Source: Psammoneis japonica (taxonomy: Eukaryota). Taken from it: a stretch of 64,000 nucleotides of DNA. The notes under the pieces are model-generated. The model saw only the letters and a program-made list of their open reading frames with translations. It did not search any database and was not told where the DNA came from. This document shows positions 1 through 64,000 of this stretch, in pieces (positions within the stretch are counted from its first letter, which is position 1; each line of letters opens with the position of its first letter). The stretch lies in assembly GCA_008632985.1 (NCBI GenBank), contig QPGO01000119.1, forward strand, positions 186,001 to 250,000. Reading direction: 5' to 3'. The position numbers and the translations under genes were made by a program.

Positions 1-199
1 TGAGTTCCCTCTATAAGTGATGTAAGAAAACAACAGCGCTAATGGGGAGCTTCCTCGATCTACAGTGTTTCTGTTGTGCAACAAAGACAATCGCCTTTTC
101 AGTTGAAGTTTTGCTCTCCTTTTCTCGGTTTTTCGGTGTTTCGCATGTTTTTGGTTTGGGCGGTAAAACTCTCTACTGTCTGTCACGCGTCCGTCTCAC

Positions 200-3100
200 G
201 AGTAGCAAGACCGGACCGCAAGGGGCCCGCCTTCAGAAAATGTCATGAGAGATGCCACACATCGACATGGACAATCATCTCCCGGCTCCACCACCTCTGG
301 ACAGCACTTTACCAGCATTTTCAGGTCTTGGAGCATCTTGGCATCGTCAATGCATCGCCTGCAAGCAACATCCAGAGGGTGCAGACCTGCCCCATTTCTT
401 TTGTTGAGCGCGGCCGGTCCGGCCTTTGCAAATGCTTTGACAACTTCAGATGGCAGACACTTCCCAAGAGCACAGTGAATGGGAAAATCACGTCATTGAA
501 GGAAACGATGGTTTTGTGTGGGAGTCACAAGGTCCTGTTGAAAACGGCGGGTCAGCATTCGAAGAACATGGGGAGATGGACATGCAAGACCCTCATGGCA
601 TTCCAAGTGCACATGCAAAGGACTCTGACACCATGCTCCATTGGTCATGCAAGGCATCCTTTTGGCAAGAAAGAGAATGATGTCAGTGCTGCAGTCATGA
701 ACGATTGCTGTGTGCAACGGAAGGCATTGTTCAAATCGAACTGTCAGACTGGCCACTCGACGGAAATGCTTTGTTGCTTCAGGACAAATTCGAGCCAAAG
801 ACTGGACTCTCTCCAGAGAAGCTTCATCATCTTTGTTCAGCTCTTCATGGAGTGCATCAGACATTTGCTGCAGGTCTTCTGGACGACGGTTTTGCATCGA
901 CACTGCCATGGTGAAGGCTGTGATGAATGCAAAAAATTTGAGCATGTTTTGAATGCGGACAGACTGTGGAGCGACGATGAAAAAGCAGAGCAGAGACCTT
1001 TGAAAGCAACTGGTGATCAAGTCTCGTGCCGACAAGAGCAACAAGAAATGACAAGCTGGTGGAGAGCAATGCTTCACACAACAGAGTGTTTCTAGATGTT
1101 GCAAGAGAAGCAGAGCTGGTCTCTGCTGCACTTCAAACTGCGACAGCAAAAGCACCACCACAGCAAGCCCATCAGCACCAGCCAAAAGATGTTGTGTCGT
1201 CCATCAGAAGACAGAGTTTCAGCCACGAGTGATGCAGAGAAATCAGCCACACAAGATGGGAAGAGCAGATCTCCAGTCATGAGATTGCATTTGAAAAAGG
1301 CGTTGGGCATCTCCTGCCATGGAGAGAGACAGAGAAGAGAGACAGGTGGCTGCAGCTTCATTTTGTGTGCTCTCCCCCAGCTCTCTCAACTGCTGTCTGT
1401 CTCTGGCGCAAGGGAGAGAGAAGTGCTCAAATGCAGCACTTCTTTTTGACAGCAGCTCCATCAAAGAAATGAAGTGCAACAATTTGGCAATTTTGCACAA
1501 AAGAAAGTTCTCTGGGTTCCTGCAGCAAACAAAAGACCAGTGCAAATTGAGCCCCCTGAGTGCAGCCCAAATTCACACTCCTTTTTTTTTAGAGAATTCT
1601 CACAGAACATCAGCTCAACCCAGAGTGCAGTGCACACAATGCACAGTGTCATCATCAGCTGCACCAGTGACATGATGACAAAGGCACTCACTTGTGCTCA
1701 GCTGGGGCTGCAAAGAACCTTTGTGTTTTGAGCACTTTGCACCAGGAGGCTGTCAGTGTGCAACTCTCAGCAGACAAGCATGGTCCTGGAGGGGTTGGGC
1801 TGTGGTTGGTGGAAAAGTCATGGACAGCGATGCTCACCAGCTGAGACTGGAGTTGGTGGATGGACTTTTGAGTTCTTGCAGACAGCTGGTTGCACCTCAA
1901 TGTGCTTTGGGAATGATGCACACACCAAACAATGGGGCCCCTTTGTCATGTTGTGGGGTTGGTGGCAGGCTGCTGGCGCACATGTGCTGCAGCAGAGGCG
2001 CGCAGCTCTTGGCATGGCATCTGATGCAAACAACACAGAAGCTGCACAGCCGGCTGAGCTGTTGTTCAACCTTCAAACTGCCACAATTCACCACACCAGT
2101 GACAATGTTGCTGCCATGACTGCAAATCCTGAAGCTCCCTTGATTGTGGCACACATGAGCTTGGTCACTCACTTTTTGAATTGGCCGATGAACACCCATG
2201 TGGGTGTGGTCACGACTCGTCACCAAACTGCGCTTCTAGCAAATCTTGTGACAAATGGTCTGGACGTGTTCCAGCCCCAGGTGACACACAAAATGACAAT
2301 TAACTTTGAACACAAATCATGCATCTCTCATGCATGGAGCATTTGCACAAAAATGCTTAAAAGGAGGGGTTTTTTACAGGTGTCTAGAGCATGAACATTC
2401 AACTGGTTTTTTCATTGGCGCGCAAGTCCTCATGGGGTGTGGGATGTGTGTCACAAACTCCCTCAGCAGACTCAACGCTGATTGCACATCAGTGCATTGC
2501 ATGCAGAGATTTGTGTGCAGGTGGAACTCATGCCAGAGAGCATTGTTGAAAAATCATTTGTGATTGCATCAAAACAATGGCAATGATTTTGCCAAAAGTC
2601 ATCCGTTGTGTTGCAGCTCATTTGTTGCAACAAAAAACACAGGTTGCACCAAAACAATGATGTTGCAACACTCGCGCAAGTCTTGTTGGTGTTGCAAAAC
2701 ATTTGCATTTGTAAAAATCCATGCTTTTGGTGGTGAAAGCTTGATCGCAAGTCAGGGACCATGAAAAAATCATGCAAATGTCATTTTTGTGCACGACTTG
2801 GTTCAGGTGTGGCTGGAACATGTCTCTGACCTCTTGGGGAGAGAAAACAAGCTGAAAGGCTACGATCAAGAAAGGTGCATTCCTGGGTGCGACAACTTGA
2901 ATGACTTGAGTTGTCCAGTTGGGGCTGTCAACAATCAACTCAGTTGCTGCATGCATTTGGCATTGACAAAAACAGCTCCGAGCTGCTGCAAAATTTTTGA
3001 TCCTTTCCCAAATCATTTGCCCAACTGTTGCCAGACTTCTGATTGCCAGAGTTGTGGCAGCTCAAGTTGCCCAAGTGAAGAGCTCCTGGCTGCACCCGGC

Positions 3101-4340
3101 TGCACAACAAATGACAAACCCGATGCAAAGCACATCCACGTTTCCTCTCCAGCGCCAGTGACAATTGCCCCTCCAAGATGAAGAAACAATGACAATCCGG
3201 TGATGCGATGACATTCCAAGTGAAAAGCTCTCCCCTGGAGGATTTGGGAATGTCTCAGAAATCTCAGGTTGTTGGTGAATTTGGTGGTCCCAGGGCTGCT
3301 GCCCGGCAAGGGGTGGAGAGACAAGAAACAGAACAATTGAAGTGCTGCTGCCTCCTCCAAGTGGCAGCACAAAATCAAAAGAAGAAGAGCCCCCTCCAAT
3401 CGTTGCTGCAGAATCCAAAGTTTTTGAGTTGGTCTTGGACAGCGTCCAGTCTGCCAAGCACCTCAGTTGAGGCAAAAACCTCAATTGAGGCAGTTTTTTG
3501 CCCCCCCCCCCCCCTGCTAAATCGCTGAAACCTTCACAGCCCCCAAGTGACATTGGCGCATTGTTCTCCATGCTTTAAAACCTCTTGGGGCAATGACTCG
3601 GCTCTTTGTTCACCATCAACCACACTTTTCTTCTTCACCTTGTTGGCATGCAAATGCGCGCATGCCAAAAATGCACAAATTTTGGGACTTTGATGATGAT
3701 GCAACCACCATTTTACAAACTCTGGGACTCTCTCAACAACCCACCTTCAAACAAAATCGTGAAACACAGCAAGGACGACCTTGTCATGGTGGCCCAAGTC
3801 TCGAAATCAAAGCGACAGTCAAGAAAAGGAGGGTTCAAGCAAAAAACACAAAAAAATGGCACCTCAAAAATCCGGGTCTGCAACGATGGCAAATCTGGGC
3901 TGCATGCGCCGCAGGCTGTCTTCTCTGTGACAACGGAAGCTCGCTGTTGTGTGCTGAGCTTTCAGGGAGCATTTTTTGCGACCGCAGCATCAGAGTTGTT
4001 GATGTCACAACAAACAACTGAGACCACCAATCCTTGTGTTGACCCATGTCACCAAAACACAACAATTGACAATGACAAGCACATGATGCACCAATGTGCA
4101 TTAAATGTGAGACGATGTGGTGGTTGAAAGCACGTCAAAGGGCTTTTCATGAATGTGATGGGCCATTTTCGCATCCCACGTTTGTGGCTAATTTGTGGAT
4201 CTCAAGATTGAAATTTGACACAGACAAGCACATTGCGCATGTAAAGCAAGGTGTCATGAGCAATGAAGTGGCTTCATTGTCATTGCAGACTGCTTTGCAC
4301 ACCGCAATGGGATTGACATCGTGGTCTCTCGTGTTGTTTG
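200..4340. repeat. TpA-depleted, TpG/CpA-rich degenerate block (repeat/TE-derived, family not assignable)
   Basis: Very few TA dinucleotides; many survivors are in ctag/ttaa/ttag contexts. Many overlapping Cys/His-rich, Tyr-free ORFs. Confidence 0.65.
240..950 (-). pseudogene. Degraded ankyrin-repeat-like coding remnant inside a TpA-depleted block
   Basis: The minus-strand translation has LPLHTAIVHDCSTDIILFL, SPLHVHL and LHPLDVAC-like motifs resembling ankyrin repeats. The frame is broken and Tyr-free. Confidence 0.3.
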
Positions 4341-4419
4341 CCAAAACAGCACGTTATTTTCTGTCTGCGGTGCGTTTCGCCTGCCTCAATTGAGGTAGAT
4401 TTTACTACCTCAATTGAGG
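3461..4419. mobile_element. Possible ~1-kb non-autonomous DNA element bounded by paired CCTCAATTGAGG palindromes
   Basis: The left end (3461-3493, cctcagttgagg-caaaaa-cctcaattgaggcag) resembles the reverse complement of the right end (4381-4419). The right end holds a perfect 15-bp hairpin (4384-4398 with 4405-4419). No TSD identified. Confidence 0.35.
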
Positions 4420-4509
4420 AAAAAACCCGGTAGACTCTCTAGACACTCTCTCTAGAGTCTAGCAGCTAGAGCTGAGTCTCAAAGGTGAGAAGTGTAACAG
4501 TCAATAGAT

Positions 4510-5845
4510 CGTGCAATCAAGTCGAAGGGGTCAAAAGATCACAAGATCTTCCGCTTTTTTTTTTTCGCGCGAAAGAAAAAAATCAGATCGCCATGACCTT
4601 GCGAATTCCCAGTTATGCTCTCTAGTAGTAGTGGCATGGGGTCAGAATTCCTCATGCATCATGATGCACAAGTAAGATTTCACTAGAAGAATGAACGCTA
4701 TCAAAGAAACTCCACCGTTTGTGGACCATGAAGATGATCCTCCGGAGCAGCAACTCGAGCCTCGAGCACACACAGCACAGAGCCACTTGACAACATGCTG
4801 AACGGAAACGTGGCGACAGAGTACTACAGGACAAACTATGTCGAGAATGAAGTATCATCATCTCCATGGGAGGAACAAGATAATGATGCGTTTTTAATGG
4901 CGTTGCGGGCTACATTCGACAATGGAAGCGAAAATGGTGGTTCGCCACAGCAGGCTCCTCGATCCGTTGTGAGAAGATCGATCGATTTTTCGGGTCTAAA
5001 ACAAGTTCCAGAAGAAGGATCTGAGGACGAGATTGAAACTGGTAAACAAGAGGAAGTAGCGATACATCAAGAAGGCTTTTCAGAGCGAGAAAAAACTGCG
5101 GAGAACAATAATGGAACTGATACTATGCCTACTACAGTCGTTGCATCTACTCGTTCATCTGATCTGACAATACAAAGAACTGGCACGATAGTTTTGACTG
5201 GATCAATCCTACCGCGGTTCGTTTTGGACTTCGGATATCTGCCATCTTGACGGCAAGTTTACTGTTTGTTCTTACGCAGCCACCCGATTCCCAATCGTAT
5301 CCACAAGGCGTTTGTGGGTATATTTCTGCCTGATGATGAGCTGGTTCCCAAACATGACTGCCGCTTCGGTGGGGGAAAGACCTTCCAACGTATTCTCTAG
5401 AGGGACATGCATTGGCGCATCTCTTGGTATTGGAGTGGGGTTTTTGTTCTCGGTGGCAGTGATATCCTTTTTATACTCGTTTGCAACCATTCAGTTCAAC
5501 TCTGCAAGTTGCTGTGCCTATTGATATTTGGTATTTCAGTGGTAATTCGAAATGGAAGAAAAGAGTCTTTAGAGCAATCAAGTTGTCGCAAAATTGGGGG
5601 CATAGGGAGGATTGTCCTTTGCCATTGTCCTGTGGCCAAAACATAACAAAAGAATGTTGCGCGACAAGATTGAAAAGGTACGTTTGGTTTCCTAGTTAGA
5701 AATTGCCATTGATGGCCTGTCGCTCACTCGAAAGCGGAGTTTATCTTCAATCTTTTCTCTGTGAAGCAAGTCAATTTGGCCGGCGATGTATCTCTACTCT
5801 CTAGCTAGTAGAGCTAGAGTTCCCATGCGGCTGACACACAGACTT
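4510..5845 (+). pseudogene. Truncated, frameshifted duplicate of the 5' part of the ALMT/FUSC gene at 10012
   Basis: High similarity to ~9840-11290 (e.g. ATEYY.TNYVENEV.SSPWEEQDNDAFLMALRATFDNGSE). It has frameshifts and internal deletions (including the intron-1 region) and ends near 5845. Confidence 0.85.
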
Positions 5846-6049
5846 CTTGGTGCGTTCGCGCGCAATGAATGATTCAAAGCCGCGATGTTTGGTCGCGATC
5901 GATGCGAACACACTTTTACCGGTATGTCGCACGATCGATGCGAACACTACTACTTTTCAATCTGTTCAACTCACAATGTACACACATTCTACACCTTTAA
6001 TTGCAACCATCATCAACAAACAAGTGTCTGGGATAAAGCAAAAGTAGCA

Positions 6050-7732
6050 ATGCCTGAGCCCAATGAGCAAGAACCACACGCAACTCGCCCCTCTCTGGTG
6101 GAGGACGACTACCATCGGTGCTTGACAGAGCTGGACGATCTGCTTCCCGGAAGCGAACTGGCTGTGTCAACGGAGACACTCATTCCTTTGACGGTGACAT
6201 CTTGCAATCCATCAAGTCTCGTGGAAAAGATCCTCTCCGTAGCAGATGCTTGCCTGGCGCAAAATGACTTTGTTGAGGCTCATTGTTGGTTTCGGTTTTT
6301 GGCAGCACTGAAAGAGCCACATGCAGACAATACCGCCGCAACTATTTCACTCATGTGGCAGGATTCCGGGAAGGTCCATGAGGCGGCAACGGTTTTGAGG
6401 GATGCGAGTATGACTGATCTCTCGCCTGAGCTTCAATCAATTGTGGATGATTCTCAGCAACAGCGAATCGATGCTTGGTCTCGTTCTCAAGTCAGTGGCG
6501 ATCCGTTAGCTCCCTTGCGAGGTGATGTGCAGTCTGTCATTCTCATGCTGCGCAAGCATTTCATTCGACAGACTTTTGCATGGCAGGAAAATCCAGAGCT
6601 CGAGAAAACACGAGCAGAATGTGCCAGTTCGCTCCTAGATATCTTCATGGGTTGGCGCTCTACTGCCATGGGCGACCCATCGAACAAGTTCGGCATTCGG
6701 GGCCTTCTCGATGACACCCCTCATAGTGACGCTATGCAGCCCAGTTGGGACAAGCACGGAAACTTCAACTTTGAAGAGCAACAAAAGGGTGGTTTTCTAT
6801 TCATGAGGTCCCTTCAGGATCCGGGGATACATCCCAATCAAATTGAAAACGCGTTGTACAATGAGCAGTTGCCCGGTTCACAGTTATGCACGGCCAAACT
6901 TTACTCCAAGCCATCGGTCCGCATTCCCTACAGCAAGTTTGTCAGCGTGGGCTCACTTCTAAACATGGATCATCTTGTGCGCTTCCAGGATCTTCCTTGT
7001 TCCTCATTTGTCAGTCAGTGTCATTTTGCTGTTTCTCATAGGTGGCAGTCACCCAAACACCCGGATCCAGACGGAAGTACGCTTCGCCGGCTCAAGTCTA
7101 TTCTGACTCAGGTTGACGGCATTTCATGGGATGACGGTGTTTTCATCGACTACTGCTGCATTCCACAGGATCCGTGCAGTGAAAAGGAAGCTGCGCAACG
7201 CCTTATTGCGTCGTCCTCCATGGACCAGCTGTACAAAAACGCCCATATCATTTTTCTTCCTTCGCAAGACTTTTTTGTTCGTTCTTGGTGCTGGCATGAA
7301 TTTGCTTGTTGGCTGTTCTCGCCGCGACCCACGCAGGCATTGTGCGACCACACGGGCGCCATTTTCAACACGCTGATGGAAGTCAGCCTCTTTCTTTTTA
7401 GAAAGCCAGTGTTTCTTCTCGATCGCGTCGAACTAGATAAATTCGAAGGAGCCTGGGGACTTTCTCATACACAAGCTAGCAAAAAGAATGACAAACATGT
7501 CATTCGAACAATGTGTGCGATGAATGTTCAAGAACAGCCGATGAGCGCATCGCTGATTGAGCTACTCACCACAATCGTGTGGAAATTGGAAACGTATTTG
7601 AGCGTTTCTTCGCCGGTAACCATTCCAAAGCAAGGAGTCGTAAGCACGAAGATGCAAGGTCATCCGGAAGCTGCGCTTACAAGAGAATATCCTGGACTGG
7701 AAGTGGCTTCTGGTTGCTGTGCGATTCTTTAG
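6050..7732 (+). CDS. HET (heterokaryon incompatibility)-like domain protein with helical N-terminus and C-terminal CaaX (CCAIL)
   Basis: Open frame; ATG 6050 is the likely start (frame open from 5885). Motifs AVSHRW..PKHPDPDG, VFIDYCCIPQ, MDQLY and RSWCWHE match the HET-like pattern. Confidence 0.7.
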   Translation: MPEPNEQEPHATRPSLVEDDYHRCLTELDDLLPGSELAVSTETLIPLTVTSCNPSSLVEKILSVADACLAQNDFVEAHCWFRFLAALKEPHADNTAATISLMWQDSGKVHEAATVLRDASMTDLSPELQSIVDDSQQQRIDAWSRSQVSGDPLAPLRGDVQSVILMLRKHFIRQTFAWQENPELEKTRAECASSLLDIFMGWRSTAMGDPSNKFGIRGLLDDTPHSDAMQPSWDKHGNFNFEEQQKGGFLFMRSLQDPGIHPNQIENALYNEQLPGSQLCTAKLYSKPSVRIPYSKFVSVGSLLNMDHLVRFQDLPCSSFVSQCHFAVSHRWQSPKHPDPDGSTLRRLKSILTQVDGISWDDGVFIDYCCIPQDPCSEKEAAQRLIASSSMDQLYKNAHIIFLPSQDFFVRSWCWHEFACWLFSPRPTQALCDHTGAIFNTLMEVSLFLFRKPVFLLDRVELDKFEGAWGLSHTQASKKNDKHVIRTMCAMNVQEQPMSASLIELLTTIVWKLETYLSVSSPVTIPKQGVVSTKMQGHPEAALTREYPGLEVASGCCAIL

Positions 7733-7799
7733 ATAATGCATGTTATAGCCCTACCTTATTCATTTCTGACAGCACCAGACAAGGATTGTAGAAAACGAA

Positions 7800-9660
7800 A
7801 AGAATGGCAAAGAAAATGACAAGAGCCCTGCCGTGTGTTGTGTTGTGGGAAGAGTCAACGTCATGGTCGTGCTCTTATCATTGCGTGCAAATTCAGATGT
7901 CCGCCATCAGGGCGCCACACCGGCACCTGGCAAATGCCCTTTTAGACGGGATGAACCACGGTCGCAAGGTGGCCGCCTGAGCCAAGGCAACTTCATGGCT
8001 TAATTTCACTTGGCTGGTGCATCTGTTTGCCCACACAAATGGTGGTTAAAGTCACTTTTAATGGGGCAATCCTCTTGATCGGCCAAAAAAGCAGGGGAGG
8101 CACAAAGCTCAAAGCGGAGCACTCAACTCCCGCTGACACCAACCACAAACTTTGACAGCATTGAAAAACATCCTCTGTTCATTGAAAGTGCCACACCCTG
8201 TTGCATGGATCCACTTTTGGAAGCCTTTGTGGTGCTGTGAAAGCCGACTGGCACTGGAGTGCATCACAGCATGCCAGCATTGCTCGTTGCCTCCCGCGTC
8301 CCTCTCTGCTCTGCAGCCTGGCTGCTCAACGTGCGTGTTGTTTTTACAAGGGCTTCATGTTGCTCTCAAGTTGTGTCATTGCATTGGACATTGCTGTGAG
8401 CCTGTTGCCATGCTTTCCAAGTCCACCTCTTCTTCTTTTCTTTCAACAGTGCACTGAGCTCCACACACACTCTGGGAAAGTGCTCTGGCACAGGAGAGTG
8501 TGGATGTGCAAGCAGCAACAGCATGGTGCAGCCACCCAATGGCTTTTGTCAACCTTCATCAACATGGCAATTTCAGCAAATGTTGATCTCCCTTTTGAGT
8601 CTGTGCAGCAAGAATGTCAGCCATGTGTCAACATCCTTTGGCTTGTTTCAGCACTGTCTTGTTCTCCCCAGCTGCAGCTCCCACCTTGGCGGGGCTTGGG
8701 GTTGAGAGTTGATTGAAGGTGGTGCCATTTTGGCAAGAAAAGTGGGCAGCATTTTTAGAGCTGGAAGTGGCAGTTCCAACATTGTTGTGTGGTGCCAACA
8801 TTTTCACATTTGCTTCTTGTTGCAGCATGGCACTGCTTCAAGTCAAAAGAAGATGTGGACGTGTTCCAGCTCTAGGTGGGACCTCGTACAACTGAACTGT
8901 GACATCGATAGTTTTTTTGATCGCGTCGTATGTCGCGCACGTAGATTTCTACGTGATTTTTTCGATAGTTTGTGTCATTTTACGGTACACTTATTGAGCG
9001 ATCCGTCCAACAACTTTTGACATTTTTTCTTACAGCGCGATTCTATAATGTCTTAAGAATCGCGTAGGGCAGGCGCATTTGCAAAAACGTCGAGTGGTAA
9101 GAGGCATAATTGTACCACAAACTTGGCCGTTTATTTGATGTTGAAGATAAAAATATCCATTAATTAAATTCTCGTACTACGGAGCTCGCACGTAGAATTC
9201 TACGGGCCCAATGTCACACGGAGTCCCACCTAGGGATGGAACGCGTCTGTGCTGCATCAAAACATTTGCTGGCTCACCTCCAGTGTGCTGTGCCTGCATT
9301 CTTGCCAAAGTCAAAACATCACTTGCTGACTTCCCCAATGGTCACAAAAGGAAATTGTGAAAGTCAACAGAGCACAACCCAGCAGCACAGCACTTTTGCT
9401 GCTGTGATTGCATTTTTTCTGCAAGAACTCGCTGGTGTCTTCCCATTGTCCTTGTCCACTTGTCACTCTGCCTCATGGAAGGAGGCAGTGTTTTGCTTTG
9501 CTGTGCACAGTTGTTTCCAAAGCAAGGTGAGTCTTTTCACACTTGGAAGGTGATGCGCCAATGCAAAAATCAGCATCCACATTTCTTCTTGACAGAGAGC
9601 TTTTTTCTTTTGGGGTTGCATTTTGTGCAAGTGAGTGGTGGTTTTGCAGATCAAATCATC
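7800..9660. repeat. TpA-depleted degenerate block (hosts the MITE at 8872-9233)
   Basis: Near absence of TA at ~8100-8870 and ~9235-9660. Confidence 0.6.
8872..9233. mobile_element. MITE-like element (~360 bp) with terminal inverted repeats; TSD either TA or CTAG
   Basis: ctaggtgggac at 8872 and gtcccacctag ending at 9233; further inverted match tgtgacat/atgtcaca; repeated subterminal cgcacgtaga(t/a)ttctacg at ~8936 and ~9187. Normal TpA content, unlike both flanks. Confidence 0.75.
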
Positions 9661-10011
9661 TTGAGTCTCTCTATGTGGCTTTGTGCTGTAGCTAGAGGTG
9701 TTCTCTCGAGTCATCCTCTACTGTACACTCTCTCCTCTCTACTCTAGAGACAGCTCTCTACCGGTGCTGTGTGGTGTGGCTGGTGGGGTTCGGTGTGCCG
9801 ATCGATTCTTCCTTCGCGGTCGCGAGAGCGAGGGAGAGCTCGCGCGATCAAGTCGAGGGGGTCAAAAGATCTCCTGCTGCTTTTTTTTTTCGCAACAACA
9901 AATCAGAACACCATGACCTTGCGAATTACAGTAAGATCGAACGATACGCCGTCGGCATGAGTTCAGAATTCCTCATGCATCACGAGGCACAAGTAAGATT
10001 TCAATAGAAGA

Positions 10012-11986
10012 ATGAGCGCTATCAAAGAAAATCCACCGTTTGTGGGTCATGAAGATGATCATCCGGAGCAGCAACACGAGCATACAGAGGCACTCGACAA
10101 CATGGGCAGACCCGTGGCGACAGAGTACTACACGACAAACTATGTCGAGAATGAAGTATTATCATCTCCATGGGAGGAACAAGATAATGATGCATTTTTA
10201 ATGGCGTTGCGGGCTACATTCGACAATGGAAGCGAAATTGGTGGTTCGCCGCAGCAGGCTCCTCGATCCGTTGTAAGAAGATCTATTGATTTTTCGGGTC
10301 TAAAACAAGTTCCAGAAGAAGGATCCGAGGACGAGATTGAAAGTGGTAAACAAGAGGAAGTAGCGATCCAACAAGAAAGCTTTTCAGAGCGAGAAAATAC
10401 TGTGGATAACAAAAATGGAACTGATACTGTGACTCCTACACTCGATGCAGTCACTCGTTCATCTGACAATACAAAGAACTGGCACGACAGTTTTGACTGG
10501 GTCAATCCAAACGCGGTTCGTTTTGGACTTCGGATATCTGTCGTGTTGACGGCAAGTTCACTGTTTGTTCTGGCGCAACCACCCGATTCCCAATCGTATC
10601 CACAAGGCGTTTGGGTGTATATTTCTGCCCTGATGGTAAGCTGGTTCCCCAACATGACTGCCGCTTCGGTGGTGGAAAAGACCTTTCAACGCATTTTAGG
10701 GACATGCATTGGCGCATCTCTTGGCATCGGAGTTGGATTTTTGTCTATTCTCTTTCCTGAATTTACGGGGCAGGCCATCTTTATTGGTATGTGCGAGTTT
10801 TATCGACACGACACAGCACTGTAGTGCTCATGCTCATGGTCATGTGTTATTGGTTTCTCGTTGTGAAGGTTTCTCGGTGGCCGTGATATCCTTTTTCTAC
10901 TCGTTTGCGACCGTTCAATTCACCTCTTTAATCTTTGGCAAGTACTCGTATGCAAGTCTGTTGTGCCTATTGACATTTGGTATTTCGGTATTGCCATTCT
11001 ATACCGACGACCATCCGAAATGGAAGAAAGGAGTCTTTAGAGTAATCAATGTTGTCGTTGGATGCACAATTGGTGGAATAGGGAGTATTGTCCTGTGGCC
11101 AAAATCTACAAAAAGAATGTTGCACGACAAGATTGAAAAGGTACGTTTTTTTGGTTTCTTAGTCAGATATTGTCGTTGATGGCCTGTCGCTCACTCGAAA
11201 GGCGATTATCTTTTTACGGTGTAGCAAGTCAAGTTGGCCGGCGAAGCATCCAGGGCTGTACTACTCTTTGCGGCTGACACGCAGACTCGGGGCCAAACGT
11301 TCCGAGCATCTCTTACTTCGGCAGCCGACATGTCCATGAGACGTCATACCAAATCGGGATATGCTGCGGACGACGATGGTGGCGATGCCTTGAACTTTGC
11401 GGCGCACGACAAGTACAATCAAGCATTGGCAGAATGGAAGGGGGTGAGCGGTGTGTTTCCACTTGCCAAGTGGGATCCATTTCTTCGTCTCTGTGGAGAC
11501 CCACAACGAGACGCCGAGTATCGAGAGCAAGTAGCTTTGACTCTGGCACGGGCGTTGCGCATTCAAACAACTGTCGTGATTTTGGATGGACTTGTGCGTA
11601 ACGACCAATCGGTAGAATTCACCTCGCGACAAGTAGAAACGATAAAGAGCATTGGACAATACATCAAGTCCATGTTGACACCACCGTATAATGCAGAGCA
11701 AACCGAATCAGCGGCAGAATTTCTACTCGACCGACTCGATGACATTCGTGAGTTTGTTTCCAACGAGGTCTTGGAAGTATCGGCCGCGTGCAACGCTCAT
11801 CGACGGCTCTTTAGCGGCAGCATGGGCAAAGAAGACTACAAGCGGCGTCTCAGTGATCAAAACGACCAGCTTCCCTTGTTGATTCGATCGCACGATACAT
11901 TGAAGGTTCTTTTCCTCCAACTTGTTGAACACTTGGTCGTGCGTTCCCTTCGATTGTACTACATTTGGCGACAAGTAGAAGAGTAG
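10012..11986 (+). CDS. Aluminium-activated malate transporter (ALMT)/FUSC-family membrane protein, 3 exons (10012-10786, 10869-11140, 11225-11986)
   Basis: GT-AG introns 10787-10868 and 11141-11224 join three ORFs in frame. Motifs RFGLRISVVL, KTFQRILGTCIGASLG and FRVINVVVGCTIGGIGSIVLWP are typical of ALMT/FUSC. Confidence 0.85.
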
Positions 11987-12549
11987 AGCGTTGCGGATGG
12001 GGGTCTGTGCTGTCGTCCTTCTTCGCGGCAAGGCGGATAAACTTGGTAATGGCATCAGAATGTGAACAACGCGAAAAAAGATTGGGTTGCTCCTTCGGTG
12101 CCGACTCCCTAGAAAAGGTTCTTGTTTGGTGCGAGCCACGCCCTAGTCATGAATACCAATGCTGCTTTGGTGGATTGCTCACAGAACCCCTAAGTTCTTT
12201 CCACATCGACTCTGGCTTCAAAGTATGTGGCCATGCCGCAGCATGGGGAGTTTCTTTGGAAAAATTGTCCTCTTCAGAACTACGGTGTTGACAGCTGTTT
12301 GCAACAGCTGTGCCGGAGCTATTGTCGAATGATAGAGATGACCAATGGCCATTGAAATAAGGTCCCAAGTCTCGATGAAGCGATTATAATTGAATGTTCA
12401 GCGATTGGAAGACTGCATGTGTCGAAACAAAGGATGAGATAAAAAACATACAGGTATTGCATGGAAGAGTGGAGAGAGATGTTTTAGATTATTCACGTTA
12501 GAGTTGCCCGTTACTATCTTGCGGCAGGTCAGTTGCATATGGGGACGTT

Positions 12550-13330
12550 CTATGCTTTGTCAGCGCCACAAGTGATGTTAGCCCTCACATTTCTTTGCCT
12601 TTTCAGATGATTCTCTTTATCCCGAAAGTATTTGTAAAGAATAACAAGGCCCAAAAATGCACCAGTAGAGAGAACTATACCTAAAGAAAGGATAGCAGTC
12701 ATGGCAATCTGTAGCTCCAGTCTATCCAGAAGTGCAATTCCAAAAAACAAGAGCCCTAAGAGGTACAGAGGGATACAAAACACTGCACAAAAAAGGGCCA
12801 AACCACACGGAAACTTTGATGCTCCAATGAAAGAACCAACATAGCTTGGAGCAAAGACTATCATTCAATTGTGACCAACAAAAACTGCAATGCTAGATGA
12901 CGTTGCCAGGCAGACCAAACACATAACAATCGCAAACCCTGACGCTGCCACAGACTTGTGGGAGGGCTCACCGATGCTAGGTAGAGAGTTCAATAATGCC
13001 AGCCCCTTCAATAAATCCAGTTACCGCAAAGCCTAACACAAGAACCAATAGATTAGTAAGGCTCGAGTACGCTTCAATTCGATCCTTTGCTTGCTTCTTC
13101 TGACGCTTCCAACTCCGTTTTCCTTGTTGCGCCTGTTATTGACGGTCCCCAGCAAACCGCCGAGTGAGACAACGAAGAACACAATTTTTGCAAAGGCAGA
13201 TGCGACGCAGGACGTTTTTCCAGCTGGGCGAATGGCATTCATTGGGAAAAGATTTTTTTGAAACTTTCAACTTCATTTGAGAGATGCTGTAGAGTTCGCT
13301 TCTTCCCGCACTGTAAAGAGAATGTTCGGA
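12550..13330 (-). pseudogene. Disrupted 4-TM membrane protein gene (Orai/PGG-like hydrophobic pattern)
   Basis: Reads DRIEAYSSLTNLLVLVLGFAVTGFIE, then a stop and frameshift at a CTAG-rich tract (~12976-12988), then SGFAIVMCLVCLATSSSIAVFVGHN*, then two more TM segments (12550-12864). The 5' boundary is uncertain. Confidence 0.45.
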
Positions 13331-13971
13331 TTTTGTCCATTCCGACATGGCTTCCTTTTGCTTGAGGTTCGCAACAGACGTCCGTGCGTGTGCGTGCGCG
13401 CTCGATGCCATTCCCACCGGTGCGGGTGGGCCTGCGGCCTGCATCAGTGTATTTTGTCAGCTCAAGTCGCACTCTCACTCAAACATCAAACGTCATTCTT
13501 TTGAAACATCACCATGAACCGCATCCAAAATGTGCTCACCACTCACCACTGGAAGCTGCTGCAAGTGTTCTTCTGCCACAGAACCCATTGTGTCCTTGTT
13601 CTTGTTGCACATCATGTCAAGTCATCTGCCCATGTCTGCTCCTGGGGAATCATGTCGGAGAGCTCTCACGAACACAACATCTCAGCAAACAACTCCATTT
13701 TCAAAGCCACTGCTGAATCTTGAATGGCATGTGTGCATGCACCATGCATCTTCTTCATGCTCCTCACACATTCATTCTGTGTTGTTTGTTGCCAGCAGTG
13801 CTCTCCTGTGGTTGTGGCTTCACATTTTTGCACGGCGCCGCTTCTCTTCGCACTCACAAACACTTCCCAAAATGGCCAAAGGCTTGTTCCCTGTTTGTTG
13901 TTCCTGGTGCCATGGGTGAAAGCACTGGCCTGTTGCTGGTGCACCAGTTGCTCTTGATGAAGTGTTGTTGG

Positions 13972-14430
13972 GAGGAAGGAGCGATGTTTGGGTGTGCAGA
14001 CATTTGGCTTCCAGCAGCAATGTGCCAGCAGGAGGCACTGGCTGTGGCTGTGTGGCTGGCCCCAGTTTGTCAACAGCATTTCTTTGGTTCTGTGAGACTG
14101 TGGTGCTCATTTTTCTCTTTGCCAAGCCTGGTTGGATGAACAAAGCTGGCCCAGAACCCCACTCAAGACAGTCAAATTTCAACATTTCCCTTCTTCATTC
14201 GAGACACCACAGTGAGGAAGAGATGTTTGGGTGTGCAGACATTGTTTGGCTCCCAGCAGCAATGCCAACAGGAGGCACTGGCTACAGCTGTGTGGCTGGC
14301 CCCAGTTTGTCAATGGCATTTCTTTGGTTTTGTGAGACTGTGGTGCTCCTTTTCCTCTTTGCCAAGCCTGGTCAGATGAACAAAGCTGCTGGCCCTGAAC
14401 CCCACTCAAGACAGTCAAATTTTAACATTT
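13972..14430 (+). repeat. Tandem duplication of a ~240-bp unit (~13972-14187 and ~14214-14430)
   Basis: Shared gatgtttgggtgtgcagacatt...ccccactcaagacagtcaaatt. Differences include TA/CA/TG swaps. Confidence 0.9.
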
Positions 14431-17026
14431 GTTCCCTTTTTTGTTTGAGATGCCACAATGCTTGCCAGAGAGTCAGCCATGCTTGATGTCAGCAAAATGG
14501 CAACCCACGGATCAGCAGAAATTCCCAAGCTTTCAGGAGACATTGCCGCCAAAAGAGAAAAAAATTGCAAGTGTGGAACATGCTGCAGATCACCAGCTTC
14601 CCCACACTGCACTCATTCTTGTCAAATGTGTTGTTCATGTCTGTGCCTGCCCACTGAGACAGGGCACATCAGCTTCACTGGATGACTTGTTTTCCAGACT
14701 GAGGTTTCATGCACTTTTCATTTCTGCACACCAGCCCCATTTTCAAGATGTGCTCAAAGCCAACAAAACAGCCCAAAAAGACACACAGAACACAGAACAC
14801 AAACAATTGGCGAGCAACTCAGAGCTGGGCCAGTCACATGATTGAGCAGACAAAGAGTGCCAACATTTGGAATCCAGGTGCTGCTGCGTTCAACATGACA
14901 TCTTCAACAACAAACCACTGTTGACGGGAGATCACTGGATCAAGGTCTGCCAATGTTGATGCCATGTCATCAACAGTTTCAGCAAAAGCAGTCTGACAGG
15001 AAAAAATGAGGAGGTGGAAGACTGGTTTGCAAGGAGCATTCAGAGAAAGTCACACAGGAGCACCAGTTGTCAGCTCTTTCACCCAACTCAGAAGCGCTCC
15101 AAAAGAGTTGTTTGGGCTTGTCATGTTTGACAGACAGGTCCAAAATTCTGTGGTGGGCCAAATGACAATGAGCACCAATTGACCATCAATGGCTCTTTTC
15201 TTGTTTTCCAAATGTGTCAAAACACCAGAGGGAGAAGTTTGTTGAGTTTGACTGGCAGGACGATGATGTGCTTTGTGGCCTTGTTCCAAACTTCGCCACC
15301 CAACACAAGTGCCAGCTGCAAGTGGGGCATGTGGGTTGGTGAAAGGAGAGAAGAAGAAGAAGAAGAGAATTTTTGCAACTGATTTGTTTGCTCAAGCCAT
15401 TTCCCAAATGACAATGCCTTTCACTGTTGGTGCCCCAATGACATGGAGTGAGATGAAAAGGGGCCAATGAGCAACCGCCTGTCCCAAGCACAGGGCTGCC
15501 TCATCTGAGTGTGCTTGCAGTTGTGTGATTTTGTAGAAATTCTCAAAACAAAGTCAAAGTGCTGTGTGTCAACTGCTCCAAGAGATGCAAAACATGGAAA
15601 AACCAGTGCTGCAGTGTCGCGTGATGACCACACAGTTTGTGTGTGCAGTTGAGCCAATCATGACATGGCAGATGACCAAAGCAAGCTTTTGTGTGCAGCC
15701 TCACAAAATGTGTGATCATGCATCATTTTGGTGTCTGCAGTTTTGGGTTGTTCTTTCTCCTTTTTGCTGCTTTTTGTTGCATTTTTGCACATCCGTGAAA
15801 AAACCTGTTTGGAGCACTTTGAGTGCTTTTTGTTGAAAACCCTGCTGAAAATTTGAGCAGTGCAAGTTTGCAGCACATGGCACTCTTCATCATTGGACAC
15901 TGCAGAACAAGTTGAAATGTGTGCCTGATGTGTTGAAACATGTCATGTTGGGCTGGCATCAAAACGGCACAAAGATTGTCAGTCTTTGCATGTCACCAAG
16001 TTGCGATTGTTGCACAATGTGTTTCAAGGTGAAAGAGCAGCCCCCCTCTCTTTCTGTGTGATTGTGTCACCAAATGCATGGCAGGCAACAAATGCACATG
16101 CAACAAGAAAGAACACTTTGAGAGACGGCACAAAATTTGTGCCTTGAATGATGAGTGCCCTGCTTTGAAAAAGAAACCCAGGGAGCAGCTTGCATCATGG
16201 CAACTTTTGAAAATCTGACAAGAGCAGGCCACACAATGATGTGTGCCATGATGTTCATTGAGGAAAGCATGAGTTGGGAAAAAGAGGGACAGTGAAGAAA
16301 GATGTGCAATGCCACAGTTCACAAAATGCACTGGCTGTGTTGCTGGCTCGCTGACCAGCAGCATTGCTGTCTGCACTTTTTTGTTGTGCGCATCAGTGAC
16401 AGCCATCGTGATTGAAAATTGAAATGCTTTTCTCAACAAAAATGCCTCTGAACACAGACCCTGACTGTGCAGCAAGAAAATGACTTTGTCCGTTCCAGCT
16501 GCCGCAGCATGACCAGGGGCCCACAATGGCACATGCCTGCTCTAGAATGCCACTCGCTTGAAAAAAAATGGAGGATCTAGAAAAAGCGGCGTTCTTGTTG
16601 TGTCACATGATGACCACACAGATTGTGCAATTTGGTCAATCATGGTTCAGCAGACCAAGGCAAGCTTTTTAAGACACATGCAGGCAAAAACAAGATGCAA
16701 AGAGATTGTTGGTTTGTGTGTGTGTCACAGAATTGTCATGGCAGTTGTGAAGCACTGCATCTCAAGAGGCAGCCCCTTGTGTGTGTGTGTGTGTGTGACT
16801 GCAATGCCAACAAGAGAGAAAAAAGGGCACTTCAAGATGATGCAAGTTTGTGCTTTAAATGACAAGTGCCACACACAAAAGAAACACAGGGGTCATTGAG
16901 GAGAGAGAGCATGAGTGGGGAAAAGGTTGTGTGAAACACACACAATGTGTGTGCTGATGGCGTCAATGGTTCCTCAGCAACCAGCAGCATTGTTGCTGTC
17001 TGCTCTTTTTAAACTCCATCATTTCT

Positions 17027-17090
17027 CCCCCTCCCTCCCTCCCTCCCTCCCTCCCNNNNNNNNNNNCCTCCTCCTCCTCCTCTTCCTCCT
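17027..17090. repeat. (CCCT)n/(CCT)n microsatellite flanking a short N gap
   Basis: Seen directly. Confidence 0.9.
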
Positions 17091-18480
17091 CTGTTCTGGC
17101 TTTGTGGCAAGACCCCTGGCATGTGCCAGCACAAATGCACAGTCTGCCACCAGAACACTGCTTGCTTGCTGTGCATCAAAACACAAAGCAGTGCTGTGCT
17201 GTGTGTGTTCCTCACTGCACAGCCCATGTGTCACAAAAATGGATTGCACGCACCACACAAGAGACATGATTTGATGGAGAGCATGTTTCACATGCTTGTT
17301 GAACACAGCTCACCATTTGAAATGGGAAAGGTTGCTCAATGCTGCTCAAGCATTTCTCCTTTTTTGCACCAACCGTGTTTTTCACACAAGTCTGCAATTT
17401 GCTCAAAGAAAGCAATCTGGTGGGAGAAATGAAATGAAAACAAACCAGCTTGCAGAGGGAGTGTGCTCACCAGAGAAAGCAGTGTGTTCTCATGCAGTGT
17501 GCAAAAAGCAACTCAGCAAGAACATTTCAAAAGCCCCAAATTCCATGGCATGAGCTGAATGACAAAGAGAGTGTCAACTGATCACCAGCAGCTTCTTTTT
17601 TGTTCCCCAAACATCAAAACACCAAGGAGAAGTGTTTTTGTGAAATTTGGCTGGCAAAGAGAGATGCCGGCATGTGCTGGTGTGTGGCCTTCTAGATCCT
17701 GCAGCCACATTGCCAGTCCTCAAGCACCACAGTGGTGCTGTTTTGTTGCATTGAGGGAAAACATGCCCGCTTAAGCTGGTGTAAAAGAGAACAAAAAATG
17801 CCAGCATTTCTGCAAAATTGATTTGTTGGTGCCCAAGTTCACTGCCTCCCACAGCTGTTGGCACCCCAGCAGTGGAGTGAGACACAAAGAGATGCTGAGC
17901 AACAACCACTTGTCTCAAGCAGCGCAGGGCCTCCTTCTGACAAAAAAAACAATGATTGCAACATCCTGATTGCAGGAATTCTCCAAACAAAAAAGTCAGA
18001 GTGCACAGCAGAGTGTCAAGAATTCCAAGACATGTGAAAGACTCTTGGAAAAGAGAAAAACTGGCATTGTTGTCGTCATGTGTGTGTCACATTGTGATGA
18101 CAGCCACACAGTTTGTGTGCAAAGTTGATGTTCACAACATGTCACACTTGGTTTGGCAGTTTTGGTTCATGTTCTTGCACACTGTCCATTTCTCACTGCT
18201 TTGTGTTTTGCAAATCCCTCCAAAACAAAACAAAATCCCTTTTGGAGCACGCACTTTACCACTAGCTAGTTTTGTTCTCTGCGGCACACCCCATCCTCTA
18301 ACAATAGAGATTTGCGCACTGCCATGTTGGAGATGATTCGACGTGTCTAGAGTAGAGCGTGCTTGTTGCTATACATGCTACCGTATTTGGAATAGGAGAG
18401 GATATATTCAAAACTCGAACATTTTTCGTTTTTGTGCCAAAACAGCATTATAGTAGTATTACACAGTATTACATTTTCTC

Positions 18481-19230
18481 TTAAATAACACTGGCTTCAT
18501 TCTTGAGTTTCTCCACAAGTTCATCGACACTTGACACCATGATGCCTGCCGATCGTTGTGGTGGTTCCATCATTGTCACGGTGGTCACGTGTGGTTCCAA
18601 ATCGACCTCCAAGGAATCCGCTTCCACAATTTCCATGGGTTTCTTTTTGGCCTTCATAATGTTGGGTAGTGTCGCATACCGCGGTTCACAAAGACGCAAA
18701 TCACACGTCAAGACGGCTGGCAAATTTAATTCAAACGTTTCCGTTCCACTGTCCGTTTCGCGTTCAATGTTCCATGAATCTGAATCAATATTGGCACAAA
18801 AGGTCACTTGTGGCCATCCAAGCAATCCGGCCAACATGGGACCCGTTTGACCACAATCCCCATCAATACCCTGTTTGCCCAAGAGGACTAAATCGGGCTC
18901 GTGTTGTTGTACGAGCTTTTCGAAAATTTGCGATAACGCCCGAGGCTGTAATTCCGTATCCGTTCTCTTGTCGGTTAAAACATGAATGGCCGAATCACAT
19001 CCCATGGCAAGTGCTGTGCGGAGTGTTTCACTACACGATTTGGGGCCACAACTGACGGCAATGACTTCGGAGGCGACTTTGGCTTCCTTGAGTCGTACCG
19101 CTTGTTCCACGGCAATTTCACAAAAGGGATTCATGCTCATTTTGACATTGGATAAATCAATGTTGTTGTTATTGACGCGGACCTTGACGGCATAGTCCAC
19201 GACGCGCTTGACACCCACTAAAATCTTCAT
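18481..19230 (-). CDS. ETFB: Electron transfer flavoprotein beta subunit
   Basis: MKILVGVKRVVDYAVKVRV, MSMNPFCEIAVE, GKQGIDGDCGQTG, EPRYATLPNIMKAKKK. ATG at 19230. Confidence 0.97.
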   Translation of the reverse strand: MKILVGVKRVVDYAVKVRVNNNNIDLSNVKMSMNPFCEIAVEQAVRLKEAKVASEVIAVSCGPKSCSETLRTALAMGCDSAIHVLTDKRTDTELQPRALSQIFEKLVQQHEPDLVLLGKQGIDGDCGQTGPMLAGLLGWPQVTFCANIDSDSWNIERETDSGTETFELNLPAVLTCDLRLCEPRYATLPNIMKAKKKPMEIVEADSLEVDLEPHVTTVTMMEPPQRSAGIMVSSVDELVEKLKNEASVI

Positions 19231-19329
19231 GGTGAAATGATTTGTGGAGAGATTGGCAACAAAAAATCGACGACGCGATCTTGTTGTAAGAGAGATTGTT
19301 GTAGGCAATCACGTATGTAGAAATGTGTA

Positions 19330-19620
19330 GAAGAGATAGGGAGGAGAAAGATCCATGGATTGGTAATTATTAGTATTCAACCTTTAAATTATATTCAATT
19401 TATGAACATATATGACTTTAATATATTTCATATAATCATTTCAACATTGAAAAACTACAAAACCATACATTCTTATTATTTTACTTAGCAACCAATTTTT
19501 CGAAAGCTAGCCGTTGAGTATTGTATACGTATATAACTAATTTAAATGATCACTTTAAATTCTATTTATATTCTTCATTCAACTCAATTTTTCGAAAACG
19601 ATCCGTTGAAGCCGGTCGTG
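19330..19620. promoter_or_regulatory. AT-rich divergent promoter region between ETFB and the membrane-protein gene
   Basis: Head-to-head genes, strongly AT-rich, with a direct repeat caatttttcgaaa....ccgttga at ~19493 and ~19585. Confidence 0.4.
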
Positions 19621-19735
19621 TACGAATGAAATCGCGTGAATTGCACGTGCGAATCAACTCCGCGTGAAGCCTCAGCGGGAACGAAACGAAAAAAGCAATG
19701 CCATAACGTTGTTTTCATCACAACAACAACTAAAA

Positions 19736-20673
19736 ATGACAGACGGCACGGTCGAAACATCTCGTTCTCCTCGCTTTACCCTTTGGGTAGCCTTCTTGGT
19801 CTTTTCTGCCATTACCCTTGGCGCATCGGTCCAAGAAAAAAACAATTCTTCTTCGGTTTCGTCGGAACAAAAGTGGGCCGTGGCATGCTCCAGCATTACC
19901 TTTGCCTTGACGGCCATTGTCGTAATCATGCACCTATTGCCGGTCGCATCCATTTTTATCGTGAATACCAAAATCGAAGGCCTCCTTTGTATTGTCCTCA
20001 TGGTCTTTTGGGCTGCCACCGTGGCGATTGTCTCGGATGCGAGCAATGGTCTTGCCGTCGACAAGAATGGGACCGTCTCGAATGGGAATCTCTATTACTT
20101 TTCGTGGGCCGGCTTTGTGTGTTCCATTTTGCTTTTGTGTCGTATCTTCGCGGTGTCTTTGGTGTCGATGTGGCGGGTGAATTAAAGTCACGGGCCGCAC
20201 GTCTCACCACGTGGTCGGCATTGATTGCTACCTCGTTCATTGTCATGGGGAGTTCCAGCAAGATTTTGCAAAATTCGTGCAAAAACTCCGATGCCACTCT
20301 CAATCAAGATGATGTCTTTTGCAACCGTACCAAATACGGCATTGCACTTGGTGCCTTTGGTGGAACCATGGCCATGGTGATTTGTGCCCTCAAGATTTAT
20401 TCCGGTGCGTGTCCATTCTTGTTGGAGGCAATCATGGGCTTTGTTTTGGCGGTCATGAATGGCTTTGGTGTGGCATTCTTGACGTCCTCCAAGGGACCCG
20501 GATCGCCCTTGGGCAATTTGTATTACTTTTCGTGGGGATCCTTTTTGATTTCCATGATTGTCACGGCGTCGTGTGTCGAAGATTATCAAGGAGGTGGTCA
20601 AGCTGCAGCGGCGGCGGCAGAAGACGAAAACAAGGAGGATGTGCAGGTGGAGAATTTGGATGATACTATTTAG
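19736..20673 (+). CDS. Multi-pass membrane protein made of two homologous halves (each ending GNLYYFSW); apparent 1-nt frameshift near 20135
   Basis: ORF 19736-20185 and the distal part of ORF 19636-20673 join if one T is restored in the gcttttgtg run. About 8 hydrophobic segments. Confidence 0.75.
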
Positions 20674-20919
20674 ACGAACCAAGAGATTGGTTGTGTAGTA
20701 TGGATTTGTAGTTTTTGTGAGAGAGAGAAAGGTGATTCTTACAAGCTACTGTATTAGTAGATGCGCAAATTAGTATTGAGATTCTAGAAGATTCTGTACT
20801 AGTAGAGCAGAACAGCCGAGGTGGGTTGTTTTTAGTTATTTTATTGAATCGTGCCCGTCATCCTTGTTGTTCCCGCGCAATTTCTACACGGATTCGGTCT
20901 TGTTTGGCATGCATGGCGG

Positions 20920-22195
20920 AACTGCTACAGGTGGGTTGGGAATGGACTACAACTCCCAACTATCGTCATCACACGTGCTCTAACAATTGCTTCTCCAGAA
21001 AAAAAAAGTGAGAAGACTTTTTCTCTTCAAATAGTCTAATGGAGCGGGACAGCGCATTGTGCGGCCTTGTGTGCCCTGCCATCTCTACTAGAGAGTAGCT
21101 AGAGTAGAGAGTACTCTACTAGTAGAGAATACTGATAGAGCTAGAGCTAGAGTAGCAGTGGTAGGTATTAGAGTAGCCCTCTAGCTAGAGATAGAGTACA
21201 GTAGTAGAGAGAGCATCCACGTACGCTCGCCGTCGCTCTTCAACTTTGACGGCAGAGGGACGGACGGACTGCACTGGTGTGGTGGGTCTGTCCATCATCC
21301 ACGCAAATCTGCTCCGAAACGCACTCTAGAGTGGCAGCTGCTCTTTTCAAGAGAAGCGTCAAATGCAGCACAACTTTGATGCTTGGGAGCCCTGACAAAA
21401 CTGTCCAGCCCAATCAACAATGTATCAGACATGGTGCAACCCACAATGACATCTCAGGCACAGCAGGCGGCAGAGCAGCTCCACTCTGCGCCACAAGTGT
21501 GGTGGGAGCGGCAAGCAACACACAAAAGAAAAGAAGACGGCCCCCCAAAAATGCACAGGCCTGTGTTGTTCTCCCAGAAGATCCTGTCCTCTTGTTCAGC
21601 ATGGTTCAACAAGGTTGGCAACAACTGCACCCACCAACATCCTCAGCACAGTGCAGCCTGTTGGAGGTTGTTCCTCCCCCCCCACCAGCAGCAGCTCTTG
21701 TGTCAAAAGAAGAAGTGGTGGTGCACAGTGTGCATGCAGAGCACCACCACAGAGGCACGTGAGACTGAGGCAGCCAACAACACATGTGCAGCCTGTTTTT
21801 GTCAGCAAGTTTGTCTCTGAATGAGTGCAACAACAAGCAGCAGTTGAAGCAGCAGTTTCGCTGCTTTTCATTGAGGAGCCGCCTGTTTTTGGCAGCAAAA
21901 CAAAGTTGAGTTTTCTTCCCAGCAGTTGTGTGCTGGGCACACACCTGCCTAGAAATTTTGGGCAAGCTGGGCACTCTGTCCCAGATTGTTCCTCTCTCAG
22001 AAGCTGCATGTCTCTTTTTCTTTTGTCATCACTCCACTCTTGACTGTCCCTTGGCACTGGCATGTGCAGTTGTTCCAGCAGTCAACAACTGCCCTCTTCT
22101 GAGCCACTGCTTGGTTCTTGTGGATTTTGTGATTGGGTTGCTTCAAGCAGTCATTTCAACATTTGAGGAGTCATTCAATGACACACAAATGACCA
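20920..22195 (+). repeat. Copy 1 of a local dispersed repeat family (other copies ~22675-23135 and ~30830-31920)
   Basis: 20921-21450 aligns with 22675-23135; ~21810-22195 aligns with ~31505-31920; ~21250-21450 resembles ~30830-31060. Confidence 0.8.
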
Positions 22196-24670
22196 TCGGA
22201 TGACAAAACCTGGGGAATTGATCTCAAGTTGGAATCAAAAATGCCGCCCGGCAGTCTCCACATGTGACTGCACTGCGTGTGTCATCAGAAGCTGCCAAAC
22301 AACTCCACTCATCATGACAATGAAATGCAACAGTGTTGGTGCTCTTGCCACCTTGTGCGTGCACACATGGTCACCACAACACAACAGCCAATGACAAAAG
22401 AAAGAACAGGCTTCTTCCTGGCAGCATGAGTGGAAAGTTGTGATTGATTGTTGACGTTGCTTCTGAATGAATTGACAGCAAAACATGCTGCACTTCTTCA
22501 TGGCATTTGCTGCATCTGATGATCTGTGTGTTCATTGTCATGGTCAACTTGTGTGGCTTGTTGGTGATTTGCATGCCACAAGCCTTGGCAATCAACCTGG
22601 GTGAATGTGCCGCATTGTCGTTGGCCTCATCATGGTTGACAACTCAAGAGGTCAGTGAAACTTTCGCTGGTGAGACTGCTGCAGGTGGGTTGGGAATGGA
22701 TTGCAACTCCCAATTGTCATCATCACACATGCTCCAACAATTGCTTTGCCAGAAAAAAAGTGACAAGACTTTTTCTCTTCAATGCAGTGGAGCAGCACAA
22801 CGCATTGTGGCCTTGTGTGCCCTGCCATCTTCCCTGGCTGGAGTGCTCTCTGCTCTCTCCAGCTGCAGGAGCATCCATTGGAGAGAGCATCCATGTGCGA
22901 GTGTGCTCATTGCTCTTCAACTTTGATGGCAGGGGGATGGACTGACTGCACCAGTGTGTGATGGCTGGGTCTGTCCATCATCCACAAATCTGCTCCGAAA
23001 CACACTCCACTCTTTTGAAAGAGAAGCATCAAACGCAGCACAACTTTTGATGCTTGGGAACCCTGACAAAACTGCCCAACCCAATCAACAACAACATTTG
23101 AGATGTCATGGAATCTGGTGCAACCCACAATGACAGCAATTTTTCCTCATGCATGAGCCCCACGCAGAAATCACGCAGAAGAACAATTTTGGCATGACCA
23201 ACAGAATGTAACTTTTCTCACAATGACCCTCAGTTTTGACCATTCGCGTTGTTGGAAAGCTCTTTTCTGTCCTTTTTGGCTGTGTGATTTTTGCAGAAAC
23301 TTTAAAAAAGTCAATTCCCTGGGTTTTGTCATCCAAGGGTTCAAATGTCTGCTCCACACTGTGTGCAGGGCCACACACAGCAGCTTCTGAGTCATCGCAC
23401 TTTGTTGCAACTCAATGCTGATCACTGCACCAACAATGAGATGAAGCTGCAATCTTGACAAGATTCAAAATGTGATGGGGGAAACTTCAATCTTTCCCTT
23501 GACTTCTTTGAACATTGCGCTGTGGGGGGGTCACTCTGTTCTTCAGCAACGAAGGATGAAACTTCTTCTCAGCCTGAAAATGTTTCTTGTTGGTCTTCTT
23601 CCATCATCACCTCAACAGCTTGATCTGTCACCTCTTTTTCCACTTGTTGTGCAGACACTCTCTTTTCCTGACAAGGTGTGGTGGTCTCTCAATGGACAAG
23701 CACCCACTGGGTGCTCCTGACTCTTTGGAGTGTGAAGAAGAATGTTGAGCCGCGTGCAGCAAGTCAATGTTGCTGAAAGGAGGGAATCCCATGTGAGGAC
23801 TCCTGCCCACTTGTTGCACTTGCCTTGGTGTCTCCAGCTGCTGTGGCATGCCTTGGTGTCAGAACAACTTCTGCAACTGCTGTGATGCAGGCATCTCTTG
23901 ATGCTGGTCGACAATCGTGCAAACCAAATGACTCACTCAAAAGAGTGAGAACAAAACACACACATTCTGTCAACATGGATGAGATCATTGAACACAAAGA
24001 AACACTCTTCAAATCCATGTCAGAGATCAAAGATCTTCTCTTCAACACATCCGGGTCACAATGTGATGTCCGGGTCTCTCATGTCACCATTCCAAGAACA
24101 GCTGACAAAGTTGATTTGAGCGTTCCTGAGCTCCTCCTCACACTCCTTTTCTCGTTTTTGTTCTTTTTGCAAGATTTGATGAATTGAGATGGTTCTTGCT
24201 GGCAAGATTTGCAGTTGGATCATCTTCCATCATCTCGATGTCCAATGTCTGAGTTGGCGGCATTGTTGTTTTCATTTGTTTCTTGGTGATCTTCTGGTTG
24301 AAAGAGTGTCATCTTGAGCAAAACCATCATTGCAGGTTTCCTCATGACTTTGGCCATCACTCATTTGATCTTCATTGTCAACAACTGATGCATCATCTGA
24401 CATGGAATTGTCCTTGGCTTTGCTCCTGGTGTTGCAACGAAGGTCTCCATGGTGTGTGTGTGTGACTTCTGTGCAGAATTTGTGTTGTTGGAGTTCTTCA
24501 GCATCCGCTCTTCTTCACGACCTCCTCCTTTGGCAGCCTTGTCAGTTAGATCAATGGGATTTTCTTCCTTTCCATTTTGTCTTCTGCCCTTTTCCTTGTT
24601 GGCACCCTTGCGGGGAGAACCTTGATTCGTCCCGCCAGAGCTGCGGCGTTTGCCTCTTGCCATGTTGCGA
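21330..24670. repeat. TpA-depleted degenerate block, including repeat copy 2 (22675-23135) and a degraded minus-strand ORF starting at 24663
   Basis: TA is nearly absent until ~24680, where normal composition resumes abruptly. Confidence 0.65.
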
Positions 24671-24846
24671 TCTTTTTTTTTAGCTTCTTGTTTCTACTGT
24701 AAAGGGCTACGGTGCTGGGTACCGGTGTGTGCTGTACCGTACTGTACGTACGGCAACGCCATCTCACACAATTCGCTCTTCACTCTTCACAGCACAAAAA
24801 AAAAAGCAAAAAAGATACCCTGCGACCTGCGACGGTTGACTCTCCG

Positions 24847-26342
24847 ATGATGCTGCAGAATCAACCTTTTCCAGAGGAATCCCTGAACAAAGTTCTAGCT
24901 GTCAAGGCTCCACCGCTACCGCAGTGGCAAACTTTCTTTTTCCCTGCCATTGCGTCGACCATGGCGGCGCCCTTTTCCAACCCCTTTGGGTGGCAAGGAC
25001 GCAACTGCAGTTGATCAAAGGCAAGGGAGGTTTTGGAGTCTCGGGCTTTTTTCGTTTGGCAATTGCGACGGATGTTTGTATCTTGCAGCGTGCCCTTGTA
25101 CCCGTCATGATGAGGGAGACGACTCAAAATCTGTTTCGCATCGGGGCGTTCCAACCCATTCTCGACGCGGTGCATGACCCCAACCATGGGCAACAGGGTT
25201 CATCGTCGTCGTCTCCTTCTCCACCGGCCTGGAAACGAATGATTGCGGGTGGAATCAGTGGCGCGTTGGGATTCTTTATTTGCAATCCATTCGAAATTGT
25301 GCGGACCAAGGTGCAGGCCCAGCCCATCACCAAACCAACGATTGGCAGTGCGGCCACTACGCTCGGACCGTATCGCATTGCTCAAATCATCTTGGAGACG
25401 GATGGGTTCAAAGGATTCTTTCGTGCCGGTGGAGCGAGTGTGGCACTGGGTGTGGTTTGCACATCGGTCAATCTCACGTCGTATACGATGTTGCATGAGT
25501 ACGTGTTGCAACAGGGATACCACGATACCGCCGTCGTGGACATGACGTGTGCCTTGTTGAGTGGATTTCTTTCGGCCTTGGCAATGAATCCAATCGATGT
25601 TATTCGGACTCGTCTCATGGCGCAATCGTCTGGCTCCGGCCAACATCGTGTGTATCGTGGAATGTTTGACGCAGCCTACAAGATCTTCCAGAAAGAAGGA
25701 CCGGCGGCCTTTTTGAAGGGATTTACCCCATCCTTTTTGCGAATCGGTCCGCACTTTGTCTTGACATTTGTCTTTTTGGAACAAATGCGCCGCATGGCAA
25801 AAGAGGACAACGTCCGACGTGCACGCGATGGATGGTTGATGGGTATATTTTCTAGTATCGACGAAGACTGCAACGGTGAAATTGACCAAATGGAACTACA
25901 GAATGCGCTACAAATGGCCGATCCGACAAGAGATGTGTCTACGGCGAAAAAGATTGTCAATAGCATTTTCGCCGAAGCCGATCAAGACCGCAATGGTGTC
26001 ATTGACGTGAACGAGTTTCTGCACGCGGCTTGCACACAGAAACTGGATCACATTATCCGTGAACAGCAACTCGTGGCTCTGTTTCGGTCCCTGGACGAGG
26101 ACGAGGATGGTTTCGTTTCGGAAAAAGAAATGTACGACGCCTTTCGCCGTACTACTGCGTTTCAAGGGACCGACGACCGGGACCTTCGACACGCTGTACA
26201 CCGTATCATGAAAAAAGCTGACATTGACGGTGACGGCAAGATCTCGTTTGTTGAACTCTGTGGTGCCTTTGAATATATGGAAGATTTGCGGGATAGCCGC
26301 CTTCTCCGAGAAAAAGCTCGCCATGCGAGTGTCGCCCTGTGA
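24847..26342 (+). CDS. Mitochondrial carrier (SLC25/MCF) protein with four C-terminal EF-hands; apparent 1-nt frameshift near 24990
   Basis: Carrier signatures NPF[E]VARTQLQ (split by the frameshift), NPFEIVRTKVQ, NPIDVIRTRLM and KGFTPSFLRIGPHFVLTF. EF loops DEDCNGEIDQME, DQDRNGVIDVNE, DEDEDGFVSEKE, DIDGDGKISFVE. Confidence 0.9.
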
Positions 26343-26467
26343 AGACAATCTCATGTTGTCACAACCGCTGGAGTTCTGGCATTCCTTCACCCCACACCCA
26401 TTAACAGTTACCCAAACATTTCAAGACTACTGTCCCATCAAGAAACCTTGATGTAGAAATGTCTCCA

Positions 26468-26770
26468 ACTTTGGTGTAGCTTTCTTGACGTCCAACAAGG
26501 TATCCGTATCGCCCTTGGGCAATTTGTACTAAAATGGGGGTCCTTTTTGATTTCCATGATTGTCACGGCCTATCGTGTGTCGAGAATTATCAAGGAGGTG
26601 GAGGCAGAGCGGAAGAATACTAGTAGGTGTGTTGACTTGTTTGAGCTCTGCGTCCTTGTAATTTTCGCTATTCGACCGAGTCCACAACAGCCGAGACTGA
26701 TTATTGTTTTTCACACATTACTAAATCGTGCCCGTCATTGCGTTCCCTGCAATTCCTGCTCGATTCGGCC
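26468..26770 (+). pseudogene. Degenerate copy of the 3' end and downstream flank of the membrane-protein gene (source ~20463-20900)
   Basis: Shared ttcttgacgtcc, atcgcccttgggcaatttgta, tcctttttgatttccatgattgtcacggc, aacagccgag and aatcgtgcccgtcat. Confidence 0.8.
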
Positions 26771-26799
26771 TTTTCTTGTGTGTGTCTACCCTCTCTGCT

Positions 26800-26898
26800 T
26801 TCAGAAGAATGCCGTTTGAAAAAACAAAGGGTGTGCAACAAATGAGCAGGCCGAAATCCCCGGTGGCATGTTGCCTTCACCTTCAAGAAGGCCCCACA

Positions 26899-26971
<73 letters not shown>

Positions 26972-29900
26972 CCCACAGCTCCATGTCCGTTCTGACCCCA
27001 CCCCATGGCCTCCCTCCAGATGACACTCTGCACAAGACAATCTGCTGTTGCTTGTGCAGGCACATGGTTGTGGTGAGCACATGCACTTGTGTGTGTTGTG
27101 CATTTGTTGTTTTTGTGCAGCACCAGCTGCTGCCACGGCAGGGCTCATGTTGACAGAGTGCACCAAAAATTTTTTGGGACGTGGGCCTTTTTCAAAAATT
27201 TCCTTTTTGGTCACAGCTTGGGCATGACTTGGGAGTGCTTTTGGAATGATCCCAGAACACTGGAGTGCAGGAATGAATGACAAAATGCGTTCATTGAGTG
27301 GCATCTCAACTTTGGAGCTGTTGACAAAAACACTCCAGGGCTTGTTTGTTGTCAACCCACCAACCCAGCAGCTGCAATGCAACCTGACAGTTTGGCTGCA
27401 GCTGCCGAAACTTAAAACAGTGCCAAGGCTTCTAAGAGCTGCCTTTTCTTTTTTGGGGAAAACAGGTGCTGGTTTTGATGGTGGTGCACCTCTCTCTTGG
27501 CAATGAACCGTCATCATCCAGGAAATTTTTGCATTGTTGCATCATGCTTGGATGGTTGGAATGACAAGTCACAATGATGCTGCACTGGTCTTGTTGGCAC
27601 ATTGACAGGCTCTGGAGTTGGCTCCCTAAATGAGCTCAAATGTTTGAGTGCTTTCTCTGAATGCTCCTTCTTTTGAAGCACTTTGGGGCGGCTTTGTGGC
27701 ACAACATGATGCAATGGGAGAAGCTGCCGTCTAAAACCAAGTGCCTTGGAAGAATGAGAGCCCCCCAAGAGACCATCCCTCAAAAAGAAGAGTGGATTGA
27801 GATGGTCACAAGTGGCTCAAGCCAGAGCGTGGGGCAGAAGAGTGTTTTTCATGTTGTGCTGCACACTCAGCTCAGAGCATTTTGCAACTCTCACACTCAA
27901 TCTCTCTGCCACAGGCACAAAAAAACAACAGCCCAAAACACACTTGCTGTGCCCAAAGTGAGTGCCAGGGGCAAGTCAGTGCTTCAGGCCAACTCAAAGT
28001 CTGTTCTCCTCATCTTTCACTGAGGATCACCTGGCTGGATGCTGCTCAGGCAGATGCCAGCGAACAAAAAGAAAATGAGTCCAGGTGCAGGCCCACAAGA
28101 GATCAGTGCAGGTGCAGGCTGCAAAAAAATTTGAAATGCCCGCTGGTCAAATTTTGCACTGAGCTGCAAAAATTGAAAGACAAAGCTGGCTTTTCTGTCC
28201 AGCCTGTGCACACAAAGCACCAGAGCAGCGCTGTGCATGATGATGGCAATTCATGACATTGTGCTGCAGCACATGACAAAAAAGGATGACAATGTCTTCT
28301 CACAGTGCATTCCCCCCCTCTTGCCTCCTGCCCTCTTGTTTTGAGAGATGAGGACCTTGGCAAGGAAAAGGACAAGCCAGTGGCCACCATCAGCTTGTTT
28401 TCTGTGACATGTTGCAGGGCCACCCCCGTTGGCATGGAAAATGGGGGGTGTCCTCAGAACCACACAGCGCCCTCAGGCTTTTGATTTTGCAGCCCATGCA
28501 CAAGGGTTCTGTCAACAAGACAGACCACATGATGGCACTTGTCGATGAAGCATCTTTGGGCATGTTTGCTTCTGACATTTCTGGACTCAAGCACCAGCAC
28601 CGAATGGCAGCGGTGGCTGGATTTTGTGGTGCACCTCCAAGAGACCCCGGTCCCAGCATTGGACAACATGGAGTCACCCAGTTGTGCTGTGTTGGCAGAG
28701 GAGGCAAAAGCCCAAGGTGACCTTGAGAACAGGGGTGAGCAGCAGTGCAAGTGCCCAGAGACCCTTTCTGACCAGCTGTCCTCTGTGAGGTTGCCAGGCA
28801 GCAATGTGCTGGGCACCAGCTGCTGCCACTCCTTTGCCCACTCAAGTGTCAAGAAAAGTTGGCATGGTGTGTCTTTTGGGAGGTGAGGGTTGTTCAAGGA
28901 GATTGCCCACACTGGCTTCAGAGCTGAAGACTTGACATGCTCTGCTCCTTGCCCTGACAAAAAGAGCACTGCTGCTGCCCTCATTGAGATCCAGCTTGTG
29001 CCCAGGCACATCCTTGTCAACCAGAGGAGCAACAACATGCCCAAGCAATGCTCGAAGCAACTCAACCCTTGATCTGGGTCCATTTTTTGATGATGCAAAA
29101 CACACTCAATCTCCAAGGATGGAGCTTGTTGGGTGCTTCAAGAGTGCTTTGTGAAGAGCCTTGTCCTGCTGGCGGTGCAAGGCCTTGATGACATCACATC
29201 TCACCCACTGTGTTGCTCATCAAGCACCCAGTCACAACTGACATGTCATTTGGTTGCAAAATGCAACTAAAACAACCACGGCACATCAAAAAATTAGCCA
29301 ATCTCTTGAAAAACATTTTTAGAGTTGCAACAAACTGTGCCACAGCCAATCTTTAGAAGAAGAAGAAGAAGACTTTCAACAAACATCCTTTTGCCTCATT
29401 GCCATTGGCTGCTGCCAATGCCAATCACCGAGAACACTCTTGATTGTGTGTCAACCTCAGCATTTTTTCTTGACTGGTCACAGAGATCAGTTTGCACATT
29501 GGCGTCAAGCTTCTGGCTGAGTTTGTCACCACCAATGCCATTTTGAAGCAAACCCAGGAAAGCATTTGAGTCACCCTTTCTGCCTTTGCATCCAACCATG
29601 GCACCTGCCCCACCCGGTGCTCCCACAAGCTGATGTGAGAACTCAAGACAATCTTCTCTGGAATTGGACTCAAGAGCCAACCACCACCAATGTCACCCCT
29701 GCAAGGCAGAATCCATCAGACTCATGGAGTTGACATTGCAGGATCAAAGTTGAATGACAACTGCAGCCAGACCAAGACACACACCTGTCATTTTGCATCA
29801 CAGCATTGTCACCCCAAAGCTCTTGATTTGATCAAGTGCTCTCTCTGAGTTCAACAAGCTTCCGCAATGACTTCCAAGTTCAATGGTTGACTTGAGATTT

Positions 29901-31840
29901 TGAACGGTCCTGTCAATGATTTGGACAAGGGTCATTTTGTCAAGACTGTCCGTGAGCCTCATGTCAAGAAAGCAGATGGCACGGTTGCCTGCATCTTTGA
30001 CAACCCACATGAGTTGTTTGCAGCAGACCTTTGCAATGAATGCTCCTCCCACTCAGCAGCCAAGGACAACTCAGCCTGCGACAACATCAAGGTTGATGAT
30101 GTTTGGCTTTCTCAGCTTCTGGTTCTGTCTGGAATCACAAATGCCTGTTTTTCTGCATGAGCACCCATTGGCAATTTCTGCATGAAATTCTACAAAGATG
30201 GTGTTTTGTGCTGGGTTCCCCAAGACTCCTTTGGCCACTCACATCCATGGCACACCTCTGTTTTGGCATGATGTGCAATGCTTTTGAGTGGAAAAAGAAT
30301 GGCATCAAAACCTCATGGCTCGCATGTTCATCATTCTTTTTGGCAATTTTTTGAAAATTCAGTGCACTTGCTGCACAGGATCCAGTGCAAATTCTGGGTG
30401 CTTTAGAAACATCCTGCAATGACCAATTCATCAATGGTGCAAACTGCTTCCATCCACACCCATCAGTCCCCAATGATTTCTTCAGCCCTTGCTGGCCAAT
30501 CAAGACTTGTTTTGCTTTGAGAACTGCATGCTTGTTGCTTCGGTTCATTGAGAGTCCAAATGTGGAGGTGGGTTGTTTGCCACATTAAATTGTGCCTGTC
30601 ATTGCTCCTGCACATTTGCTGCAATTTCTGCTGATTCAGTCTCAAGCATGGGGTGGGGCTGCATTGGGACACATGTTGGACCACAACACTCTCCTGTCTG
30701 TTGTCATGACACATGCCAGAACAGTCTCAAGTGTTTTTCCAGAAAAGTGAGCAAAATCTCTTCAAATGCATGGCACAACATCATGGTGGATGTGCTCTTG
30801 TGATCTGCATCCATGCACTGCAATGGCAATTGGCAGATGGATGGACAGGACTGCACAACAACAGTGGCAGGTCTGTCACTCATCCATCAATCCACTCCAA
30901 ACGCAGAGCAGCAGCCAGCACTCCTTTGCACACAAGCTTTGAACAATGCACACAGTTTTTGATGCTTGGGCACACTGACACAGCACTTGTCCTGCCTGGA
31001 AAATGTTTCAGGACATGTTTGTGCCTGCCCAATGACACATCTCAGACTGGCAGCCAGCAGCAGGCACAGGAGAAGCTCTGAGCAGCTCTGGTCATGGGGG
31101 GGCTTCTGGCAAAAAAAAAGAGAGTGTTGGCACTGCTGATGTCTGAGAGGAGGTGCCAAACATCCCCTTGTGCTGTTGTTCCTCTCAGAGCAGCCCACCA
31201 CCCTCTCATGCAGCATGGCCATAAAAGTTGGCAATGAACAGCTGTGCTGCAACAAGGCCTGGGGGGTTGCACCCAGCGCTGCTGGCTGGCTGGGGAGGAA
31301 ACTTTTTTGGCTTTTTGTCAGCAACAAAGCACAGCAGCCACACAATGCTGTGTGAGAGACAAGCTTGGCTGCTGGCCATTTTTTGTGGGTTTCAGAGTCC
31401 AACAAGCAAGGGAGCAGAGAGAGGGGAGCTTGGGGCCCTGGTGTGCAAGAGAGAAGCACGGACAAAGAAAGAAAAAGAGAGTGCGCTGCACCCCCGCCAG
31501 CTTTTTTTTTGTCAGCCAGTCTGTCTCTAAATGAACCCAACAAGCAGCAGTCAAGCAGCACCACTTTTTATTGAGAAACCCACCTGGCAGCAAAACAAAG
31601 TTGAACTGGCTTTCCCAGCTGCTGTGCTGGGGGTGCCCACATGGAAGTTTTGGGCACCACACTGGATCCTCCCAGCGTGTCTCAGATCATTGCTTTGTTC
31701 CTCTCTCAGACAGGTTGCATTTCTCTTTTTCTTTTTTGTTGCCACTCCACTCCTTCCACTCCTGGTTGTGCCTTTGTGTCAGTGTGCAGTTGCTCTGGTT
31801 GTCAACAACCGCCCTCCTTTGGCAGCTTCTCCTTGGCTGC
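26800..31840. repeat. TpA- and CpG-depleted degenerate block, probably TE-derived; includes repeat copy 3 (~30830-31920)
   Basis: About 5 kb nearly lacking TA and CG. No protein family assignable by eye. Confidence 0.65.
26903..26968. repeat. (CA)33 microsatellite
   Basis: Seen directly. Confidence 0.97.
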
Positions 31841-32119
31841 TGCTCTAGAGCTGCTCTAGAGAGCGGATTTTGCGATTGGGTGTCGCTTCAAGCGGTCATT
31901 GGAAGAGTCGTTCAATGACTCAAAGATGTGTCCATTCCACTCAGTGTCGTGCATGTCGTACTGCTTCCGAGTCACGCTTTGGCGCGACTCAACCGGGTCA
32001 CTGCATTGCACCCGCAATAACGTGATGAAGAGGCGATCTTGACAAGATTCAAGATTGAAGATATGGTGAGGGAAAAAAAAAAATCCGTCACACCACAACA
32101 AATCAATGAGATTTTCAAG

Positions 32120-34058
32120 ATGTTAACTTCCTTTGTATTATTTGCCTTTATTGTTTTTGTCATTGGAAATGGGCAAACTGCCGCGCAGGAACAATTCCGT
32201 TGGGCGTCGTCGGGTGGCGGTTGGCGTGCCATGTCTGCCAACATGGCGTACGCCAATGTGTTTCGTCAAGCCGGCCTCATGAGCGACGCATCCACAAGCT
32301 TCAAGGCGATTTCGACCGAATCTGGATCTTCTTGGTTCAGCATACAGCTCTTTTACTCTCAGCCTTTCTTTGATAATGTCACCAAGTCGTCTCCCACAGA
32401 ACTCTCGGACTTTGTTTTGGCGTGGATGAACTCTTATCAAAACTTTACAGAGAGTCTCACTCAGAATCCCAAGTGTGACTTTCTCGAAAGCATTGTGGAT
32501 ATTCCTCCGTTTCAAGAGCTCGCAGATTTCTGCAACATATTTGTCGACTTTGATGGTGAATGGGCGGCCTTTGTCAGTGGCATGTTGACAAGTGCGTCTT
32601 TTAACTACGGGGACCCCAATCTGGTGAATCGTAGCGTGAGTGCCACCGACCGTATCCCAGCCATGGCGGAGACTGATCTCTATGTGCAAACCTCTTTGAC
32701 ACCCAATAGTCGATTCCGTGAGTCAAATGTGGGAAACTACATTGGTCCCGGCGGAGCAGATGCCGAAAAAGTCTATTCACTCCCGATTTGCGTTCAGTGG
32801 ACCGTGGCGAACGACAGCACTCTCTACTACAGCACAGTCCCGGACAGCGCCTTTCCACTCATGGCGCATGAAAAGAGTATTCCAGAAAACTTTGAATTCA
32901 GCGACTGGAATAACTTTCCCTTCTTCCCCAGCAATGACCAAGACACAATATTGATGGATCGTCCTCTCGAATCCAGTCGGGCCGGGGACTTTACGAATCC
33001 GTTCGGGGGCTCGGATCCAACGGTTGGGCAGATTGCCTCTGCGAGTTCGGCTGCGATTGGGTATTTTTCTCCTCTTGTACCAAGTACATTGGCTCAGTAT
33101 TTGTCCGTCACTCGGTACGGCATTCAAAACTCCAACGCGTCCTTGGCGGAACGAGAAGCGGCACTTGCAGCTCTCACTGATGCAGCCAACCAACTTTACG
33201 GAGATTCAATCTTTGATGGTCTTTCTGTTTGTGACCAGTGGCCCGAGGAGTGTACAGCTGTGAATGGTCGATTCATTGATGGCACTTTTACGGACAGTCC
33301 GACATTGGCACTCAACATTGGTCAATACCAGACACGCGAGGGTGGCGACCTTTCGGAAACACTCAAAATCATTTTGACAAACGACAACAATGCAGGGTAT
33401 CTTCCCGAAAATGTTCTTGCATATTTCAACACGACGTTCAACGCAAATGTAGAACCTGGAGGATTTCTATGGCCTGCAAACTACTCGGAGTTTTTCAGTT
33501 TACCCGTCGCGTCTCCCCAGATATTTAGCGAATTCTTGGACGTGGAAACTTTGGACAATATTACAGAGTCGATTGAGGGAATTAACGTCACTACGGCCCT
33601 TATCAATGCCACCACTATTGAGAATCCCCTCTTCAAGACCAAAGCTGGCCAGCCAGTTGAAATTCTTCTTTTGCGTCTCAACAGTGATGTGCCTACCGTA
33701 ATAATTGGTACACCTGAAATTGAAAAATACAAGGGCCCGCTCGCCGATATGGTGGAGGGCATTGCTGCCAGCGAAACTCTTGTCAATCGTGTCAAGAATT
33801 TATGAGTTCAGGAGCATCTGGTTCTCCCACCTCAAGCCCATCGAGCATCACTCCGCCGCCAATGTCCGCTTCGCCCACCGCGGGAGCGTCGGATTCATTA
33901 AGTCCATCAAGAGCTTTGTGCCAAACCCATCAACGACGCCAATGCCCACCCCGATCATCACTTCCACAGAGCCTCCAAGTGCCGGATACACGTTTCTTTG
34001 TTGCAGTCCATTACTCGTTGCGGTTGTGACGGCTTTGCTAATAACAGGACTGGTTTGA
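32120..34058 (+). CDS. Secreted patatin/PLA2c (lysophospholipase)-like protein, probably with a Ser/Thr/Pro stalk and GPI-type tail reached via two apparent frameshifts (~33795, ~33915)
   Basis: Signal-peptide-like MLTSFVLFAFIVFVIG; SGGGWRAM oxyanion motif; STESGSSW nucleophile-like motif; FIDG Asp motif. The main ORF ends at 33805; adjacent frames give SSGASGSPTSSPS... and ...SAGYTFLCCSPLLVAVVTALLITGLV*. Confidence 0.7.
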
Positions 34059-34699
34059 TGGAGCCTCGTTTTCCAAATTGGCTTGTGTTTCTCATGACGC
34101 AAAAGGCCTTTCCCCGAAGAGCATTTGTCTCTGTGATCTGAATTACTCCATTTTTGTCCGCCTATTTGGATAACTGTGCCACCGTCCGAGGGATGCAAAT
34201 CATACAGCCTGGTCCATCCGTGAGATGCAGGATGAAATTAATGGACGAGTTCCTCGGAGGACGCTCAAGAGAACGAAACTCTGGCGAGGCTGTAAAGGAT
34301 CTGGAGACTCGTTAACGTTGTTGTCATTCTAGACGATTTTCAAAGAGACAGCCCTCTGGAAACTTTTTCAAGGTTTGCTCTAGAGCTGATTCGTTGACGA
34401 TAGTAGACTGCCTCAAATTGTGAATTCCCACGTAGTCTAGCTACTTTTTGTAGTTCAGTGCATGATAGTCACTTGCTATTCCTCTCAGTTTTCCCATTAT
34501 TGCAGTTGTAACAGAAGATCTTTTGGTCACTGTTTGACGAATTACAGTACCGTACTACCGTTCCGACAATGCGTACAGTTTTGTCTTTTGGAAGAATCGT
34601 GACGCAAATAAGAGCAAGTAACTATCGATCAAAGGTAGCGCGACGTTGGTTCTCCTCAATAAAAGAGTGTCGTGGAAAGCCTTCTCCTGCCAAATGGGA

Positions 34700-34905
34700 G
34701 TTGCGTGTGGATTTTGATACTCTTTGTTGTACTGCTCTAGAAGACGGACTGCTACTGCTGTGCGCAACACTGCCTCACGATTCTAATTTTTTTTATTCCT
34801 TTTGAACAATGGCTTGATAAAATTCGTCAAAGGACATTCTTCCATCATGATTGGTATCCACCAAATCCATCAATTCCTTGGCTTGCACCGAATCCCTCAA
34901 AATAT
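34700..34905 (-). pseudogene. Displaced ~200-bp copy of the CDPK 3' end (last EF-hand plus 3' UTR; source ~39840-40068)
   Basis: Near-identical ttattccttttgaacaatggcttgataaaattcgtcaaagga...ccaaatccatcaattccttggcttg. Confidence 0.9.
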
Positions 34906-35083
34906 TGTTGGAATTGATGATTTATTTGGAGTTTCCGTGTCGCTCTCCGTCACGGGTGAGCATTCTGCAAAACAGGTCTCTCGCCCACAATGGTGTCAGA
35001 GGGAGGAGTGGTGTGTAAAAAGACGTTATACAAGATTCAAGTTACTTTAAACCCTTGTTACCTTGAAAGAGGCATTCAAGCCA

Positions 35084-35830
35084 TCAATCAACTTCAGGCA
35101 TCATCTGCACCGTGAGGAACTCATCGTTATCGGTCAACGTCATAGCGATCTCAACCTCAGGGACCGGGCAGAGTTCAAAATCATTGTCAAGGGGAGAAAC
35201 GAGCATGTCATCCCCATTGAGGTGAGCAAAGGACATCTCATCCATGACGATAGAGCCTTCAGGAGGGTCCTCATCCGCGGAGATCCGGTCTTCAGAGTCT
35301 GGTCCAAGGGAGATAATCGCCTCCCCCACGATAAAACCACATTGAGAGACCAAGTCGGGCTCCAGTTCTCTGACAAGAGTGGAGGTAATCTCGTCGTCTT
35401 CGTAGATCAAGGGCGGCGCATCATCATCAATAGCGACAACCATGCTTTTATCTTCCATGACAACAACAGGAGGGCCCTGTGCCGGGTCTTGATCCCCAAG
35501 ACTGCTCCTCATGGCGGACACACAATCTCGCAAGGTGGAGCTGACTTTGTATCTTGCTGAAATGGGGTGAACCTTGTGCCACTGTCCCGATTCAGCATTC
35601 TTGCGAAGAAAGCGACCGCCTTGGTGATCAATCAAATCAACAATCAACAGTGCGATGGAGGTCTTCTCGTTCTTGTTGGCGCGTGCGTACGCTGGTGCAA
35701 ACATTCCCGCAATCGCTCTCAAGTGGTTGTTGCCAGGGTGAGCGTTTGTGAGTCCACCACGGCCAAATAGGATATCTTGGTCGTTGTAGCCACCGAGTGC
35801 TTCATCATCATCAGGACGGAGAGAGCGCAT
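35084..35830 (-). CDS. DUF6824-type domain protein (diatom-expanded family) with acidic C-terminus
   Basis: DILFGRGGLTNAHPGN, K..IA..IV....QGGRFL, W..V...ARYKVSSTLRD. Confidence 0.85.
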   Translation of the reverse strand: MRSLRPDDDEALGGYNDQDILFGRGGLTNAHPGNNHLRAIAGMFAPAYARANKNEKTSIALLIVDLIDHQGGRFLRKNAESGQWHKVHPISARYKVSSTLRDCVSAMRSSLGDQDPAQGPPVVVMEDKSMVVAIDDDAPPLIYEDDEITSTLVRELEPDLVSQCGFIVGEAIISLGPDSEDRISADEDPPEGSIVMDEMSFAHLNGDDMLVSPLDNDFELCPVPEVEIAMTLTDNDEFLTVQMMPEVD

Positions 35831-36530
35831 CGTCGACGTTTACTTCGGATCCGCAGCAAGACTTATGACACGAGCCTCACTGAAGAATGAAGACTGTTCA
35901 GAGCACGGATCAATGTGGCATCGATCCTGCGTGCATGCTCCTCTCTCTCCGTCCTACCCCCCCTGCCAGCTGTTCTCCTTACTCTCCCCAGTTCTGTGCG
36001 CGCAAGCAATAAATGACATGTTGTGCAGTATGGCAAGCAAGGGCATCATGTTGGCGTGGTGGCAGGGAGGATACTGTCTATGAAGTGCGTCCCTCGTCCC
36101 TGCATGTCTGTGTGTTATGTGTGTTTTGTGTTTTGCGTTGTGGTCTTCGCGGTCTATATTGTATGTACTCTAGGGCCCTACCCAGTAGCATCTACTGTAT
36201 GTAGGCTCTACCGTACTGTACAGTACTGGTAGCACGAGGGAGCGAGGGACATATATATTTAAGGAAAAATGTATGGAGGGAGGGAAAACAGTTTCAGCCG
36301 TTTTATGTCCCATGAATTCATTACGTGGAACTTTCGTATGATGGACATGTAATATAAAACGTAGAAAGTCTATGAATGACATTTTAAAAAATCAAAGCAG
36401 ACGAGAATGCGTGCATGCATGATGAAGAGAAAGCAAAGGATGAAGATTGCTTCAAAGCTTCAGCGCACTCAAACAATAGAGAACAGAAAGAACTTACTGT
36501 ACCTTCAGCGGTCATCGCAAACTATTAAAC

Positions 36531-39500
36531 ATGGGGAATGGACAGTGCTCGCTGCGCCTGCACGAAATGGCTGCAAATGACGTTGCCACTTCTGTCAAGC
36601 AAATGGCGGATGACATTGAGGACGAGGAGATGGCGGACGACTTCAATAACTACTCAAAAACAATACGCGGAAAAGGTGTCACAGGCAAGGACTTGTTGGA
36701 CTGCAACGAATCGGAATTTGAGCAGCTCCTCAAGGAAGATTTCGGTGTCAAAAGCTTTCTCCACCTTATGAAGCTTAGAACTAAATGGCGTGAAGCCACC
36801 AACAATTCCCGGTCCATTTCCGGATCCCCGAGTGACTCCAATACTACTGCCACACACAGCGTGGACAGTTCTCCAGACAGCCAACCAGAGAGAAACGGAC
36901 CTCCTCCTGCCTTCTCCATCGTTGCCAACAATCGTACACGTACCGACGATGACTCAGCTCTGGCATCAGAAGTCACGCCCGAAGAATGTTATGACGAAAT
37001 GTATGAGAGGTCGCCTTCTGACGAGATCGAGCCTGCAGAAGTCGCCGGAGATACCAACGGATTGCATAATGCCGCTATCCCAAGTCACAACAGCCACTAT
37101 CAAGCCAATACTACCCCGCCTCAAATTGTTGGATTCTCTTGTGATTTCAGCCACTTCAAGAATATGCCGAATCACCAGTATCTATCCCCGAACCCTTCGA
37201 CTGCCACCTTTCCCGTCAACACAGGGCACCCTCATGCCGCCAAACTTTGCCATCTTCACCAGCATCCAGCGGCTCCCCATGTGACTATGATTCCTCAGGC
37301 TTATGCATACTCTGGCGCTACCAGTACTTACCACTTCCAAAATATTCCGCAGCCGGGTTACTCTGCCACCGACCTTCCTGGTCACAACAATCCTTATCAA
37401 GCCTCTGCCTCTTTCACCGCCAACCCTCAGGTCTCTATTTACCCTGGTGCTGCCAACCAATTCCAAAACATGCAGCAACACCAACACGCAGCCCAATACC
37501 CTCCGGCGACAGCTACCTATACTCAAGAAACTCTTGGCTCGGTAAGCCGCAGTTCCAGTGCTGGTGGCGCTTCTGGGGCTACTGTTGTGCATCACCAATG
37601 CGTAGACCTACGACATCCGAGCGTCAGACTTGAATCGATCCAAGACAAAGACAACATAGTAATCAGTAGATGGTCATTCAAGGAAAAAAGTTGGGGAAAA
37701 CTACCGAAGGCCACGCAAACCTTTTTAAAATGCTGCAAAGACAAGAGGCTGCATGAAGGGAAGAAAAGATTGACTACAGCGGAAAAGGACGGAGTTTTGA
37801 AAGTCATCTTGAATGAATACCCTGATTACATAGCAGTTCGTTCTGTCAACAAGAAAGAGATTGAGCAACTGATCGCTAAAAACCAACCATTCACGTTATA
37901 CTGGCGAGAGAGGGTTAAAGAGTCTAAGCCTAACTATTTTCTGGTAAGGGAGGATATGGAAACGCATAAAGGTGGCGAGCAGAGCGATGACAATGACAGC
38001 ATCGGCACCTTCTGTATAGAGCAAGAGGCGGATGAAGACGCCTTCAGTCCAGAGCAAGTGGCGGACGAAGAAGCGGCTCACTTCCCAGAAGAGAACATTC
38101 TTCTTCACCCAGCCCCGGCTATGGAACCTGTCATTAGGGTTTCTGATGATACAGAACCCCATGTTGATCAAACTGATTCGAACAATGGCAGGGATAAGAA
38201 GAGACGTCGCAAAAGTTGCATCATCGTTGGAGGAGTTGCGACTACAATCATTGCTACGATTGTTGGTGTTGTTGTAGGAGTGAAGCCATGGGAAAACGGT
38301 CCCATATGGAACGGTCGCATACCGAACCCGACATCAACGATGACTCCGATTTCCAACCAAGAGCCAACACCATCTCCCACAGTTGACCAAGCTTCTGCAT
38401 CTGCCATTTCAAATGGGACGTGGAAGCCCGCTGGACAAGTATTGCACGGCAAAGCTGCGAAAGATTATTTTGGCACTTCGGTGTCCTTGTCTCGTCATGG
38501 TAGTGTCATGGCTATCGGAGCAGAGCAATCTTCTTCTGATCCCGGCTATGTTGTTGTCAATCGACACAGCCCAAAAAAGTCGAGGAATCAATTCGTACGG
38601 AATGACGTAGACCAACAATGGATACAAATTGGTCAAGAACTGGTTGGACAAGCCGACGGTGACGATTTTGGAAGGTCTGTTTCGTTAAATGGAGATGGCA
38701 CAATTCTTGCGGTTGGAGCTCCATCATGGAATGACAGTGGCGGAGAAAATGTTGGCCACGTTCGAGTGTTTGAATATGACTCTGCATCAGATCGTTGGGT
38801 CCAACTCGGTGGCGCCTTTTTTGGAATAGACGCTGATGATCGATTTGGTTTTTCCGTGTCGCTGTCGGACGCGGGCGACATTCTTGCAGTGGGAGCTTAT
38901 TCGAGTAGCTTGGGAAACGGCGAGAATTATGGATCAGTTCAATTGTTTCAATACGACCGTGCCGCATCCTCCTGGAGGCAACTCGGACAGGCACTATTTG
39001 GTCAAGACCATTTCGGACGTTCCGTGTCCATAAATGCCCTGGGAACCATTGTTGGAGTTGGGGCATTTGAAGCCAATGCTGGTAAAGTGTCTGTATATGA
39101 ATACAATTCTACATCATCAGAATGGCATCCATTGGGTAGTCCAATCAATGGACAGGTTATTAATGGCCAATTTGGACGTTCTGTTTCTTTTGACGATAGC
39201 GGCTTGACCATGGCCGTGGGCGCACCTGGAAGTGACGAGAGAGTCTTGGTTTATTTGTACGACCGCTCGGCGTCTAAATGGAATCAACGTGGCCAAACTC
39301 TGTTAACGCAACAGCCAAATGATGGATTTGGTGTCTCAGTATCATTGAGTGGAAATGGAAATGTTGTGGCTGTCGGTGGTTGGCAGCACGACGTCAATGG
39401 ACTGAACGATGTTGGTCAAGTTCGAATCTTTCAATACGACATCACCATGTCTAAATGGAATCAAGTCGGAGATTCTTTGAATGGTGAGGCTGAAGATGAT

Positions 39501-39623
39501 AATTTTGGATATTCCGTTTCCTTGTCAGCCAACGGAAGCGTCATTGGAGTTGGTGCTCATCGGACTGATGTCAATGGCGAGCATTCTGGTTCCGCGTATG
39601 CTTTCTCGGTAAACAACAATTAG
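36531..39623 (+). CDS. Type II membrane protein: N-terminal SAM-like domain, low-complexity region, one TM helix, C-terminal FG-GAP (integrin-alpha-like) beta-propeller
   Basis: 1030-aa ORF. GVTGKDLL..EFEQLLKEDFGVKSFLH.KL is SAM-like. KKRRRK precedes the hydrophobic IIVGGVATTIIATIVGVVVGV. Seven repeats of W.Q.G....G....D.FG.SVSL..DG..LAVGA. Confidence 0.85.
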   Translation: MGNGQCSLRLHEMAANDVATSVKQMADDIEDEEMADDFNNYSKTIRGKGVTGKDLLDCNESEFEQLLKEDFGVKSFLHLMKLRTKWREATNNSRSISGSPSDSNTTATHSVDSSPDSQPERNGPPPAFSIVANNRTRTDDDSALASEVTPEECYDEMYERSPSDEIEPAEVAGDTNGLHNAAIPSHNSHYQANTTPPQIVGFSCDFSHFKNMPNHQYLSPNPSTATFPVNTGHPHAAKLCHLHQHPAAPHVTMIPQAYAYSGATSTYHFQNIPQPGYSATDLPGHNNPYQASASFTANPQVSIYPGAANQFQNMQQHQHAAQYPPATATYTQETLGSVSRSSSAGGASGATVVHHQCVDLRHPSVRLESIQDKDNIVISRWSFKEKSWGKLPKATQTFLKCCKDKRLHEGKKRLTTAEKDGVLKVILNEYPDYIAVRSVNKKEIEQLIAKNQPFTLYWRERVKESKPNYFLVREDMETHKGGEQSDDNDSIGTFCIEQEADEDAFSPEQVADEEAAHFPEENILLHPAPAMEPVIRVSDDTEPHVDQTDSNNGRDKKRRRKSCIIVGGVATTIIATIVGVVVGVKPWENGPIWNGRIPNPTSTMTPISNQEPTPSPTVDQASASAISNGTWKPAGQVLHGKAAKDYFGTSVSLSRHGSVMAIGAEQSSSDPGYVVVNRHSPKKSRNQFVRNDVDQQWIQIGQELVGQADGDDFGRSVSLNGDGTILAVGAPSWNDSGGENVGHVRVFEYDSASDRWVQLGGAFFGIDADDRFGFSVSLSDAGDILAVGAYSSSLGNGENYGSVQLFQYDRAASSWRQLGQALFGQDHFGRSVSINALGTIVGVGAFEANAGKVSVYEYNSTSSEWHPLGSPINGQVINGQFGRSVSFDDSGLTMAVGAPGSDERVLVYLYDRSASKWNQRGQTLLTQQPNDGFGVSVSLSGNGNVVAVGGWQHDVNGLNDVGQVRIFQYDITMSKWNQVGDSLNGEAEDDNFGYSVSLSANGSVIGVGAHRTDVNGEHSGSAYAFSVNNN

Positions 39624-39664
39624 AATTGCATGTTTGTATTTCATCCTTTTGCATCAATCATGCT

Positions 39665-39985
39665 GCTTTTGCACCAACCACACCGCGAATGTTTGTGCTT
39701 TCTGCTACTATTTCGTACTACTTCTACTCCTACTACTACCAGTGGGCGGACTACTACTACTCCAAGCAACACCTTGCTTCACGATTCTAATTTATTATTC
39801 CTTCTGAACAACGGCTTGATAAAGCTGCAACCACACCGAGCTTGTGTGTGGATTCTGCTACTCTTTAGCACTACTATCACTATCATACTGGAGAGGACGG
39901 ACTATGCTACTGTCAAGCAATAACACTGCCTCACGATTCTAATATAGTTTTTGTTTATTCCTTTTGAACAATGGCTTGATAAAAT
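39665..39985. repeat. Degenerate tandem duplication (~160-bp unit) at the CDPK stop/3' UTR
   Basis: caaccacaccg..ttctgctact and cacgattctaat..ttattcctt.tgaacaa.ggcttgataaa each occur twice. Confidence 0.7.
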
Positions 39986-41438
39986 TCGTCAAAGGATATT
40001 CTTCCATCATGATTGGTATCTACCAAATCCATCAATTCCTTGGCTTGTACCGAATCTCTTAAAATATCCTTGACATTATCCACCGACAATCCCTTGGAAT
40101 CGGACGTGACAAAATGATCAAACGCACTCTTGATGCGTTTTTCATCTTCCGAATTGTTGTCGTCACTAGTAGATGAAGCATTGCTATCGGCATGTTGCTT
40201 GTTTTTTTGTAAATAGGCATAGGTTGCCTTTTTGAGTTTTTGCAAGGCACGATCACGTTGATACTTTTCACTCTTGACACTATTCCGCTTTTGCTGTGGT
40301 TGTGCTCGCTGTGATGATGATTCTGGTTTTGGTTTTGTCTCATTGTTATACTTCGTAATCCATTCATGTTCCAACGCTTGGGCTGCCGTCATGCGTTTGG
40401 AGGGATCCATTTGCAACAAATTATTGACAAAGTCCTTGGCTTCATCGGAAATGTCATTCCATTCGGGTTGTGGAAAGCAATAATACCCCGCCGAAACGGA
40501 TTTGAAAATTTCGGCATCGGAATCCCCGTAAAAGGGTGGGTAGCCACAGAGTAGAATGTACTGTGTTGTAGTTAAGTGAATTAGAAAAGAAAAGATGGTG
40601 AGGATGTGCAATACAAAATTATAAAACAACAACAACAATAGCTCTGTTTTCTACACACACATACCGTAATGACTCCCAAGCTCCACATGTCACACGCCTT
40701 GGTGTATCGTCGTCGCAACACTTCCGGTGCGACATAATACGGCGTTCCGACCTTGGTTTTCATGATTTCTCCATCCAAATCAAATCTCGACAAACCAAAG
40801 TCGATAATTTTAATGTGTGTTCCATCTGGATTCAAAAACAAAAAATTCTCGGGCTTTAAATCCCGATGACAAATCTGTTTCTCATCGTGACAATACCGAA
40901 TCGCCGACAAGACATCCCGCATGAGCTGCGCCGCATCCACTTCGGAAAAATGCTCTCGTTTCAAAATTTCATCAAAGAGTTCACCTCCCTTGCATAGTTC
41001 GGTGACAAAATGCAAATAATGTTCATCTTCAAAGATTTGTTTCAATTCCAACACATGCGTATGATGCAGTGCTTGCAGGACATGCACTTCTCTCTCGAGT
41101 ACTTTGGTATTGCTGAGTTTAGATTTTTGAATCGATTTGATTGCACACCATTCACCCGTTTCACGATGACGGCATTTACGTACAATCCCATAATGACCGT
41201 GTCCAATCTCTTGAGGAGACACGTGATATGTATCGCGGACATGGGATAATCGACCCGTGACGAGTAAATTATGTTTTCCGGAAGACGGCGAAGCAGCAGC
41301 AACCGTTGTGGCGGTTGTAGCGGGTGTATCATGGAATTGAACAGCCTTACTGGCAGTAGCATAGGAAGACTTGACGACTTGGACAAGAGTCTTTTTGTCC
41401 TGTCGTTGTTTTCGTGCCTTGGAACTTTCGTTTCCCAT
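39955..41438 (-). CDS. Calcium-dependent protein kinase (CDPK/CAMK-like), 2 exons (41438-40665, 40560-39955)
   Basis: IGHGHYG, AIK, HRDLKPENFL, IDFG, GTPYYVAPE, DMWSLGVIT|YILLCGYPPFYG across GT-AG intron 40664-40561. EF loop DTNHDGRISFDE. MGNESS N-myristoylation-like start. Confidence 0.95.
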
Positions 41439-41693
41439 GGTGCTTGTCGCGTTTTTGTTGTTTTTTTGCGAGAATGCGTTCTCTCAGTGACTGGCAGCTG
41501 GTGTGTAGAATGTGGTACGAATTCTACGTGGACTGCCTGCGAGTGAAGTGGAAGAGAGCGTTGGAATGATTCCCACGATTGAATGTTGCTCGGAGTAAGA
41601 CCACGCGCGCGCGGGCGTCGCGTAGTAAAATCGAGCATCTATCTGTGCGTGCACACGCAAAAAAAGTTTTGCAACCCGAATTTGCTCGGCGCA

Positions 41694-43755
41694 TGTCATA
41701 AACCACTTGGCTGTTGTTTTGTGGGTCACCAAACTGTTAATGAATGCACACACACACACACAAAATGCACATGACAATGCATGTTGCATTCACCTCCCCA
41801 ATTGCACATCACAACATCATTCGTCAAAAACGGCACACAACACAATGAATGCTGACAGCCGTCAATGACATCACTGTGTTTGATCTTTGCTGTGCCATTG
41901 GCATGTGTCATTGTCATCACAGCATGCAGCCCTGCATGCGGCTGTTCTAATTTTTGGAAGTGTTTCTCGAGTGGTGTCTTCTCACCTGCTCTGTGGTGCA
42001 TGCATGGAGTGCACAGATCGAGCGTTTTCTTTGGCATTGTCTCCATTTGTGATTTGCTGTTTTTGCTTTTGGACAAACTTCTAATCAGCAACGTGTTGGA
42101 CATTAAAAATCATGTCTCTCTGTTGAAGACTGATTGTCCTGGTGCAGCTTGCACAGTGGCATGATGTGCACAGAAAGCACAGCAAAGGCTGCTGTGGATG
42201 GCACACCACAGAGTGAACAGATCACCAGCATCCAACGGTGAGAATGTTGTGGGTCAAATGCATGCAGCACATTGCCCAGCACTTGATGTGCACATTCTAC
42301 AGTTGTGCTCGACTGTGGATTTTGTGTGGTTGCAGGCTTGACTTTACAGCTCCACAGCCCTCTTCAACCATGTCTTTAAATCAGTGTCTGATGAGCTCAC
42401 TTCCACAGTCACGTGCAATTGACAATGGCCAAGGATGTCTGCTCTCAACCATGTTTGTTCCAACAGTCCAGCTGCAGTTGTGGATTCCTTGTTTGGAATT
42501 TCCACAACTTCAAACCATCTGGTTGCTGGATCAATCATTGTCAAACATTTCAGGGCTGGGGGTTCTTTGTTCTTTCCCTTGCAATGCACTTTGCATGGTC
42601 CAATGAGATCCACACACAGTCATTCCCATGGCACTGTTTCTGCACACTTGGGGGGGGGGGCAAATGTCCAAATGTCTTCTGTTTCTTTTTGAATTTTTGG
42701 CACATCTCACATTTTGACACACGCATTTTTGCATGTCATCATGCAGGGCAGACCACCACAAGTGTTTTGTGAGATGGTGTTTCTTCTGTTCTGTTTGTGC
42801 CAGGGTGAAAAAGGTGAGTGTGACACCAATCTGTTGTCACTGCCTTTTGCAATGTCTTTGGAGTGATGATTTTGTCCTTGTGACATGTGAGCAACCAGCC
42901 TCACTCACCTCCATGAAGAATCTTTGTGTGGTGTGTTGCGCCCGGCAATTTGGAGAGAATGTCTTTGTCCTGCTTTTGTTCAGTGTCAAGAACTTTGCAC
43001 GTCAACAGAAAGACATTGTCGCTGGATTTTGGTGGCAACATTTCAGCTGGTTCTTCATTGCTGAGGTTTTCCACAGGTTCCACTTTTTTCATGGTGAGTC
43101 TGCTGATTGCATTTGCAACAATGTTGGCCTTGCCCTTGAGGTAAATTGGTTTGGGACTGCACTCTTCCATTGTCAGATGCCAGTGCATGACTCTGTCCAT
43201 TGTGAAGTTTGTGTGTGTGAGATTTTTATGATCCATGTGCACATTCATCTGTTGGCCAAACAGCACGTTCCGGAACTCTTTTAACATCTCCACTGTGAAC
43301 AGCAGTTCTTTTTCTTCCATTTTAGCACAACGCATCTGTGCTCCATTCAGCTTGCGGCTGTGGAAAGCAACAGGCCAACTGTTCTGCATGACAACCACTC
43401 CCAATTGAGAATTGCTCGCATCAGCACACATCTCAAAGGGTTTGTCAAAATTTGGGTGTGACAGTGACATGTCTTTGGAGATGATGCGCTTCACATTTTT
43501 GAAGGCTTTTTCTTCCGTTTTGGTCCAATCCCACTTTGCCTGTGTTGAGGTGAGTCTGGCCAAAGGAGCAACAACGTGAGATTGTTGAGGCCACATGACT
43601 CGACAGCAGTTGATCATGCCGACAAAGCGTTGCAATTCTTTGTGAGTTTTCGGAGTTGTGATCTTGTTCTTTTGGATGAGTTTGATGCTCTGCTGAAGTG
43701 CAAGCCTCACCGTAATCCTGCCAATGTCATTGCCCAGTGCCTGAAGAAATGACAC
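41694..43755 (-). mobile_element. Degenerate Ty3/gypsy LTR retrotransposon remnant (RT C-terminus, RNase H, integrase, PPT and LTR start)
   Basis: FVGMINCCR, FDKPFEMCADAS..QLG, VAFHSRKL, EKELL, VHMDHKNL, KGKANIVANAISRL; integrase DLIGP..LTMIDPATRWFE; purine tract at 41789-41799 followed by TG on the minus strand. Confidence 0.9.
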
Positions 43756-43759
43756 GGGG

Positions 43760-44471
43760 ATCTGTTGCAGTCCGTCCTTTGCTCTGTGACTGCATCAGAC
43801 ATGCTGGGCTCTCCGAAGCTGGCTGGCTAGAAGCATGTTTGCAAGAAGATTGCGCAGCTGCAATGGTGGACAAGGACAATGTCCTTGTGACTTCATCATT
43901 GGATGGTGGAAAGGAAGGGTCTGGAAAAGGGCAAGCTGCTCGAGTCAGTTGAACAGCAATTCACGGTATCGTGCACATTCCGCATCATTGACATGCTCTT
44001 GAGACTTTGCGAAGAACACTGCATGCTGATCCATTGCCACAACAGACACCAGTTTTTGCCAAAAACTCTTGAAAGGTAGATGTCATTGTGGAAAAGCTAG
44101 AGAGGGCATGGGCATTGTTGCCGCCCCTCTTCACGGTGGACGAGGGAGTGAGAAGATTGCTTCAGTTACAAGAAGGCTAAGTTGGCATCGTTGTTGCTAA
44201 AGAGCTGACAGCACGAGGTCTCGACTCACCCCTTTTGACACATGTGATCAACTTTGATTCGCCAACAGATGCTTCGCACTACGCTCATCGCACTGGCCGG
44301 TGCGGGTGAGGTGGGAGACCAGGAGTTGTTGTCATCAACTTGACAACCAGTCCCCAAGAACGCAATGTACCGCAAAAGTTTGCCGATCAACTGGGTGTCA
44401 CCATGCATGCTGTTGAACCTCGAAATGGCAAACTTAACATTGTGGATCCTAGCTCACAAGACATAGACTAG
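43760..44471 (+). pseudogene. DEAD-box RNA helicase C-terminal domain pseudogene
   Basis: [24 protein letters not shown] (motif V) and [10 protein letters not shown] (motif VI, with the last Arg replaced by TGA at 44307). The frame ends at TAG 44471. The 5' part abuts the gypsy remnant. Confidence 0.85.
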
Positions 44472-44835
44472 CTAGCTACTGAGAGACACGACGACTACAT
44501 TCGGCACCCCAATAATTGTGCGCCTTTTTGTTGGTCAACTACCGGTACGATAGCAAACTTCGAGCAGCTAGCTAGAGAGAACGCACATCCTTCTTTATAA
44601 GCGCTTTCGGCAATTAAGAGACCACATACATGTAGAAGCAACTAAATTATCGTGCATATCGAACTTTTGTTACGCCATGTCTTCCGCTTCGTTTCTCGCT
44701 CCTCTGATCCATTCTCCTTTTGGATTGACCAAGCAAAGTTGCAGCGTTATGCATACTAATATTCGTAGCCGTGATGAAAGATACGATTCAGCTTCTCCCA
44801 AAGGCCAAAGAACAGCTCCGGAAGAGATTTCACAG

Positions 44836-46098
44836 TTATCCCTTCATGTAAGGCACGATGTGCTTCAAAGCAAATGAACGGATAATTTCATACTGTTCAT
44901 TTTCGTCCACCATATCTAACAGGTCAAGCTCATTGGCTACATCTCTATCGGCAGGAGGCGCAAAGAGGCTCAACATTTCAGTCATGTTCATTGGGGCACT
45001 GCTATTCCCGCGAACGATGCTTTGATTGTTTCGATCTGATTTGCCACCCCTCTGTGAAGAGGCATGTTGGCTTCTTTTAGGTGTTGGAGACTCATCCGAC
45101 CCACCAGCAGGCTTCGCAGCTCCCTCATCATGGCCACTACTTTCAATTCGCGTCTTCTTGCTCGTTGCGACACACTCCAAGGCAGCCTGAAGTGAAATTC
45201 GATTAGCAAAGGTGGCCGGAAGTCTGTCCTCGGGCACGTCTTTGACGAAAAGGCTATTCAGTATGTGTTTTGCCTCTGCCGCTGCGCTTGATCCCTTGAG
45301 ACAGATCTTGTAGAGAGCAGCCGAACCCAAACAATCCTCTCCTCTTGCAAACCAGAAGAAAGTCCATGAGTCGTTCAAATCGGTCAAAACGGAAACCACC
45401 GGACAATGGATATTAAGATAAGAGGCCGCAAAGTGTTCACCAATTGTTTGTGGGGTGTGATCTTTTTCTTGCAAGTTCTGGGGCTTCTTCAATTCAATCA
45501 GAGCTTCAATGTTGTTCCGAATTGCCGCATTGTTAACGTGAACTGATTTTGCGATGACAACATCAGTAGTTCCACGTATTTGTCGACTTTCGGGTTCTGA
45601 TCGAAGGAAATGTACCGTCAACAGGTCCCTATCTGGCTGCACATCTGCTAATGCATACTCCACTGGTTTTTGTATGAAGGCATTGAGATGAGCCATATAC
45701 CCTTCACGATTCTCGTCAGAATCTTCGTTACTTTTTAACCACAAAAACCCATCGACATGCTGCCCTGACTGCGAAACAGCAGTTCTATCTCTCCAGCCAG
45801 CCCCTTTCTCTTGCATATTCAGCATATCCATCAGGTCATTTTTCGTTGAACTAGTTGCTCCAGAAAGTACAATTGTCCTTTTTCTTGTTTGATAATCCGT
45901 TGCAAACTGTGCAAGACCAGCAACGGTTTCTTCGGAGAATTGCTTCGGGGACGGCGCCTGCTGTTGCTGCTGCTGAAATTGGGTCAGTAAAGTTCGTCGT
46001 TCAACAGGTCCAAGTCCATTGTACTCTTCAGCTGTCATGGCCTCCAGAAGCCATGACTTGTAGGCATCATCAGTTATTCGGGCCCAAGGAGCCGACAT
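44836..46098 (-). CDS. Crinkler/CR-effector-like protein with a probable PD-(D/E)XK restriction-endonuclease fold
   Basis: Intact ORF from ATG 46098. GTTDVVI...IELKK...Q..GE....S...VVSVLTDLNDSWTFFW pattern. Confidence 0.6.
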   Translation of the reverse strand: MSAPWARITDDAYKSWLLEAMTAEEYNGLGPVERRTLLTQFQQQQQQAPSPKQFSEETVAGLAQFATDYQTRKRTIVLSGATSSTKNDLMDMLNMQEKGAGWRDRTAVSQSGQHVDGFLWLKSNEDSDENREGYMAHLNAFIQKPVEYALADVQPDRDLLTVHFLRSEPESRQIRGTTDVVIAKSVHVNNAAIRNNIEALIELKKPQNLQEKDHTPQTIGEHFAASYLNIHCPVVSVLTDLNDSWTFFWFARGEDCLGSAALYKICLKGSSAAAEAKHILNSLFVKDVPEDRLPATFANRISLQAALECVATSKKTRIESSGHDEGAAKPAGGSDESPTPKRSQHASSQRGGKSDRNNQSIVRGNSSAPMNMTEMLSLFAPPADRDVANELDLLDMVDENEQYEIIRSFALKHIVPYMKG

Positions 46099-47865
46099 GG
46101 TCGTGTGGTTGTTGTTGTTGCTGTTGTTGGAGCTCTCTTGTCGCTCTATCACTCTAGCTAGAGATCGATGTCTTAAAATTCAACACATCGCGGCAATGAA
46201 GGCAAGCAAGGCGCGGATTACGGTAGCACGTACATTTCGCGCGTACAGCACCCCGTTTCACCACGGTTCAACTTACGTGCGGTGGTATTAGCGTCGAATC
46301 ATATGACTAAAAATATTTCTTGTCAATTACAGACGATATCCCTGCTCATTACCGGCATGCACAGAAACGCGCAGCGAGGTCCTGAGCATTTTCGATGGCA
46401 CAGAACCTTGCCACGGGTTTCTGTGCCATCTACGACAAAGCTGCGTAGATTTGTACCGAAAAAAATCTGAGAACATTTTGGGATTGTTTTGAATTGCAAT
46501 GTTCACATTTAACTCACCTTGAATGTTCGAAAGAGACAATGTTCCAGCTGTTGGTTCAACAAGATGAACAGACACGATGACAGGATTTGAACAGGATTCA
46601 GGTGCGCGCGAAATGTCGCACGCTGTTTAGTTTGCCGCGCACAGTTTTGTGTGCTTTGGTTCCGCGCGTTCGCGCGCGATGCAGTTTGCTTTCGAGCCAC
46701 AAGGCTCACAAGAACAATGACAGTGGCCCGATCATGCCGACTCACACGTCTTTCGGCTCCTGCAACGGTCTCTGAGCGGAGACTCATCTGCTGTTTAGAC
46801 AGCAGCAAGGAGTTGTTGTTTGAATTCTTGCCATTTGCCTTCAATTTCTGTCAGATTGACAGTCTTGCTCATTGTCAACCCATTGAGCAACCGCCATCAT
46901 CGTCGTTGATTTACCAACGATGCCACTTCAATCCTGCGTGGACCTCCGTGTGTGTCCCACACACATCGGCAAGTCTGCGCGCATTCAATGCCAGGGCATC
47001 GGCAGGAAGTTAACGTCACCGTCAAGTCTCCTTGCCGCTGGACATCTGGATTGATTGCACCACCTTTGATCGCTGAAGACACACACTCAACGGTCACATC
47101 CAAGTCTGCCCTTGATCCTCATCCCTTGATGTGCCTGTTCATCGGTTGACGGTCAAGAACCCTGCACATTCAAGGATCTTCGTCGCTGAGGACATGCACA
47201 CACACACACATGTCTTCACGGCCAAGAACCTGCACCCACTCTTCGGACTGTGGTTTTGCCACCACTCCACAAGCACACCGAGTCCATTGCACCTGATCCA
47301 CCCCAGACTGCTGGTGCTCCACAGTTCTGCCAGGTCCACGAGGACGACTGTGAGAGCAAGCAGCCGTGATTGCAGCCTGCGTTGGGGCGAGGGTGCTTTC
47401 CCGCATTTGTTCGTTCGTCCACAGTGCCTGGCGCCTGCATCAACTGGCCAGCCTGATCGGGAAATCCAACCGACATAAAACAAGAATGGTTCGGGGGTCT
47501 TGTCCACCTCTGGTCAGCTTGCCTGCAGGGGTTTGCAACCTGCTGCTCCGCTCGCAAGCAACCCAAAGCGCCGCTGGCTGTGGGTTCGGACGTGCTGGCA
47601 CAACTCTACGGACTGGATGGGAAGTTTAGCACTTGACAACGAATGGGGTGGCACAACCCGGCGACTTCTGATTTTAAGATGGTCCAAGATTTCAAGTCAA
47701 GTCTAGCTCAAGTCACGTCTTTTTCAAGCCAAGTTCCAAGTCAAAACTCCGAGTCAAGATCGCGCTCTAGATTGGTTCCTGTCTTTTGTTTCTACTGCAC
47801 CGTCCTCCGTCATGGTTCTCACGTGACAGCAACAAACCGAAAGCTTCAAATACATTCTAGGCACT

Positions 47866-50412
47866 GTGCTCAATCAAGACGATGACAGCCCTCTTCGTTC
47901 TGCCCTGTCCACCAACGGGATTGAATCGTGCGAGGAATTGTTCACGTTCTTACCCACCCAAATTGACGCCCTCACTTACAGAGACGGTGCCAATGTAGTG
48001 CCTTTGCCACGGACCCACAGAAACCTCCTAGCAGCTTTGATCAGCTTCTACTTTGTCAAAGTTTGCAACGGTGATGATGTGACCAATGAACCCCAGTTGC
48101 TCACACCCGAGGAATTTCGCAACTGCAGCCTTGGTCCGGACTGCTTGACCTCTCTAGCCACTGGCGCAGCACCCTCCACACCTGTGCCGAGTCCCTTGCC
48201 ATCCAAACCAGATGAACCCAGTGCCATTTTGACACCAGCCTTGCACTGTGCCACCACTCAGGTGTCTCCTAGAAGTGGTGTCAGTCGCACCCCGCATGTC
48301 TTGACCAACCCACCTGCAAGCAACCTCGGCCCAGTGCAGGATTGCAGCCCTTGCACAGGCCCGCACTTCGAGACCAGTTGGGACACTCCACCCATGGCTT
48401 CCAAAGCTGCAGTCTTGGCACCCCGCAAACCACGTGCTGCCAACCTCCACGTGTTGACTTCTGTCGCTGTCACCCTTCACAGTCTTCGTTTGGGAAGTGA
48501 TGGAGGTGACAACTTGCTTCTCGTATCTCCTGATGGGGAGCCTCCTTTTCCCGTCATTGAATCTGTTCACAACAGTTCAACCGGTTCATCAGATGGGGAG
48601 TTCAGGACATCCAAGCAGCTTCGTTGTCTTCGGATCCTCCAAGCATCGCACCATGAGACCAGGCCTCCTGATTGGATGCCTCAAGTCTCGTACCTCGAGA
48701 CTGGGCCTCCTGATTGGATGCCTCAAGTCTCGCACCTCGAGACCAGGCCTCCTGATTGGATGCCTCAAGTCTCGCACCTCGAGACCAGGCCTCCTGATTG
48801 GATGCCCCAAGTCTCGCACCTCGAGACCAGGCCTCCTGATTGGATGCCCCAAGTCTCGTACCTCGAGACCAGGCCTCCTGATTGGATGCCTCAAGTCTCG
48901 TACCTCGAGACCAGGCCTCCTGATTGGATGCCCCAAGTCTCGTACCTCGAGACTAGGCCTCCTGATTGGATGCCCCAAGTCTCGTACCTCGAGACTAGGC
49001 CTCCTGATTGGATGCCCCAAGTCTCGCACCTCGAGACCAGGTCTCCTGATTGGATGCCTCAATGGATGCCTCAAGTCTCGTGCCTCGAGACCAGGCCTCC
49101 TGATTGGATGCCCCAAGTCTCGTACCTCGAGACTGGGCCTCCTGATTGGATGCCCCAAGTCTCGTACCTCGAGACTGGGCCTCCTGATTGGATGCCCCAA
49201 GTCTCGCACCTCGAGACCAGGTCTCCTGATTGGATGCCCCAAGTCTCGTACCTCGAGACTGGGCCTCCTGATTGGATGCCCCAAGTCTCGTACCTCGAGA
49301 CCAGGTCTCCTGATTGGATGCCTCAAGTCTCGTACCTCGAGACTGGGCCTCCTGATTGGATGCCCCAAGTCTCGTACCTCGAGACTAGGCCTCCTGATTG
49401 GATGCCCCAAGTCTCGCACCTCGAGACTGGGCCTCCTGATTGGATGCCCCAAGTCTCGCACCTCGAGACCAGGTCTCCTGATTGGATGCCTCAAGTCTCG
49501 TACCTCGAGACTGGGCCTCCTGATGGGATGCCCCAAGTCTCGTACCTCGAGACCAGGCCTCCTGATTGGATGTCCCCAGTCTCGCACCTCGAGACCAGGC
49601 CTCCTGATTGGATGCCTCAAGTCTCGTGCCTCGAGGCTGGGCCCCCTGATTGGATGCCCCAAGTGTCGTACATCGAGACTGGGCCCCCTGATCGGATGCC
49701 CCAAGTCTCGTGCCTTGAGACCAGGCCTCCCAACTGGACTCTCCACGTCTCGTGCCTCAAGACCGGGCCTCCCAATTGGATCCTCCACGTCTCATGCCTC
49801 AAGACTCGGCCTCTGGATTGGATCCCTCAAGTCTTGCGCCACGAGACTCGGCCTCCTGATTGGATCCCCCAAGTCTCACACCTCAAGACTTGGCCTCCTG
49901 ATTGGATCCCCGAAGACTCGTGTCACAACACTGGCAAGTCCTTTTGGATCCCAGAAGTCTTGCAGCACGGGACTGGTTGCCCCAATCAGACATCTGCAGC
50001 CTTGCACCACAAGATGTCTTGCTCCAATCCGATCCCCGAAGGCTTGCACCTTGAGACTCGTTTCTCCAATTGGATCAGTCTCTCAGGAGATGCAGTCGGA
50101 TTGGTGGAACACAAGACCACCGCTTGTGCCTTTGAACTGATGCTTGCTCTGTTCCCCGAGTCGTGCAAACGCCATGCCGCCTGCAATGTTGCCCCACCGT
50201 TCAACATTGTCAACCAGACCAAGCTTTGCTCCTTCCATTGCAAGCGCGGATGTGGAATCCCACAAGATCCCAAGTGTGCCTTGAGCTTTGAAAAGCACAA
50301 CGGCATCTGCAATTGGGGAGACGCAGCTCATCTCAAGATGACCCACTTGGAGAATGCAACGTTGCTCTCGGATCTTGATCCTTTCTTGTCTCCTCATGTT
50401 TTGGTGCTTTGA
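47866..50412 (+). CDS. Element-encoded ORF: gag-like N-terminus fused to 14-aa tandem repeats (ETRPPDWMPQVS[Y/H/C]L)
   Basis: DDDSPLRSAL..GI...EL......IDALTY...PL....L....F...LTPEEF resembles diatom copia gag N-termini. The ORF has no ATG start and is probably mutated. Confidence 0.5.
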   Translation: MLNQDDDSPLRSALSTNGIESCEELFTFLPTQIDALTYRDGANVVPLPRTHRNLLAALISFYFVKVCNGDDVTNEPQLLTPEEFRNCSLGPDCLTSLATGAAPSTPVPSPLPSKPDEPSAILTPALHCATTQVSPRSGVSRTPHVLTNPPASNLGPVQDCSPCTGPHFETSWDTPPMASKAAVLAPRKPRAANLHVLTSVAVTLHSLRLGSDGGDNLLLVSPDGEPPFPVIESVHNSSTGSSDGEFRTSKQLRCLRILQASHHETRPPDWMPQVSYLETGPPDWMPQVSHLETRPPDWMPQVSHLETRPPDWMPQVSHLETRPPDWMPQVSYLETRPPDWMPQVSYLETRPPDWMPQVSYLETRPPDWMPQVSYLETRPPDWMPQVSHLETRSPDWMPQWMPQVSCLETRPPDWMPQVSYLETGPPDWMPQVSYLETGPPDWMPQVSHLETRSPDWMPQVSYLETGPPDWMPQVSYLETRSPDWMPQVSYLETGPPDWMPQVSYLETRPPDWMPQVSHLETGPPDWMPQVSHLETRSPDWMPQVSYLETGPPDGMPQVSYLETRPPDWMSPVSHLETRPPDWMPQVSCLEAGPPDWMPQVSYIETGPPDRMPQVSCLETRPPNWTLHVSCLKTGPPNWILHVSCLKTRPLDWIPQVLRHETRPPDWIPQVSHLKTWPPDWIPEDSCHNTGKSFWIPEVLQHGTGCPNQTSAALHHKMSCSNPIPEGLHLETRFSNWISLSGDAVGLVEHKTTACAFELMLALFPESCKRHAACNVAPPFNIVNQTKLCSFHCKRGCGIPQDPKCALSFEKHNGICNWGDAAHLKMTHLENATLLSDLDPFLSPHVLVL
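48655..50076 (+). repeat. 42-bp tandem array: 25 conserved units (48655-49716, one with a 12-bp duplication) plus ~8 decaying units
   Basis: Unit GAGACYRGGCCTCCTGATTGGATGCCYCAAGTCTCGYRCCTC. Confidence 0.97.
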
Positions 50413-50759
50413 CTCCAAAGTTCTTCAGTCAATCCGAAGTCGAATCTGTTTCTGTGGCTCCTCAAGCAAACTGGGGAGTGACAGGATTTGAGCAGGATTC
50501 AGGTGCGTGCGAAATGTCGCGCGCTGTTTAGTTTGCCGCGCACAGTTTTGTGTGCTTTGGTTCCGCGCGTTCGCGCGCGATGTAGTTTGCTTTCGAGCCA
50601 CAAGGCTCACAAGAATGACAACAGCAGCCCGATTGTGCCGACTTGCACGTCTTTCGGCTCCTGCAACGGTCTCTGAGCGGAGACTCATCTGCTGTTCAGA
50701 CAGCAGCAAGGAGCCATTGTTTGAATTCTTGCCATTTGCCTTCAATTTCTGTCACACGA

Positions 50760-53700
50760 AACCCCGCCGTGTTGCTGCTTGTCGGCACCCTCGGAATGCT
50801 GCAACATTTCTTCCTGATTGTTGGCAACTGAGTTTCTTCAACTTCTGTGCAATTTCAAGCAAACAAGCATTGTGGGATGTTCCTTCGAAGATCAATGATG
50901 CAACGAGCTAATTGTCAGTGCATGATGCACTTGCGATGGCTGCCGAAACACTTCCAGCACAATGGCGAAGGTTTCGGGTTGAGAAAAAAATGTGCAATCT
51001 TCCGTTGCGGTCTTGCCATGTCACAAGTCTGCAAAAGATCTTGGCACCATTTCTACGCTGGTGCTAAAAATTTTGCTCTACAGACACAAATGTTGTGGAT
51101 GAACCGTGGTGGTTTGTTGGTGTGTTTGCCACGTGCGCACTCTAGAAAGCAACGCATTTTGTGGCGCTGTTCAACATTGATTCATTTCAGTGCTTCGTGC
51201 TCTCGTGGATGGGAGAATGAACAAAAAATGCTTGCAAAAGCACAATGACAGAATGTGCTTCGACTCCGTTTGCGTTCGTCACTCGGCAGTTTCCAAGTGT
51301 GTGTGGCCACATGACAGCCTGTCAGAGACAGCAACACTGATGTTGCATGTGTTGTGTTTCTCAGGAATCAGGAAAGAAGTGAGTGTCAATGAATGAGACA
51401 TGCAAAACACACGTTGATTTTTGTTCTTTGTTGCCCGTGTTGGCGATGCAGGTGTCGAAGAGTCTCGATCTTGTTGTCCTTTGGTGTCAGTTTGTCTTCA
51501 TCGCACTTTGAATTCATGATTTCTGAACTGAATTTAAGCAACAACAGCACAGTCCAACAATGCCATTGTCATCACATCTTGCCTCACACATTGTTTGCTT
51601 CTGTTTTCATGCCCAAATGTTGTTCGAAAGTGTTGCTGCACTTGCGCGCACACTGCACTGAGATTCCCTCGGTCGGTGCAACAGATGTTTAGCCAACAGT
51701 GCCAGGTTGTCCAGAGTGATGATGCGGCAGCTTGGACAGCTGATTCGCTGTTGAGGTGACCTCATCGGCACGCAGACAAGCAATCAATCTTCTTGATGAG
51801 GATTTGCTTCTCTGAGTGTTTGGATCCGGACCAGCATGATGCAGTCGACATGGCATGCTGCCGCACTCTGCATGCTTTGTCAGAGCAGCTCTGGTTTCTT
51901 GCACACCATGGCAAGAGGCAAGAGAGAGCAGTGAGTCAGCCGTTTGTTGCCATGGTGGGTGCCAATCAACTTGCTTGCCCACTCATGTGCACCAATGGCT
52001 GCTGCTGCTGCCACCCAGATTGCACAGGCAGGCAGCACAAGAGAGCAGGTGCCATCCAACACCACCAATGACAAGCCCAGAAGTCCTTGCTGGCACAACA
52101 TCAACATCTTTTTGTTGAGCTTTTTTGTGCTTCTATTTGAAGGCTTGGTTCCTCCAAACACTGGTGTGCTGGCATCTCTTGCTTGCACACAGTGTGCTTT
52201 CACCTTTTTTCTCCAGCAGCCTGCAAACAACAAGTGATTGAGAAAAGTTAAAGAAACACAACTGCTGTGGTGTGACACACACATTGCTCAGCAAAGATGT
52301 GGGCAGGTTGAAGCACCAAACCAATGTTGCTGTGCTGCTGCTTTGAAGCATTCTTTGAACACCCAGCTGAGCATGCACAAAAGTGAAGCCAGCCCAGCTG
52401 TTCAGCAAAGAAGCAAGAAAAGTGACAGACAAAGTGCTTTTGCATGCCCCCCCCCGTGAAGAGCTCCTGTTGCTGTTGGAGCTTCACCACTTGCCAGCTG
52501 GTGTGCATTTGGTCTCACCATGATCTCTGAGCCTGCTGCGTGGCTTGCAAAAACACGTTGCCATTGTTGTCAATCACTGTTGCCATGTTGGCCAGGTGCA
52601 GAAGCTAAAAAGTGAACACAACAAGACCTGCAACTCAAACCAAGTTGCAAACACAAACTTGCCACATTGTCCAAAATTGTCGCCAGTGTGCATCACACTG
52701 TGACTTTGTCTGTCTGTCCTGCAAAAACTGACTCTGACCTTGATGCTCCAACACACTTCTTCACACAAGCCATGTCAACTGGTCAACCTCATGCCCATCA
52801 AGCATGGGTGGATGACACTTGGAAACCATGCAACCCAACAACATGTTGGCTGTTCTGCCAATTCCAATGGCCCACATCATCCAACTCTGCTGACAGTGAA
52901 CGATCATTGTCAGGGCAACCCTCCTTCTCACATGCCCAACAAACTTGTTGCATTGCCAGCACTCAATCTGCTTCATCTCACTCCATGCAAAACTTGTGCC
53001 ACCCGGTTTCTTGTTGGTCCTGCAGCAGGTGTGTCCAACACCCATGGTGCCTTTTCAGCTGGATTGGGGTGAGTGTCAACCCCCAATGTGAGCCGCTGAT
53101 GCAGGTCTTTCAAGACTTGCCAGTGTGTTCCTTGGCACCTTCCACTGGCATCGCCACCAATGGCTTGTTCCTTTTTTTGTTCCAGGCGTCATTGACATCC
53201 TTGCTGGGTCCATCTTCTTTTTTGGTGATTTCTTCCGTCCGGGATGATCCTGCCACAGGACGTGTGTTTCCACTCCTGTTTCAACTGAGCTTGCAAACCA
53301 ATTGTGCCAACAATCTTAAAAAAAGTGCTTCCACCTCATCTTGATGAATGAGCGCCAGCTGCTTCCAAGCCTTGACTGCCTTTTCGTTTGCATCTGACAA
53401 GATCGACTTGCCACATTGCCCGCCACAATCGTCGCTCAGTGTGTCTTTGTCTGTGTCTGTCCTGTGAAAACTGCCTCTAACCCCAATGTTCCAACAGGTG
53501 CATGCTGGACCAAGTGGGTCGAGAAGCACACGGCGGATGAAAAAATGAAATGCTGGTCATGTTGCAAGAACAAATCATGTGGGTGACCCTCAAATTGTTC
53601 CACGAAAATGAGTCACGGAGATGATCATAGACAAATTCAGTCGAATGAATCAACCCACGACCAATGTTGATTCGGGCAATGCGTGAGGTCATTCAATGCT
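50760..53700. repeat. TpA-depleted degenerate block
   Basis: TA is rare throughout; CG is also rare at ~51900-53100. Confidence 0.6.
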
Positions 53701-53834
53701 TGCCTCGTGAGCCCTCCTTCATCTTTTCCTTGTCACACGGCACCCGCACATGATCGTAAAATTGTGCCCAGTGACAAGACACTGTTCACAGACATTCTAA
53801 CATCTTAGAATGTCCTGCTGCAAACGATTTTTAA

Positions 53835-55070
53835 TTGAGCCCCGGGTGGTGTGGTTTTCACCACGACGTCCATCCCATTTTTTCTCGTCATGTTTGGTTT
53901 GAGAACAAGTCCAAAAGATCCAAAATGAGGACCATGCGTTGCTTTGTCTCTTGGACGCCAGTGTTGAGTGCCCCATTTGCAAGGGGTGAGTTCTTGTGTG
54001 GCACATCAAAGGCGCCTGGAGAGACAAACGGACATGGAGGTCTTGAACGCGACGAGGTCAACGCACCAAATGGTGCGACATGCACAATTTACGGAGGGAT
54101 CAAGGGATCGTCTCCAGCCACGATTTATGACAAAGTCCAAGTGAGTGGGGGAGCGACACTCATCATCACTGGACAAGTCACCTTTGAAGGAGAGATCACT
54201 TTAAAACGTAGGAGCAGTTTGGTTGTTTCATCTGAAGAAAATGTTTGTCCAATGTTCAAGACGGGCATCAAGGCAAAAAGAACGAGCCAGGTTTCCATTT
54301 CAGCAGAGGGATGCTGCGTTCATGTGGGCAGAAACCTTGAAGTCTGCGAAAGTTCCGGATCCAGTTCCAGTGTCGAGATCCAAGGAGTCCCAGCAGACAC
54401 TGTCACAGTTGACAAGAATTCTGTTCACACTCTCAAGACAGTCAACAACATGTTGAAGAGAGGAAAGTCATTGATCGCATCAAAGAACACTGTGACGGGC
54501 TCCAAGAAAGCTTTCATCAGCATGAACTCCAACACCAAGAGGATTGCCATCAAAGGAAACAAGTTCCACGCCATTGACATTGTTGGCAACGTCGCAACTG
54601 ACTCAATCGTGTTCAGTGGGAATGCGCACAACTCAACGTTAGTTTTTCAAGACAATGATTCAGGCAAGAAAATGAAACTCAAGAACAACGATGGCGCAAA
54701 AGGAAGATCTCTTGACTGTCAAGGGAACGTCGTTGGTGGGAAGTTCATGGTGAAGAGACGGTGCAAAGCTCCAAACCCTCAGAAGCAAGTCGCAGCTTCT
54801 AATTCTTCCCCATCAAGAAGCCCGCTGACGAAGGAATTAGAAACCGAAGGCACAGACCAGAACGGTGAGACAGGCGGTGGTGCCACGGCACGTGCTCTCA
54901 CCCAGAATCCCACGCCTTCGCCAACACCACCGCCAACGACACCCTCAACTCAGGAGCCGACGCCCGAGCCAACCACAAGAGAAACGGCTGAACCAACTCC
55001 ATTCCCGATGCGAGCTGCGACAAACAAGTCGGAGGGAGGTCTTGAGGCACAGACCACCACAAAAAAGTCA
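53835..55070 (+). pseudogene. 5' part of a host gene (beta-helix-like Asn/Gly-rich repeats and PT-rich linker; probably extracellular) interrupted by the LINE
   Basis: The ORF runs ...NPTPSPTPPPTTPSTQEPTPEPT...TTTKKS up to the TSD and continues in frame at 63135. True start uncertain. Confidence 0.7.
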
Positions 55071-55184
55071 AAACAAAACCAAAATTCCATGTTTGCAGTG
55101 CTGCCACGCTTCCACCCTGCAACTCCGGCAACAAGCCAACCCACACCCCCAGCGCACTAAAAGTGCGGCAGGAGCAAACAGTGG

Positions 55185-58100
55185 TTAGCCGAGATCGGCG
55201 TCACCCGAGGGTGACGCCAAGCCAAAATAACTTGCGATGGTTCTGGTGCCTCGTGCAGCCAAACATTTGGCTTCACGCATGCTTGATTTAAAGACTGGTT
55301 TGAACATGGCCAACCAGTTTCGAATCCGGTGAGTGGAGTGTGACAGGTGTTCTTCTGCCGAATCAAGGAGGAGCGCCTTGTCTCTTGCAAGACAATTGTC
55401 TGTACGAGAACAAATGGCCTTGACCTCTGCTTCTGCGTCTCGTCTTTGAGACGACTTCCTCGTTTCCGAATCGTGTCCGTGCACAGCGTCGTTGTGAGCG
55501 TCCCAGAGGTCCCACCACTGCTCCCCACATGAAATTCCCAATGGTTGCAGCCCAATCCAGCCATTTCTGTTGATCTGAGAGAGTCCGACAAATGCCGCTC
55601 GACGAAAGGTGAGAGGTTTGCGTCGCATTCCACTGGACAGAAAAACGGCCATTAAACAACTGACGCCAACCTGTTTCCCCTTGGGAATGAAATGCGGGCA
55701 CGACGCTGTGATGAAATTGTTCTGAGTGCAAAAGCTCGCCTCGAAACCATGCTTCAACAGCCGAAATTATCAAGTCTCGTAAGGAAGGAGACATGTGAAC
55801 ATCATCGCACTTCTTGCGCAATCCTTGCAAAAATTTTCTGTGCCAGGCTTCATTGTGAGGGCAACGGAGAATGTGATCTCTGTCTTCCATGGGGTCCTGA
55901 CAGTGAACAACAACAGTCCGGACGTGTCGGATTGCATCTGTGCACAATCTTGTTGGTGGGCAGAAGATCTTGAACCAGCTTGACGGCACTGACTTTTCGA
56001 CGAATGTTTCGTGACATCAATTTCGAATGAACGTCCCAATCAATCGATGCGCACACTTCGTCGGACCAACTGTGTTTCTCTTTCATGTGCTGAACCAGTG
56101 CAGGACTCGATGCCTGACATCTGACAACCGGCTTGCATTTGGAAGAAACAGTGGCTCCTTGAAGAAGCAGGTTTGCTCGGCAATGAGGCATGCGGGGAGC
56201 AGCAAGAGCATTGCCCGTAAATCGACCTTGGAATTGTCCAGCGAGTCTGTCGGCACGTGTGTTCAACTTCGCCGCTTGAGAGAGAGAGTCAATGGGAAGG
56301 ATGTCATCTTGGTGTCCCTTCACCCAGTGAATCTCGACTGTGGGACACGACAGTTCATCAGTGCGTGCTTCTGACAGCTGTCTCAGGGAATGGAAGACCT
56401 CATTGACAACACCCCAATCCGGAGAGAGAGCATCAGCAATGTGAAAACGCCAGTGGAAGTCTCCTTGGATCTCCTCCTCGTCGGCAGGATGAGGAATCAC
56501 CTGGAAATTCGAGACAGTGCGAATGAGAGCGGAATTGTCGCAATGCAAATCAGCGCCGCTGACCTGTGTAGAACAACAGTCTGACAATCGGATCAGAAAA
56601 CGGAGAAAAGACAGTGGACCGCATGCCTCCGCACGACAAGACGATGGGCGAAAACCGAAAACTGGACCGGCACAATCCACAAGAGGAACCCCGTCGATCG
56701 CAATCGTCCACCCGAACGTGCCTTTGAAATGGAGGACCGAACCGTCGCCAGCTGCTGAAACCTTGTGGGTGACGAGGAGCTCAGCGATTTCAAATGTAGA
56801 CCGATGTAAATGCAATTCTTCGAACAGAGCAGATTCCCACCGAGGAAGAGACCGCAGCATGGCCAAGAAATCATTCGGGACGGGAGGGACTGTCGGCAAG
56901 GACACTGGAGAACCGAATGACTTGATCCGCCACAAACCGGTTGTAGTCGTAACTGCTGGCACAGGGGAAGCGGCTGGGGAAAGATCTGGAACGTTTTCCA
57001 GAGCAGCAAGAGTCTCCGCACAACCTTGGTGCACTGGGAAAATCTCGAAACCCGAATCTCCACGAATGCACAAGTGATCCTCGGAGGATTCGTAATGTGC
57101 GACATGTGTCATGCGCATTTCCGTAGCTGGTGCAACCCATTGACCTAAAGGGTGTCGCAGATCGAGCGAGTCTGGTTTGCAAAACAAGGAACAGGCTCGA
57201 CGCCACTGTTTCCATGCCCGAGCGGATGGACGTTGTTGTTCGATGGGATTCAGAGTGCTGCGACTGCTGAGAAGGAACGATCGGCCGTTCACTTTAAAGG
57301 GATCGAGCGAAAAACCATCTGGAGAGGCAACATCCGACAGAGTCAAAACATTTGGATAAAGACGACAGTGGTTGACCCACTGCATCTCACGATCACTGAA
57401 CACCTGGGATTGAAGTGCAATGTCCATGATGCATTGGTCGTTGTCTCGCTGGAGTGGAAGCACTCCAGCACAATCACAGTCGATGGTGGCATCGATCCGG
57501 GCCAAGAATGAATGCAAGGACATGAACCATTTCGATTCGGAATGAGGGAGCTTGGCATGGACGTCCTGAAGAAAACTCACACCTGTGCCAAGCTGCAACT
57601 GAATCCACAATGCAGCGATTTGCGACAACACCTGAGGTTGCCCAGAGCCCCGCCAGTGGGTGAGAAACTGCAGAACCTGCGCTGCACCCTGTTCCACGTC
57701 TAAAGACCTGAAACCACCGCCTCCCAGGGAATGAGGTCCGAAGAGGACGTCACGTTTCGAGTTCCGATTGCACCCGCATTTGGCAAAAATGGCACGCATG
57801 GCCTTCCTCTGCACTTCGAGCAACTCTTTCTCCTTGAAGTGAGTGTTCGGGAGAACATGCGTGGTTGCAGACAGATGACAAGCAAAATGGTGAGTCCATG
57901 ACTCGTGTCGATCTAAAGGACAAGACCGAAGGAAAAGGGCAATGCCGTCACTCTTTTGTTTCAGAGCCGAGTGCTGGGTCTTTTGAGTCCCCGCTGGAGC
58001 TTTGCAGTGTCCAAGTGTCTTGTGAGAAGAGCATGCGGACAATTGTTTGCTTGACCCGGTCGTGGTGCGGTCTGCAGAAGAGATTTCAATGTCAATGTCC

Positions 58101-61076
58101 TCGTTGTGGGGTCAAAGGTGAGGTTCGCCGTCCTCTGTAAACATCCATTCGACAGCGTGGAAGGAGCATTTGGGTAATTCTAACTCGTGGCCAGCCGCGT
58201 TCAAAAGGTCGCACCACAGTTGATTGTCTTCCTGCATCTTGAAAGCCAAATCGAGGATGCAAGGTTGAGGACTCGAACAAAAATCGTTCACCTGCTTGGA
58301 CGTGTCGTCGACATGTCCTCCATTGAACATCTGCAGCGAGAGGGAGTGATCTGGGGACTCGAAAAATGCACCATGTGCCCGTTGATCGAAGATCTGGAAC
58401 AGACCATTGCAAATTTGGTTCCAGCAAAACGGAGAGTTTCCGCTGCCCTGTCCTGTTCCGTAAATGGGGAAGTCATCAGAGTGAGAACAAGAAGTTAGTG
58501 ACAGGCCCAGCACCATTCGCAACCAGCAGCGAGCCTTGTGAACAGTGGCGTCAGCGACTTGAGTGACTTCTTTGGGCATGCCATTGCTGCGGCTCTCAAT
58601 TGCAACCAGAGCGGGAATGTTCCGATCGCAGCACGATGTGCAGTCATCATCGCTGTGAACAGCGGATTTTCGGGAGGCACGGCCAATCTCGAGCATGAGT
58701 TCTTCAAGGCACACAGGAGTGTTGGCATTTAAGAAGGCACGAGTGCCGCAGATCCCCGAGTTGCACAATCGGCGGTGTTCCATGTTTTGGGCCAGAGTGC
58801 GCCACTTGACGCTCAAGATTAATTGAAAGTCAGCTTTTGCAGATGTGGGTGACACGGAGACGATGCATCTTGTTGTTGCCTGGCTCTTTAAAGATCATCA
58901 CGTTGACAACATCTTGCCAGCGGTGAAAGGAGTGTCCCCAACGAAGGGCACAGTTAAGCAGATTCAACCTGATTTGAGCAAGGGATTGTTGAACTTCATC
59001 GAGGGCCTCACATTCAGGGGCAGGATTGCCTTCGGAATCAGCTGCATCTGAGAACCGATGAGGAGCATGCATTGCTTTCCAATGACCTGGGTGGAGGCCG
59101 GAGCAAATGGACGTGGAGGTGGATTCTTTCCAACGTTATATTTTTCCTTCGAGATCTGATGCAGACAGAAGATTTGGTGCAGAGACTGGGGAACGGCGAC
59201 GCAAGTGGTTGATGAAAAGGGCAGTTGCTTCGTTCAAAGCCAACGTGTCACACTCGCCATCAAGAATGAGATCCGCCACAACAGTGTCACCTTCGTGGCC
59301 TGGGTCCATGGATGACGGAGGCACCGTTGGAGGGGTGCCTTGTGCCTGACTGAAGTGTTTTTGATTGCGTTGACGGAGAGCAGTGGCTGCCTCTTCCGGA
59401 GCGTCAACAGTGGTCCAATCTTGACATTCTTTGGGAGGAACAGAAGGATTGCCGGGAACTTGGACGCTCTGAATGCCTGTGTCCCTCTGAGTGCGGCATG
59501 AGTCAATCTTCCTGAACAGCTTTTTCATCTCTTCTGCCTTGCGGACATTGCGCAAGACAGTTGCCTGTTTGCGTGACTCCTTGGTGCCTTCCAGATCGAG
59601 TGCGGCCATCCTCTCGGAAACTTCCCTTTCGCGGTGTACGACACTGTCAGCCGCTGATCGCTTGCAATCGTCTTGAGCAGCACACAGCACCTCTTGACAA
59701 CCTTGCAAAGTGTCGGGGACAGTGAAGGATCCACTCAGTTTGTCTCGCATTGCTCGAATCTGTGATGCGCAGTCCAATTTTGTCCTCATCATGGATGCGA
59801 GGCGGGAAAAGATGTGCACCCGGTACCTCAGGTCTGAAAGTTCAACCGACCAGTCGGGTTCGCAATGAATTCGGCATTTCTTGGCAGCGGAAAGAGAGAA
59901 CTGCAGGAGATCACGGTCCAACCGTTCAGCCAGAGCATGATCTGGAGCGTCAAGTTCCAGCAGCTGGAAAGAGCGTTGCAATGCCGAACGACTCTGAATC
60001 ATTGGGCCGATTGCCTGTAGACAAGAGGTGAGCTGTGGTTTAGACGTAGCCTGAATGTCCCTGAAGGATGCCTTGGGTAAATCGACAGTCGGGTTGCCGA
60101 AAAGAGCTGCGGTGTCAAAGTCCACGAAGTGAGCACGATGATCAGAAGTGACTCGACATCCAAAGGCTTCACATCCACCGAAGCGAGCTGCAGCAAGAGC
60201 GCCAGGAGAGGCCAGTGCGCAGTCAAGACGCCGGGAACCTCTGGCACATGTGGAGAACTCAGTGTCGCCCATGATGTTAAACAGGACGTCAGACAAATTG
60301 AAGCGCTGGGCAACGGCAGCCAAAGAGTCAGTGTCACAGGTGAAATCAGTGTTAAAGTCCCCAAAAACAATGACTTCTCAATTGGAATCCGCCAGAAAAT
60401 CCTGCAAGACTCGGGACAAGTCTGCACAAAATGCCTTCCTGGGATCGAGTGACGGCGCCCCAATTGNCCGGAGGAGGGCCAATTGTTGAGCACATGCTGT
60501 TGTCTTCCCTGGGTGTTGTTGGTTCTTAGCGCAAACTCGACAGCAAGAGACAAACACAACTTGGCGTCCATTCCCACCGTCGAAGACTTGAATTGACCAC
60601 CTGCCGAGCGGGTCGGATTCTTGAGTCCGGAAGCAAGCAGAAATCGAATTACATGACAACAAGGCCATTCCACCCGGTTTGCATTGCATTGCAAAGGTGG
60701 TGGAACTGCTTGAAAAGGCAGACCGCCCATGATGTAAAGACTTGGAAACGGCAGATCTGCACATGGATGAAATGTCGAATTGGGTGGTGTCGAGGCACAC
60801 CTCCGAGATGCCAATGACATCGGCTTGAATTTCGGAGGCGAGTTGACAGCACTTGTTCACATCACCGCCACGCTTGTCGAATTTACAACCGTTGGCATTG
60901 AAGGCGTAAAGGCGCGCATGGTGAGAAAGCTTGGGCCGGAGTTCGTCGCCCACAGGTGCGTTGGTCTTCAGTCGAGAAAAATCTATCCGACGATCTGTGG
61001 GAGGGTGGCAACTGCGTCCGTCTAGGACATTCTGCCAAGCGAGAGCTGGATCTTCAGCAGAAGGCGAATGACTCAT
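55185..61076 (-). pseudogene. LINE ORF2 (AP endonuclease, reverse transcriptase, RNase H, C-terminal Cys/His motif), disrupted
   Basis: EN: FNANG, DVIGISE, KPGG, DPLGRW, SDHR. RT: FKEPGN..HRLRV.H, GTGQGSGNSP, HVDD. RNase H: GDGSV, RAEA.G, CDN, WVKGHQD, N..ADRLA. Also EDRDHILRC. Confidence 0.9.
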
Positions 61077-61125
61077 TGTTGGGCCATGCTCCTCCGAAGA
61101 GAAGACTGAGGCTTAGAGCACTGCA

Positions 61126-63042
61126 TTAACTTGGTGTTGGCTTGGAAGGAAAAACTCCGGCATCGTGAAGTCCGACGGAAAATTGATGTTGGCGCAAGTG
61201 GTGAGTGGGGCGAGGAAGCAACATCAGGAGGTCGCCTGATTTCTTGAGGGGGTGGAGGCGGTGAAGTCCAACCCCTGCCTGAAAATCCGTCTCCCGTTCT
61301 TTGTGGTCGCCAGGGCGTTCAGGAGTTTCCATGTTGTTGGGGCGTTTTCTGGCTGAACTCTGAACAGGTTGGTTTGCTTGAAGCAGTTGAACAATTTGGT
61401 TCATTTGTTCCTGCACTGCAGCCAACTGTTGGGAATGCTGAAACTGCATGGTGGCCATGTCCTGGGAGTGTTGTTTGGTGAAGGTGTTGTGCAAAGCTTC
61501 CACATCCTGAGAATGCTGTCGGCGGAGATCTGCCAGAGCCGCATCGTTCTTCTGTTGCATTTGTGACAGGGTCTGTTGCACTTCCGCCATCTGTGCTGAC
61601 GTGAGGGAAGAACTTGTAGACGACTGAGTCGCTTGAGCGCACAAATGCGGAGGGGACGAGATTCCTGGGTGTCCAGAACATCCGCAAGGAGTTGCCTGGA
61701 AGGAGGGCCTGGGGGCGAAGATTTGCGGAGTGACTGACGGGCTTGGAGAGTGGCCTCGACCAGGGGTGCTGCCACGACCATGGCCTCTGCCCGCGAACTG
61801 TGCCGGAGGAGGAGGACGGTTTGACCTCGAGGCCTGGGTGTCCGTCAATGGAGATACGTCTGAGAAGGTTGGGGACTCCAAACTGCGGATGCTCGCAGAC
61901 ACTGTGGATTTGCTGGTGTCGGACTGCTCGTCAAGCACACCAGACACGTGAGGTTGATCGGGAAACGGAGGAGACGGCCAAGATTCTTTGGGGACATTTG
62001 GAATTTGATCCATGATGCATGTGGAGATGCCAGCACGGGAAGCTTTGAAATCCGTACGTTTGACCAACACATTGTACCGACCAGGGGTGGCACTAGACTT
62101 GCAGATCTCTTTCACTCCGGAGATGGCCCTGATGTGGTTTTCCAAATAAAACATCACATCCGGGGAGGTGCACAACAGCGGAACCACGCAAGCATCATGA
62201 TTGCGACGAGCTTGGAGTTTGACAGCGTTATAGAAGGCGAGTGGCGACATGCACCGTGTCTTTGCCACAACAATGTGTGTCGGCAGCTTGTTGGAGGCGT
62301 GCAGCAAGGTTTTTCCTGCAGTGCGGCAATCGTCTTGTTGCACTTCGATGGCACAAGTGACGGTGCGAAGGGGAGGAGCCAATTGATCGTCATCGGCACG
62401 AATGGAGGTAGGTGCGAGACGAAATTTCGGCATCTTGGACTTGAATTCGCCCAGATCTTTTGCAAACAACTTGGTAGCTTCGTCGATCGGAGTGTGCTTG
62501 GATGGGGCAGCGACGCAACATGCCGGAGTCGCCGTGTCGATCACTGGCTCATTCCAGCAGTGGCGCTTCAAACCCATGTTGTTTGAGTCTAAAATGCTCT
62601 GAATATGAGGATGAGAACAGATCTCTCGAAGGGGGACTTTGGTCAAAATACGGTGGCACAGGCGGTGGACGACAGGGCGTTTTTCTCCACTGCGAGTCGC
62701 AGAAATCGTGAAGTGACGTTCGTGCTGAAGGGTTGCAATCCATTCTGCAATGTTGACATTGGTGATCTGGTTGTTGTGGTTGTCCAGGATCTGAACATCG
62801 TTGTGATACGTGAATAGGATTTGTTGCAAAACTTGAAGATGAGCGGTGGTGAGGGTCATCGGCTTGCACGTCGCCTCCGGGCCACGAACATCAAAGCGTG
62901 GGGTGATCTCCACATAGGGAGGCTCTTTCGGTTTAGAAGAAGGTTTGTTGGATGCGTGATCAACAGTGATATCGTCCGCCATATTGATATCGTTGTTATC
63001 GTTGGGGGTATGGCTACCGTCAGCGACGGAACGAGACGCCAT
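61126..63042 (-). CDS. LINE ORF1 (Pro/Ser-rich region and Gln-rich coiled coil)
   Basis: 638-aa ORF directly upstream of the endonuclease frame, starting ~77 bp inside the 5' TSD. Confidence 0.8.
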   Translation of the reverse strand: MASRSVADGSHTPNDNNDINMADDITVDHASNKPSSKPKEPPYVEITPRFDVRGPEATCKPMTLTTAHLQVLQQILFTYHNDVQILDNHNNQITNVNIAEWIATLQHERHFTISATRSGEKRPVVHRLCHRILTKVPLREICSHPHIQSILDSNNMGLKRHCWNEPVIDTATPACCVAAPSKHTPIDEATKLFAKDLGEFKSKMPKFRLAPTSIRADDDQLAPPLRTVTCAIEVQQDDCRTAGKTLLHASNKLPTHIVVAKTRCMSPLAFYNAVKLQARRNHDACVVPLLCTSPDVMFYLENHIRAISGVKEICKSSATPGRYNVLVKRTDFKASRAGISTCIMDQIPNVPKESWPSPPFPDQPHVSGVLDEQSDTSKSTVSASIRSLESPTFSDVSPLTDTQASRSNRPPPPAQFAGRGHGRGSTPGRGHSPSPSVTPQIFAPRPSFQATPCGCSGHPGISSPPHLCAQATQSSTSSSLTSAQMAEVQQTLSQMQQKNDAALADLRRQHSQDVEALHNTFTKQHSQDMATMQFQHSQQLAAVQEQMNQIVQLLQANQPVQSSARKRPNNMETPERPGDHKERETDFQAGVGLHRLHPLKKSGDLLMLLPRPTHHLRQHQFSVGLHDAGVFPSKPTPS

Positions 63043-63134
63043 GGTGTATCGGCAGTTCTACGGAGAGCGTGGTACTAAAAACACGTAGGTATATTCAGTA
63101 CAAGTAATCGCAGAATTATACCACAAAAAAGTCA

Positions 63135-64000
63135 GTAGGGGGGCATGTCAAAGGTCTTTCGTCCTGCAAACGTTCGGGAACCTTTGAAACGTACGCCCTT
63201 GTGGAACACACGCTGCACGATCCCGACGAGAGCAATGAAGAGATATTTCCAATCCTTGAAAGCGCATTTCGTGACACGTACAATGCTCTTAATGCCCCCA
63301 GTCAAGAAGAGCATGTTTGCGACATGGATTCGAAACGGGTTGTGGAGAGAGTCACGGTGGTAGAGACGGACCACATCTTGAAACACATGGAAGGCCACAA
63401 ACTCACCTCACGAAACTTTCTGTATAGAGTCACTGGAAGTTGCGAAGGTATTGGCTGCACAGAAGACACACATCTCTTTGACGTCGGCAATCGTAGAAAC
63501 GAGGAGAAGGTCCTTTCTGTGTTGGCGGACAAGACGCCAACAACCTGCGAGTGCGCTGGAGGCCTTACCGAAAATCGCGCACCCATGGAGGCAGAATTCA
63601 GAGATGCTTTCCAAGAAGCGCTCTTCGAGACTGAGGCTCATGGAAGCTTATCGAATTTGAAATCGGTGAACACTGTCATAGAATATGGGGTGGTTAACTG
63701 CGATTGGCAACAAGATGTGTTTGAAAGTGACTATGACTTGGATTTCACTTGTGATCCCTTGGAGAAAGACTTTGGCTATCTCGGTGACAGTTTCTTGAAC
63801 GAATACAACTCTGCCGCAACGTAAGTCCAGGAATATTTTTCGTCAAACACCGCATTCAAATATCTCACACTAACCGCTTTCACTATCACGTCCATGCAGG
63901 TCCTACTGCGACCCAGAGTTCCGCTACATTACGGAAGTGAGTGTCCAAGACGAAGAGCAGCCAATGCTAAGACACAGAGATTTGAATATTGTAACAAAGC
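63135..64000 (+). pseudogene. 3' continuation of the LINE-interrupted host gene (Cys-containing acidic domain; intron 63821-63899; runs off the window)
   Basis: VGGHVKGLSSCKRSGTFETYALVEHTLHDP... is in frame with ...TTTKKS. A gtaagt...tgcag intron is followed by SYCDPEFRYITEV. Confidence 0.75.

Follow-up and report, generated by a model that had tools for sequence, protein, structure and literature searches.

Candidate TpA-directed hypermutation of inserted transposable elements in the diatom Psammoneis japonica

In a stretch of 64,000 nucleotides from the diatom Psammoneis japonica (hereafter, the window), transposable elements are almost devoid of TpA and rich in TpG and CpA. We lean towards explaining this by a TE-specific, post-insertion hypermutation of DNA, A:T to G:C at TpA, carried out by a deaminase that silenced or foreign chromatin would recruit, as may operate in Bigelowiella natans. 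Once an element has inserted, A:T pairs of TpA, and nearly exclusively these, would be turned into G:C on the DNA itself, with the strand that is hit deciding whether TpG or CpA results and both strands being affected about equally. The hypermutation would go near completion, halt within ~100 bp of the element edge and leave the invading DNA disabled. The chemistry that we favour, in which an enzyme deaminates the adenine of 5'-TA to hypoxanthine, is a guess, and recruitment would respond to silenced or foreign chromatin, not to repeats as such. An earlier note on this DNA knew of no description of such a process in diatoms, and our literature searches likewise found no report of TpA-erasing hypermutation in this group; elsewhere, the pattern has so far been reported in one 2026 preprint, on the unrelated chlorarachniophyte alga B. 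natans (10.64898/2026.01.13.699255), and the process in the diatom may be of the same kind.

TpA depletion across the window

The TA-poor, TG/CA-rich blocks described in the earlier note were recovered with refined edges. Five of them, referred to as old, lie at 311-4101 (12 TA and 77 CG over 3.8 kb), 13451-18256 (11 TA, 42 CG), 21424-24546 (3 TA, 40 CG), 26788-31845 (14 TA, 41 CG) and 41739-43712. They sum to 18,752 bp, in which 50 TA occur; the TA density of the gene regions would predict 724. Their observed/expected ratios (o/e) are 0.04 for TpA, 0.21 for CpG and 1.82 for TpG/CpA. The stretch 46578-62408 (15,831 bp) holds 121 TA where 611 were expected, with o/e values of 0.13 for TpA and 0.69 for CpG; given this CpG value, it forms a class distinct from, and younger than, the five old blocks. 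The intervening gene regions (25,427 bp) present the normal TA content already claimed for them, with o/e values of 0.55 for TpA, 0.95 for CpG and ~1.2 for TpG/CpA. TA-free runs of at least 150 bp number 76 in the window, and the longest one (27733-29267, 1,536 bp, inside block 26788-31845) has P ~2e-26 at the gene-region TA density. Counts of TG and CA are similar in the old (2107 vs 2145) and in the young blocks (1466 vs 1399). In depleted DNA, G+C is nearly constant (0.477 vs 0.470), TpC is little changed (o/e 0.96 vs 1.13) and AA/TT o/e is unaltered.

Depletion edges are sharp (at most 100 bp; for instance, 18256/18257 on the right of block 13451-18256), with the exception of a gradual end near 62 kb. 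There, instead of ending sharply at 62600, the limit given in the earlier note, depletion weakens from ~62055 and is absent by 62650. A further block proposed at 7800-9660 is depleted in the TA-free runs 8060-8344, 8346-8755 and 9232-9671 and only partially so as a whole: 1-kb windows over 8060-9671 gave o/e values of 0.23-0.43 for TpA and 0.39-0.75 for CpG. In the old blocks, the TpA-free domains are also the CpG-poor domains, with coinciding edges. Regarding the context of the surviving TA, ATAN is nearly absent while TTAA, CTAA and CTAG persist, and the polarised tyrosine events described below split by flanking base as 8 TG : 2 CA vs 0 : 2, which weakly supports a flanking-base preference of TpA loss. 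Trinucleotide gains in depleted DNA were ambiguous.

Two old blocks contain repeats that can be compared. In block 13451-18256, the direct repeats 14978-15490 and 17402-17921 are saturated with transitions and detectable solely in a purine/pyrimidine alphabet; their 454 aligned positions include 132 transitions and 29 transversions, and at 18 sites a CA of either copy faces a TG. In block 21424-24546, segment 22675-23135 is a copy of the TA-normal segment 20921-21451 just outside the block. Where 20921-21084 pairs with 22675-22830, TA and CG number 6 and 5 outside the block and 0 and 1 inside it, and five of the six outside TA align with TG (3) or CA (2).

The origin of most old blocks was not recognised. 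A Pfam search of 311-4101 gave no family at E<=0.001, and at E<=0.5 just sub-threshold chance matches; ORF 43-1092 had no relative among viral_contigs. The Pfam search gave no family for 26788-31845 either, and no viral relative was found for ORF 26804-27541. In total, Pfam, profile and viral-relative searches recognised no transposon or viral origin for four of the five old blocks. Within the young stretch, 50755-55187 (including ORF 53835-55157) consists of repeats that are TpA-depleted (o/e 0.05-0.14) and CpG-retaining, with a k-mer depth above single-copy level across most of its length; it yielded no Pfam family, and the protein atlas gave no lead either. Of all the blocks, only three could be recognised as transposons, namely a LINE, a remnant of a gypsy element and an LTR element (described below), and it is for these that the targeting of transposons or silenced DNA put forward in the earlier note is supported.

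Direction and timing of the changes in recognised elements

A full-length LINE occupies 55188-63075 on the minus strand, covering profile positions 25-1910. Its ORF2 is split into seven frame pieces over 55188-61112, corresponding to endonuclease (an Exo_endo_phos match in 60381-61112), reverse transcriptase (RT; 1,491 homologs at E<=0.001) and an RNase H-like end; ORF1 is 61129-63057. The TpA depletion of the element reaches ~62400. Its 5' end (62650-63075, 0.45 kb) is TA-normal even though it is repeated (depth 377 vs ~60), and the adjoining 0.6 kb are partly depleted. Tyrosine makes up 0.2-0.9% of the LINE ORFs, compared with a median of 3.7% in 153 proteins (150 RT homologs among the matches listed, plus P0001-P0003). 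Across 344 conserved columns, tyrosine was kept in 2 of 14 (Cys in 9, His in 3; codons TGT 6, TGC 3, CAT 2, CAC 1) and isoleucine in 3 of 8, while all remaining residues were kept at 69-100% (Fisher P 8e-9), including lysine in 12/12 and tryptophan in 24/24. When the LINE was compared with three closer homologs, 1 of 11 all-tyrosine columns was kept, 7 reading His and 1 Cys.

A similar picture was obtained for a Ty3/gypsy remnant at 41739-43752 (minus strand), poor in both TpA and CpG, which comprises the 3' part of the element: the end of RT, RNase H and integrase (Pfam RT_RNaseH_2, 1.3e-21). Aligning 120 pol homologs to 41861-43752 (profile match E 8e-90) gave 230 conserved columns, in which tyrosine was kept in 1 of 11 (Cys 4, His 3; P 8e-6), lysine in 9 of 10, tryptophan in 7 of 7 and arginine in 9 of 16 (His 3, Gln 2, Cys 1). 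Changes of the TpA type explain 17.5 of the 56 mismatching conserved columns of the LINE and 19.5 of the 61 of the remnant, and other A:T>G:C changes 4 and 3, respectively. These counts, together with the retained lysines, show the A:T>G:C excess to be specific to TpA. The replacing Cys and His codons sit one step from TAY, and both outcomes occur within one gene, meaning that both strands were hit. Since a change from TpA to TpG or CpA never makes a stop codon, hit elements retain long open frames; their proteins would be ruined instead by Tyr>Cys/His and Ile>Met/Thr/Val replacements.

Evidence on timing came from a complete LTR element at 46578-50754 (plus strand), with LTRs at 46578-46853 and 50479-50754, TG..CA ends, a 5-bp target-site duplication (CACGA) and a polypurine tract preceding the 3' LTR. 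Between the two LTRs there are 18 transitions and no transversion, distributed over 6 CA/TG discordant sites, 2 TA/CA sites, 2 sites at CpG and 2 elsewhere. Thus, 14 of the 18 transitions fall on inferred TpA sites, 8 of which differ between the copies, and 20 CpG are intact in both. Independent hits on a TA ancestor fit the data: the numbers of sites changed in both, one or no copy would be 11.3/3.5/0.3, against 12/2/1, where the 12 adds to the 6 observed discordant sites ~6 concordant ones that are assumed. For a CpG ancestor there is no fit, with 5.0/16.1/13.0 expected against 12/2/20. Each LTR would have lost ~87% of its TpA, compared with 2/46 CpG, while the remaining sites differ at 2 of ~200 positions; from these values we estimate, rather than measure, a few-hundred-fold excess of the TpA rate over background (about two orders of magnitude). 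Judging from the LTR differences (CA against TG, transitions only, 20 CpG kept), the changes arose within the inserted DNA itself, hit either strand and outran the decay of CpG. Inside the element, a 42-bp tandem array (48655-49976) has two unit positions that vary among TA, CA and TG.

Additionally, among 80 metagenomic LINE loci related to this one, all 80 showed a normal TpA content (o/e 0.39-0.85). Taken together, the tyrosine replacements at conserved columns, the LTR pair and these relatives indicate TA, rather than CpG or CA/TG, as the ancestral state. According to these results, two further claims of the earlier note stand: the alternation of TA with CA or TG between copies, found in the 42-bp array, the LTR pair and the pair 20921-21084 / 22675-22830, and A-to-G change at TpA on either strand, to which the Tyr>Cys/His replacements, the similar TG and CA counts and the CA/TG discordance of the LTRs all point.

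The same cannot be said of repetition as the trigger. A duplicated gene segment at 4506-5447 (plus strand), with a copy at 9837-10744, served as a control and is not hypermutated: 90 mismatches over 903 aligned positions comprise 43 transitions and 47 transversions, with 21 TA/TA, 3 TA/TG, 6 TA/CA and 0 CA/TG sites. All recognised targets are multi-copy, and this linked 0.9-kb duplicate is spared; neither the "repeat-targeted" label of the earlier note nor a "repeat-induced" one is thus supported.

Read support and rival explanations

The same sequence, and with it the depletion pattern, recurs in contigs assembled independently from the public runs X1-X3; the three runs come from one sample, possibly the source of the assembly itself, and are not biologically independent support. 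Run X1 gave 3,931 contigs on 50000-63999, 745 of them at >=99%. In depleted stretches they include pieces of 1,219 and 1,011 bases in which 5 and 2 letters differ, respectively, at the single-copy depth of ~60. The 1,563 differing places include 276 A>G, 226 T>C, 358 G>A and 239 C>T, totals that give no direction of change. One could argue that sequencing or base calling consistently misreads modified bases of silenced DNA, as no platform is recorded for the assembly or for X1-X3. We consider such an artefact very improbable: besides the matching X1 contigs, thousands of diverged copies vary at these sites, the LINE RTs of the public records P0084 and P0113 share the Tyr>His/Cys pattern, and it was in Illumina reads that the B. 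natans events were detected (10.64898/2026.01.13.699255). A native composition, or selection, by which these element families avoid TA has the composition itself in its favour and nothing further. With 80 of 80 relatives normal in TpA, ordinary tyrosine contents among the compared proteins, catalytic-domain tyrosines destroyed and LTR divergence that postdates insertion, its probability is close to nil.

The possibility that we take most seriously besides hypermutation, although we hold it only tentatively, is that TpA loss is the by-product of an epigenetic mark in silenced DNA that mispairs, as 5mC does at CpG; the mark may be 5hmU or 5fU, made by an enzyme of the TET/JBP type, or else an adenine modification. 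TpA is palindromic, as a maintainable mark would be; the TpA-free domains also lose CpG, with equally sharp edges; and the LINE 5' end escapes, as a promoter without silencing marks might. The loss of TpA per LTR is nevertheless far above CpG decay, and the LTR pair differs purely by transitions, while base excision of an oxidised thymine would be expected to add transversions. Repeats and transposons of dinoflagellates are rich in 5hmU, which contributes to their silencing, and earlier work on Crypthecodinium found it to replace T preferentially in TA and TC (both from passages of PMC11572971); in the diatom, TpC is scarcely affected. Editing before insertion, either of RNA (ADAR-like A-to-I on dsRNA) or of cDNA during reverse transcription, with the product then copied into the genome, would agree with depletion that stops at element edges, with recognised targets that are all retroelements and with the U that ADARs favour 5' of the edited A (10.64898/2026.01.13.699255). 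We judge it improbable, given that LTRs are identical at integration and yet 8 TpA-derived sites differ, 6 with opposite outcomes; that a LINE is copied from sense RNA only and yet both strands are hit equally; that the units of the 42-bp array differ among themselves; and that the B. natans targets are integrated DNA viruses, with events arising de novo in the genome (same preprint).

Going beyond post-insertion hypermutation as such, it is possible, though we would not press it, that a dedicated enzyme system reading silenced or foreign chromatin, and not repetition, converts the adenine of 5'-TA in double-stranded DNA, and that two distant SAR lineages (diatom and chlorarachniophyte) have it in common or gained it separately. 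If so, this would be the main route of transposon killing in this diatom, outpacing cytosine-methylation decay; it would leave G+C unaltered, create no stops and leave a stock of long altered open frames, and the enzyme responsible would count as an adenine editor of double-stranded DNA that occurs in nature.

Comparison with known systems

Like RIP of ascomycete fungi, the diatom pattern suggests a saturating, in-place transition hypermutation of transposon DNA at one dinucleotide, on both strands and with sharp limits, that permanently inactivates elements. The direction is the opposite: RIP changes CpA to TpA and raises TpA/ApT (threshold at least 0.89, quoted in PMC7884421), while the old blocks give 0.05 for this index and 1.92 for (CpA+TpG)/(ApC+GpT). 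RIP also creates stop codons, which the TpA process cannot, lowers G+C, which hardly moves here, and is triggered by duplication, whereas the linked gene duplicate is spared. Fungal RIP was therefore rejected, as TpA falls instead of rising, the direction is TA>TG/CA and the duplicated 4506-5447 / 9837-10744 is not targeted. Decay of 5mC is alike in producing dinucleotide-specific, strand-symmetric transitions to TpG/CpA in silenced DNA, and it is also at work in the old blocks, as seen in their low CpG and in the Arg>His/Gln/Cys changes at 6 of 16 gypsy columns. It cannot remove TpA. CpG decay is thus a second process that does not account for the TpA loss, and a slower one, since the young elements have a CpG o/e of 0.69 and a TpA o/e of 0.13.

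ADAR and APOBEC systems of animals are comparable as deaminase-made hypermutation of parasitic nucleic acid. They act on RNA or single-stranded cDNA, before integration and with strand bias, whereas the diatom changes appear post-insertion and strand-symmetric; ADARs are described as restricted to animals in the part of PMC3239186 cited here. Dinoflagellate 5hmU likewise involves a base other than cytosine and is directed at repeats, in a lineage related to the diatom within SAR, but it is a mark, with no mutational trace described in the cited passages of PMC11572971, and TpC is not depleted in the diatom.

The closest match is B. natans, for which we rely on the main text of the preprint by Mettrop et al. 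(10.64898/2026.01.13.699255). There, two integrated viral regions had acquired 231 de novo mutations, of which 230 were A>G or T>C; all GC-biased mutations in these regions fell on TpA (~6e-7 per site per generation), and reverse transcriptase and DDE endonuclease domains were over-represented among TpA-depleted coding sequences. Both organisms would thus have in common near-exclusive A:T>G:C transitions at TpA, to TpG or CpA by strand, foreign or selfish DNA that is hit while host genes are spared, a rate orders of magnitude above background (an estimate in the diatom) and a long-term trace in which TpA is low and CpA+TpG elevated. They differ in that the B. natans events were directly seen, in 11 of 15 mutation-accumulation lines, while those of the diatom are deduced from sequence alone. 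The main target in B. natans is a giant-virus insert, silent and present in a single copy, whose depletion is only mild (Rho TpA 0.45), compared with LINE and LTR retrotransposons at 0.04-0.13 in the diatom. The hosts belong to Rhizaria and to the stramenopiles, respectively, and co-occurring CpG decay, LTR timing evidence and a flanking-base preference are features of the diatom data absent from the B. natans main text.

Composition of the window and identity of the depleted elements

Using sliding windows together with a list of TA positions, we delimited three classes of DNA according to their observed/expected ratios (o/e) of TpA and CpG. The old blocks (311-4101, 13451-18256, 21424-24546, 26788-31845 and 41739-43712; 18,752 bp) showed a TpA o/e of 0.04 (50 TA), with 0.21 for CpG and 1.82 for TpG and CpA each. 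The young stretch (46578-62408; 15,831 bp) gave 0.13 for TpA (121 TA) and 0.69 for CpG, and the gene regions (25,427 bp) 0.55 for TpA, 0.95 for CpG and around 1.2 for TpG/CpA. At the density of the gene regions (38.6 TA/kb), the expected numbers of TA are 724 for the old class and 611 for the young one. The longest TA-free run was 1,536 bp (chance of about 2e-26), and block edges were sharp, with for instance no TA ahead of 18257 and one per 5-20 bp from there on. The RIP indices were inverted (TpA/ApT 0.05; (CpA+TpG)/(ApC+GpT) 1.92). Old blocks are inconspicuous in G+C against genes (0.477 vs 0.470) because the gain of G:C at TpA is approximately balanced by its loss at CpG. The TA-poor blocks that the earlier note had proposed from sequence alone were borne out by both the sliding windows and the TA positions, although for block 7800-9660 depletion is only partial and the near-absence of TA did not hold. 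A TA occurs every 3-8 bases at 21100-21222, a stretch that directly abuts the TA-free block beginning near 21424. Regarding the origin of the DNA, the window contains an ORF with DUF6824 and is nuclear diatom DNA. The best named relatives of its ETF-beta ORF show 67-72% identity and are nearly all pennate diatoms (Seminavis, Nitzschia, Amphora, Pseudo-nitzschia), so no close sequenced relative is evident.

Three transposons were recognised among the TpA-depleted DNA. The 3' part of a Ty3/gypsy pol lies at 41861-43752 on the minus strand (Pfam RNase H; 120 homologs aligned; profile E 8e-90). A complete LTR element occupies 46578-50754 on the plus strand, bounded by a 5-bp target-site duplication; its 276-bp LTRs have TG..CA ends, and a polypurine tract is present. 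The 861-codon open frame of this element (47827-50409) has no known domain and includes a 42-bp tandem array of about 30 units (48655-49976). Finally, a full-length LINE spans 55188-63075 on the minus strand, with an apurinic-type endonuclease, a reverse transcriptase (RT) and ORF1 (61129-63057). Its RT has 1,491 homologs at E<=0.001, and profile positions 25-1910 are covered, spread over seven frame pieces. A single N at 60467 falls in the LINE endonuclease frame, and a run of 11 N (17056-17066) within an old block.

Among 162 stop-to-stop frames of the blocks, Pfam recognised only the RNase H of the gypsy element and the Exo_endo_phos of the LINE. Repeating the search at E<=0.5 with 54 of these frames gave further matches that were all below their cut-offs, and our own profiles, made with 40 homologs for gypsy and 23 for the LINE and run over all window frames, found nothing beyond both known elements. 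For ORF 53835-55157 the best protein-atlas score was 0.75, which offered no lead, and scanning viral_contigs with ORFs 43-1092 and 26804-27541 returned no relative. For the four other old blocks and for 50755-55187, no family was obtained from Pfam, our own profiles, the protein atlas or the viral contigs. Two direct repeats at 14978-15490 and 17402-17921 were missed by ordinary blastn and seen only after recoding into purines and pyrimidines; they differ by 132 transitions and 29 transversions over 454 positions, and could represent the LTR pair of a small, old element.

We then turned to three public sequencing runs (X1-X3), which come from one sample, with the platform off record, and are possibly the assembly's own source. 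The share of sampled window words found was 0.88 in X1, 0.54 in X2 and 0.00 in X3; X2 has no coverage across most repeats and was not used as evidence. On 50000-63999 we placed 3,931 X1 contigs at >=80% likeness. Their summed depth was 250-950 on the LINE and about 250,000 on the LTR, compared with about 60 in the single-copy flank, and both elements are therefore multi-copy. At the 3' LTR (50467-50933) the summed k-mer depth of X1 reached about 252,900 (single-copy flanks about 60), so that the LTR family, or part of it, is present in thousands of copies. Several X1 contigs link 52611-52677 straight to 53454, omitting some 780-840 bases; 52612-53453 would be either an insert in the window copy or a deletion in the other copies. 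Short similar ends lie near this junction, at 52696-52753 and 53437-53496. Contigs built independently from the runs closely match depleted stretches, e.g. a piece of 1,219 bases, at single-copy depth, in which 5 letters differ. Coming from a single sample that is possibly the assembly's own, this match excludes an artefact of assembly or polishing, though not one of chemistry-specific misreading. Besides, two LINE RTs of other families in public records, P0084 (970-bp contig) and P0113 (14-kb contig), have 0.8% and 0.4% Tyr, with His or Cys in place of conserved RT tyrosines. The same signature is therefore found in at least two other deposited contigs. A search for P0113 among metagenome contigs found nothing.

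Direction and timing of TpA loss

Six tests agree in saying that the missing TpA was lost, and not originally absent. For the LINE, 153 homologs were aligned to the window by tblastn, and we retained columns covered by 10 or more homologs of which at least 70% agreed, giving 344 columns. Only 2 of the 14 conserved Tyr were kept, with 9 replaced by Cys and 3 by His (Fisher P 8e-9), and each replacement is one TA>TG or TA>CA step (codons TGT 6, TGC 3, CAT 2, CAC 1). Conserved Ile was kept in 3 of 8 columns, the rest being Thr, Val, Met and Asn; residues other than Tyr and Ile were kept in 69-100% of columns (Trp 24/24, Lys 12/12, Gly 45/47). At the 11 columns that are all Tyr in three closer homologs, the window keeps Tyr at 1 and has His at 7, with Cys, Phe and Met at one each. 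The gypsy pol (230 conserved columns) kept 1 of 11 Tyr (P 8e-6; Cys 4, His 3, Ala, Phe and Trp 1 each) and 4 of 14 Ile (Val 3, Met 3, Thr 2). It also kept 9 of 16 Arg (His 3, Gln 2, Cys 1, Leu 1), losses that represent the CpG decay expected for an old block. Regarding all mismatching conserved columns (56 in the LINE and 61 in gypsy), TpA-type steps account for 17.5 and 19.5, respectively, CpG-type steps for 7 and 11, other A:T>G:C steps for 4 and 3, other G:C>A:T steps for 4.5 and 3.5, and transversions for 13 and 16, with several steps needed in 10 and 8.

The relatives of the LINE point in the same direction. In the best 80 of 214 confirmed related metagenome loci, TpA o/e was 0.39-0.85 in all (median 0.68), the lowest 1-kb window being 0.35, and Tyr content had a median of 3.7% in 153 proteins (150 listed RT homologs together with P0001-P0003) vs 0.2-0.9% in the window LINE frames. 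Inside the window, the segment 20921-21084, outside a block, has 6 TA and 5 CG, and its copy 22675-22830, inside a block, has 0 TA and 1 CG; opposite five of the six outside TA the copy reads TG (three times) or CA (twice), and opposite three CG it reads CA. In the 42-bp array, two unit positions alternate among TA, CA and TG, and most others are invariant. The protein columns, the relatives and the LTR pair described below give TA as the ancestral state. Together they support the core reading of the earlier note, an A:T->G:C mutator acting on TpA in transposon DNA, and the A:T->G:C excess proved specific to TpA, as it had claimed.

Both LTRs of an insertion bounded by a target-site duplication are identical when integrated. 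Those of the element at 46578-50754 differ by 18 substitutions, all of them transitions, and are 100% identical in the purine/pyrimidine alphabet. There are six CA-versus-TG sites, two TA/CA, two CpG changes and two changes elsewhere; one TA and 20 CpG are common to both copies. A CA/TG site requires one step per copy from a TA or CG ancestor, and we assumed an equal number of unseen concordant double hits. With a TA ancestor, sites hit in both, one or neither LTR number 12/2/1 (11.3/3.5/0.3 expected for independent hits), and with a CpG ancestor 12/2/20 (5.0/16.1/13.0 expected). We estimate from these differences that each LTR lost around 87% of its TpA once the element had inserted, with other positions differing at about 1%. 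This would be a few-hundred-fold excess, and CpG in the same LTRs would decay far more slowly. CA/TG discordance marks each repeat pair within depleted DNA (18, 7 and 7 sites), with 0 sites in a gene duplicate and 1 in a repeat of normal DNA. In genome copies elsewhere, the discordance is also seen, as adjacent double changes at 51697/8, 51728/9, 55800/1, 57369/70 and 58405/6 (among the 40 listed of 1,563 differing places).

One could argue that hypermutation arose by editing of RNA or cDNA prior to insertion. A LINE is copied from sense RNA only, yet Cys and His outcomes are both found inside it, and the strands are affected alike (plus-strand TG vs CA of 2107/2145 in old blocks and 1466/1399 in the young stretch). 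This symmetry, together with the divergence of the LTR pair at TpA sites following insertion, argues against editing before insertion.

Site preference and targeting

Surviving TA are mostly in TTAA, CTAA/TTAG, CTAG and GTAA, and ATAN/NTAT sites are almost gone. In raw counts, ATAC went from 159 in genes to 0 in old and 3 in young DNA, and ATAT from 72 to 0 and 1. Polarised Tyr events were 8 TG to 2 CA with T as the next base, and 0 to 2 with A as the previous base, a hint that the preferred target may be an A with T on its 3' side, with small numbers and ambiguous trinucleotide balances. Given the genetic code, TA>TG or TA>CA never creates a stop codon (TAA becomes TGA or CAA, and TAG becomes TGG or CAG); for this reason, young elements retain frames of 400-860 codons, unmatched by domain models. 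The motif of polymerase eta is WA, and mutagenesis of this type was ruled out, since AA sites are untouched.

The earlier note had described the process as repeat-targeted, which our results do not show. The linked gene duplicate at 4506-5447 and 9837-10744 (90% identical) has an ordinary spectrum (43 transitions against 47 transversions); 21 TA are shared and CA/TG sites are absent, so duplication alone is not the trigger. The wider duplicate, 4506-5792 and 9837-11250, is some 86-90% identical across about 0.9 kb and weaker further out, and its second copy has ALMT/FUSC_2-like matches. In the LINE, the 5' 0.45 kb (62650-63075, the start of ORF1) is TA-normal, its 13 TA coming near the density of the gene regions, and the adjoining 62055-62650 shows roughly half depletion. 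The summed contig depth of this 5' end, 377, matches the other parts of the LINE, so it is equally repeated, and its sparing would fit targeting by chromatin state better than by homology. Close to genes, in DNA of normal TA content, the copies of a 180-bp repeat (34739-34916 and 39892-40078) differ at 5 CA/TA, 1 TA/TG and 1 CA/TG sites, which may be a mild or partial form of the TpA process.

Comparison with known systems

To our knowledge, until 2026 RIP was the only known rewriting of transposons through saturating point mutation. The evidence supports a probable TpA>TpG/CpA mutator on transposon DNA; the only other account of this kind is a 2026 preprint, which concerns a single alga and chiefly its viral inserts. 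The diatom trace means that this TpA-directed A:T>G:C counterpart of RIP is not peculiar to one species, and it adds a second genome to any comparative search for the enzyme. Any mechanism has to account for action after insertion, strand symmetry, sharp edges common to CpG decay, fastest loss at ATA/TAT, and the fact that gene duplicates and a LINE 5' end are spared. In practice, hypermutated elements evade ordinary repeat finders and domain searches, as did most blocks here, and are recoverable by comparing sequences recoded as purines and pyrimidines; ages taken from LTRs would be badly inflated in these genomes without masking TpA sites. In open PMC papers and bioRxiv we found no report of diatom transposons losing TpA, a search that could miss one published in a subscription journal.

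The preprint describes mutation-accumulation lines of the chlorarachniophyte Bigelowiella natans, in which 231 of 302 new nuclear point mutations fell in two integrated viral regions; 230 of these 231 were A>G or T>C, and all GC-biased ones were on TpA (10.64898/2026.01.13.699255). The rate was around 6e-7 per site per generation, thousand-fold over the rest of the genome, and the process was seen in 11 of 15 lines (10.64898/2026.01.13.699255). The larger viral region is single-copy and transcriptionally silent, and reverse transcriptase and DDE endonuclease domains are over-represented among TpA-depleted coding sequences (10.64898/2026.01.13.699255). The authors suggest an ADAT2-type adenine deaminase, and their text has no mention of diatoms or stramenopiles (10.64898/2026.01.13.699255). 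Regarding candidate enzymes, Iyer et al. list deaminases fused to Tudor domains, restricted to stramenopiles, as candidate editors (PMC3239186). A rival chemistry would be a mutable mark on TpA: dinoflagellates carry 5hmU on transposons, where it aids silencing, and an old report of a TA/TC preference is cited there (PMC11572971).

By comparing these systems, we infer that a process of the B. natans kind has left its long-term trace in the window, in a second, distant lineage. The diatom trace is far stronger (TpA o/e 0.04) and lies on LINE and LTR retrotransposons, whereas B. natans shows the process mainly on viral inserts. RIP was rejected as the explanation, since the direction is opposite and its duplication trigger, tested here with the linked gene duplicate, produced no hypermutation. 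CpG decay, in turn, runs alongside TpA loss in this DNA, more slowly.

Follow-up and report, generated by a model that had tools for sequence, protein, structure and literature searches.

CTAG-anchored tracts in the diatom Psammoneis japonica, most likely scars of repeated cutting and refilling of DNA

A stretch of 64,000 nucleotides of the P. japonica genome (contig QPGO01000119.1, positions 186,001 to 250,000; hereafter the window) contains tracts built from CTAG and related short words, which raises the question of how such sequence comes to stand in otherwise ordinary DNA. An earlier note, made from the letters alone, had listed 13 tracts. All were found where it had placed them, with CTAG, CTA, CT, TAG, and AG covering 65-100% of each as compared with 25% of the window as a whole. 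Three of them (12976, 18260, and 18346) are short and one-sided and failed our tract caller, which has a 16-bit threshold and was trained on these same tracts. The tract at 4618 was also missed by the caller, yet it is a two-sided CT..CTAG..TAG event. The tracts of the window, some of which (34378 and 36159 among them) were missing from the earlier list, are as follows (forward-strand coordinates):

4430..4476, compound CTAG tract upstream of the truncated ALMT copy A, with a two-sided core at 4446-4457; a DNA unitig runs across it with 0 differences
4618..4631, CT CT CTAG TAG TAG, located in the ALMT copy A leader; at this position paralog B lacks CTAG and has ordinary sequence
5395..5402, CT CTAG AG in the coding sequence of ALMT copy A, a net gain of 4 nt relative to copy B (~10700)
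5791..5826, tract of 33 nt in place of 18 nt of ALMT coding sequence; the homology to copy B ends about 30 bp further on; present in a spliced contig
9688..9765, eroded compound tract upstream of ALMT copy B, with a core at 9735-9749
12976..12988, one-sided CTAG G TAG AG AG at a stop of a broken minus-strand membrane-protein frame
18260..18270, CTAG CTAG duplication-type site, under the caller threshold
18346..18358, one-sided CTAG AG TAG AG, lying on the 3' side of the ETF-beta gene
20783..20808, eroded tract 3' of a membrane-protein gene, missing from a partial duplicate at ~26680
21083..21212, compound tract, the longest of the window (130 nt, 122 bits), holding the footprint word TACAGTA
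21324..21331, CT CTAG AG that continues in partly TA-eroded form; it exceeds the duplicate at ~23005 by 12 nt
22831..22908, a different, TA-erased tract at the site homologous to 21083
31843..31863, two CT CTAG AG cores on the margin of a TA-depleted block, with no counterpart at ~22115
34378..34385, minimal event CT CTAG AG
36159..36233, CTAG pieces mixed with Tc1-type footprint words, between two genes
44461..44486, CTAG CTAG CTA CT tract
44536..44580, the word TACCGGTA followed by CTAG CTAG AG AG
46151..46165, CT CTAG CTAG AG immediately upstream of a minus-strand ORF

That the tracts substitute for ordinary paralog sequence, as the earlier note had claimed, was borne out at 5791 (as compared with ~11250), 4618 (~9935), and 31843 (~22115, a TA-eroded partner only about 67-73% alike). 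A further case, overlooked there, is 5395-5402, where copy B has a Leu TTA codon whose synonymous form CTA would make a CTAG seed. The tract at ~12980 had been said to coincide with a stop and a frameshift: its stop does end one minus-strand frame, which a second hydrophobic frame overlaps, but the frameshift is not established, because a whole-genome search for a homolog of this gene returned the self-match alone and thus no intact copy. Two other proposed associations were not upheld. For 14 of 81 tracts the nearest TA-depleted block is no more than 250 bp away, as compared with 15% of random non-coding positions, and most indels between duplicates are without such filler (1 clear case in 39; 14 of 128). 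The TA-erased tract at 22831..22908 shows that tracts are older than the hypermutation, and its difference from the tract at 21083 that one site is able to carry different tracts. The comparisons support the view that the tracts are derived insertions or replacements from a sequence-biased process.

The tracts are also present in reads: short-read DNA and spliced-transcript contigs cross five of them with zero differences inside. DNA unitigs at about 60x span 4430, 4618, 5791, 9688, and 12976, and two of these tracts, 5791 and 12976, are also crossed by spliced contigs; therefore, the tracts are not an assembly artefact. Both sequencing runs come from one sample, possibly the source of the assembly, and no empty alleles were seen in its reads.

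Tracts built from CTAG pieces are genuinely present in genomic DNA, genome-wide. They are aperiodic, 10-280 nt long, and scattered through the non-coding DNA of this diatom; they are nearly absent from long ORFs, where the avoidance of CTAG is nothing special relative to TTAA. The caller found 52 in 260 kb of contig C119 and 18 in 200 kb of contig C3, as compared with 0-1 per local Markov simulation (n = 6). They follow a rule absent from the earlier note, in which prefixes and suffixes of CTAG stand in fixed order around a CTAG anchor: any number of front pieces (CT, CTA) lie 5' of CTAG and any number of back pieces (AG, TAG) 3' of it, with occasional doubling of CTAG. This grammar is strand-symmetric, and CTATAG junctions are almost absent from it. 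In runs of 6-10 pieces, prefixes precede suffixes in 30 of 51 (expected 6.7), with the reverse order in 6; order is absent from runs of 5 pieces or fewer (35 versus 35 among 80). Two-sided events number 88 in 660 kb, as compared with 1-13 in 6 simulations, and their arms are independent, being identical in 21 of the 88 (17 ± 3). Across the whole genome, CTCTCTAGAGAG occurs 332 times, and its rearranged-palindrome controls GAGAGATCTCTC, AGAGAGCTCTCT, and TCTCTCGAGAGA occur 9, 34, and 15 times, respectively; TAGAGCTAGAG has 313 matches and its reversed control 43. Plain dinucleotide microsatellites aside, CTAG alone among the 16 palindromic 4-mers shows an excess of prefix and suffix duplication (8.7x for CTCTAGAG, 29x for CTAGCTAG).

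Close duplicates mostly show a gain of CT, AG, or CTAG at a pre-existing CTAG. Among copies about 88-96% alike, CT was gained at C119 93350 and C10 55604, and AG between loci L100 and L101 and between L248 and four family copies; 13 nt were gained at C119 93191 and CTAG between the metagenome alleles L110 and L126. A tandem duplicate in L123 sets a plain CTAG against an expanded tract. TAG gains likewise occur among the 2-4 bp tandem duplications of close pairs, the events being few. Insertions were found at 7 of 191 CTAG and at 35 of 2663 other TA-containing 4-mers (p = 0.02), a weak enrichment in which the 7 represent 4 distinct events, 3 of them of tract grammar. Small indels touch CTAG in 6 of 76 cases (about 1 expected), with 4 distinct grammar events. 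Three unseeded cases, the window tract at 4618, C10 87518, and C36 96335, have spanning alignments 70-76% alike; others are a filler between duplicated arms at L031, a doubling of TAG without the C at C10 55209, and a CTAG gained at a GTAG site in a C10 array. Most pairs above 88% identity are seeded, and divergence is greatest among the unseeded ones.

Comparable tracts are found in other diatoms, on both pennate and centric contigs, some of which carry genes that cluster with proteins of Phaeodactylum and Chaetoceros. The metagenome set comprises 50 loci, the L143 cluster and L177 being left out of the counts as non-tract or AT-rich; the metagenome count of prefix-suffix order, 30 of 50, is biased because the search pattern has that order itself. 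Prokaryote genomes gave 3 matches, two of them in a CRISPR-like repeat array, and viral contigs gave 7, none of the 3 that were read being a tract. No published description of these tracts was found in a literature search that covered few subscription papers.

The tracts are most likely scars of repeated cutting and refilling of DNA at CTAG sites. In the form of this reading to which we give a little under an even chance, the palindrome would grow through repeated staggered breaks, fill-in, and end joining. A 4-nt staggered break at CTAG, or a nick in one strand 5' of the C, would be followed by trimming of one overhang by 0-2 nt, Pol X fill-in, and Ku-dependent ligation, yielding a gain of CT, CTA, AG, TAG, or CTAG. 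Since CTAG would be left intact, it could be recut, often in bursts, so that front pieces would accumulate to the left and back pieces to the right. A doubled CTAG would provide two growth points and the source of AGCT junctions, and resection at some breaks may give replacements and small duplications. When this rule is simulated with CTAG doubling at 10-20%, the results bracket the observed piece transitions: PP 0.24-0.32 (observed 0.29), XP 0.015-0.034 (0.036), XX 0.02-0.06 (0.04), and SP 0.05-0.08 (0.06). The genome encodes Ku (two matches) and one Pol X. No CTAG-specific cutter was found: in 16 and 25 loci examined for piggyBac and Tc1 ends, respectively, none flanked by CTAG was seen, the windows often stopping short of the end of the element. 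The candidate would be Top2, the nearest known maker of 4-nt 5' overhangs, or possibly a transposase or nuclease. Stantial et al. (10.1101/2020.05.03.075358) and Boot et al. (PMC8795545) provide a precedent for the trimming and fill-in chemistry, in the de novo 2-4 bp duplications that Top2 initiates and NHEJ completes (yeast Top2-FY,RG; human ID17/ID_TOP2alpha). The gains of 2, 3, and 4 bp seen here resemble such duplications, which come there from a trimmed 4-nt 5' overhang filled by Pol X (Pol4) and ligated by Ku/Dnl4. Boot et al. report that the specificity of Top2 is at most weak, with AGCT commonest in human data. The Top2 events are single, weakly specific, and due to mutant, overexpressed, or drug-trapped enzymes, whereas those in diatoms keep to CTAG, recur until they form tracts, and seem to be normal throughout the group. 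Tandem 2-4 bp gains, Ku, and Pol X are shared with the Top2 signature, and the strong CTAG specificity departs from it.

A somewhat unlikely alternative is that an end-joining polymerase, such as a diatom Pol X with a long Loop1, tails any broken 3' end with CT, CTA, or CTAG, the tails annealing via CTAG and transposon excision supplying many of the breaks. Such tailing would account for the polarity and the independent arms, and its simulation fits the same transition table as the break-refill rule; at least three pairs have no CTAG seed, close copies that gained several pieces at one site suggest single episodes, and 24 of the 88 events have a Tc1-type footprint word no more than 30 bp away, as compared with 6-7% of controls. 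Loop1 of Pol X governs untemplated activity. In the single Pol X of this genome, from a group whose named matches are diatoms and Triparma, Loop1 has a variable insert of about 30-40 aa, and the alignment to Pol mu/TdT chains is unbroken and of equal length, while matches to Pol lambda break at Loop1. However, the Loop1 sequence is not conserved among diatoms, and the seeding of most close pairs, with unseeded pairs the most diverged, argues against tailing. The best structure matches of the enzyme are Pol lambda, and its FTG-type motif is lambda-like. Also against tailing, supplement 4 of PMC12921017 shows, by eye, no such filler in 12 Cas9 alleles or 7 episome junction reads (4 seen in part) of P. 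tricornutum, and mutation-accumulation lines yielded two insertions, GGC and ACA. The accessible text of other diatom CRISPR papers (PMC7431573, PMC6174884, PMC13276009, PMC5998643, and PMC6997545) gives no junction sequences. No Pol theta was found: all nine Pol A candidates were scored, and of 11 matches the 10 read were organellar-type polymerases, Pol I-like N-terminal matches, a MutS-like gene, or unassignable, the eleventh being a weak match at C78:358174; the POLQ_helical profile gave 0 matches in a run without a positive control. Templated insertions by Pol theta and terminal-transferase fillers are known junction insertions, and the tracts resemble them in standing at junctions with loss of flanking bases, with one clear snap-back flank copy in C36. 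They differ in their one fixed vocabulary, in the failure to find POLQ, and in being rarely copied from the flank: non-token flank copies occur in 2 of 97 tracts (2-8 in controls), and the longest stretch that a tract shares with its own flank is just as long as that shared with other flanks. Snap-back as the main route was rejected, as reverse-complement copies upstream number 126 versus 123 ± 9 and the arms are independent. Telomerase also adds repeats at breaks, and the tracts share with such additions short repeated words at junctions and strand polarity, but the piece adjoining the left flank is CT or CTA rather than a G-strand repeat, and the telomere here is TTAGGG (305 matches, one array ending contig C108), from which the tract words differ. 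Of the mechanisms proposed in the earlier note, a sequence-biased process stands; telomerase-like addition of the telomere repeat and snap-back as the main route do not. Low-complexity palindromic DNA without a genomic template is likewise made by in vitro polymerase 'doodling', in which Vent makes CTATAG repeats (PMC13061963), and by protein-templated DRT7, but those products are periodic and in vitro or extrachromosomal. That diatoms, possibly without Pol theta, use a lineage-specific Pol X to write a fixed word (CT, CTA, CTAG) untemplated, ends then pairing through a self-complementary CTAG adapter, we consider unlikely; if true, it would be a sequence-writing end-joining pathway with on the order of ten thousand scars in this genome.

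Excision footprints of Tc1/mariner and pogo elements take forms such as TA-CAG-TA and TA-CCGG-TA, and it is distinctly unlikely that repeated insertion at TA and excision stacked TA-x-TA scars into the tracts. Footprint words do occur in or beside tracts (at 64 of 908 TA inside and 131 of 10059 outside, a partly circular comparison) and as alleles of one TA site in a C10 tandem array (TA, TA-CTG-TA, TA-CCGG-TA, and an eroded TA-GC-TA), and TA-flanked elements starting with CCGG, CCGT, TT, or GGC exist. The words TACCGGTA, TACAGTA, and TACCGTA carry the TA duplication; the CT and AG pieces do not and match no element end found, only 14 of 112 outer arms starting with CT follow TA, and no GAG-ended element was found in roughly 0.9 Mb. 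An excision simulation with a CTC-ended element gave almost no CT-CT and no CTAG-CTAG (observed 0.124 and 0.041). A high-copy MITE at ~8860-9250 was set aside: its CTAG lies inside a long terminal repeat, and its apparent target duplication is 4 bp and unrelated. One transposon or satellite consensus was rejected on account of stochastic next-base branching (e.g., 79 C versus 79 A after CTACTCT). The longest strings shared between tracts are in many cases (AG)n or (CTAG)n, and the excess of shared 22-mers (18 pairs versus 1-4) is in part the same. CTA pieces are rarely separated by more than two CT, which had brought up the idea of a single master template such as CTACTCTCTAG; this fails on the same branching and because CTA-CTA is favoured at other diatom loci. 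That a CTAG seed grew without breaks, by replication slippage or as a hairpin-driven microsatellite, appears improbable. This reading draws on the tandem duplications among small indels between duplicates (35 of 76), on alleles that differ by CTA or CTAG units inside tracts, on the (AG)n and (CTAG)n runs, and on a modest excess of long palindromes at AGCT (17 versus 5.6) and CTAG (14 versus 8.1). Generic slippage, however, predicts CT-CT at 0.30 (observed 0.12) and CTA-TAG at 0.028 (0.001), other non-microsatellite palindromic 4-mers show little or no such growth, and replacements that lose flanking bases need breaks. Very improbable is a reading of the tracts as selected regulatory elements near genes or as an assembly or library artefact. 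Events do lie near long ORFs, with 16 of 51 upstream within 600 bp and 21 of 51 downstream, as compared with about 20% on either side among random non-coding positions, and tract-like sequence is kept at the same site in three paralog pairs, but there is no upstream bias, the grammar is strand-symmetric, and coding copies are disrupted by tracts. The artefact reading is close to excluded by tracts in independent DNA and RNA-like contigs, in a TA-erased old form, and in assemblies of other organisms.

Extrapolated to the whole genome, 88 events in 660 kb correspond to about ten thousand. The process disables gene copies and remodels the DNA close to genes, and, as TpA hypermutation erases old tracts, they could help to date repeat silencing. 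The one-line generative rule makes this break-repair signature directly testable in Phaeodactylum, and it points either to a cutter specific for CTAG or to a polymerase with a fixed sequence to write.

All 13 of the CTAG-rich tracts listed in the earlier note were found in the window. The Markov caller, which was trained on these same tracts, detected 70 tracts in 460 kb versus 0–1 in simulations, and a whole-genome search returned 313 matches to TAGAGCTAGAG versus 43 for a control sequence. Contigs from one sample supported the assembled sequence, with DNA unitigs covering five tracts and spliced contigs two, and no difference inside the tracts. In addition, TA erasure has affected an old tract at 22831. 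Hence, the tracts are biological and are not recent artefacts. One of the spliced contigs (window 5285–7755) joins the truncated copy A of the ALMT paralog pair to an unrelated downstream 615-aa ORF; this transcript is fused across tract 5791. Another spliced contig (11223–13016, plus strand) comes from ALMT copy B and is antisense to a broken membrane-protein frame on the minus strand.

The vocabulary of the tracts consists of CTAG prefixes (CT, CTA, and rarely C) and suffixes (AG, TAG, and rarely G). The CT-rich side is 5' on both strands at 93 of 144 tract ends and lies opposite at 31. Of 51 mid-length runs, 30 have their prefixes ahead of their suffixes (expected 6.7) and 6 the reverse; no such order was found in short runs of pieces, and the left and right arms are mutually independent. 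Across the genome there are 332 copies of CTCTCTAGAGAG, as against 9, 34, and 15 of its three rearranged palindromes. No single consensus runs across the tracts, which are not fragments of one transposable element or satellite. Of the proposals in the earlier note, snap-back synthesis is not the main route and telomerase-like addition is not supported: flank copies were found in just 2 of 97 tracts (2–8 in controls), with one clear snap-back, and the telomere repeat is TTAGGG.

In a 660-kb sample of the 91-Mb assembly, non-coding TA-normal DNA makes up 30% of bases and holds 77 of 100 tracts; long ORFs (29%) hold 4, and TA-depleted blocks (~41%) the other 19. No enrichment near block borders was found in this sample. 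Events are clustered, as 30 of 70 have a neighbor at 60–500 bp versus 6–15 at random. The TA depletion resembles the TpA hypermutation reported for Bigelowiella in a preprint (10.64898/2026.01.13.699255). Nearly or fully TA-free 300-bp stretches were also seen in metagenome loci L111, L145, L149, L161, L184, and L167, hinting at TpA erasure in further diatoms too. In a TA-poor region of the window (48655–49921), a long open frame contains ~30 copies of a 42-bp tandem repeat.

Comparisons between duplicates revealed both empty and filled sites. In copies ~88–96% alike, gains were mostly at pre-existing CTAG sites (+CT twice, +AG twice, +13 nt once, and +CTAG once), and a tandem duplicate in L123 showed one full expansion of CTAG. 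The CTAG seed at window 5395 could have come from a synonymous change. Filler without a visible CTAG seed was found in more diverged pairs (4618, C10 87518, C36 96335, and L031). Statistical support for seeding at CTAG is weak once duplicate counts are removed (3–4 distinct events). The claim that filler replaces sequence at breakpoints was borne out in some duplicate pairs, but not as a general rule: most indels between duplicates fall outside the grammar, and therefore the tracts are not fillers of every breakpoint.

We tentatively favor an origin by repeated staggered breakage and refilling at CTAG, in which the site would be re-cut again and again, every round duplicating 2–4 nt there. The transition table of the tracts was reproduced in simulation by such duplication, and equally by de novo addition of CT, CTA, or CTAG to any broken DNA end by Pol X. 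We regard this end addition as a less probable source, since filler was absent by eye from 12 of 12 P. tricornutum Cas9 alleles, and from all 7 partly visible episome junctions (PMC12921017). As no CTAG was seen at that Cas9 cut, these alleles bear on end addition and not on re-cutting. Generic slippage did not reproduce the transition table and is improbable; explanations other than these and the transposon footprints treated below are together very improbable. Two studies describe how 2–4 bp duplications arise when Pol4 fills a trimmed 4-nt 5' overhang and Ku/Dnl4 joins the ends (Stantial et al., 10.1101/2020.05.03.075358; Boot et al., PMC8795545). Tract growth works alike, but weak specificity is a feature of that Top2/NHEJ family from which the tracts depart. 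Because of this, and with any role of Top2 being only putative, the tracts would be set apart as a variant and not a member.

Stacked Tc1/mariner excision scars are an unlikely origin of the tracts, even though genuine Tc1-type footprints abound in this genome and share locations with the tracts. Such scars account for the footprint words TACCGGTA, TACAGTA, and TACCGTA, but not for the CT/AG pieces, and the simulation of CTC-ended transposon footprints failed to give the transition table. Given this co-location, the sites where transposons insert or break coincide with those of the tracts. In a short tandem array on contig C10 (~78800–79720), several transposon-footprint-like alleles of a single TA site are distributed among the units, giving a natural series of excision-scar alleles. 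In a Tc1-type family (L239, L243, L244, L246, L247, and L248), tract or footprint words precede the terminal TA in ~4 of 6 copies, which suggests insertion into old scars. A MITE-like element at window ~8860–9250, whose terminal inverted repeat is long and which is flanked by what appears to be a 4-bp target duplication, has a very high copy number (summed unitig depth ~179,000 versus 64), with a 96% copy at C119 137163–137546.

Small inverted-repeat elements, with flanks TA (ends CCGG, GGC, CCGT) or TTAA
L105, 127–631
L026, 865–1429
C119, 46169–46783
L028, 726–1127

A genome search identified Ku and a single Pol X.

Pol X gene of this assembly
L098, contig C125 ~135600–138800: the Pol X carries a DIK motif, and its Loop1 is long and variable

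The named relatives of this Pol X are from diatoms and Triparma, and a long, variable Loop1 is found in Pol X throughout diatoms. For a close relative, the top structure matches include Pol lambda entries 9EWB–9EWG, with the same DIK motif. Because of its Loop1, diatom Pol X is a candidate enzyme under re-cutting and end addition alike, and proof of neither. POLQ was not found among the Pol A matches of the whole genome (imperfect control). Contig C17 holds a tandem duplication of an organellar-type Pol A, one copy having a stop, and contig C53 carries a degenerate copy.

When metagenomes were scanned with one pattern, 90 matches were obtained from 50 separate loci; the grammar was the same in most of these, which adjoin eukaryote-type genes. 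Prokaryote genomes gave 3 matches. CTAG/AGCT repeats may also occur in grass genomes. Three of the 50 loci could be assigned to diatoms: genes of two cluster at 90% with proteins of P. tricornutum and Chaetoceros neogracilis, respectively, and for the third the named matches are nearly all diatoms. No published account of such tracts was found in the literature searched, and the mutational grammar is real, simple, and apparently undescribed.

Follow-up and report, generated by a model that had tools for sequence, protein, structure and literature searches.

Cytosine methylation of transposons drives CpG decay, and in Neurospora and other ascomycetes repeat-induced point mutation (RIP), which is triggered by sequence duplication, changes C to T mainly at CpA, making TpA and leaving AT-rich DNA. 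In the alga Bigelowiella natans, integrated giant-virus and virophage DNA is reported to undergo TpA to TpG/CpA hypermutation, the same change has been seen de novo in mutation-accumulation lines, and TpA-poor genes are enriched in reverse-transcriptase and DDE Pfams (Mettrop et al., bioRxiv 10.64898/2026.01.13.699255); the discussion of that preprint also notes that A-to-I editing favors a 5' U. A literature search on TpA-directed mutation returned this B. natans preprint only, and nothing on diatoms. The SPLASH preprint (PMC9258296) contains both "diatom" and "hypermutation", and was set aside as the passages of its text that hold these words are unrelated. The signature described here matches, as far as the preprint text sets it out, the TpA hypermutation of B. 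natans, which has been in print once (in 2026) and for an unrelated alga.

The locus lies in the window, meaning the whole 64,000-nucleotide stretch of DNA that was analysed, and, judged from its sequence, is a truncated piece of a Ty3/gypsy element and not a whole one. The pol fragment (41861..43746, minus strand) is 5'-truncated, retaining the end of the reverse transcriptase (RT), RNase H, the integrase zinc finger and DDE core, and the integrase C-terminus, and it is dead, with at least eight frame changes and four in-frame stops (three TGA and one TAG). Eight relatives served as tblastn queries, and for the two whose match locations were listed (P0001 and P0004), the match in the window is confined to 41861..43746. 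An HMM built from 77 intact relatives (900-1250 aa, picked by length among 120 listed) aligns to the fragment over positions 451-1044 of 1056, spread over three frames, and the fragment is collinear with this model of relatives annotated with PF00078, PF17917/PF17919, PF17921 and PF00665. The longest open frame (42901..43794, minus strand) encodes 297 amino acids with a single tyrosine, contains the motifs INCCR, PFEMCADAS, VAFHSRKL, MRCAK and VHMDHKNL, and carries an RT-linked RNase H domain (Pfam RT_RNaseH_2, E=1.3e-21; RT_RNaseH, E=5.5e-19). A sixth motif, DLIGPC, covers the part of the integrase core around its first Asp (42593..42610, minus strand, in the frame 42344-42619), and all six strings singled out by a first-pass annotation of this DNA were recovered inside 42340-43755 on the minus strand. 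The domain order is RT, RNase H, integrase, with the integrase after the RT, unlike copia. Upstream of 43746, neither tblastn nor the HMM detected homology to gypsy relatives, and gag, protease and the RT core were not found there. Separately, a protein atlas look-up with a 753-aa Tyr-poor frame gave weak leads at best.

The annotation had proposed that conserved tyrosines of gypsy Pol are systematically replaced here by histidine or cysteine, and comparison with the intact relatives confirms this. Tyrosine is present in at least 50% of the 77 relatives at 18 columns of the model, and at 14 of these the window carries histidine (8) or cysteine (6), with tryptophan, phenylalanine and valine at one column each and tyrosine kept at one. 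Among columns aligned with a posterior of at least 0.7, tyrosine was retained at 1 of 17, whereas the remaining consensus residues were retained at 196 of 305 (Fisher p=1.6e-6), and histidine or cysteine accounts for 14 of the 17 non-tyrosine residues at tyrosine columns in the window compared with 93 of 318 such cells in the relatives (p=1.6e-5). Individual relatives hold between zero and six histidines plus cysteines at the 18 columns (none in 23 relatives, one in 26, two in 21, three in five, four in one and six in one). The open frame at 42901-43794 is 0.3% tyrosine; the 120 relatives have a median of 3.7%, and the lowest of them reaches 2.36%. The sole surviving conserved tyrosine codon (TAC, 43141..43143, minus strand) sits in the coding-strand context TTAC, a partly spared context.

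Not all six motifs carry equal weight as evidence. FEMCADAS and VHMDHKNL are not diagnostic alone because many intact relatives carry histidine at those positions; in the 77 relatives, column 531 (the C of FEMCADAS) is His in 42, Tyr in 22, Glu in 9, Phe in 3 and Val in 1, and column 593 (the first H of VHMDHKNL) is Tyr in 39, His in 29, Phe in 6 and Trp in 3. The concern that intact relatives might already carry histidine or cysteine thus applies at these two columns, or two of the six motifs, only. Natural variation is also seen at column 601, a Tyr-majority column outside the six motifs (His in 17 of 77), and at column 810, likewise Tyr-majority (Trp in 23 relatives). At the cysteine of DLIGPC (codon TGC), 76 relatives show Tyr in 50, Trp in 23 and Cys in 1. 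Overall, of the 14 His/Cys sites, 12 carry a residue that at most 4 of the 77 intact relatives share, and at eight of these no relative shares it. As these outgroup relatives rarely share the histidine or cysteine of the window, the direction of change is fixed as TA to CA/TG, which supports the earlier reading of TAY to CAY/TGY as TpA mutation away from TA. The closest intact relatives are 39-56% identical in protein, a near-length protein search having found none above 56%, so that polarity here refers to amino-acid columns and not to a nucleotide alignment.

At the DNA level, the depletion is restricted to TA and CG. In the element, rho is 0.08 for TA, 0.26 for CG, 2.19 for CA and 1.67 for TG, with observed and expected counts of 11 and 97 for TA, 26 and 86 for CG, 198 and 98 for CA, and 242 and 169 for TG. 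In the DNA of intact relatives (the best 79 metagenome loci), TA rho is 0.60-1.06, and the other 12 dinucleotides of the element fall inside or near the range of these 79. The GC content of the element is unchanged at 0.46, and AA (rho 1.13), AT and TT are not depleted.

Codon use, which the annotation had named as a check, bears this out, as ATA occurs 0 times per 1000 codons in the window and 19.1 times in 65 intact relatives, with ATG at 35.8 versus 21.3 and ACA at 49.5 versus 22.5; TA-containing codons total 10.2 per 1000 versus 113.5. The codon shifts in the fragment (ATA to ATG/ACA, CTA to CTG/CCA, TTA to TTG/TCA, GTA to GTG/GCA) show that synonymous codon use has moved the same way as the amino-acid changes, where Ile to Thr uses ACA in three of four cases, Ile to Met uses ATG in both, Leu to Ser uses TCA in both, Leu to Pro uses CCA, and Val to Ala uses GCA in both. 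Inferred first-position A to G changes are preceded by T in 14 of 19 cases versus 25 of 54 unchanged G-initial codons, a modest test because the control is already high. The inferred coding-strand changes comprise 16 of T to C type and 22 of A to G type, and TA loss affects both DNA strands. A CpG-decay signature (Arg to Gln/His/Cys and Thr to Met) is superimposed, as the annotation had also suggested: 11 of 12 substitutions at conserved arginines are CGN to CAA/CAY/TGT, that is, CpG transitions, and three conserved threonines are now ATG.

The affected DNA is regionally confined and spills into the flank. The TA-poor zone (41740..44076) holds 13 TA in 2337 bp where about 160 are expected from composition (200-bp bins), with CpG low too and TG/CA roughly doubled, and over six frames it has 117 TGA versus 19 TAA plus TAG, compared with 196 versus 169 in a host stretch. 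On one side the last normally spaced TA ahead of the zone is at 41738, and the neighboring host gene, a kinase with EF hands (39958..41483, minus strand), is spared, with TA rho 0.46-0.54, CG rho 0.94-1.23 and 3.3-4.8% tyrosine; the pooled host open reading frames have a TA rho of 0.50. On the other side, read depth in contigs of sequencing run X1 stands at 500-9000 before a drop to 59 near 43680, beyond which the flank is single-copy at a likeness of at least 85%; the element family is high-copy. The TA-poor zone enters this single-copy flank by about 330-400 bp, where 43681..44076 holds three TA versus 25 expected from composition and 12.6 at the host-gene rho (Poisson P=0.0014). No Pfam family was matched at E<=1 by the frames of this flank, and its sole PDB matches, epsin ENTH chains at E of about 0.25, were treated as chance; the flank may be an old repeat that escaped recognition, and not host DNA. 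By eye only, it resembles the upstream part of a helicase domain. Next to it lies a fragment of a DEAD-box helicase C-terminal domain (44073..44470, plus strand; extent upstream of 44181 judged by eye) interrupted in frame by a TAA at 44178 and a TGA at 44307, with a Pfam Helicase_C match over 44181-44309 (E=1.8e-8) and DDX3X as its best solved match (E=6.7e-8), and across this fragment TA density rises back to normal. At this locus, the TA loss is confined to the mobile DNA and its adjoining flank, with host genes spared; elsewhere in the window, blocks without a recognisable retroelement show the same TA-poor signature.

Counted over the whole window, the depleted DNA (31 kb) retains 132 TA and the normal DNA (24.5 kb) has 955, and TA loss depends on the neighboring bases. 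Retention is 0.62 in TTAA, 0.40 in CTAA/TTAG, 0.23 in CTAG and 0.011 in ATAT (chi2=165, 9 df, p=5e-31). Tyrosine codons in the fragment that follow a purine have become six His and three Cys and those that follow a pyrimidine two His and three Cys, counts that do not single out either neighboring base as the one that is read. Many blocks of the window have lost both TA and CpG. About 8.5 kb is TA-poor with normal CpG, and CpG-poor 1-kb bins with normal TA are absent from the window except for one mixed bin; the 8.5 kb makes the two losses separable, with TA loss the faster or the wider.

In run X1, which may be the assembly's own sample, the contigs with single-copy depth recover the TA-poor stretch and differ from it 0-3 times per 200-1400 bp; among the sequencing runs listed, X1 alone held the locus (as contigs), and no RNA run did. 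Variation among genomic copies was taken from 40 of 130 variable places. At position 43168-9 the window has CA where other genomic copies have TG, and at 42819-20 it has TG where others have CA; such opposite products at one site would, from the copy sequences, represent independent events. The genomic copies may have most of the TA losses in common, some of these possibly dating from an ancestor copy. A subfamily of six environmental gypsy fragments has four columns occupied by Cys/His, two by Cys/His/Tyr and one by Cys/Tyr, and the Tyr to His/Cys pattern recurs in metagenome proteins of other assemblies.

We consider it likely that the locus is a dead gypsy copy in a diatom-like genome that underwent TpA-specific A:T to G:C change in place, on either strand, together with CpG decay. 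A 5'-truncated copy of a high-copy Ty3/gypsy retrotransposon would have been present in the genome before mutation; the element and a few hundred bp of flank would then have been mutated at TpA, giving TG or CA, with ordinary decay of CpG to TpG/CpA acting on the same DNA. The predicted coding outcomes are TAY (Tyr) to CAY (His) or TGY (Cys), ATA to ATG/ACA, TTA/CTA to TTG/CTG or TCA/CCA, GTA to GTG or GCA and, at codon boundaries, NNT|ANN to NNT|GNN (Ile to Val, Thr to Ala). By analogy with B. natans, as described in the preprint, the candidate agent may be an enzyme or base modification targeting silenced repeat DNA, and its action could be deamination of the adenine in 5'-TA or a change to the thymine that makes it pair with G. 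For B. natans, the preprint considers Bn78255, an ADAT2/TadA-like candidate adenine deaminase. That it is a dedicated, chromatin-directed diatom mutator producing A:T to G:C at TpA in transposons and other silenced DNA, and the same system as in B. natans, is a tentative proposal that we regard as possible but somewhat short of probable; such a mutator would favor TA before a pyrimidine (equivalently, after a purine) and mostly spare TTAA. The alternative of a by-product, in which a modification of A or T at TpA in silent chromatin slowly miscodes in the manner of 5-methylcytosine with no dedicated mutator, appears unlikely, if less so than the other rivals. The coincidence of TA and CpG losses in many blocks speaks for it, a maintenance-type mark would suit the symmetry of TpA and the changes to both strands, and dependence on neighboring bases fits any sequence-reading enzyme; the separability of the two losses argues against it, as does the B. 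natans rate, which in the preprint text is raised about 1000-fold in some lines only and so looks regulated.

The same strand and flank evidence bears on an ADAR-like A-to-I hyper-editing of element RNA followed by reverse transcription, by which the copy would have arrived already mutated. Although the target is a retroelement and the preprint's discussion gives A-to-I editing a 5' U preference, editing of sense RNA would yield A to G alone on the coding strand, where 16 T to C-type changes stand beside the 22 of A to G type, the zone continues into single-copy flank and the signature recurs in blocks lacking a recognisable retroelement, and AA, the other acceptable 5' context, is undepleted. 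This reading is largely refuted by the two-strand pattern and we hold it to be very improbable. A family trait, namely a gypsy lineage that is naturally TA-poor with histidine or cysteine at these positions, would draw on the 42, 29 and 17 of 77 intact relatives with histidine at columns 531, 593 and 601, and is scarcely credible given that the window's residue is absent from all 77 at eight of 14 sites, that TA rho is at least 0.60 in the DNA of 79 intact relatives, that the fragment is truncated and frameshifted with stops, and that synonymous codons have shifted likewise. Among 240 proteins and the best 79 loci, no close relative was found that is intact, shares these residues and has a TA rho near 0.1. 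Finally, some sequencing platforms systematically miscall modified bases, which would favor an artefact, yet the X1 k-mer contigs at single-copy depth agree in sequence (X1 possibly being the assembly's own sample) and the metagenome proteins of other assemblies share the Tyr to His/Cys pattern; unchanged GC and undepleted AA, AT and TT argue against GC-biased gene conversion, and we give an artefact or a compositional force, selection on composition included, next to no credence.

Returning to TpA mutation in place, near-saturated erasure of TpA in diatom transposons, with an outgroup-polarised protein read-out, takes the process into retrotransposons and into a second major lineage of algae. 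If a dedicated diatom mutator equivalent to the B. natans system were established, it would represent an old genome defence across at least two SAR branches and a mirror image of fungal RIP. Clues to the enzyme come from the sequence rules, namely change at TpA alone, on both strands, with TTAA spared, and separable from CpG decay. Since TAA and TAG stops are lost in the process, dead DNA yields long Tyr-free open frames; these may be accepted by gene callers, and metagenome "hypothetical proteins" with the Tyr-poor signature are already in public protein sets.

Among known systems, RIP is alike in its dense transitions in repeated or mobile DNA with neighboring genes spared, some leakage into the flank and transposon frames killed, and unlike in its chemistry and direction, which are opposite: here TpA is destroyed, CpA/TpG are made and GC is not lowered, and in place of the excess of TpA expected of RIP the element combines a TpA rho of 0.08 with a CpA rho of 2.19 at a GC of 0.46. 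Methylation-driven CpG decay accounts for the element's CpG rho of 0.26, the 11 of 12 conserved-arginine changes and the three Thr to Met changes, but for the CG part only, as it cannot remove TA or make Tyr to His/Cys. ADAR-type hyperediting, as the preprint's discussion presents it, shares the A to G outcome and the preference for 5' U/T but acts on RNA, on one strand per molecule and with a loose 5' preference, whereas the changes here are strictly TpA-specific and hit both DNA strands as well as non-transcribed flank; in place of the sense-only, transcript-limited changes expected of RNA hyperediting fixed by retrotransposition, there are T to C changes and a mutated flank. With regard to B. 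natans, on the account given in the preprint, the host there is a chlorarachniophyte and here a diatom-like stramenopile, the target there is viral DNA and here an LTR-retrotransposon fragment, de novo events are documented there while the process here is known from assembled sequence alone, and CpG decay is superimposed here. The flanking-base rule that spares TTAA also sets this locus apart, the words flanking, trinucleotide and tetranucleotide being absent from the preprint's main text, as does the extent of the loss, with a viral-region TA rho of 0.45 there and near-complete erasure (0.08) here. In both, foreign or mobile DNA is targeted and forms TpA-poor, CpA- and TpG-rich clusters, and where B. 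natans shows A to G and T to C alone, at TpA alone and on both strands, TA (and CG) is depleted here with CA and TG raised and both products present, as eight histidines versus six cysteines.

The minus strand at 41861-43746 codes for the latter half of a Ty3/gypsy pol, which includes a 297-aa open frame (42901-43794, minus strand) matching the Pfam families RT_RNaseH_2 (E=1.3e-21) and RT_RNaseH (E=5.5e-19). A search for longer proteins returned 1725 candidates, 210 of which were relatives at E<=1e-3. The 120 relatives among the matches listed were 39-54% identical; most of them, including nearly all full-length ones, carried RT, RNase H, integrase zinc-binding and integrase core domains, and the named ones came from Amphora, Epithemia and Chaetoceros. 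An HMM of 1056 positions, built from the 77 of these 120 with lengths of 900-1250 aa, aligned to the window at positions 451-1044 over three frames. Nothing upstream of the RT end is present, and at least eight frame changes (13 frame segments, some tiny) and four in-frame stops (three TGA, one TAG) interrupt the fragment, which is a dead copy. The genome contains many copies of this family. Contigs of the sequencing run X1, which covers the locus, had a word depth of 278-8972 over 41670-43679 vs 56-59 in the flanks, and the 681 contigs placed on 41000-45000 comprised 66 at >=99% likeness, 83 at 95-99%, 261 at 90-95% and 271 below 90%. At 42115, 42445 and 42722 and nearby, two bases are absent from many other genomic copies (gap depth 488/940, 156/544 and 349/1203, respectively), and since the frame changes of the window copy coincide with these two-base differences, several of these frameshifts belong to this copy alone. 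As an object this is an ordinary dead gypsy piece, and its interest lies in the mutation process that it has recorded.

The first-pass annotation had quoted six strings from the element (INCCR, PFEMCADAS, VAFHSRKL, MRCAK, VHMDHKNL and DLIGPC) and claimed that conserved tyrosines were systematically replaced by histidine or cysteine through mutation at TpA. All six strings were found, and the replacement was confirmed. Tyrosine is the residue of half or more of the 77 relatives in 18 HMM columns, and at these the window carries His in eight, Cys in six, and Tyr, Trp, Phe and Val in one each. At columns with a posterior of at least 0.7, tyrosine was retained at 1 of 17 vs 196 of 305 for other consensus residues (Fisher p=1.6e-6). 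The 318 non-tyrosine cells of the relatives at Tyr-majority columns are chiefly Phe (129), with 75 His and 18 Cys, so that His and Cys together make up 14/17 of non-tyrosine residues in the window vs 93/318 in the relatives (p=1.6e-5). Over these columns, individual relatives have six His or Cys at most, with none or one in 49 of the 77. The refuting condition named in the first-pass annotation, intact relatives with His or Cys already in place, applies to two of the six motifs: the Cys of FEMCADAS corresponds to His in 42, Tyr in 22, Glu in nine, Phe in three and Val in one, and the first His of VHMDHKNL to Tyr in 39, His in 29, Phe in six and Trp in three. The other four motifs have columns with Tyr in 50-76 of 76-77 relatives and the window residue in at most one.

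A TA to CA or TG change as the source of tyrosine loss is supported, with the rest of the substitution table as TA erasure predicts. Conserved Ile was retained at 6 of 27 columns and was otherwise changed to Val (9), Thr (4, three of them ACA), Leu (4), Met (2, ATG), Pro (1) or Ala (1); conserved Thr became Ala at seven columns, and the codons were TCA for Leu to Ser (twice), CCA for Leu to Pro and GCA for Val to Ala (twice). Inferred first-position A to G changes were preceded by T in 14 of 19 cases, a modest test because the control of unchanged G-initial codons already stood at 25/54. Codon use, compared per 1000 between 586 window codons and 62,391 codons of 65 intact relatives, was shifted in the same manner. 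TA-containing codons totaled 10.2 in the window vs 113.5 in the relatives (ATA, whose change to ATG or ACA the first-pass annotation had proposed to count, 0 vs 19.1; CTA 0 vs 18.1; TTA 3.4 vs 21.8; GTA 3.4 vs 15.0; TAY 1.7 vs 39.5), with GTG at 32.4 vs 9.1, CTG 29.0 vs 10.0, TTG 27.3 vs 12.7, ACA 49.5 vs 22.5, CAY 59.7 vs 27.8 and TGY 35.8 vs 15.2. The superimposed CpG decay that had been suggested is also present, with 11 of 12 changes at conserved Arg giving CAA (5), CAY (4) or TGT (2), and with ATG now at three conserved Thr positions and GTG at one Ala position. Only TA (rho 0.08) and CG (rho 0.26) are depleted in the element, and CA (rho 2.19) and TG (rho 1.67) are the only excesses beyond the relatives' range; with the relatives' median rho as baseline, ~86 TA and ~60 CG are missing from the element and ~73 TG and ~100 CA have been added.

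The TA poverty of the element is neither a family trait nor an artefact. DNA of the 79 best metagenome loci encoding intact relatives has a TA rho of 0.60-1.06 (median 0.74), and X1 contigs at single-copy depth each match the TA-poor sequence apart from 0-3 differences, X1 possibly being the sample of the assembly itself. The few differing sites include 42306 (window TG, X1 CG), 42346 (window TA, X1 TG) and 43754-43755; these differences may be allelic or stem from assembly and are too few to interpret. Among the retrieved proteins, 233 of 240 cover at least six Tyr columns, and ten of them carry His or Cys at 55-86% of those covered, with overall tyrosine at 0-1.2% in nine and 2.2% in P0148. 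Records were checked for nine of the ten and for the less affected P0022, and these are JGI/ENA metagenome predictions. Six are fragments of one subfamily, 68-85% identical except for one identical pair, in which the variable columns include Cys/His (4), Cys/His/Tyr (2) and Cys/Tyr (1), besides Ile/Val (8), Ala/Val (6), Leu/Ser (4), Leu/Pro (3) and Ile/Met/Thr (2). As Cys and His lie two base changes apart unless both derive from Tyr, the Cys/His columns represent independent hits on one ancestral TAY. Copies of the element within the genome of the window show this as well, with the window CA and most others TG at 43168-9, and the window TG and most others CA at 42819-20.

Editing of the sense transcript is unable to produce the both-strand pattern observed, in which eight His stand against six Cys and, by our tally, 16 coding-strand changes of T to C type stand beside 22 of A to G type. 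The mutation acted on DNA, in place. The TA-poor zone (41740-44076) holds 13 TA in 2337 bp, and its low-side border is the element's end, with the last normally spaced TA at 41738. The neighboring kinase gene (39958-41483), with best named matches of 47-61% identity in Cylindrotheca, Cyclotella, Chaetoceros, Seminavis, Mayamaea and other diatoms, has a TA rho of 0.46-0.54. By these matches the host is diatom-like. On the high side, the zone extends 330-400 bp beyond the truncation point, where read depth is that of single-copy sequence; this flank (43681-44076) contains three TA vs 25 expected from composition or 12.6 from host-gene rho (P=0.0014), and yielded no match in Pfam or PDB. Next comes an orphan C-terminal DEAD-box helicase fragment (44073-44470, plus strand, start ~44073; Pfam match 44181-44309; best solved match DDX3X), which has a TAA and a TGA stop in frame and across which TA density rises again. 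No N-terminal helicase half was recognised nearby.

The window's depleted DNA (31 kb) retains 132 TAs, vs 955 in its normal DNA (24.5 kb), and these survivors are a non-random sample. Retention, counted on both strands, was 0.62 for TTAA, 0.40 for CTAA/TTAG, 0.23 for CTAG, 0.15 for GTAA/TTAC, 0.08 for GTAC, 0.056 for ATAA/TTAT, 0.054 for CTAC/GTAG, 0.015 for ATAG/CTAT, and 0.011 for both ATAC/GTAT and ATAT (chi2=165, 9 df, p=5e-31), with the same ranking in CpG-poor and CpG-normal blocks taken alone. By our arithmetic, a one-neighbor model in which the 3' base protects each strand's target A (A > G > C > T) fits within two- to three-fold, and an equivalent model with the base 5' of T as determinant fits alike. 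Ten of the 13 TAs in the TA-poor zone lie in the four most-spared contexts, and the sole surviving conserved Tyr codon lies in TTAC.

A TA rho below 0.2 was measured in 62 of the window's 128 500-bp bins, and 17 TA-poor bins (8.5 kb, mainly 50.5-60 kb) have a CG rho >=0.6; no clean example of the reverse, CpG-poor and TA-normal, was found among the bins. Loss of TA can be separated from loss of CpG. A large block at ~50500-62000 is TA-poor (rho 0.05-0.22 per kb) with near-normal CpG (0.56-0.94, except 52001-53000), and may have been targeted more recently, with TA erasure further advanced than CpG decay. Its four long Tyr-poor frames, at 53835-55157 (plus, 441 aa), 55853-58111 (minus, 753 aa, 0.3% Tyr), 59139-60377 (minus, 413 aa) and 61129-63057 (minus, 643 aa), matched no Pfam family at E<=0.001, and a protein-atlas look-up of the 753-aa frame gave only weak leads, to clusters of diatoms and clusters that bear RT/RNase H. 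Further TA-poor blocks (501-4000, 13501-18000, 21501-24500 and 27001-32000; TA rho 0.0-0.1, CG 0.07-0.4) contain many overlapping open frames on both strands with 0-0.7% Tyr and 5-13% Cys, and those tested had zero Pfam matches; spurious long ORFs seem to arise through the loss of TAA and TAG stops. A tandem array at 48655-49926 (plus strand, 30 units of 42 bp, within an 861-aa open frame at 47827-50409) encodes ...PPDWMPQVS(Y/H/C)LET... and shows the same TA/CA/TG three-state pattern within one repeat array. Unit positions 37-38 are chiefly TA (Tyr), CA (His) or TG (Cys), with T 19 / C 11 at position 37 and A 23 / G 6 / C 1 at position 38, and positions 6-7 alternate between CA, TG, TA (three units) and CG (one); given a 126-bp higher-order period, some states were copied and are not independent.

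In total, the interpretation in the first-pass annotation is supported, and the recorded process is real and has a strong direction, with little yet written on it. Adenine deamination in 5'-TA would be a candidate chemistry, and a thymine modification that pairs with G could serve alternatively. Fungal RIP is a functional analogue running in the opposite direction, and membership in RIP fails on chemistry (TA rho 0.08 and CA rho 2.19 in the element). The element's signature is that of the TpA hypermutation reported, in the available text of a preprint, for Bigelowiella natans, where the new single-base changes in two integrated viral regions of mutation-accumulation lines were A to G or T to C in 230 of 231 cases, every such change was at TpA, the rate was raised ~1000-fold in some lines only, and an ADAT-like DNA adenine deaminase was proposed (Mettrop et al., bioRxiv 10.64898/2026.01.13.699255). 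That text mentions neither diatoms nor retrotransposons, using "transposable" four times in general remarks, and a full-text literature search found no description of such TpA hypermutation for diatoms. The flanking-base rule seen in the window, with TTAA most retained, is absent from the preprint's main text. With its diatom-like host and retrotransposon target, the element is a further case of TpA hypermutation, which is otherwise known from this one preprint.

Follow-up and report, generated by a model that had tools for sequence, protein, structure and literature searches.

Repeat-induced point mutation (RIP), known from Neurospora and other ascomycetes, is a C-to-T process that changes CpA to TpA and enriches repeats in TA. 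The closest described counterpart to the process considered here comes from the alga Bigelowiella natans, in which integrated giant-virus and virophage DNA undergoes TpA-restricted hypermutation (Mettrop et al., 10.64898/2026.01.13.699255). In that preprint, mutation-accumulation lines gave a direct measurement of the spectrum, TpA to TpG/CpA; nearly all changes were A-to-G and T-to-C, every one was at TpA, and the strand set whether TpG or CpA resulted. In cultured lines the changes arose de novo and in episodes, at a rate about 1000 times that of the background, TpA-poor genes were enriched for reverse-transcriptase and DDE domains, and an ADAT2-like DNA adenine deaminase is the candidate enzyme (10.64898/2026.01.13.699255). 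The preprint has 0 occurrences of diatoms or LTRs. Full-text literature searches for DNA hypermutation directed at TpA, whether in diatoms or in pairs of LTRs, returned the B. natans preprint only.

The locus analysed here lies in a window of 64,000 nucleotides of diatom DNA, which is the whole stretch examined, and all coordinates are those of the window. Proteins of the same species were absent from the protein collection searched, in which the best hit had 65% identity. Positions 46578..50754 are occupied by an approximately 4.2-kb non-autonomous LTR retrotransposon (LARD/TRIM-like) in which gag and pol were not found. Its two LTRs were recovered by repeat search and alignment as a gapless 276-bp direct repeat with 93.5% identity. 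Loose ends of contigs from sequencing run X1 start exactly at the boundaries of the left LTR, 46578 (n = 16) and 46853 (n = 14), and the GGGGAG motif also adjoins the LTR start in other family copies (loose ends of 16 X1 contigs and 2 X3 contigs). The empty site is represented by an X2 contig, which passes from 46577 directly into the sequence following 50759 and carries a single CACGA. The TG..CA ends, the 5-bp CACGA duplication and this empty-site paralogue together indicate that the repeats are the true LTRs of one insertion. A TGG-type primer-binding site was not seen 3’ of 46853 on inspection of the sequence. Pfam identified 0 families among 9 internal ORFs, so that the element is either non-autonomous or degraded past recognition. 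The insertion target is probably an older repeat in the diatom genome, and the element’s family is very abundant. Within the 64-kb window, blastn with the element found no copy outside the element itself, and each of two metagenome scans, which used 25-nt patterns from the LTR with Y/R at the variable step, found 0 matches.

Table 1. Coordinates of the element, its variable sites and the surrounding TA-depleted DNA.
Feature	Position	Strand	Basis
Target-site duplication, left copy, CACGA (5 bp)	46573..46577	.	sequence; X2 empty-site contig
5’ LTR, 276 bp, TG..CA ends, terminal inverted repeat TGACAG/CTGTCA	46578..46853	+	repeat search and alignment
Five clustered reciprocal CA/TG sites (46715-16, 46718-19, 46724-25, 46733-34, 46743-44), partners at +3901	46715..46744	.	
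Left TTG vs right CCA: sixth reciprocal site (46814-15) and neighbouring T/C	46813..46815	.	alignment
Internal region without recognisable gag or pol, TA o/e 0.20	46854..50478	+	Pfam and composition
CA-repeat run; TA-repeat run in X3 and X4 contigs of other copies	47198..47213	.	by-eye comparison
848-aa open frame without family match, contains 14-residue repeat	47866..50412	+	
42-bp tandem array core, 25 whole units, two trimorphic Y-R sites	48667..49728	+	unit comparison
Polypurine-tract-like GGGGAG, immediately 5’ of 3’ LTR	50473..50478	+	sequence
3’ LTR, 276 bp	50479..50754	+	repeat search and alignment
Target-site duplication, right copy, CACGA	50755..50759	.	sequence
Two right-flank TG steps (G at 50774 and 50777), TA in empty-site paralogue	50774..50777	.	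X2 contig, by eye
TA-depleted domain, TA o/e 0.00-0.37 per 500 bp, beginning near left LTR edge	46501..62500	.	composition

A scripted count of the LTR alignment gave 18 transitions, 0 transversions and 0 indels. This agrees with the original prediction, which had reported about 18 differences, transitions throughout, and whose quoted sequence examples are each found in the alignment as written. Even if two thirds of all changes were transitions, the chance of 18/18 transitions would be P = 7e-4. Twelve of the 18 differences (12/18) form six reciprocal dinucleotides, where one LTR reads CA and its partner TG, at LTR positions 138, 141, 147, 156, 166 and 237; the other Y-R classes in the pair are CA/TA (2), TA/TA (1), CG/TG (1), CG/CA (1) and CG/CG (20). 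TA-derived dinucleotides thus hold 14/18 differences. Two are of the CpG type (46607, CG/TG; 46620, CA/CG, with 98% G in the family), and 2/18 fall outside the Y-R classes (46591, A/G; 46813, T/C, which adjoins the sixth reciprocal site, CCA being present at 46813..46815 in three X1 contigs). Random placement of 18 differences produced at least six adjacent pairs with P of about 3e-4 (200,000 draws). Control repeat pairs from TA-normal DNA of the same window had transversions about as frequent as transitions (50:52 and 23:24) and 0 reciprocal CA/TG sites. A 2-bp inversion, CA being the reverse complement of TG, was also considered and set aside; a model with TA as the hub accounts in addition for the TA/CA sites, for what the family copies show and for the trimorphism of the array.

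In the textbook explanation, CA/TG pairs arise from CG, and the reciprocal sites could have been CG at insertion, with methylated CpG then deaminated on opposite strands of the two LTRs. CpG decay does occur at 46607 and 46620, and other repeat DNA in the window is CpG-depleted (o/e down to 0.03-0.2). In the LTRs, however, CpG o/e is 1.1 in each copy, and both copies retain CG at 20 of the 22 CpG sites, among them those of the cgcgcgttcgcgcgcg stretch; identity of the two LTRs in CpG-dense stretches had also been noted originally. Six of the intact CpGs (LTR positions 152, 161, 170, 177, 189 and 200) lie among the reciprocal sites, a few bases from them, and intact CpGs are interspersed among the reciprocal sites of the 46715..46744 cluster. 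In a simple two-class model, the log-likelihood was -15.3 if all six reciprocal sites derive from TA (p_TA 0.86, p_CG 0.05) and -35.5 if all derive from CG, a fit worse by 20 log units. About 86% of TA site-copies were converted vs differences at 2/214 positions outside TA and CpG, and CpG decay accounts for 2/18 of the LTR differences. The 42-bp array within the element contains the TA, CA and TG states side by side: its first trimorphic site has TA in 14 units, CA in 8 and TG in 3, its second has CA in 13, TG in 9 and TA in 3, and CG was found 0 times at either.

Other family copies bear on the same alternative. The family data are unphased contig depths from one sample, with 40 of 105 variant positions listed, and they are not independent of the assembly because this single sample may be its source. 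At 46725 the family letter is A (78% of depth in X1, 100% in X3 and X4, whose contigs are without G at this position), and T is the family letter at 46733 (73% in X1, 100% in X3 and X4) and at 46743 (71% in X1, 100% in X3 and X4). For the dinucleotide 46724/46725, TA accounts for 33% or more of the family and CG for no more than 22% (0% in X3 and X4). The majority letters at 46725, 46733 and 46743 rule out a CG majority in the family and agree with TA. A CG consensus in the family was the outcome that the original prediction had set against TA ancestry; it is absent at three of the six reciprocal sites, those seen among the positions listed, and the other three (46715-16, 46718-19 and 46814-15) have no family letters among these positions. 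The claim that ancestral TpA resolved to CA or TG is therefore supported by the intact CpGs, the likelihood, the family letters and the array, and derivation from CG is highly improbable.

The direction of change extends beyond the reciprocal sites. The family has T in 64% at the CA/TA site 46682, and at 46658, where both LTRs have TG, it has A in 96%, a conversion in the same direction in both LTRs. In 28/40 of the listed differences between this copy and the family, the window has CA or TG (TG 17, CA 11) and TA is present elsewhere; five listed T/C differences fall outside TpA. Under TpA rewriting, TA microsatellites become CA microsatellites, and the run at 47198..47213 differs from other copies by five T-to-C changes and one A-to-G change, each at TpA. 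Contigs of other family copies also cover 46854-47200.

These data suggest that, very probably, TpA-specific A:T-to-G:C mutation acted on the integrated LTR retrotransposon after its LTR copies had separated. The history would begin with one insertion of the non-autonomous element into an older repeat. Once the LTR copies had separated, most simply after insertion, the integrated double-stranded DNA would be subject to TpA-specific A:T-to-G:C mutation, in which a change of the top-strand A would turn TA into TG and a change of the bottom-strand A would turn TA into CA. Some 86% of the TA sites in each copy would be converted, conversion of opposite strands in the two LTRs would give the reciprocal CA/TG double difference, and CpG decay would contribute just two of the 18 differences. 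The chemistry may be deamination of adenine to inosine at 5’-TpA-3’, presumably targeted to repeat or silenced DNA.

Within each LTR the outcomes are mixed: the left LTR has CA at four sites and TG at three, and the right has TG at three and CA at four. The process thus operated on both strands, as originally proposed. In the standard reverse-transcription scheme, LTR-specific edits are conceivable after plus-strand strong-stop transfer. In principle, an APOBEC-like adenine deaminase could therefore have edited single-stranded cDNA during reverse transcription, so that the LTRs already differed at integration. Such editing predicts polarity, in which the 5’ LTR would carry one outcome alone and the 3’ LTR its complement, but both outcomes occur in each LTR at sites 3-10 bp apart, under either orientation, and this mixed direction argues against it. 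TA was also lost outside the element, in the flank (50774 and 50777, compared with the empty-site paralogue) and throughout the 16-kb domain. Editing of cDNA is extremely improbable, and the earlier statement that the process did not act during reverse transcription would hold, judging from the mixed outcomes and the TA losses in non-element flank.

The timing relative to insertion is less firmly placed. One LTR could have been overwritten, wholly or partly, by ectopic gene conversion or by short-read repeat polishing, so that the pair represents two family lineages. Family copies are very numerous (2995 X1 contigs, with many different flanks at both LTR ends), both the CA and the TG state of the reciprocal sites are common among its copies, and ten of the differences are packed into 30 bp. 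Right-LTR-like states also appear elsewhere, in five X1 loose ends and in a 72-bp X4 contig (depth 15.1) with exactly 10 differences from the left LTR; if this contig matches the right LTR, many copies have the haplotype, which may then have been inherited and not have arisen in place. There was, however, no crossover between elements, as the target duplication and the empty site show, and because the differences span 225/276 bp, only a nearly identical sister, differing solely at TA- and CG-derived sites, could have served as donor. The 0 transversions or indels among 18 differences point the same way weakly, given transversions at 10/105 variant places in the family (P about 0.15). We consider overwriting unlikely, and if it did occur, a TA-bearing ancestor would still hold and the timing claim alone would change. 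The prediction that the changes followed insertion is favoured by the empty-site paralogue and by a target duplication that is still intact, and weakened by possible gene conversion from family copies.

Within TpA-specific mutation of integrated DNA, we also considered whether the eraser of TA could be a mechanistic mirror of RIP that senses repeats by homologous pairing. Paired LTRs or copies would then expose opposite strands to a single-strand-specific DNA adenine deaminase, and reciprocal CA/TG outcomes would be favoured beyond half of the doubly converted sites. A hint in this direction is the count of six reciprocal sites vs one same-direction site (46658) among the positions listed, where about six same-direction conversions would be expected; up to two further same-direction sites fit the contig difference counts. 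The reciprocal excess is not significant in these unphased data (6 vs 1, P about 0.06; 5 vs at most 2, P about 0.23, among the positions listed), and a pairing-based mechanism of this kind is decidedly unlikely.

Loss of TA is not limited to the LTRs. To the left of the depleted domain, at 44.5-46.5 kb, TA o/e is 0.3-0.75, and it is about 0.5 in a kinase gene at 40-41.5 kb. In TA-depleted DNA, o/e of CA+TG is as high as 2.05, and ORFs of TA-poor DNA contain 0.3-0.8% Tyr vs 1.7-3.5% in host genes. Within the window, the depletion is confined to foreign or repeat DNA and the host genes are spared.

The consequences are practical as well as biological. The K2P divergence of the LTR pair is 0.070 vs 0.016 or 0.009, an inflation of 4.4- to 7.4-fold, which bears out the expectation that LTR-divergence dating would be affected. 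Removal of TAA and TAG stops together with tyrosine codons creates long false open frames. Inflated insertion ages and false frames mean that a TpA mask is needed for transposon dating and gene prediction in genomes of this kind. If the proposed process is correct, diatoms, a major group among the primary producers of the sea, convert TA steps of integrated mobile DNA at about a hundred times the background rate, in the direction opposite to fungal RIP; the matching signature has until now been measured in one unrelated alga only. This would point to an old and widespread DNA-editing defence, or to convergence.

Compared with known systems, the locus resembles RIP in that the changes are transition-only, dinucleotide-specific, on both strands and in repeat or foreign DNA; RIP inactivates transposons, and saturation of its targets can be reached. 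Unlike RIP, TpA is erased here and CA/TG enriched, other copies retain TA where the window copy has CA or TG, and the chemistry would be that of adenine rather than cytosine. Methyl-CpG decay likewise starts from a self-complementary Y-R dinucleotide and gives TG or CA according to the strand, and its reciprocal pairs look identical, but it explains two of the 18 differences and the LTR CpGs are essentially intact. The pair is at a late stage, with intact CpGs and nearly saturated TAs, and is therefore cleanly separated from methyl-CpG decay. The likeness to B. natans, as described in the preprint, comprises A:T-to-G:C change at TpA, an ancestral TA, restriction to regions and long-term TpA depletion with CpA+TpG enrichment. 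In contrast to B. natans, a chlorarachniophyte with single-copy viral inserts, the host here is a diatom, of a different supergroup, and the target is an abundant LTR retrotransposon family together with old repeats. The depletion is also far deeper than in the B. natans viral region (Rho 0.45), with TA o/e of 0.00-0.37 throughout a 16-kb domain and a loss of about 86% of the TAs in the LTRs, and whereas the B. natans process was observed de novo, the one proposed here is read from sequence comparison.

The two LTRs of the element differed at 18 places with 0 indels in a scripted count, and all 18 differences were transitions (P = 7e-4 even assuming a two-thirds transition share), which bears out the original prediction of a pair differing by transitions alone. 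Six adjacent pairs, a number with P ~3e-4 among 18 randomly placed differences, are reciprocal sites at which one LTR has CA and the other TG. By dinucleotide class, the comparison of the two LTRs further gave two CA/TA, one TA/TA, one CG/TG, one CG/CA, 20 CG/CG, 19 CA/CA and 22 TG/TG sites; two differences fell outside the Y-R classes, 46591 (A/G) and 46813 (T/C), the latter adjoining the sixth reciprocal site. Control repeat pairs in TA-normal DNA of the window had transitions and transversions at 50:52 and 23:24 with 0 reciprocal sites, whereas pairs in TA-poor DNA had 5, 2 and 1. The two units of a tandem duplication (13980-14214 and 14219-14460) share 86% identity; they differ by 19 transitions and 3 transversions and include 5 reciprocal CA/TG sites. 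Since this DNA has almost no TA and almost no CpG, either dinucleotide could be ancestral at those sites. The TAs surviving in the LTRs, at 46628 (TTAG), 46796 (TTAG) and 50583 (GTAG), all have a T/G-TA-G context, in numbers too small for a rule, and the TA at 46796 forms part of the loop in a hairpin-like inverted repeat (CTGCTGT...ACAGCAG).

The original prediction was that ancestral TpA had been resolved into CA or TG separately in each LTR. Because a TA and a CG ancestor each need one change per copy, the LTR pair alone is symmetric in parsimony; the breaking of this tie in favor of TA is supported by four lines of evidence, namely intact CpGs, other copies of the family, the internal tandem array, and differences between this copy and the family. 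CpG o/e is 1.1 in the left and right LTR alike, and six of the CpGs kept in both (positions 152, 161, 170, 177, 189 and 200) are intermingled with reciprocal sites. In a likelihood model that gave each class one conversion probability and treated same-direction changes as unobservable, deriving all six reciprocal sites from TA gave logL -15.3 (p_TA 0.86, p_CG 0.05) and deriving all six from CG gave -35.5; shifting a single site from TA to CG cost 1.3-5.5 logL units. The TA model implies ~15 ancestral TAs, in agreement with the expectation from base composition.

Other copies were sought in sequencing data, where four runs (X1-X4) from one sample contain this DNA; this sample is possibly the source of the assembly, and the run data are therefore not independent support. 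Run contigs were aligned to 46300-47200 at 80% likeness, 2995 of them from X1. Summed word depth was 193,457-806,329 in LTR bins vs 122-4,136 in left-flank bins, and unrelated loose ends occurred exactly at 46578 (16 X1 contigs) and 46853 (14 X1 contigs), with GGGGAG terminating the loose ends preceding 46578, as in the window. Depth and loose ends together indicate that the LTR is the terminal repeat of a family that is very abundant and inserted at many sites, and that the LTR borders are correctly placed. The left flank (46300-46577) also occurs in many copies in the runs (bin depths reaching ~4100 vs ~40-60 for single contigs). Despite this state its TA content is normal (10 TAs in 278 bp); depletion begins near the border of the left LTR, the nearest preceding TA being at 46510, and the TA retained at 46432 is TG in 87% of other copies.

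Features of the element and its surroundings, and states of LTR sites in this copy and in other copies of the family
Feature	Position	Strand	Observation
Assembly gaps	17056-17066; 60467		11-base N run; single N
Second TA-depleted island	41501-44000		TA o/e 0.0-0.29; CpG also depleted, 0.12-0.88
Reverse transcriptase RNase H fragment	42901-43755	minus	within the second island; 0.4% Tyr
Two-copy direct repeat (LTRs)	46578-46853; 50479-50754		276 nt each, 93% identical (repeat search)
Target duplication CACGA	46573-46577; 50755-50759		5 bp; abuts left LTR; abuts right LTR
Purine run GGGGAG	50473-50478		abuts right LTR
42-bp tandem array, core	48667-49728		between the two LTRs (repeat search)
Open frame, 848 aa	47866-50412		largely a 14-residue repeat, PPDWMPQVS-x-LET-x; no Pfam family
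Six reciprocal CA/TG sites	LTR positions 138, 141, 147, 156, 166, 237		
Reciprocal site, first base	46724		window T; others C 45% in X1; read together with 46725
Reciprocal site, second base	46725		window G; others A 78% in X1, 100% in X3 and X4
Reciprocal site	46733		window C; others T 73% in X1, 100% in X3/X4; CG majority excluded
Reciprocal site	46743		window C; others T 71% in X1, 100% in X3/X4; CG majority excluded
CA/TA site	46682		window C; others T 64% in X1; TA ancestral
CA/CG site	46620		window A; others G 98% in X1; true CpG decay
TG in both LTRs	46658		window G; others A 96% in X1; conversion common to both LTRs

The family letters are unphased, come from the 40 variant places listed out of 105, and cover three of the six reciprocal sites (both bases at 46724-25, the first base at 46733 and at 46743). 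At none of these three was CG the majority; at 46724-25 the other copies have TA in at least 33% and CG in at most 22% in X1, and no CG in X3 or X4. Like the likelihoods, this supports an ancestral TA. Among the 40 places listed, the window has CA or TG against TA elsewhere at 28 (17 TG, 11 CA) and against CG elsewhere at five, including 46724, which when paired with 46725 is better read as CA than as CG in the other copies; of the others, the window has TA against TG at one and CG against CA at one, and five are in other contexts. A run of CA repeats at 47198-47213 is a TA-repeat run in X3 and X4 contigs, the changes being 5 T-to-C and 1 A-to-G, every one at TpA. Within the array, 25 whole 42-bp units were counted (a 12-nt partial unit was omitted), giving 14 TA, 8 CA, 3 TG and 0 CG at one site and 13 CA, 9 TG, 3 TA and 0 CG at a second; of the three states present, only TA lies a single change away from each of the other two. 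In the 848-aa frame these states are Tyr, His and Cys at the x after VS. The LTR changes are transitions at TA-derived sites; TA conversion in the LTRs approaches saturation, whereas hardly any CpGs are changed. Five places (46926, 46933, 46956, 47086 and 47109) have C in the window and T in 65-99% of other-copy depth; none of the five is in TpA context (the base after T is T or C) and all are on one strand. They could mark a subfamily, or the same mutator could have a weaker secondary activity.

Aligned with 100-bp flanks, the LTRs lose similarity exactly at the repeat coordinates, with zero gaps; they run from TG to CA with inverted termini (TGACAG...CTGTCA). No gag or pol was recognizable in the 3.6-kb interior (0 Pfam families in 9 internal ORFs searched), and no further copy of LTR or interior was found in the 64-kb window outside the element. 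The 848-aa frame may be a real captured gene, or may have been kept open through loss of TAA and TAG stops. An X2 contig matches the left flank through 46577 (5 of 60 letters differ) and continues with 30 letters found after 50759. This contig represents a paralogous site that lacks the element and has CACGA once; it confirms that a single insertion took place, duplicating 5 bp, and means that the host DNA around the element is itself a repeat. Flank positions 50774 and 50777 are TG in the window and TA, twice, in this paralogue.

Both strands were affected, as had been predicted: the left LTR has CA at four sites and TG at three, and the right LTR has TG at three and CA at four. Editing of cDNA intermediates would be polar, leaving each LTR with a single outcome; this is contradicted by the mixture of CA and TG, in either orientation, at sites 3-10 bp apart in each LTR, and by TA loss extending into flank DNA outside the element. 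The same observations argue, in line with the original prediction, that the changes did not arise during reverse transcription. The process would instead act on integrated DNA, the probable chemistry being adenine deamination at 5'-TpA-3'. Timing after insertion is supported by the intact target duplication and the empty site, with the caveat that, in a family with so many copies, ectopic gene conversion between them or mis-polishing may have produced the LTR differences. CA and TG are both common in the family at reciprocal sites, and one X4 contig (72 bp, depth 15.1) shows exactly 10 differences from the left LTR, a number shared with the right LTR. The absence of transversions between the LTRs speaks against such an origin, weakly because 10 of the 105 family variant places are transversions. 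Even under gene conversion or mis-polishing, both LTR sequences go back to an ancestor carrying TA, which each resolved independently. The observation behind the original prediction is thus real, and its interpretation is supported with this caveat on timing.

LTR-divergence dating is inflated, as anticipated. K2P distance was 0.070 over all sites (18/276), 0.016 with TA-derived sites removed (4/258) and 0.009 with CpG sites removed as well (2/214), a 4.4- to 7.4-fold inflation.

Whole-window o/e was 0.29 for TA, 1.47 for CA and 1.46 for TG. At 500-bp resolution, the kinase gene (40-41.5 kb) has a TA o/e of ~0.5, the DNA bordering the element on its left 0.3-0.75, and the stretch from 46501 to ~62500 0.00-0.37, with CA+TG there of up to 2.05. 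Open frames of TA-poor DNA contain 0.3-0.8% Tyr vs 1.7-3.5% in host genes. The host is a diatom; the best match of an EF-hand mitochondrial carrier ORF is Seminavis robusta (65% identity), followed by other diatoms.

RIP is a functional analogue of this TA erasure, opposite in direction. The sole description of TpA-restricted DNA hypermutation found in the full-text literature is that of Mettrop et al. (bioRxiv 10.64898/2026.01.13.699255), the text of which mentions neither diatoms nor LTRs. According to that preprint, A-to-G and T-to-C changes made up 230 of the 231 mutations recorded for two integrated viral regions in mutation-accumulation lines of Bigelowiella natans, every GC-biased mutation there fell on TpA, the mutation rate was elevated ~1000-fold, and the enzyme proposed was an ADAT2-like deaminase (10.64898/2026.01.13.699255). 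The element described here adds a case, from a diatom retrotransposon family, to a mutation process reported once before, in an unrelated alga.

Follow-up and report, generated by a model that had tools for sequence, protein, structure and literature searches.

TpA-to-CpA/TpG mutation as the probable source of two three-state sites in a 42-bp minisatellite of a diatom-like genome

What could leave two dinucleotides of a tandem repeat in three states each, TA, CA or TG, in an array where almost every other position is fixed? This question is raised by a run of 25 tandem units of 42 bp (positions 48655-49716, + strand, by per-unit alignment) within the 64,000 nucleotides of DNA that we analysed, hereafter the window. 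Periods of 42 and a higher-order 126 were returned by TRF over the array, and each unit reads as 14 amino acids, ETRPPDWMPQVSYL, in the + frame. Unit 10 (49033-49086) is longer through a 12-bp internal duplication (TGGATGCCTCAA, 49063-49074, + strand). Our exact recount agrees with the earlier note on this DNA, which had given the penultimate codon (columns 37-38, + frame) as TAC in 14 units, CAC in 8 and TGC in 3, and had described the ACY-RGG junction (columns 6-7) as taking the same three states, with TA in 3 units; here we count CA in a further 13 and TG in 9, and the core holds 17 TA altogether. Also borne out are the absence of CG at either site (0/25 units each, 0/50 together) and the preservation of the adjacent CpGs, which are intact at TCG in 25/25 units and at CTC-GAG in 24/25, or 49/50 overall.

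The variation is strikingly confined. All 4 focal columns are polymorphic, but just 2 of the 38 non-focal ones: both TpA-capable steps of the unit vary on both of their columns, and the exceptions are columns 10 and 27, which alternate between C and T outside a TpA context. Because the units are duplicates of each other, p-values from the array overstate independence, and this applies to each of those that follow. The four other CpA/TpG steps of the same 25 units read TA in 0/100 cases vs 17/50 at the focal sites (p = 9e-10), a control that would be weaker if the frame were selected, since two of the four changes would make stop codons. Had the focal sites once been CG, all 50/50 would have been lost, against a loss of 1/50 at the non-focal CpGs (p = 1e-27). 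G in column 7 is found only beside T in column 6 (Fisher p = 1e-4); columns 37-38 show no significant association of this kind (p = 0.53). In a post hoc calculation, six polymorphic columns drawn at random would contain two complete Y-R steps with P = 0.0037, and two such steps with CG missing at both with a probability of about 2e-4.

In which direction did these sites change? The units resolve into 14 haplotypes, and all 14 are derivable by TA loss alone from unit 8 (48949-48990, + strand), the sole unit with TA at both focal sites and the candidate root haplotype (TA-C-C-TA), whereas a model of TA gain only reaches at most 8 of the 14, whatever the root. A direction from A:T to G:C is consistent with both of these counts, but CG in two decayed units described below speaks against it; a root at CG, CA or TG with TA as a derived minority was not obtained from the unit network, a check which had been proposed at the outset. 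The earlier note had further described TA as the hub state, and this holds in the sense that TA connects the others at both sites, although TA is the middle node by construction, because the states are limited to CA, TA and TG. Rooting at TA is likely for columns 37-38 only, since TA is in the majority there on every background; indeed, TA occurs together with CA and/or TG on each background set by columns 6-7, 10 and 27. At columns 6-7, TA is rare (3/25) and the first decayed unit reads CA, and the data there are no less compatible with a root at CA or TG and TA as a transient step. Loss of TA is the direction that we would infer there too.

Taken together, we give a probability of roughly 0.6 to a TA-to-CA/TG mutator acting on the young core of an older minisatellite, which would explain both the array and its TA-stripped surroundings. 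The array would be the young, homogenised core of an older, in-frame 42-bp minisatellite, set in a domain of a diatom-like genome that derives from repeats and has been stripped of TA. In the founder unit there would have been two TpA steps, in ACTAGG and TCGTACC, upon which a TpA-specific A:T>G:C process would have acted, yielding TG by A>G on the top strand, or CA by A>G on the bottom strand. As a CA or TG site would no longer be a target, CG would never arise. Duplication of units and blocks, including a 4-unit block, by either unequal exchange or slippage, would have multiplied TA-bearing and converted units alike, which is why the array could still contain 17 TA while its older flanks contain almost none.

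The edges of the array provide a relative clock for this scenario. Eight decayed units (26-33; 49717-50052, + strand) with no TA follow the core, and a partial decayed unit (48613-48654, + strand, 22/42 matches) precedes it on the 5' side. The core is younger than its flanks, because 49/50 of its CpGs have been kept vs 4/16 in the decayed edge units; CpG decay is a feature of the latter, and not of the core. Two decayed units do contain CG at a focal site: in unit 27 it occupies columns 6-7 (49764), in unit 28 columns 37-38 (49837). Since two hits would be needed to get there from TA, the old array may have had CG in its ancestor. Beyond the core, the left flank (48271-48654, 384 bp) has 1 TA (48524, in TCGTAT) vs about 11 expected, and the right flank (49717-50528, 812 bp) has 0 vs about 25 expected at the observed/expected ratio (o/e) of ordinary bins. 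The proposal that the array keeps more TA than the rest of its element therefore stands as a count, at 17 against 1 and 0, but the contrast is partly a family trait, since the element seems to belong to a multi-copy family, and the TA-free right flank is common to its abundant copies.

The same signature extends across the repeat DNA of the window, which is TA-depleted, with a TG+CA o/e of 1.4-2.0 and a GC content of 0.5-0.59. Blocks of the window reach a TA o/e of 0.00-0.10 with a TG+CA o/e of 1.8-2.0, compared with a mean TA o/e of 0.57 in ordinary bins, and in some blocks CpG has also been lost (CG o/e 0.07-0.2). TpA depletion and CpA+TpG enrichment are hence regional, and read depth indicates that the depleted stretch in which the array sits derives from repeats. 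In a literature search on TpA depletion in diatom transposable elements, none of the matches listed was on topic by its title or the start of its abstract.

An independent view of the process comes from two copies of a 276-bp repeat on either side of the array (46578-46853, with ends TGACAG...CTGTCA and very high read depth, and 50479-50754, both + strand), which differ at 18/276 bases. Twelve of these 18 differences make up six CA/TG swaps (null mean 0.2, P < 5e-5), and there are also two TA/CA pairs; 20 CpGs are shared, against 2 CpG-type differences. TA-type loss far outruns CpG loss in this pair, as it does in the array core. Among read contigs of the family, which are those of a single sample, TA is found where the window has TG at 13/13 listed G>A places, and where it has CA at 9/17 listed C>T places. 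We considered whether these direct repeats might be LTRs, and set this aside on account of their inverted ends (12/14 by eye) and very high depth, for which reasons we take them as two copies of a MITE-like family.

Could the three states instead be old? It is possible, though clearly less probable than a mutator at work on a young core, that CA, TG and TA go back to a few ancient events, perhaps caused by the same TA-erasing process, and have since only been shuffled and multiplied by unequal exchange and short gene conversion; the array would then document its own amplification and not a mutation process still under way. Higher-order tandem repeats, such as centromeric satellites and coding minisatellites, evolve by unequal exchange and conversion, and the array resembles them in its homogenised core, its decayed or diverged edges, its in-frame 42-bp period and its repeated multi-unit blocks, unlike them in that variation is concentrated on two TpA steps and not spread unit-wide. 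Three copies of a 4-unit block are present on the + strand, in units 7-10 (48907-49086), 11-14 (49087-49254) and 17-20 (49339-49506). Their non-focal columns are identical bar column 27 of unit 14 and the 12-bp duplication, and the copies differ by six focal-column changes plus one other substitution; similarly, differences between units 3-5 and 6-8 are confined to focal sites. One homologous block position reads CA, CA and TG across the three copies, so a TA or CG intermediate is needed. If differences are drawn by column heterozygosity, as in a conversion model, finding 6/7 at focal columns has P = 0.079, and differences between block copies that resemble fresh mutation could come from short gene conversion among the units. 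The suggestion that expansion and mutagenesis were concurrent is thereby left consistent with the blocks, which share some non-TA states and differ at others, but conversion gives the same picture, and the relative timing in our preferred reading should be taken as provisional. Along the array itself, a gradient of TA is rejected (9 TA in units 1-12 vs 8 in units 13-25), and outcomes on the two strands show no clustering (16 runs vs 16.3 expected).

Further points agree with shuffled old variants: strictly, four mutational events suffice, unit lineages can be told apart by columns 10 and 27, the network of units contains reticulations (cycle rank 5), and the block differences fall on columns that are already polymorphic. 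On the other hand, a few ancient events do not readily account for TA accompanied by CA and/or TG at columns 37-38 on every background, nor for the polymorphism of 4/4 focal columns vs 2/38 others, and TA has been lost relative to CpG in the same proportion here as in the independent 276-bp pair.

A different concern is the assembly. Read depth suggests that the array-bearing element belongs to a multi-copy family of about 50-85 copies, so the per-unit states could be an assembly mosaic, i.e. a consensus or polishing chimera of copies, with states that are real for the family but could not be trusted unit by unit. High-depth contigs over the frame that contains the array (about 2100-3400) are accompanied by many minor or junction contigs (33-45), no contig spans the array, the segment also assembles in three tiny runs, and the best run contains just 0.47 of the sampled words. 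We nevertheless judge a mosaic improbable: variable columns are few, the higher-order blocks are clean, there is no indel noise bar the one 12-bp duplication, and the rule that CG is absent is not one that a chimera could create.

The classical route to TG and CA from a Y-R step is the deamination of 5-methylcytosine, here with CG as the hub and further C>T changes leading to TA. Such decay does operate in parts of the window and in the decayed units, where CpG loss is heavy, and each focal site has CG in one decayed unit (at 49764 and 49837); CpG has been erased from other blocks of the window too. As a source of the states in the core it is very improbable. TA is present there, and the two other CpGs of the units are 49/50 intact although synonymous changes were available to them (TCG>TCA, CTC>CTT); moreover, the CA/TG>TA changes that this route would need are seen in 0/100 of the control steps, and TA gain alone stops at 8 of the 14 haplotypes at most. 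Slightly less probable again is a process with TA as a sink (CpA/TpG>TpA), be it ordinary C>T mutation or one akin to RIP, which in ascomycete fungi converts C to T mainly at CpA, giving TpA and AT-rich DNA. The array shares the logic of RIP, in that a dinucleotide-specific transition mutator would be aimed at repeat or foreign DNA, disabling it without needing stop codons elsewhere; transitions dominate here, and the TA vs CA/TG differences between duplicated blocks, taken alone, can be read either way. The chemistry, however, is opposite: TpA is destroyed, the repeat DNA of the window is TA-depleted with TG+CA in excess and not AT-rich, the control CA/TG steps are unchanged, and the co-occurrence of CA and TG at one site is beyond what TA gain can achieve.

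The coding potential of the locus bears on one further alternative. The array lies in frame within a putative coding, 861-codon stop-to-stop frame (47827-50412, + strand) that lacks a nearby start ATG, and 3' of the core this frame has 0 Tyr, 16 His and 13 Cys in 227 amino acids. No family was found by Pfam in four frames or by ESM Atlas (best score 0.87), no homologue by protein searches with the N-terminal 280 residues and the array peptide ('near' lengths), and nothing when metagenomes were scanned for the pattern of the unit or for N-terminal relatives. Two other frames are also open across the whole array, and the remaining opposite-strand frames over parts of it only; such long open frames are expected by chance here, because TAA and TAG have been erased. 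Diversifying selection on a repeat protein, at its Tyr/His/Cys and Arg/Gly positions, is accordingly the least probable explanation in spite of the in-frame array, as the commonest change at columns 6-7, ACT>ACC, is synonymous and the frame has neither homologue, Pfam family nor near-start ATG.

How does a TpA-specific mutator compare with known systems? A recent preprint on Bigelowiella natans (Mettrop et al., bioRxiv 10.64898/2026.01.13.699255) describes how integrated DNA of giant viruses and virophages is hypermutated from TpA to TpG/CpA: in mutation-accumulation lines, 230 of 231 de novo mutations in two hypermutable regions were A>G or T>C, all on TpA, at about 1000-fold background and in some lines only. 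Adenine deamination by an ADAT2-like enzyme is proposed in the text, RIP is named as a comparison, and diatoms, tandem arrays and flanking-base context have 0 occurrences each (10.64898/2026.01.13.699255). The array signature is no new phenomenon. It matches the B. natans hypermutation in its TpA-restricted changes and its TpG and CpA products, and the surrounding clusters of TpA-depleted, CpA+TpG-rich windows, here repeat-derived, resemble the long-term footprint on silent foreign or repeat-type DNA in that alga. There are differences as well: B. natans is a chlorarachniophyte with mutations measured de novo, whereas ours are deduced from the standing sequence of a diatom-like genome, and its giant-virus region has a TA o/e of 0.45, against 0.00-0.10 in the blocks here, some of which have also lost CpG.

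Measurements of a mutator that converts TpA to TpG/CpA in foreign or repeated DNA come to date from a single alga, in a 2026 preprint, and the array offers a clean form of that signature in a diatom-like genome; what it contributes of its own is an internal control and a timing argument, as negative controls are built into the 42-bp units, in the form of two CpGs and four CpA/TpG steps, and the decayed edges date them in relative terms. As a short, amplifiable locus of about 1.3 kb, it is suited to detecting fresh TA>CA/TG events between clonal lines or strains, and could serve for tests of how flanking bases, neighbouring CpGs and a hairpin influence TA conversion. With regard to chemistry, adenosine deaminases are known to act next to U or T, TadA/ADAT on U33-A34 of tRNA and ADAR with a preference for a 5' U. 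The pattern here is alike in its preceding T and in having a preference for the following base, and a deaminase of this kind would be a candidate enzyme.

Finally, TA has not survived equally at the two sites, being retained in 56% of units at the GTAC site (TCGTACC) and in 12% at the CTAG site (ACTAGG). TCGTACC lies in the loop of a 7-bp hairpin and beside a CpG, and ACTAGG is found at the base of the stem. If the founder was all TA and both sites were equally exposed, the difference is not accounted for unless one also invokes drift during amplification or local protection. It is tempting to consider the array as a live reporter of a TpA-specific mutator still active in a diatom lineage and working tens of times faster than CpG decay, with the unequal retention reflecting a structural or methylation-dependent substrate rule; this is a speculative and rather unlikely extension, somewhat less so than a mosaic assembly but more so than an old polymorphism. 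If it were true, the substrate rule would offer a first handle on the mechanism of the TpA mutator. In the rest of the window, survival is lowest for R-TA-Y steps, at about 2%, with about 6% for those adjacent to CpG (4 against 48, odds ratio 6, p = 0.025), which is far under 56%, and CpG adjacency was consequently dropped as the full reason for retention at GTAC. A rule of Y-TA-R against R-TA-Y, as proof that columns 6-7 were never TA, was likewise abandoned, the survival indices of the two sites being similar. With two 3' bases taken into account, these indices are 0.039 for TACC and 0.113 for TACG, and 0.103 for TAGG and 0.042 for TAGT; per strand, survival in the window ranks TAA > TAG > TAC > TAT.

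The window looks eukaryotic and diatom-like, with intronless long frames, a GC content near 0.48 and retroelement frames. Its array consists of 25 head-to-tail core units of 42 bp (48655-49716), including a 12-bp internal duplication in unit 10 (49063-49074); eight units in progressive decay follow on the 3' side, to about 50052, and one partial decayed unit lies on the 5' side. The unit peptide in the + frame is ETRPPDWMPQVSYL, and an 861-codon stop-to-stop frame (47827-50412, +) encloses the array. There is no ATG near the start of this frame, and neither Pfam nor a protein search for relatives returned anything for it, nor did an Atlas search give a useful neighbour. Two further frames are open over the whole array, and the remaining opposite-strand frames over parts of it - an expected result of the erasure of TAA and TAG.

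Two dinucleotides within the unit are considered here: columns 37-38, in the penultimate codon, and columns 6-7, at the ACY-RGG junction. The earlier note had described three states at these focal sites - TA, CA and TG - and no CG, and its counts are reproduced exactly: across the 25 core units, columns 37-38 read TA in 14, CA in 8 and TG in 3, whilst columns 6-7 read TA in 3, CA in 13 and TG in 9. The adjoining CpGs, said to be preserved, are indeed retained (TCG in 25/25 units, CTCGAG in 24/25). Only two further columns are commonly variable, column 10 (C 21, T 4) and column 27 (C 17, T 8); the probability of finding two full pyrimidine-purine steps, both without CG, among six random polymorphic columns is about 2e-4, a post hoc figure from units that are not independent. 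Whenever column 7 is G, column 6 is T (Fisher p = 1e-4, with the same non-independence of units); columns 37-38 show no significant effect in the like test (p = 0.53). Amongst the decayed units, CG is seen once per focal site (49764, 49837).

These states sit in a window of sharply bounded blocks, where TA falls to an o/e of 0.00-0.10 and TG+CA rises to 1.8-2.0, with CpG also lost in some TA-stripped blocks and retained in others. CpG loss accompanies TA loss at 1001-4000, 14001-18000, 22001-24000, 27001-31000, 42001-44000 and 52001-53000 (CG o/e 0.07-0.43, mostly 0.2 or below); most CpG is kept at 50001-52000 and 53001-62000 (0.6-0.9). In the neighbourhood of the array, few TA occur from about 46500 on. 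When expectations are computed with the o/e of 0.57 seen in ordinary bins, the left flank (48271-48654, 384 bp) holds 1 TA against about 11 expected, the right flank (49717-50528, 812 bp) 0 against about 25, and the core (1062 bp) 17 against about 25, bearing out the claim that the array retains more TA than the rest. The frame downstream of the core, of 227 residues, contains 0 Tyr, 16 His and 13 Cys. The sole TA of the left flank falls within a short stretch 5' of the array (48516-48545, TCTCGTATCTCCTGATGGGG) that resembles parts of the 42-bp unit, likewise in a TCGTAY context. Further along, a reverse-transcriptase-like frame (58112-58894, -) reads GGHVDD. This motif is usually Y/FxDD, and the variant would fit TAY>CAY change in a TA-stripped non-LTR element at about 55.8-63 kb; the neighbouring frame (55850-58111) had no Pfam match. 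A perfect (CA)33 microsatellite lies at 26903-26968.

The two copies of a 276-bp direct repeat (46578-46853 and 50479-50754) offer an independent comparison. Their inverted ends (TGACAG...CTGTCA) and very high read depth rule out LTRs and make them copies of a MITE-like family, which the read depth suggests is very abundant. The copies differ at 18/276 bases: six CA/TG swaps account for 12 of these (null mean 0.2 swaps; 0/20,000 shuffles reached six) and 2 are TA/CA pairs, with only 2 differences of CpG type vs 20 CpGs common to both. TA-type loss thus far outruns CpG loss.

When, then, did the array change? A four-unit block is present in three copies (units 7-10, 11-14 and 17-20), between which there are 6 changes at focal columns, 1 substitution elsewhere and the 12-bp duplication, a focal concentration that has P = 5e-6 under uniform mutation. 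One homologous block position reads CA, CA and TG across the three copies, and two non-TA states are common to all of them (CA at columns 37-38 of position 3, and CA at columns 6-7 of position 4). Since some states are common and others differ, change took place before the block was duplicated and again afterwards. Short-tract gene conversion among units, detectable solely at polymorphic columns, would also give such block differences, and under that model 6/7 differences at focal columns has P = 0.079. CpG is kept at 49/50 core sites vs 4/16 in the eight decayed units, so the core is either much younger than its edges or more recently homogenised. Assuming a founder unit with two TA steps, 33/50 TA sites but only 1/50 CpG sites have been lost from the core, an imbalance matching that of the 276-bp pair. 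The proposal that expansion or homogenisation overlapped with mutagenesis is supported by the young core and this imbalance, but the support falls short of proof in view of the conversion model.

With no states but CA, TA and TG, TA necessarily lies between the other two, and what matters is the root. A C>T sink, with CA and TG passing to TA, is rejected because the other four CpA/TpG steps read TA in 0/100 cases vs 17/50 at focal sites (p = 9e-10), although two of these control changes would introduce stops into a translated frame. A CpG source is excluded for the core, as it would need 50/50 focal losses vs 1/50 at the other two CpGs of core units (p = 1e-27), where synonymous changes are possible. 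The haplotype network that the earlier note called for, built on six variable columns, has 14 haplotypes, 18 one-step edges and a cycle rank of 5, making recurrent change or recombination unavoidable. From the haplotype with TA at both focal sites, represented by a single unit (unit 8), loss of TA to CA or TG alone at the focal columns reaches 14/14 haplotypes via existing ones, whereas a model of TA gain only reaches at most 8/14, whatever the root. This haplotype is nearly, but not quite, the most central (mean steps to all units 1.80 vs 1.76 for the best). The CG occurrences in decayed units and the rarity of TA at columns 6-7 (3/25) weaken the case for a TA root. TA as hub therefore holds as the likely root at columns 37-38 only. 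Overall, the observation stands exactly and its interpretation in part.

We regard the array, which is young relative to its flanks, as a record, with its own internal controls, of a TpA-specific mutation process of a kind described before. It most resembles the TpA>TpG/CpA hypermutation that affects viral DNA integrated in Bigelowiella natans (Mettrop et al., bioRxiv 10.64898/2026.01.13.699255). In that study, de novo mutations in the two hypermutable regions are A>G or T>C in 230/231 cases, all on TpA; the authors' candidate enzyme is an ADAT2-like deaminase, and diatoms, tandem arrays and context go unmentioned. RIP is a logical analogue with the opposite chemistry, whilst CpG decay accounts for the decayed units but fails for the core.

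Survival of TA also varies with the flanking bases. Across the window minus the array (129 TA in 61 depleted bins vs 894 in 44 ordinary bins), Y-TA-R makes up 63% of TA in depleted bins vs 16% in ordinary ones (p = 4e-27), and R-TA-Y 5% vs 30% (p = 5e-11), giving estimated survivals of about 0.40 and 0.019, with a per-strand order of TAA > TAG > TAC > TAT. R-TA-Y steps adjoining CpG are retained more often (odds ratio 6, p = 0.025); inside susceptible classes, CpG-adjacent TA survive about 5-6 times better. Set against this context, GTAC in the array keeps 56% TA and CTAG just 12%, a contrast that we do not press, since survival indices are similar at both sites once two 3' bases are counted. 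Retention at TCGTACC, however, far exceeds anything in the flanks. Every unit junction carries an inverted repeat, AGTCTCG-TACCT-CGAGACT (48907-48990), with a 7-bp stem and the loop TACCT, in which the TA of columns 37-38 lies; column 6 closes the last stem pair solely when T. The hairpin is present in the centroid fold and absent from the minimum-free-energy structure, and the folding-energy z-score of -4.05 (0/200 shuffles as good) is for the whole 84-nt stretch. Perhaps CpG contact and the loop position of TCGTACC may bear on TA retention, speculative as this is.

Reads from four runs of one sample cover parts of 46500-50800 (best run, 0.47 of sampled words). High-depth contigs over the 861-codon frame stand at about 2100-3400, and many minor or junction contigs at 33-45, from which we put the copy number of the array-bearing element at some 50-85, an indirect estimate; the array-bearing segment assembles in three very small runs too. 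Over 49682-50367, just 1-7 letters separate the abundant contigs from the window, so the TA-free right flank is common to the family majority. For the flanking high-copy family, 13/13 listed G>A places are TG in the window and TA in reads, as 9/17 listed C>T places are CA and TA. No read contig of the four runs spans the array; the order of its unit states is that of the assembled sequence and may be less reliable in what looks to be a multi-copy family. At 48212, 48312 and 50245, the A, A and C of the window are replaced by G, G and T in high-depth contigs, which either sets this copy apart from most of the family or reflects the assembly. At about 50090-50095, 12 bp absent from the window (TGCAGCTGAGCT or CTGAGCTTGCAA) are inserted in contigs from two small runs, an indel variant among copies.
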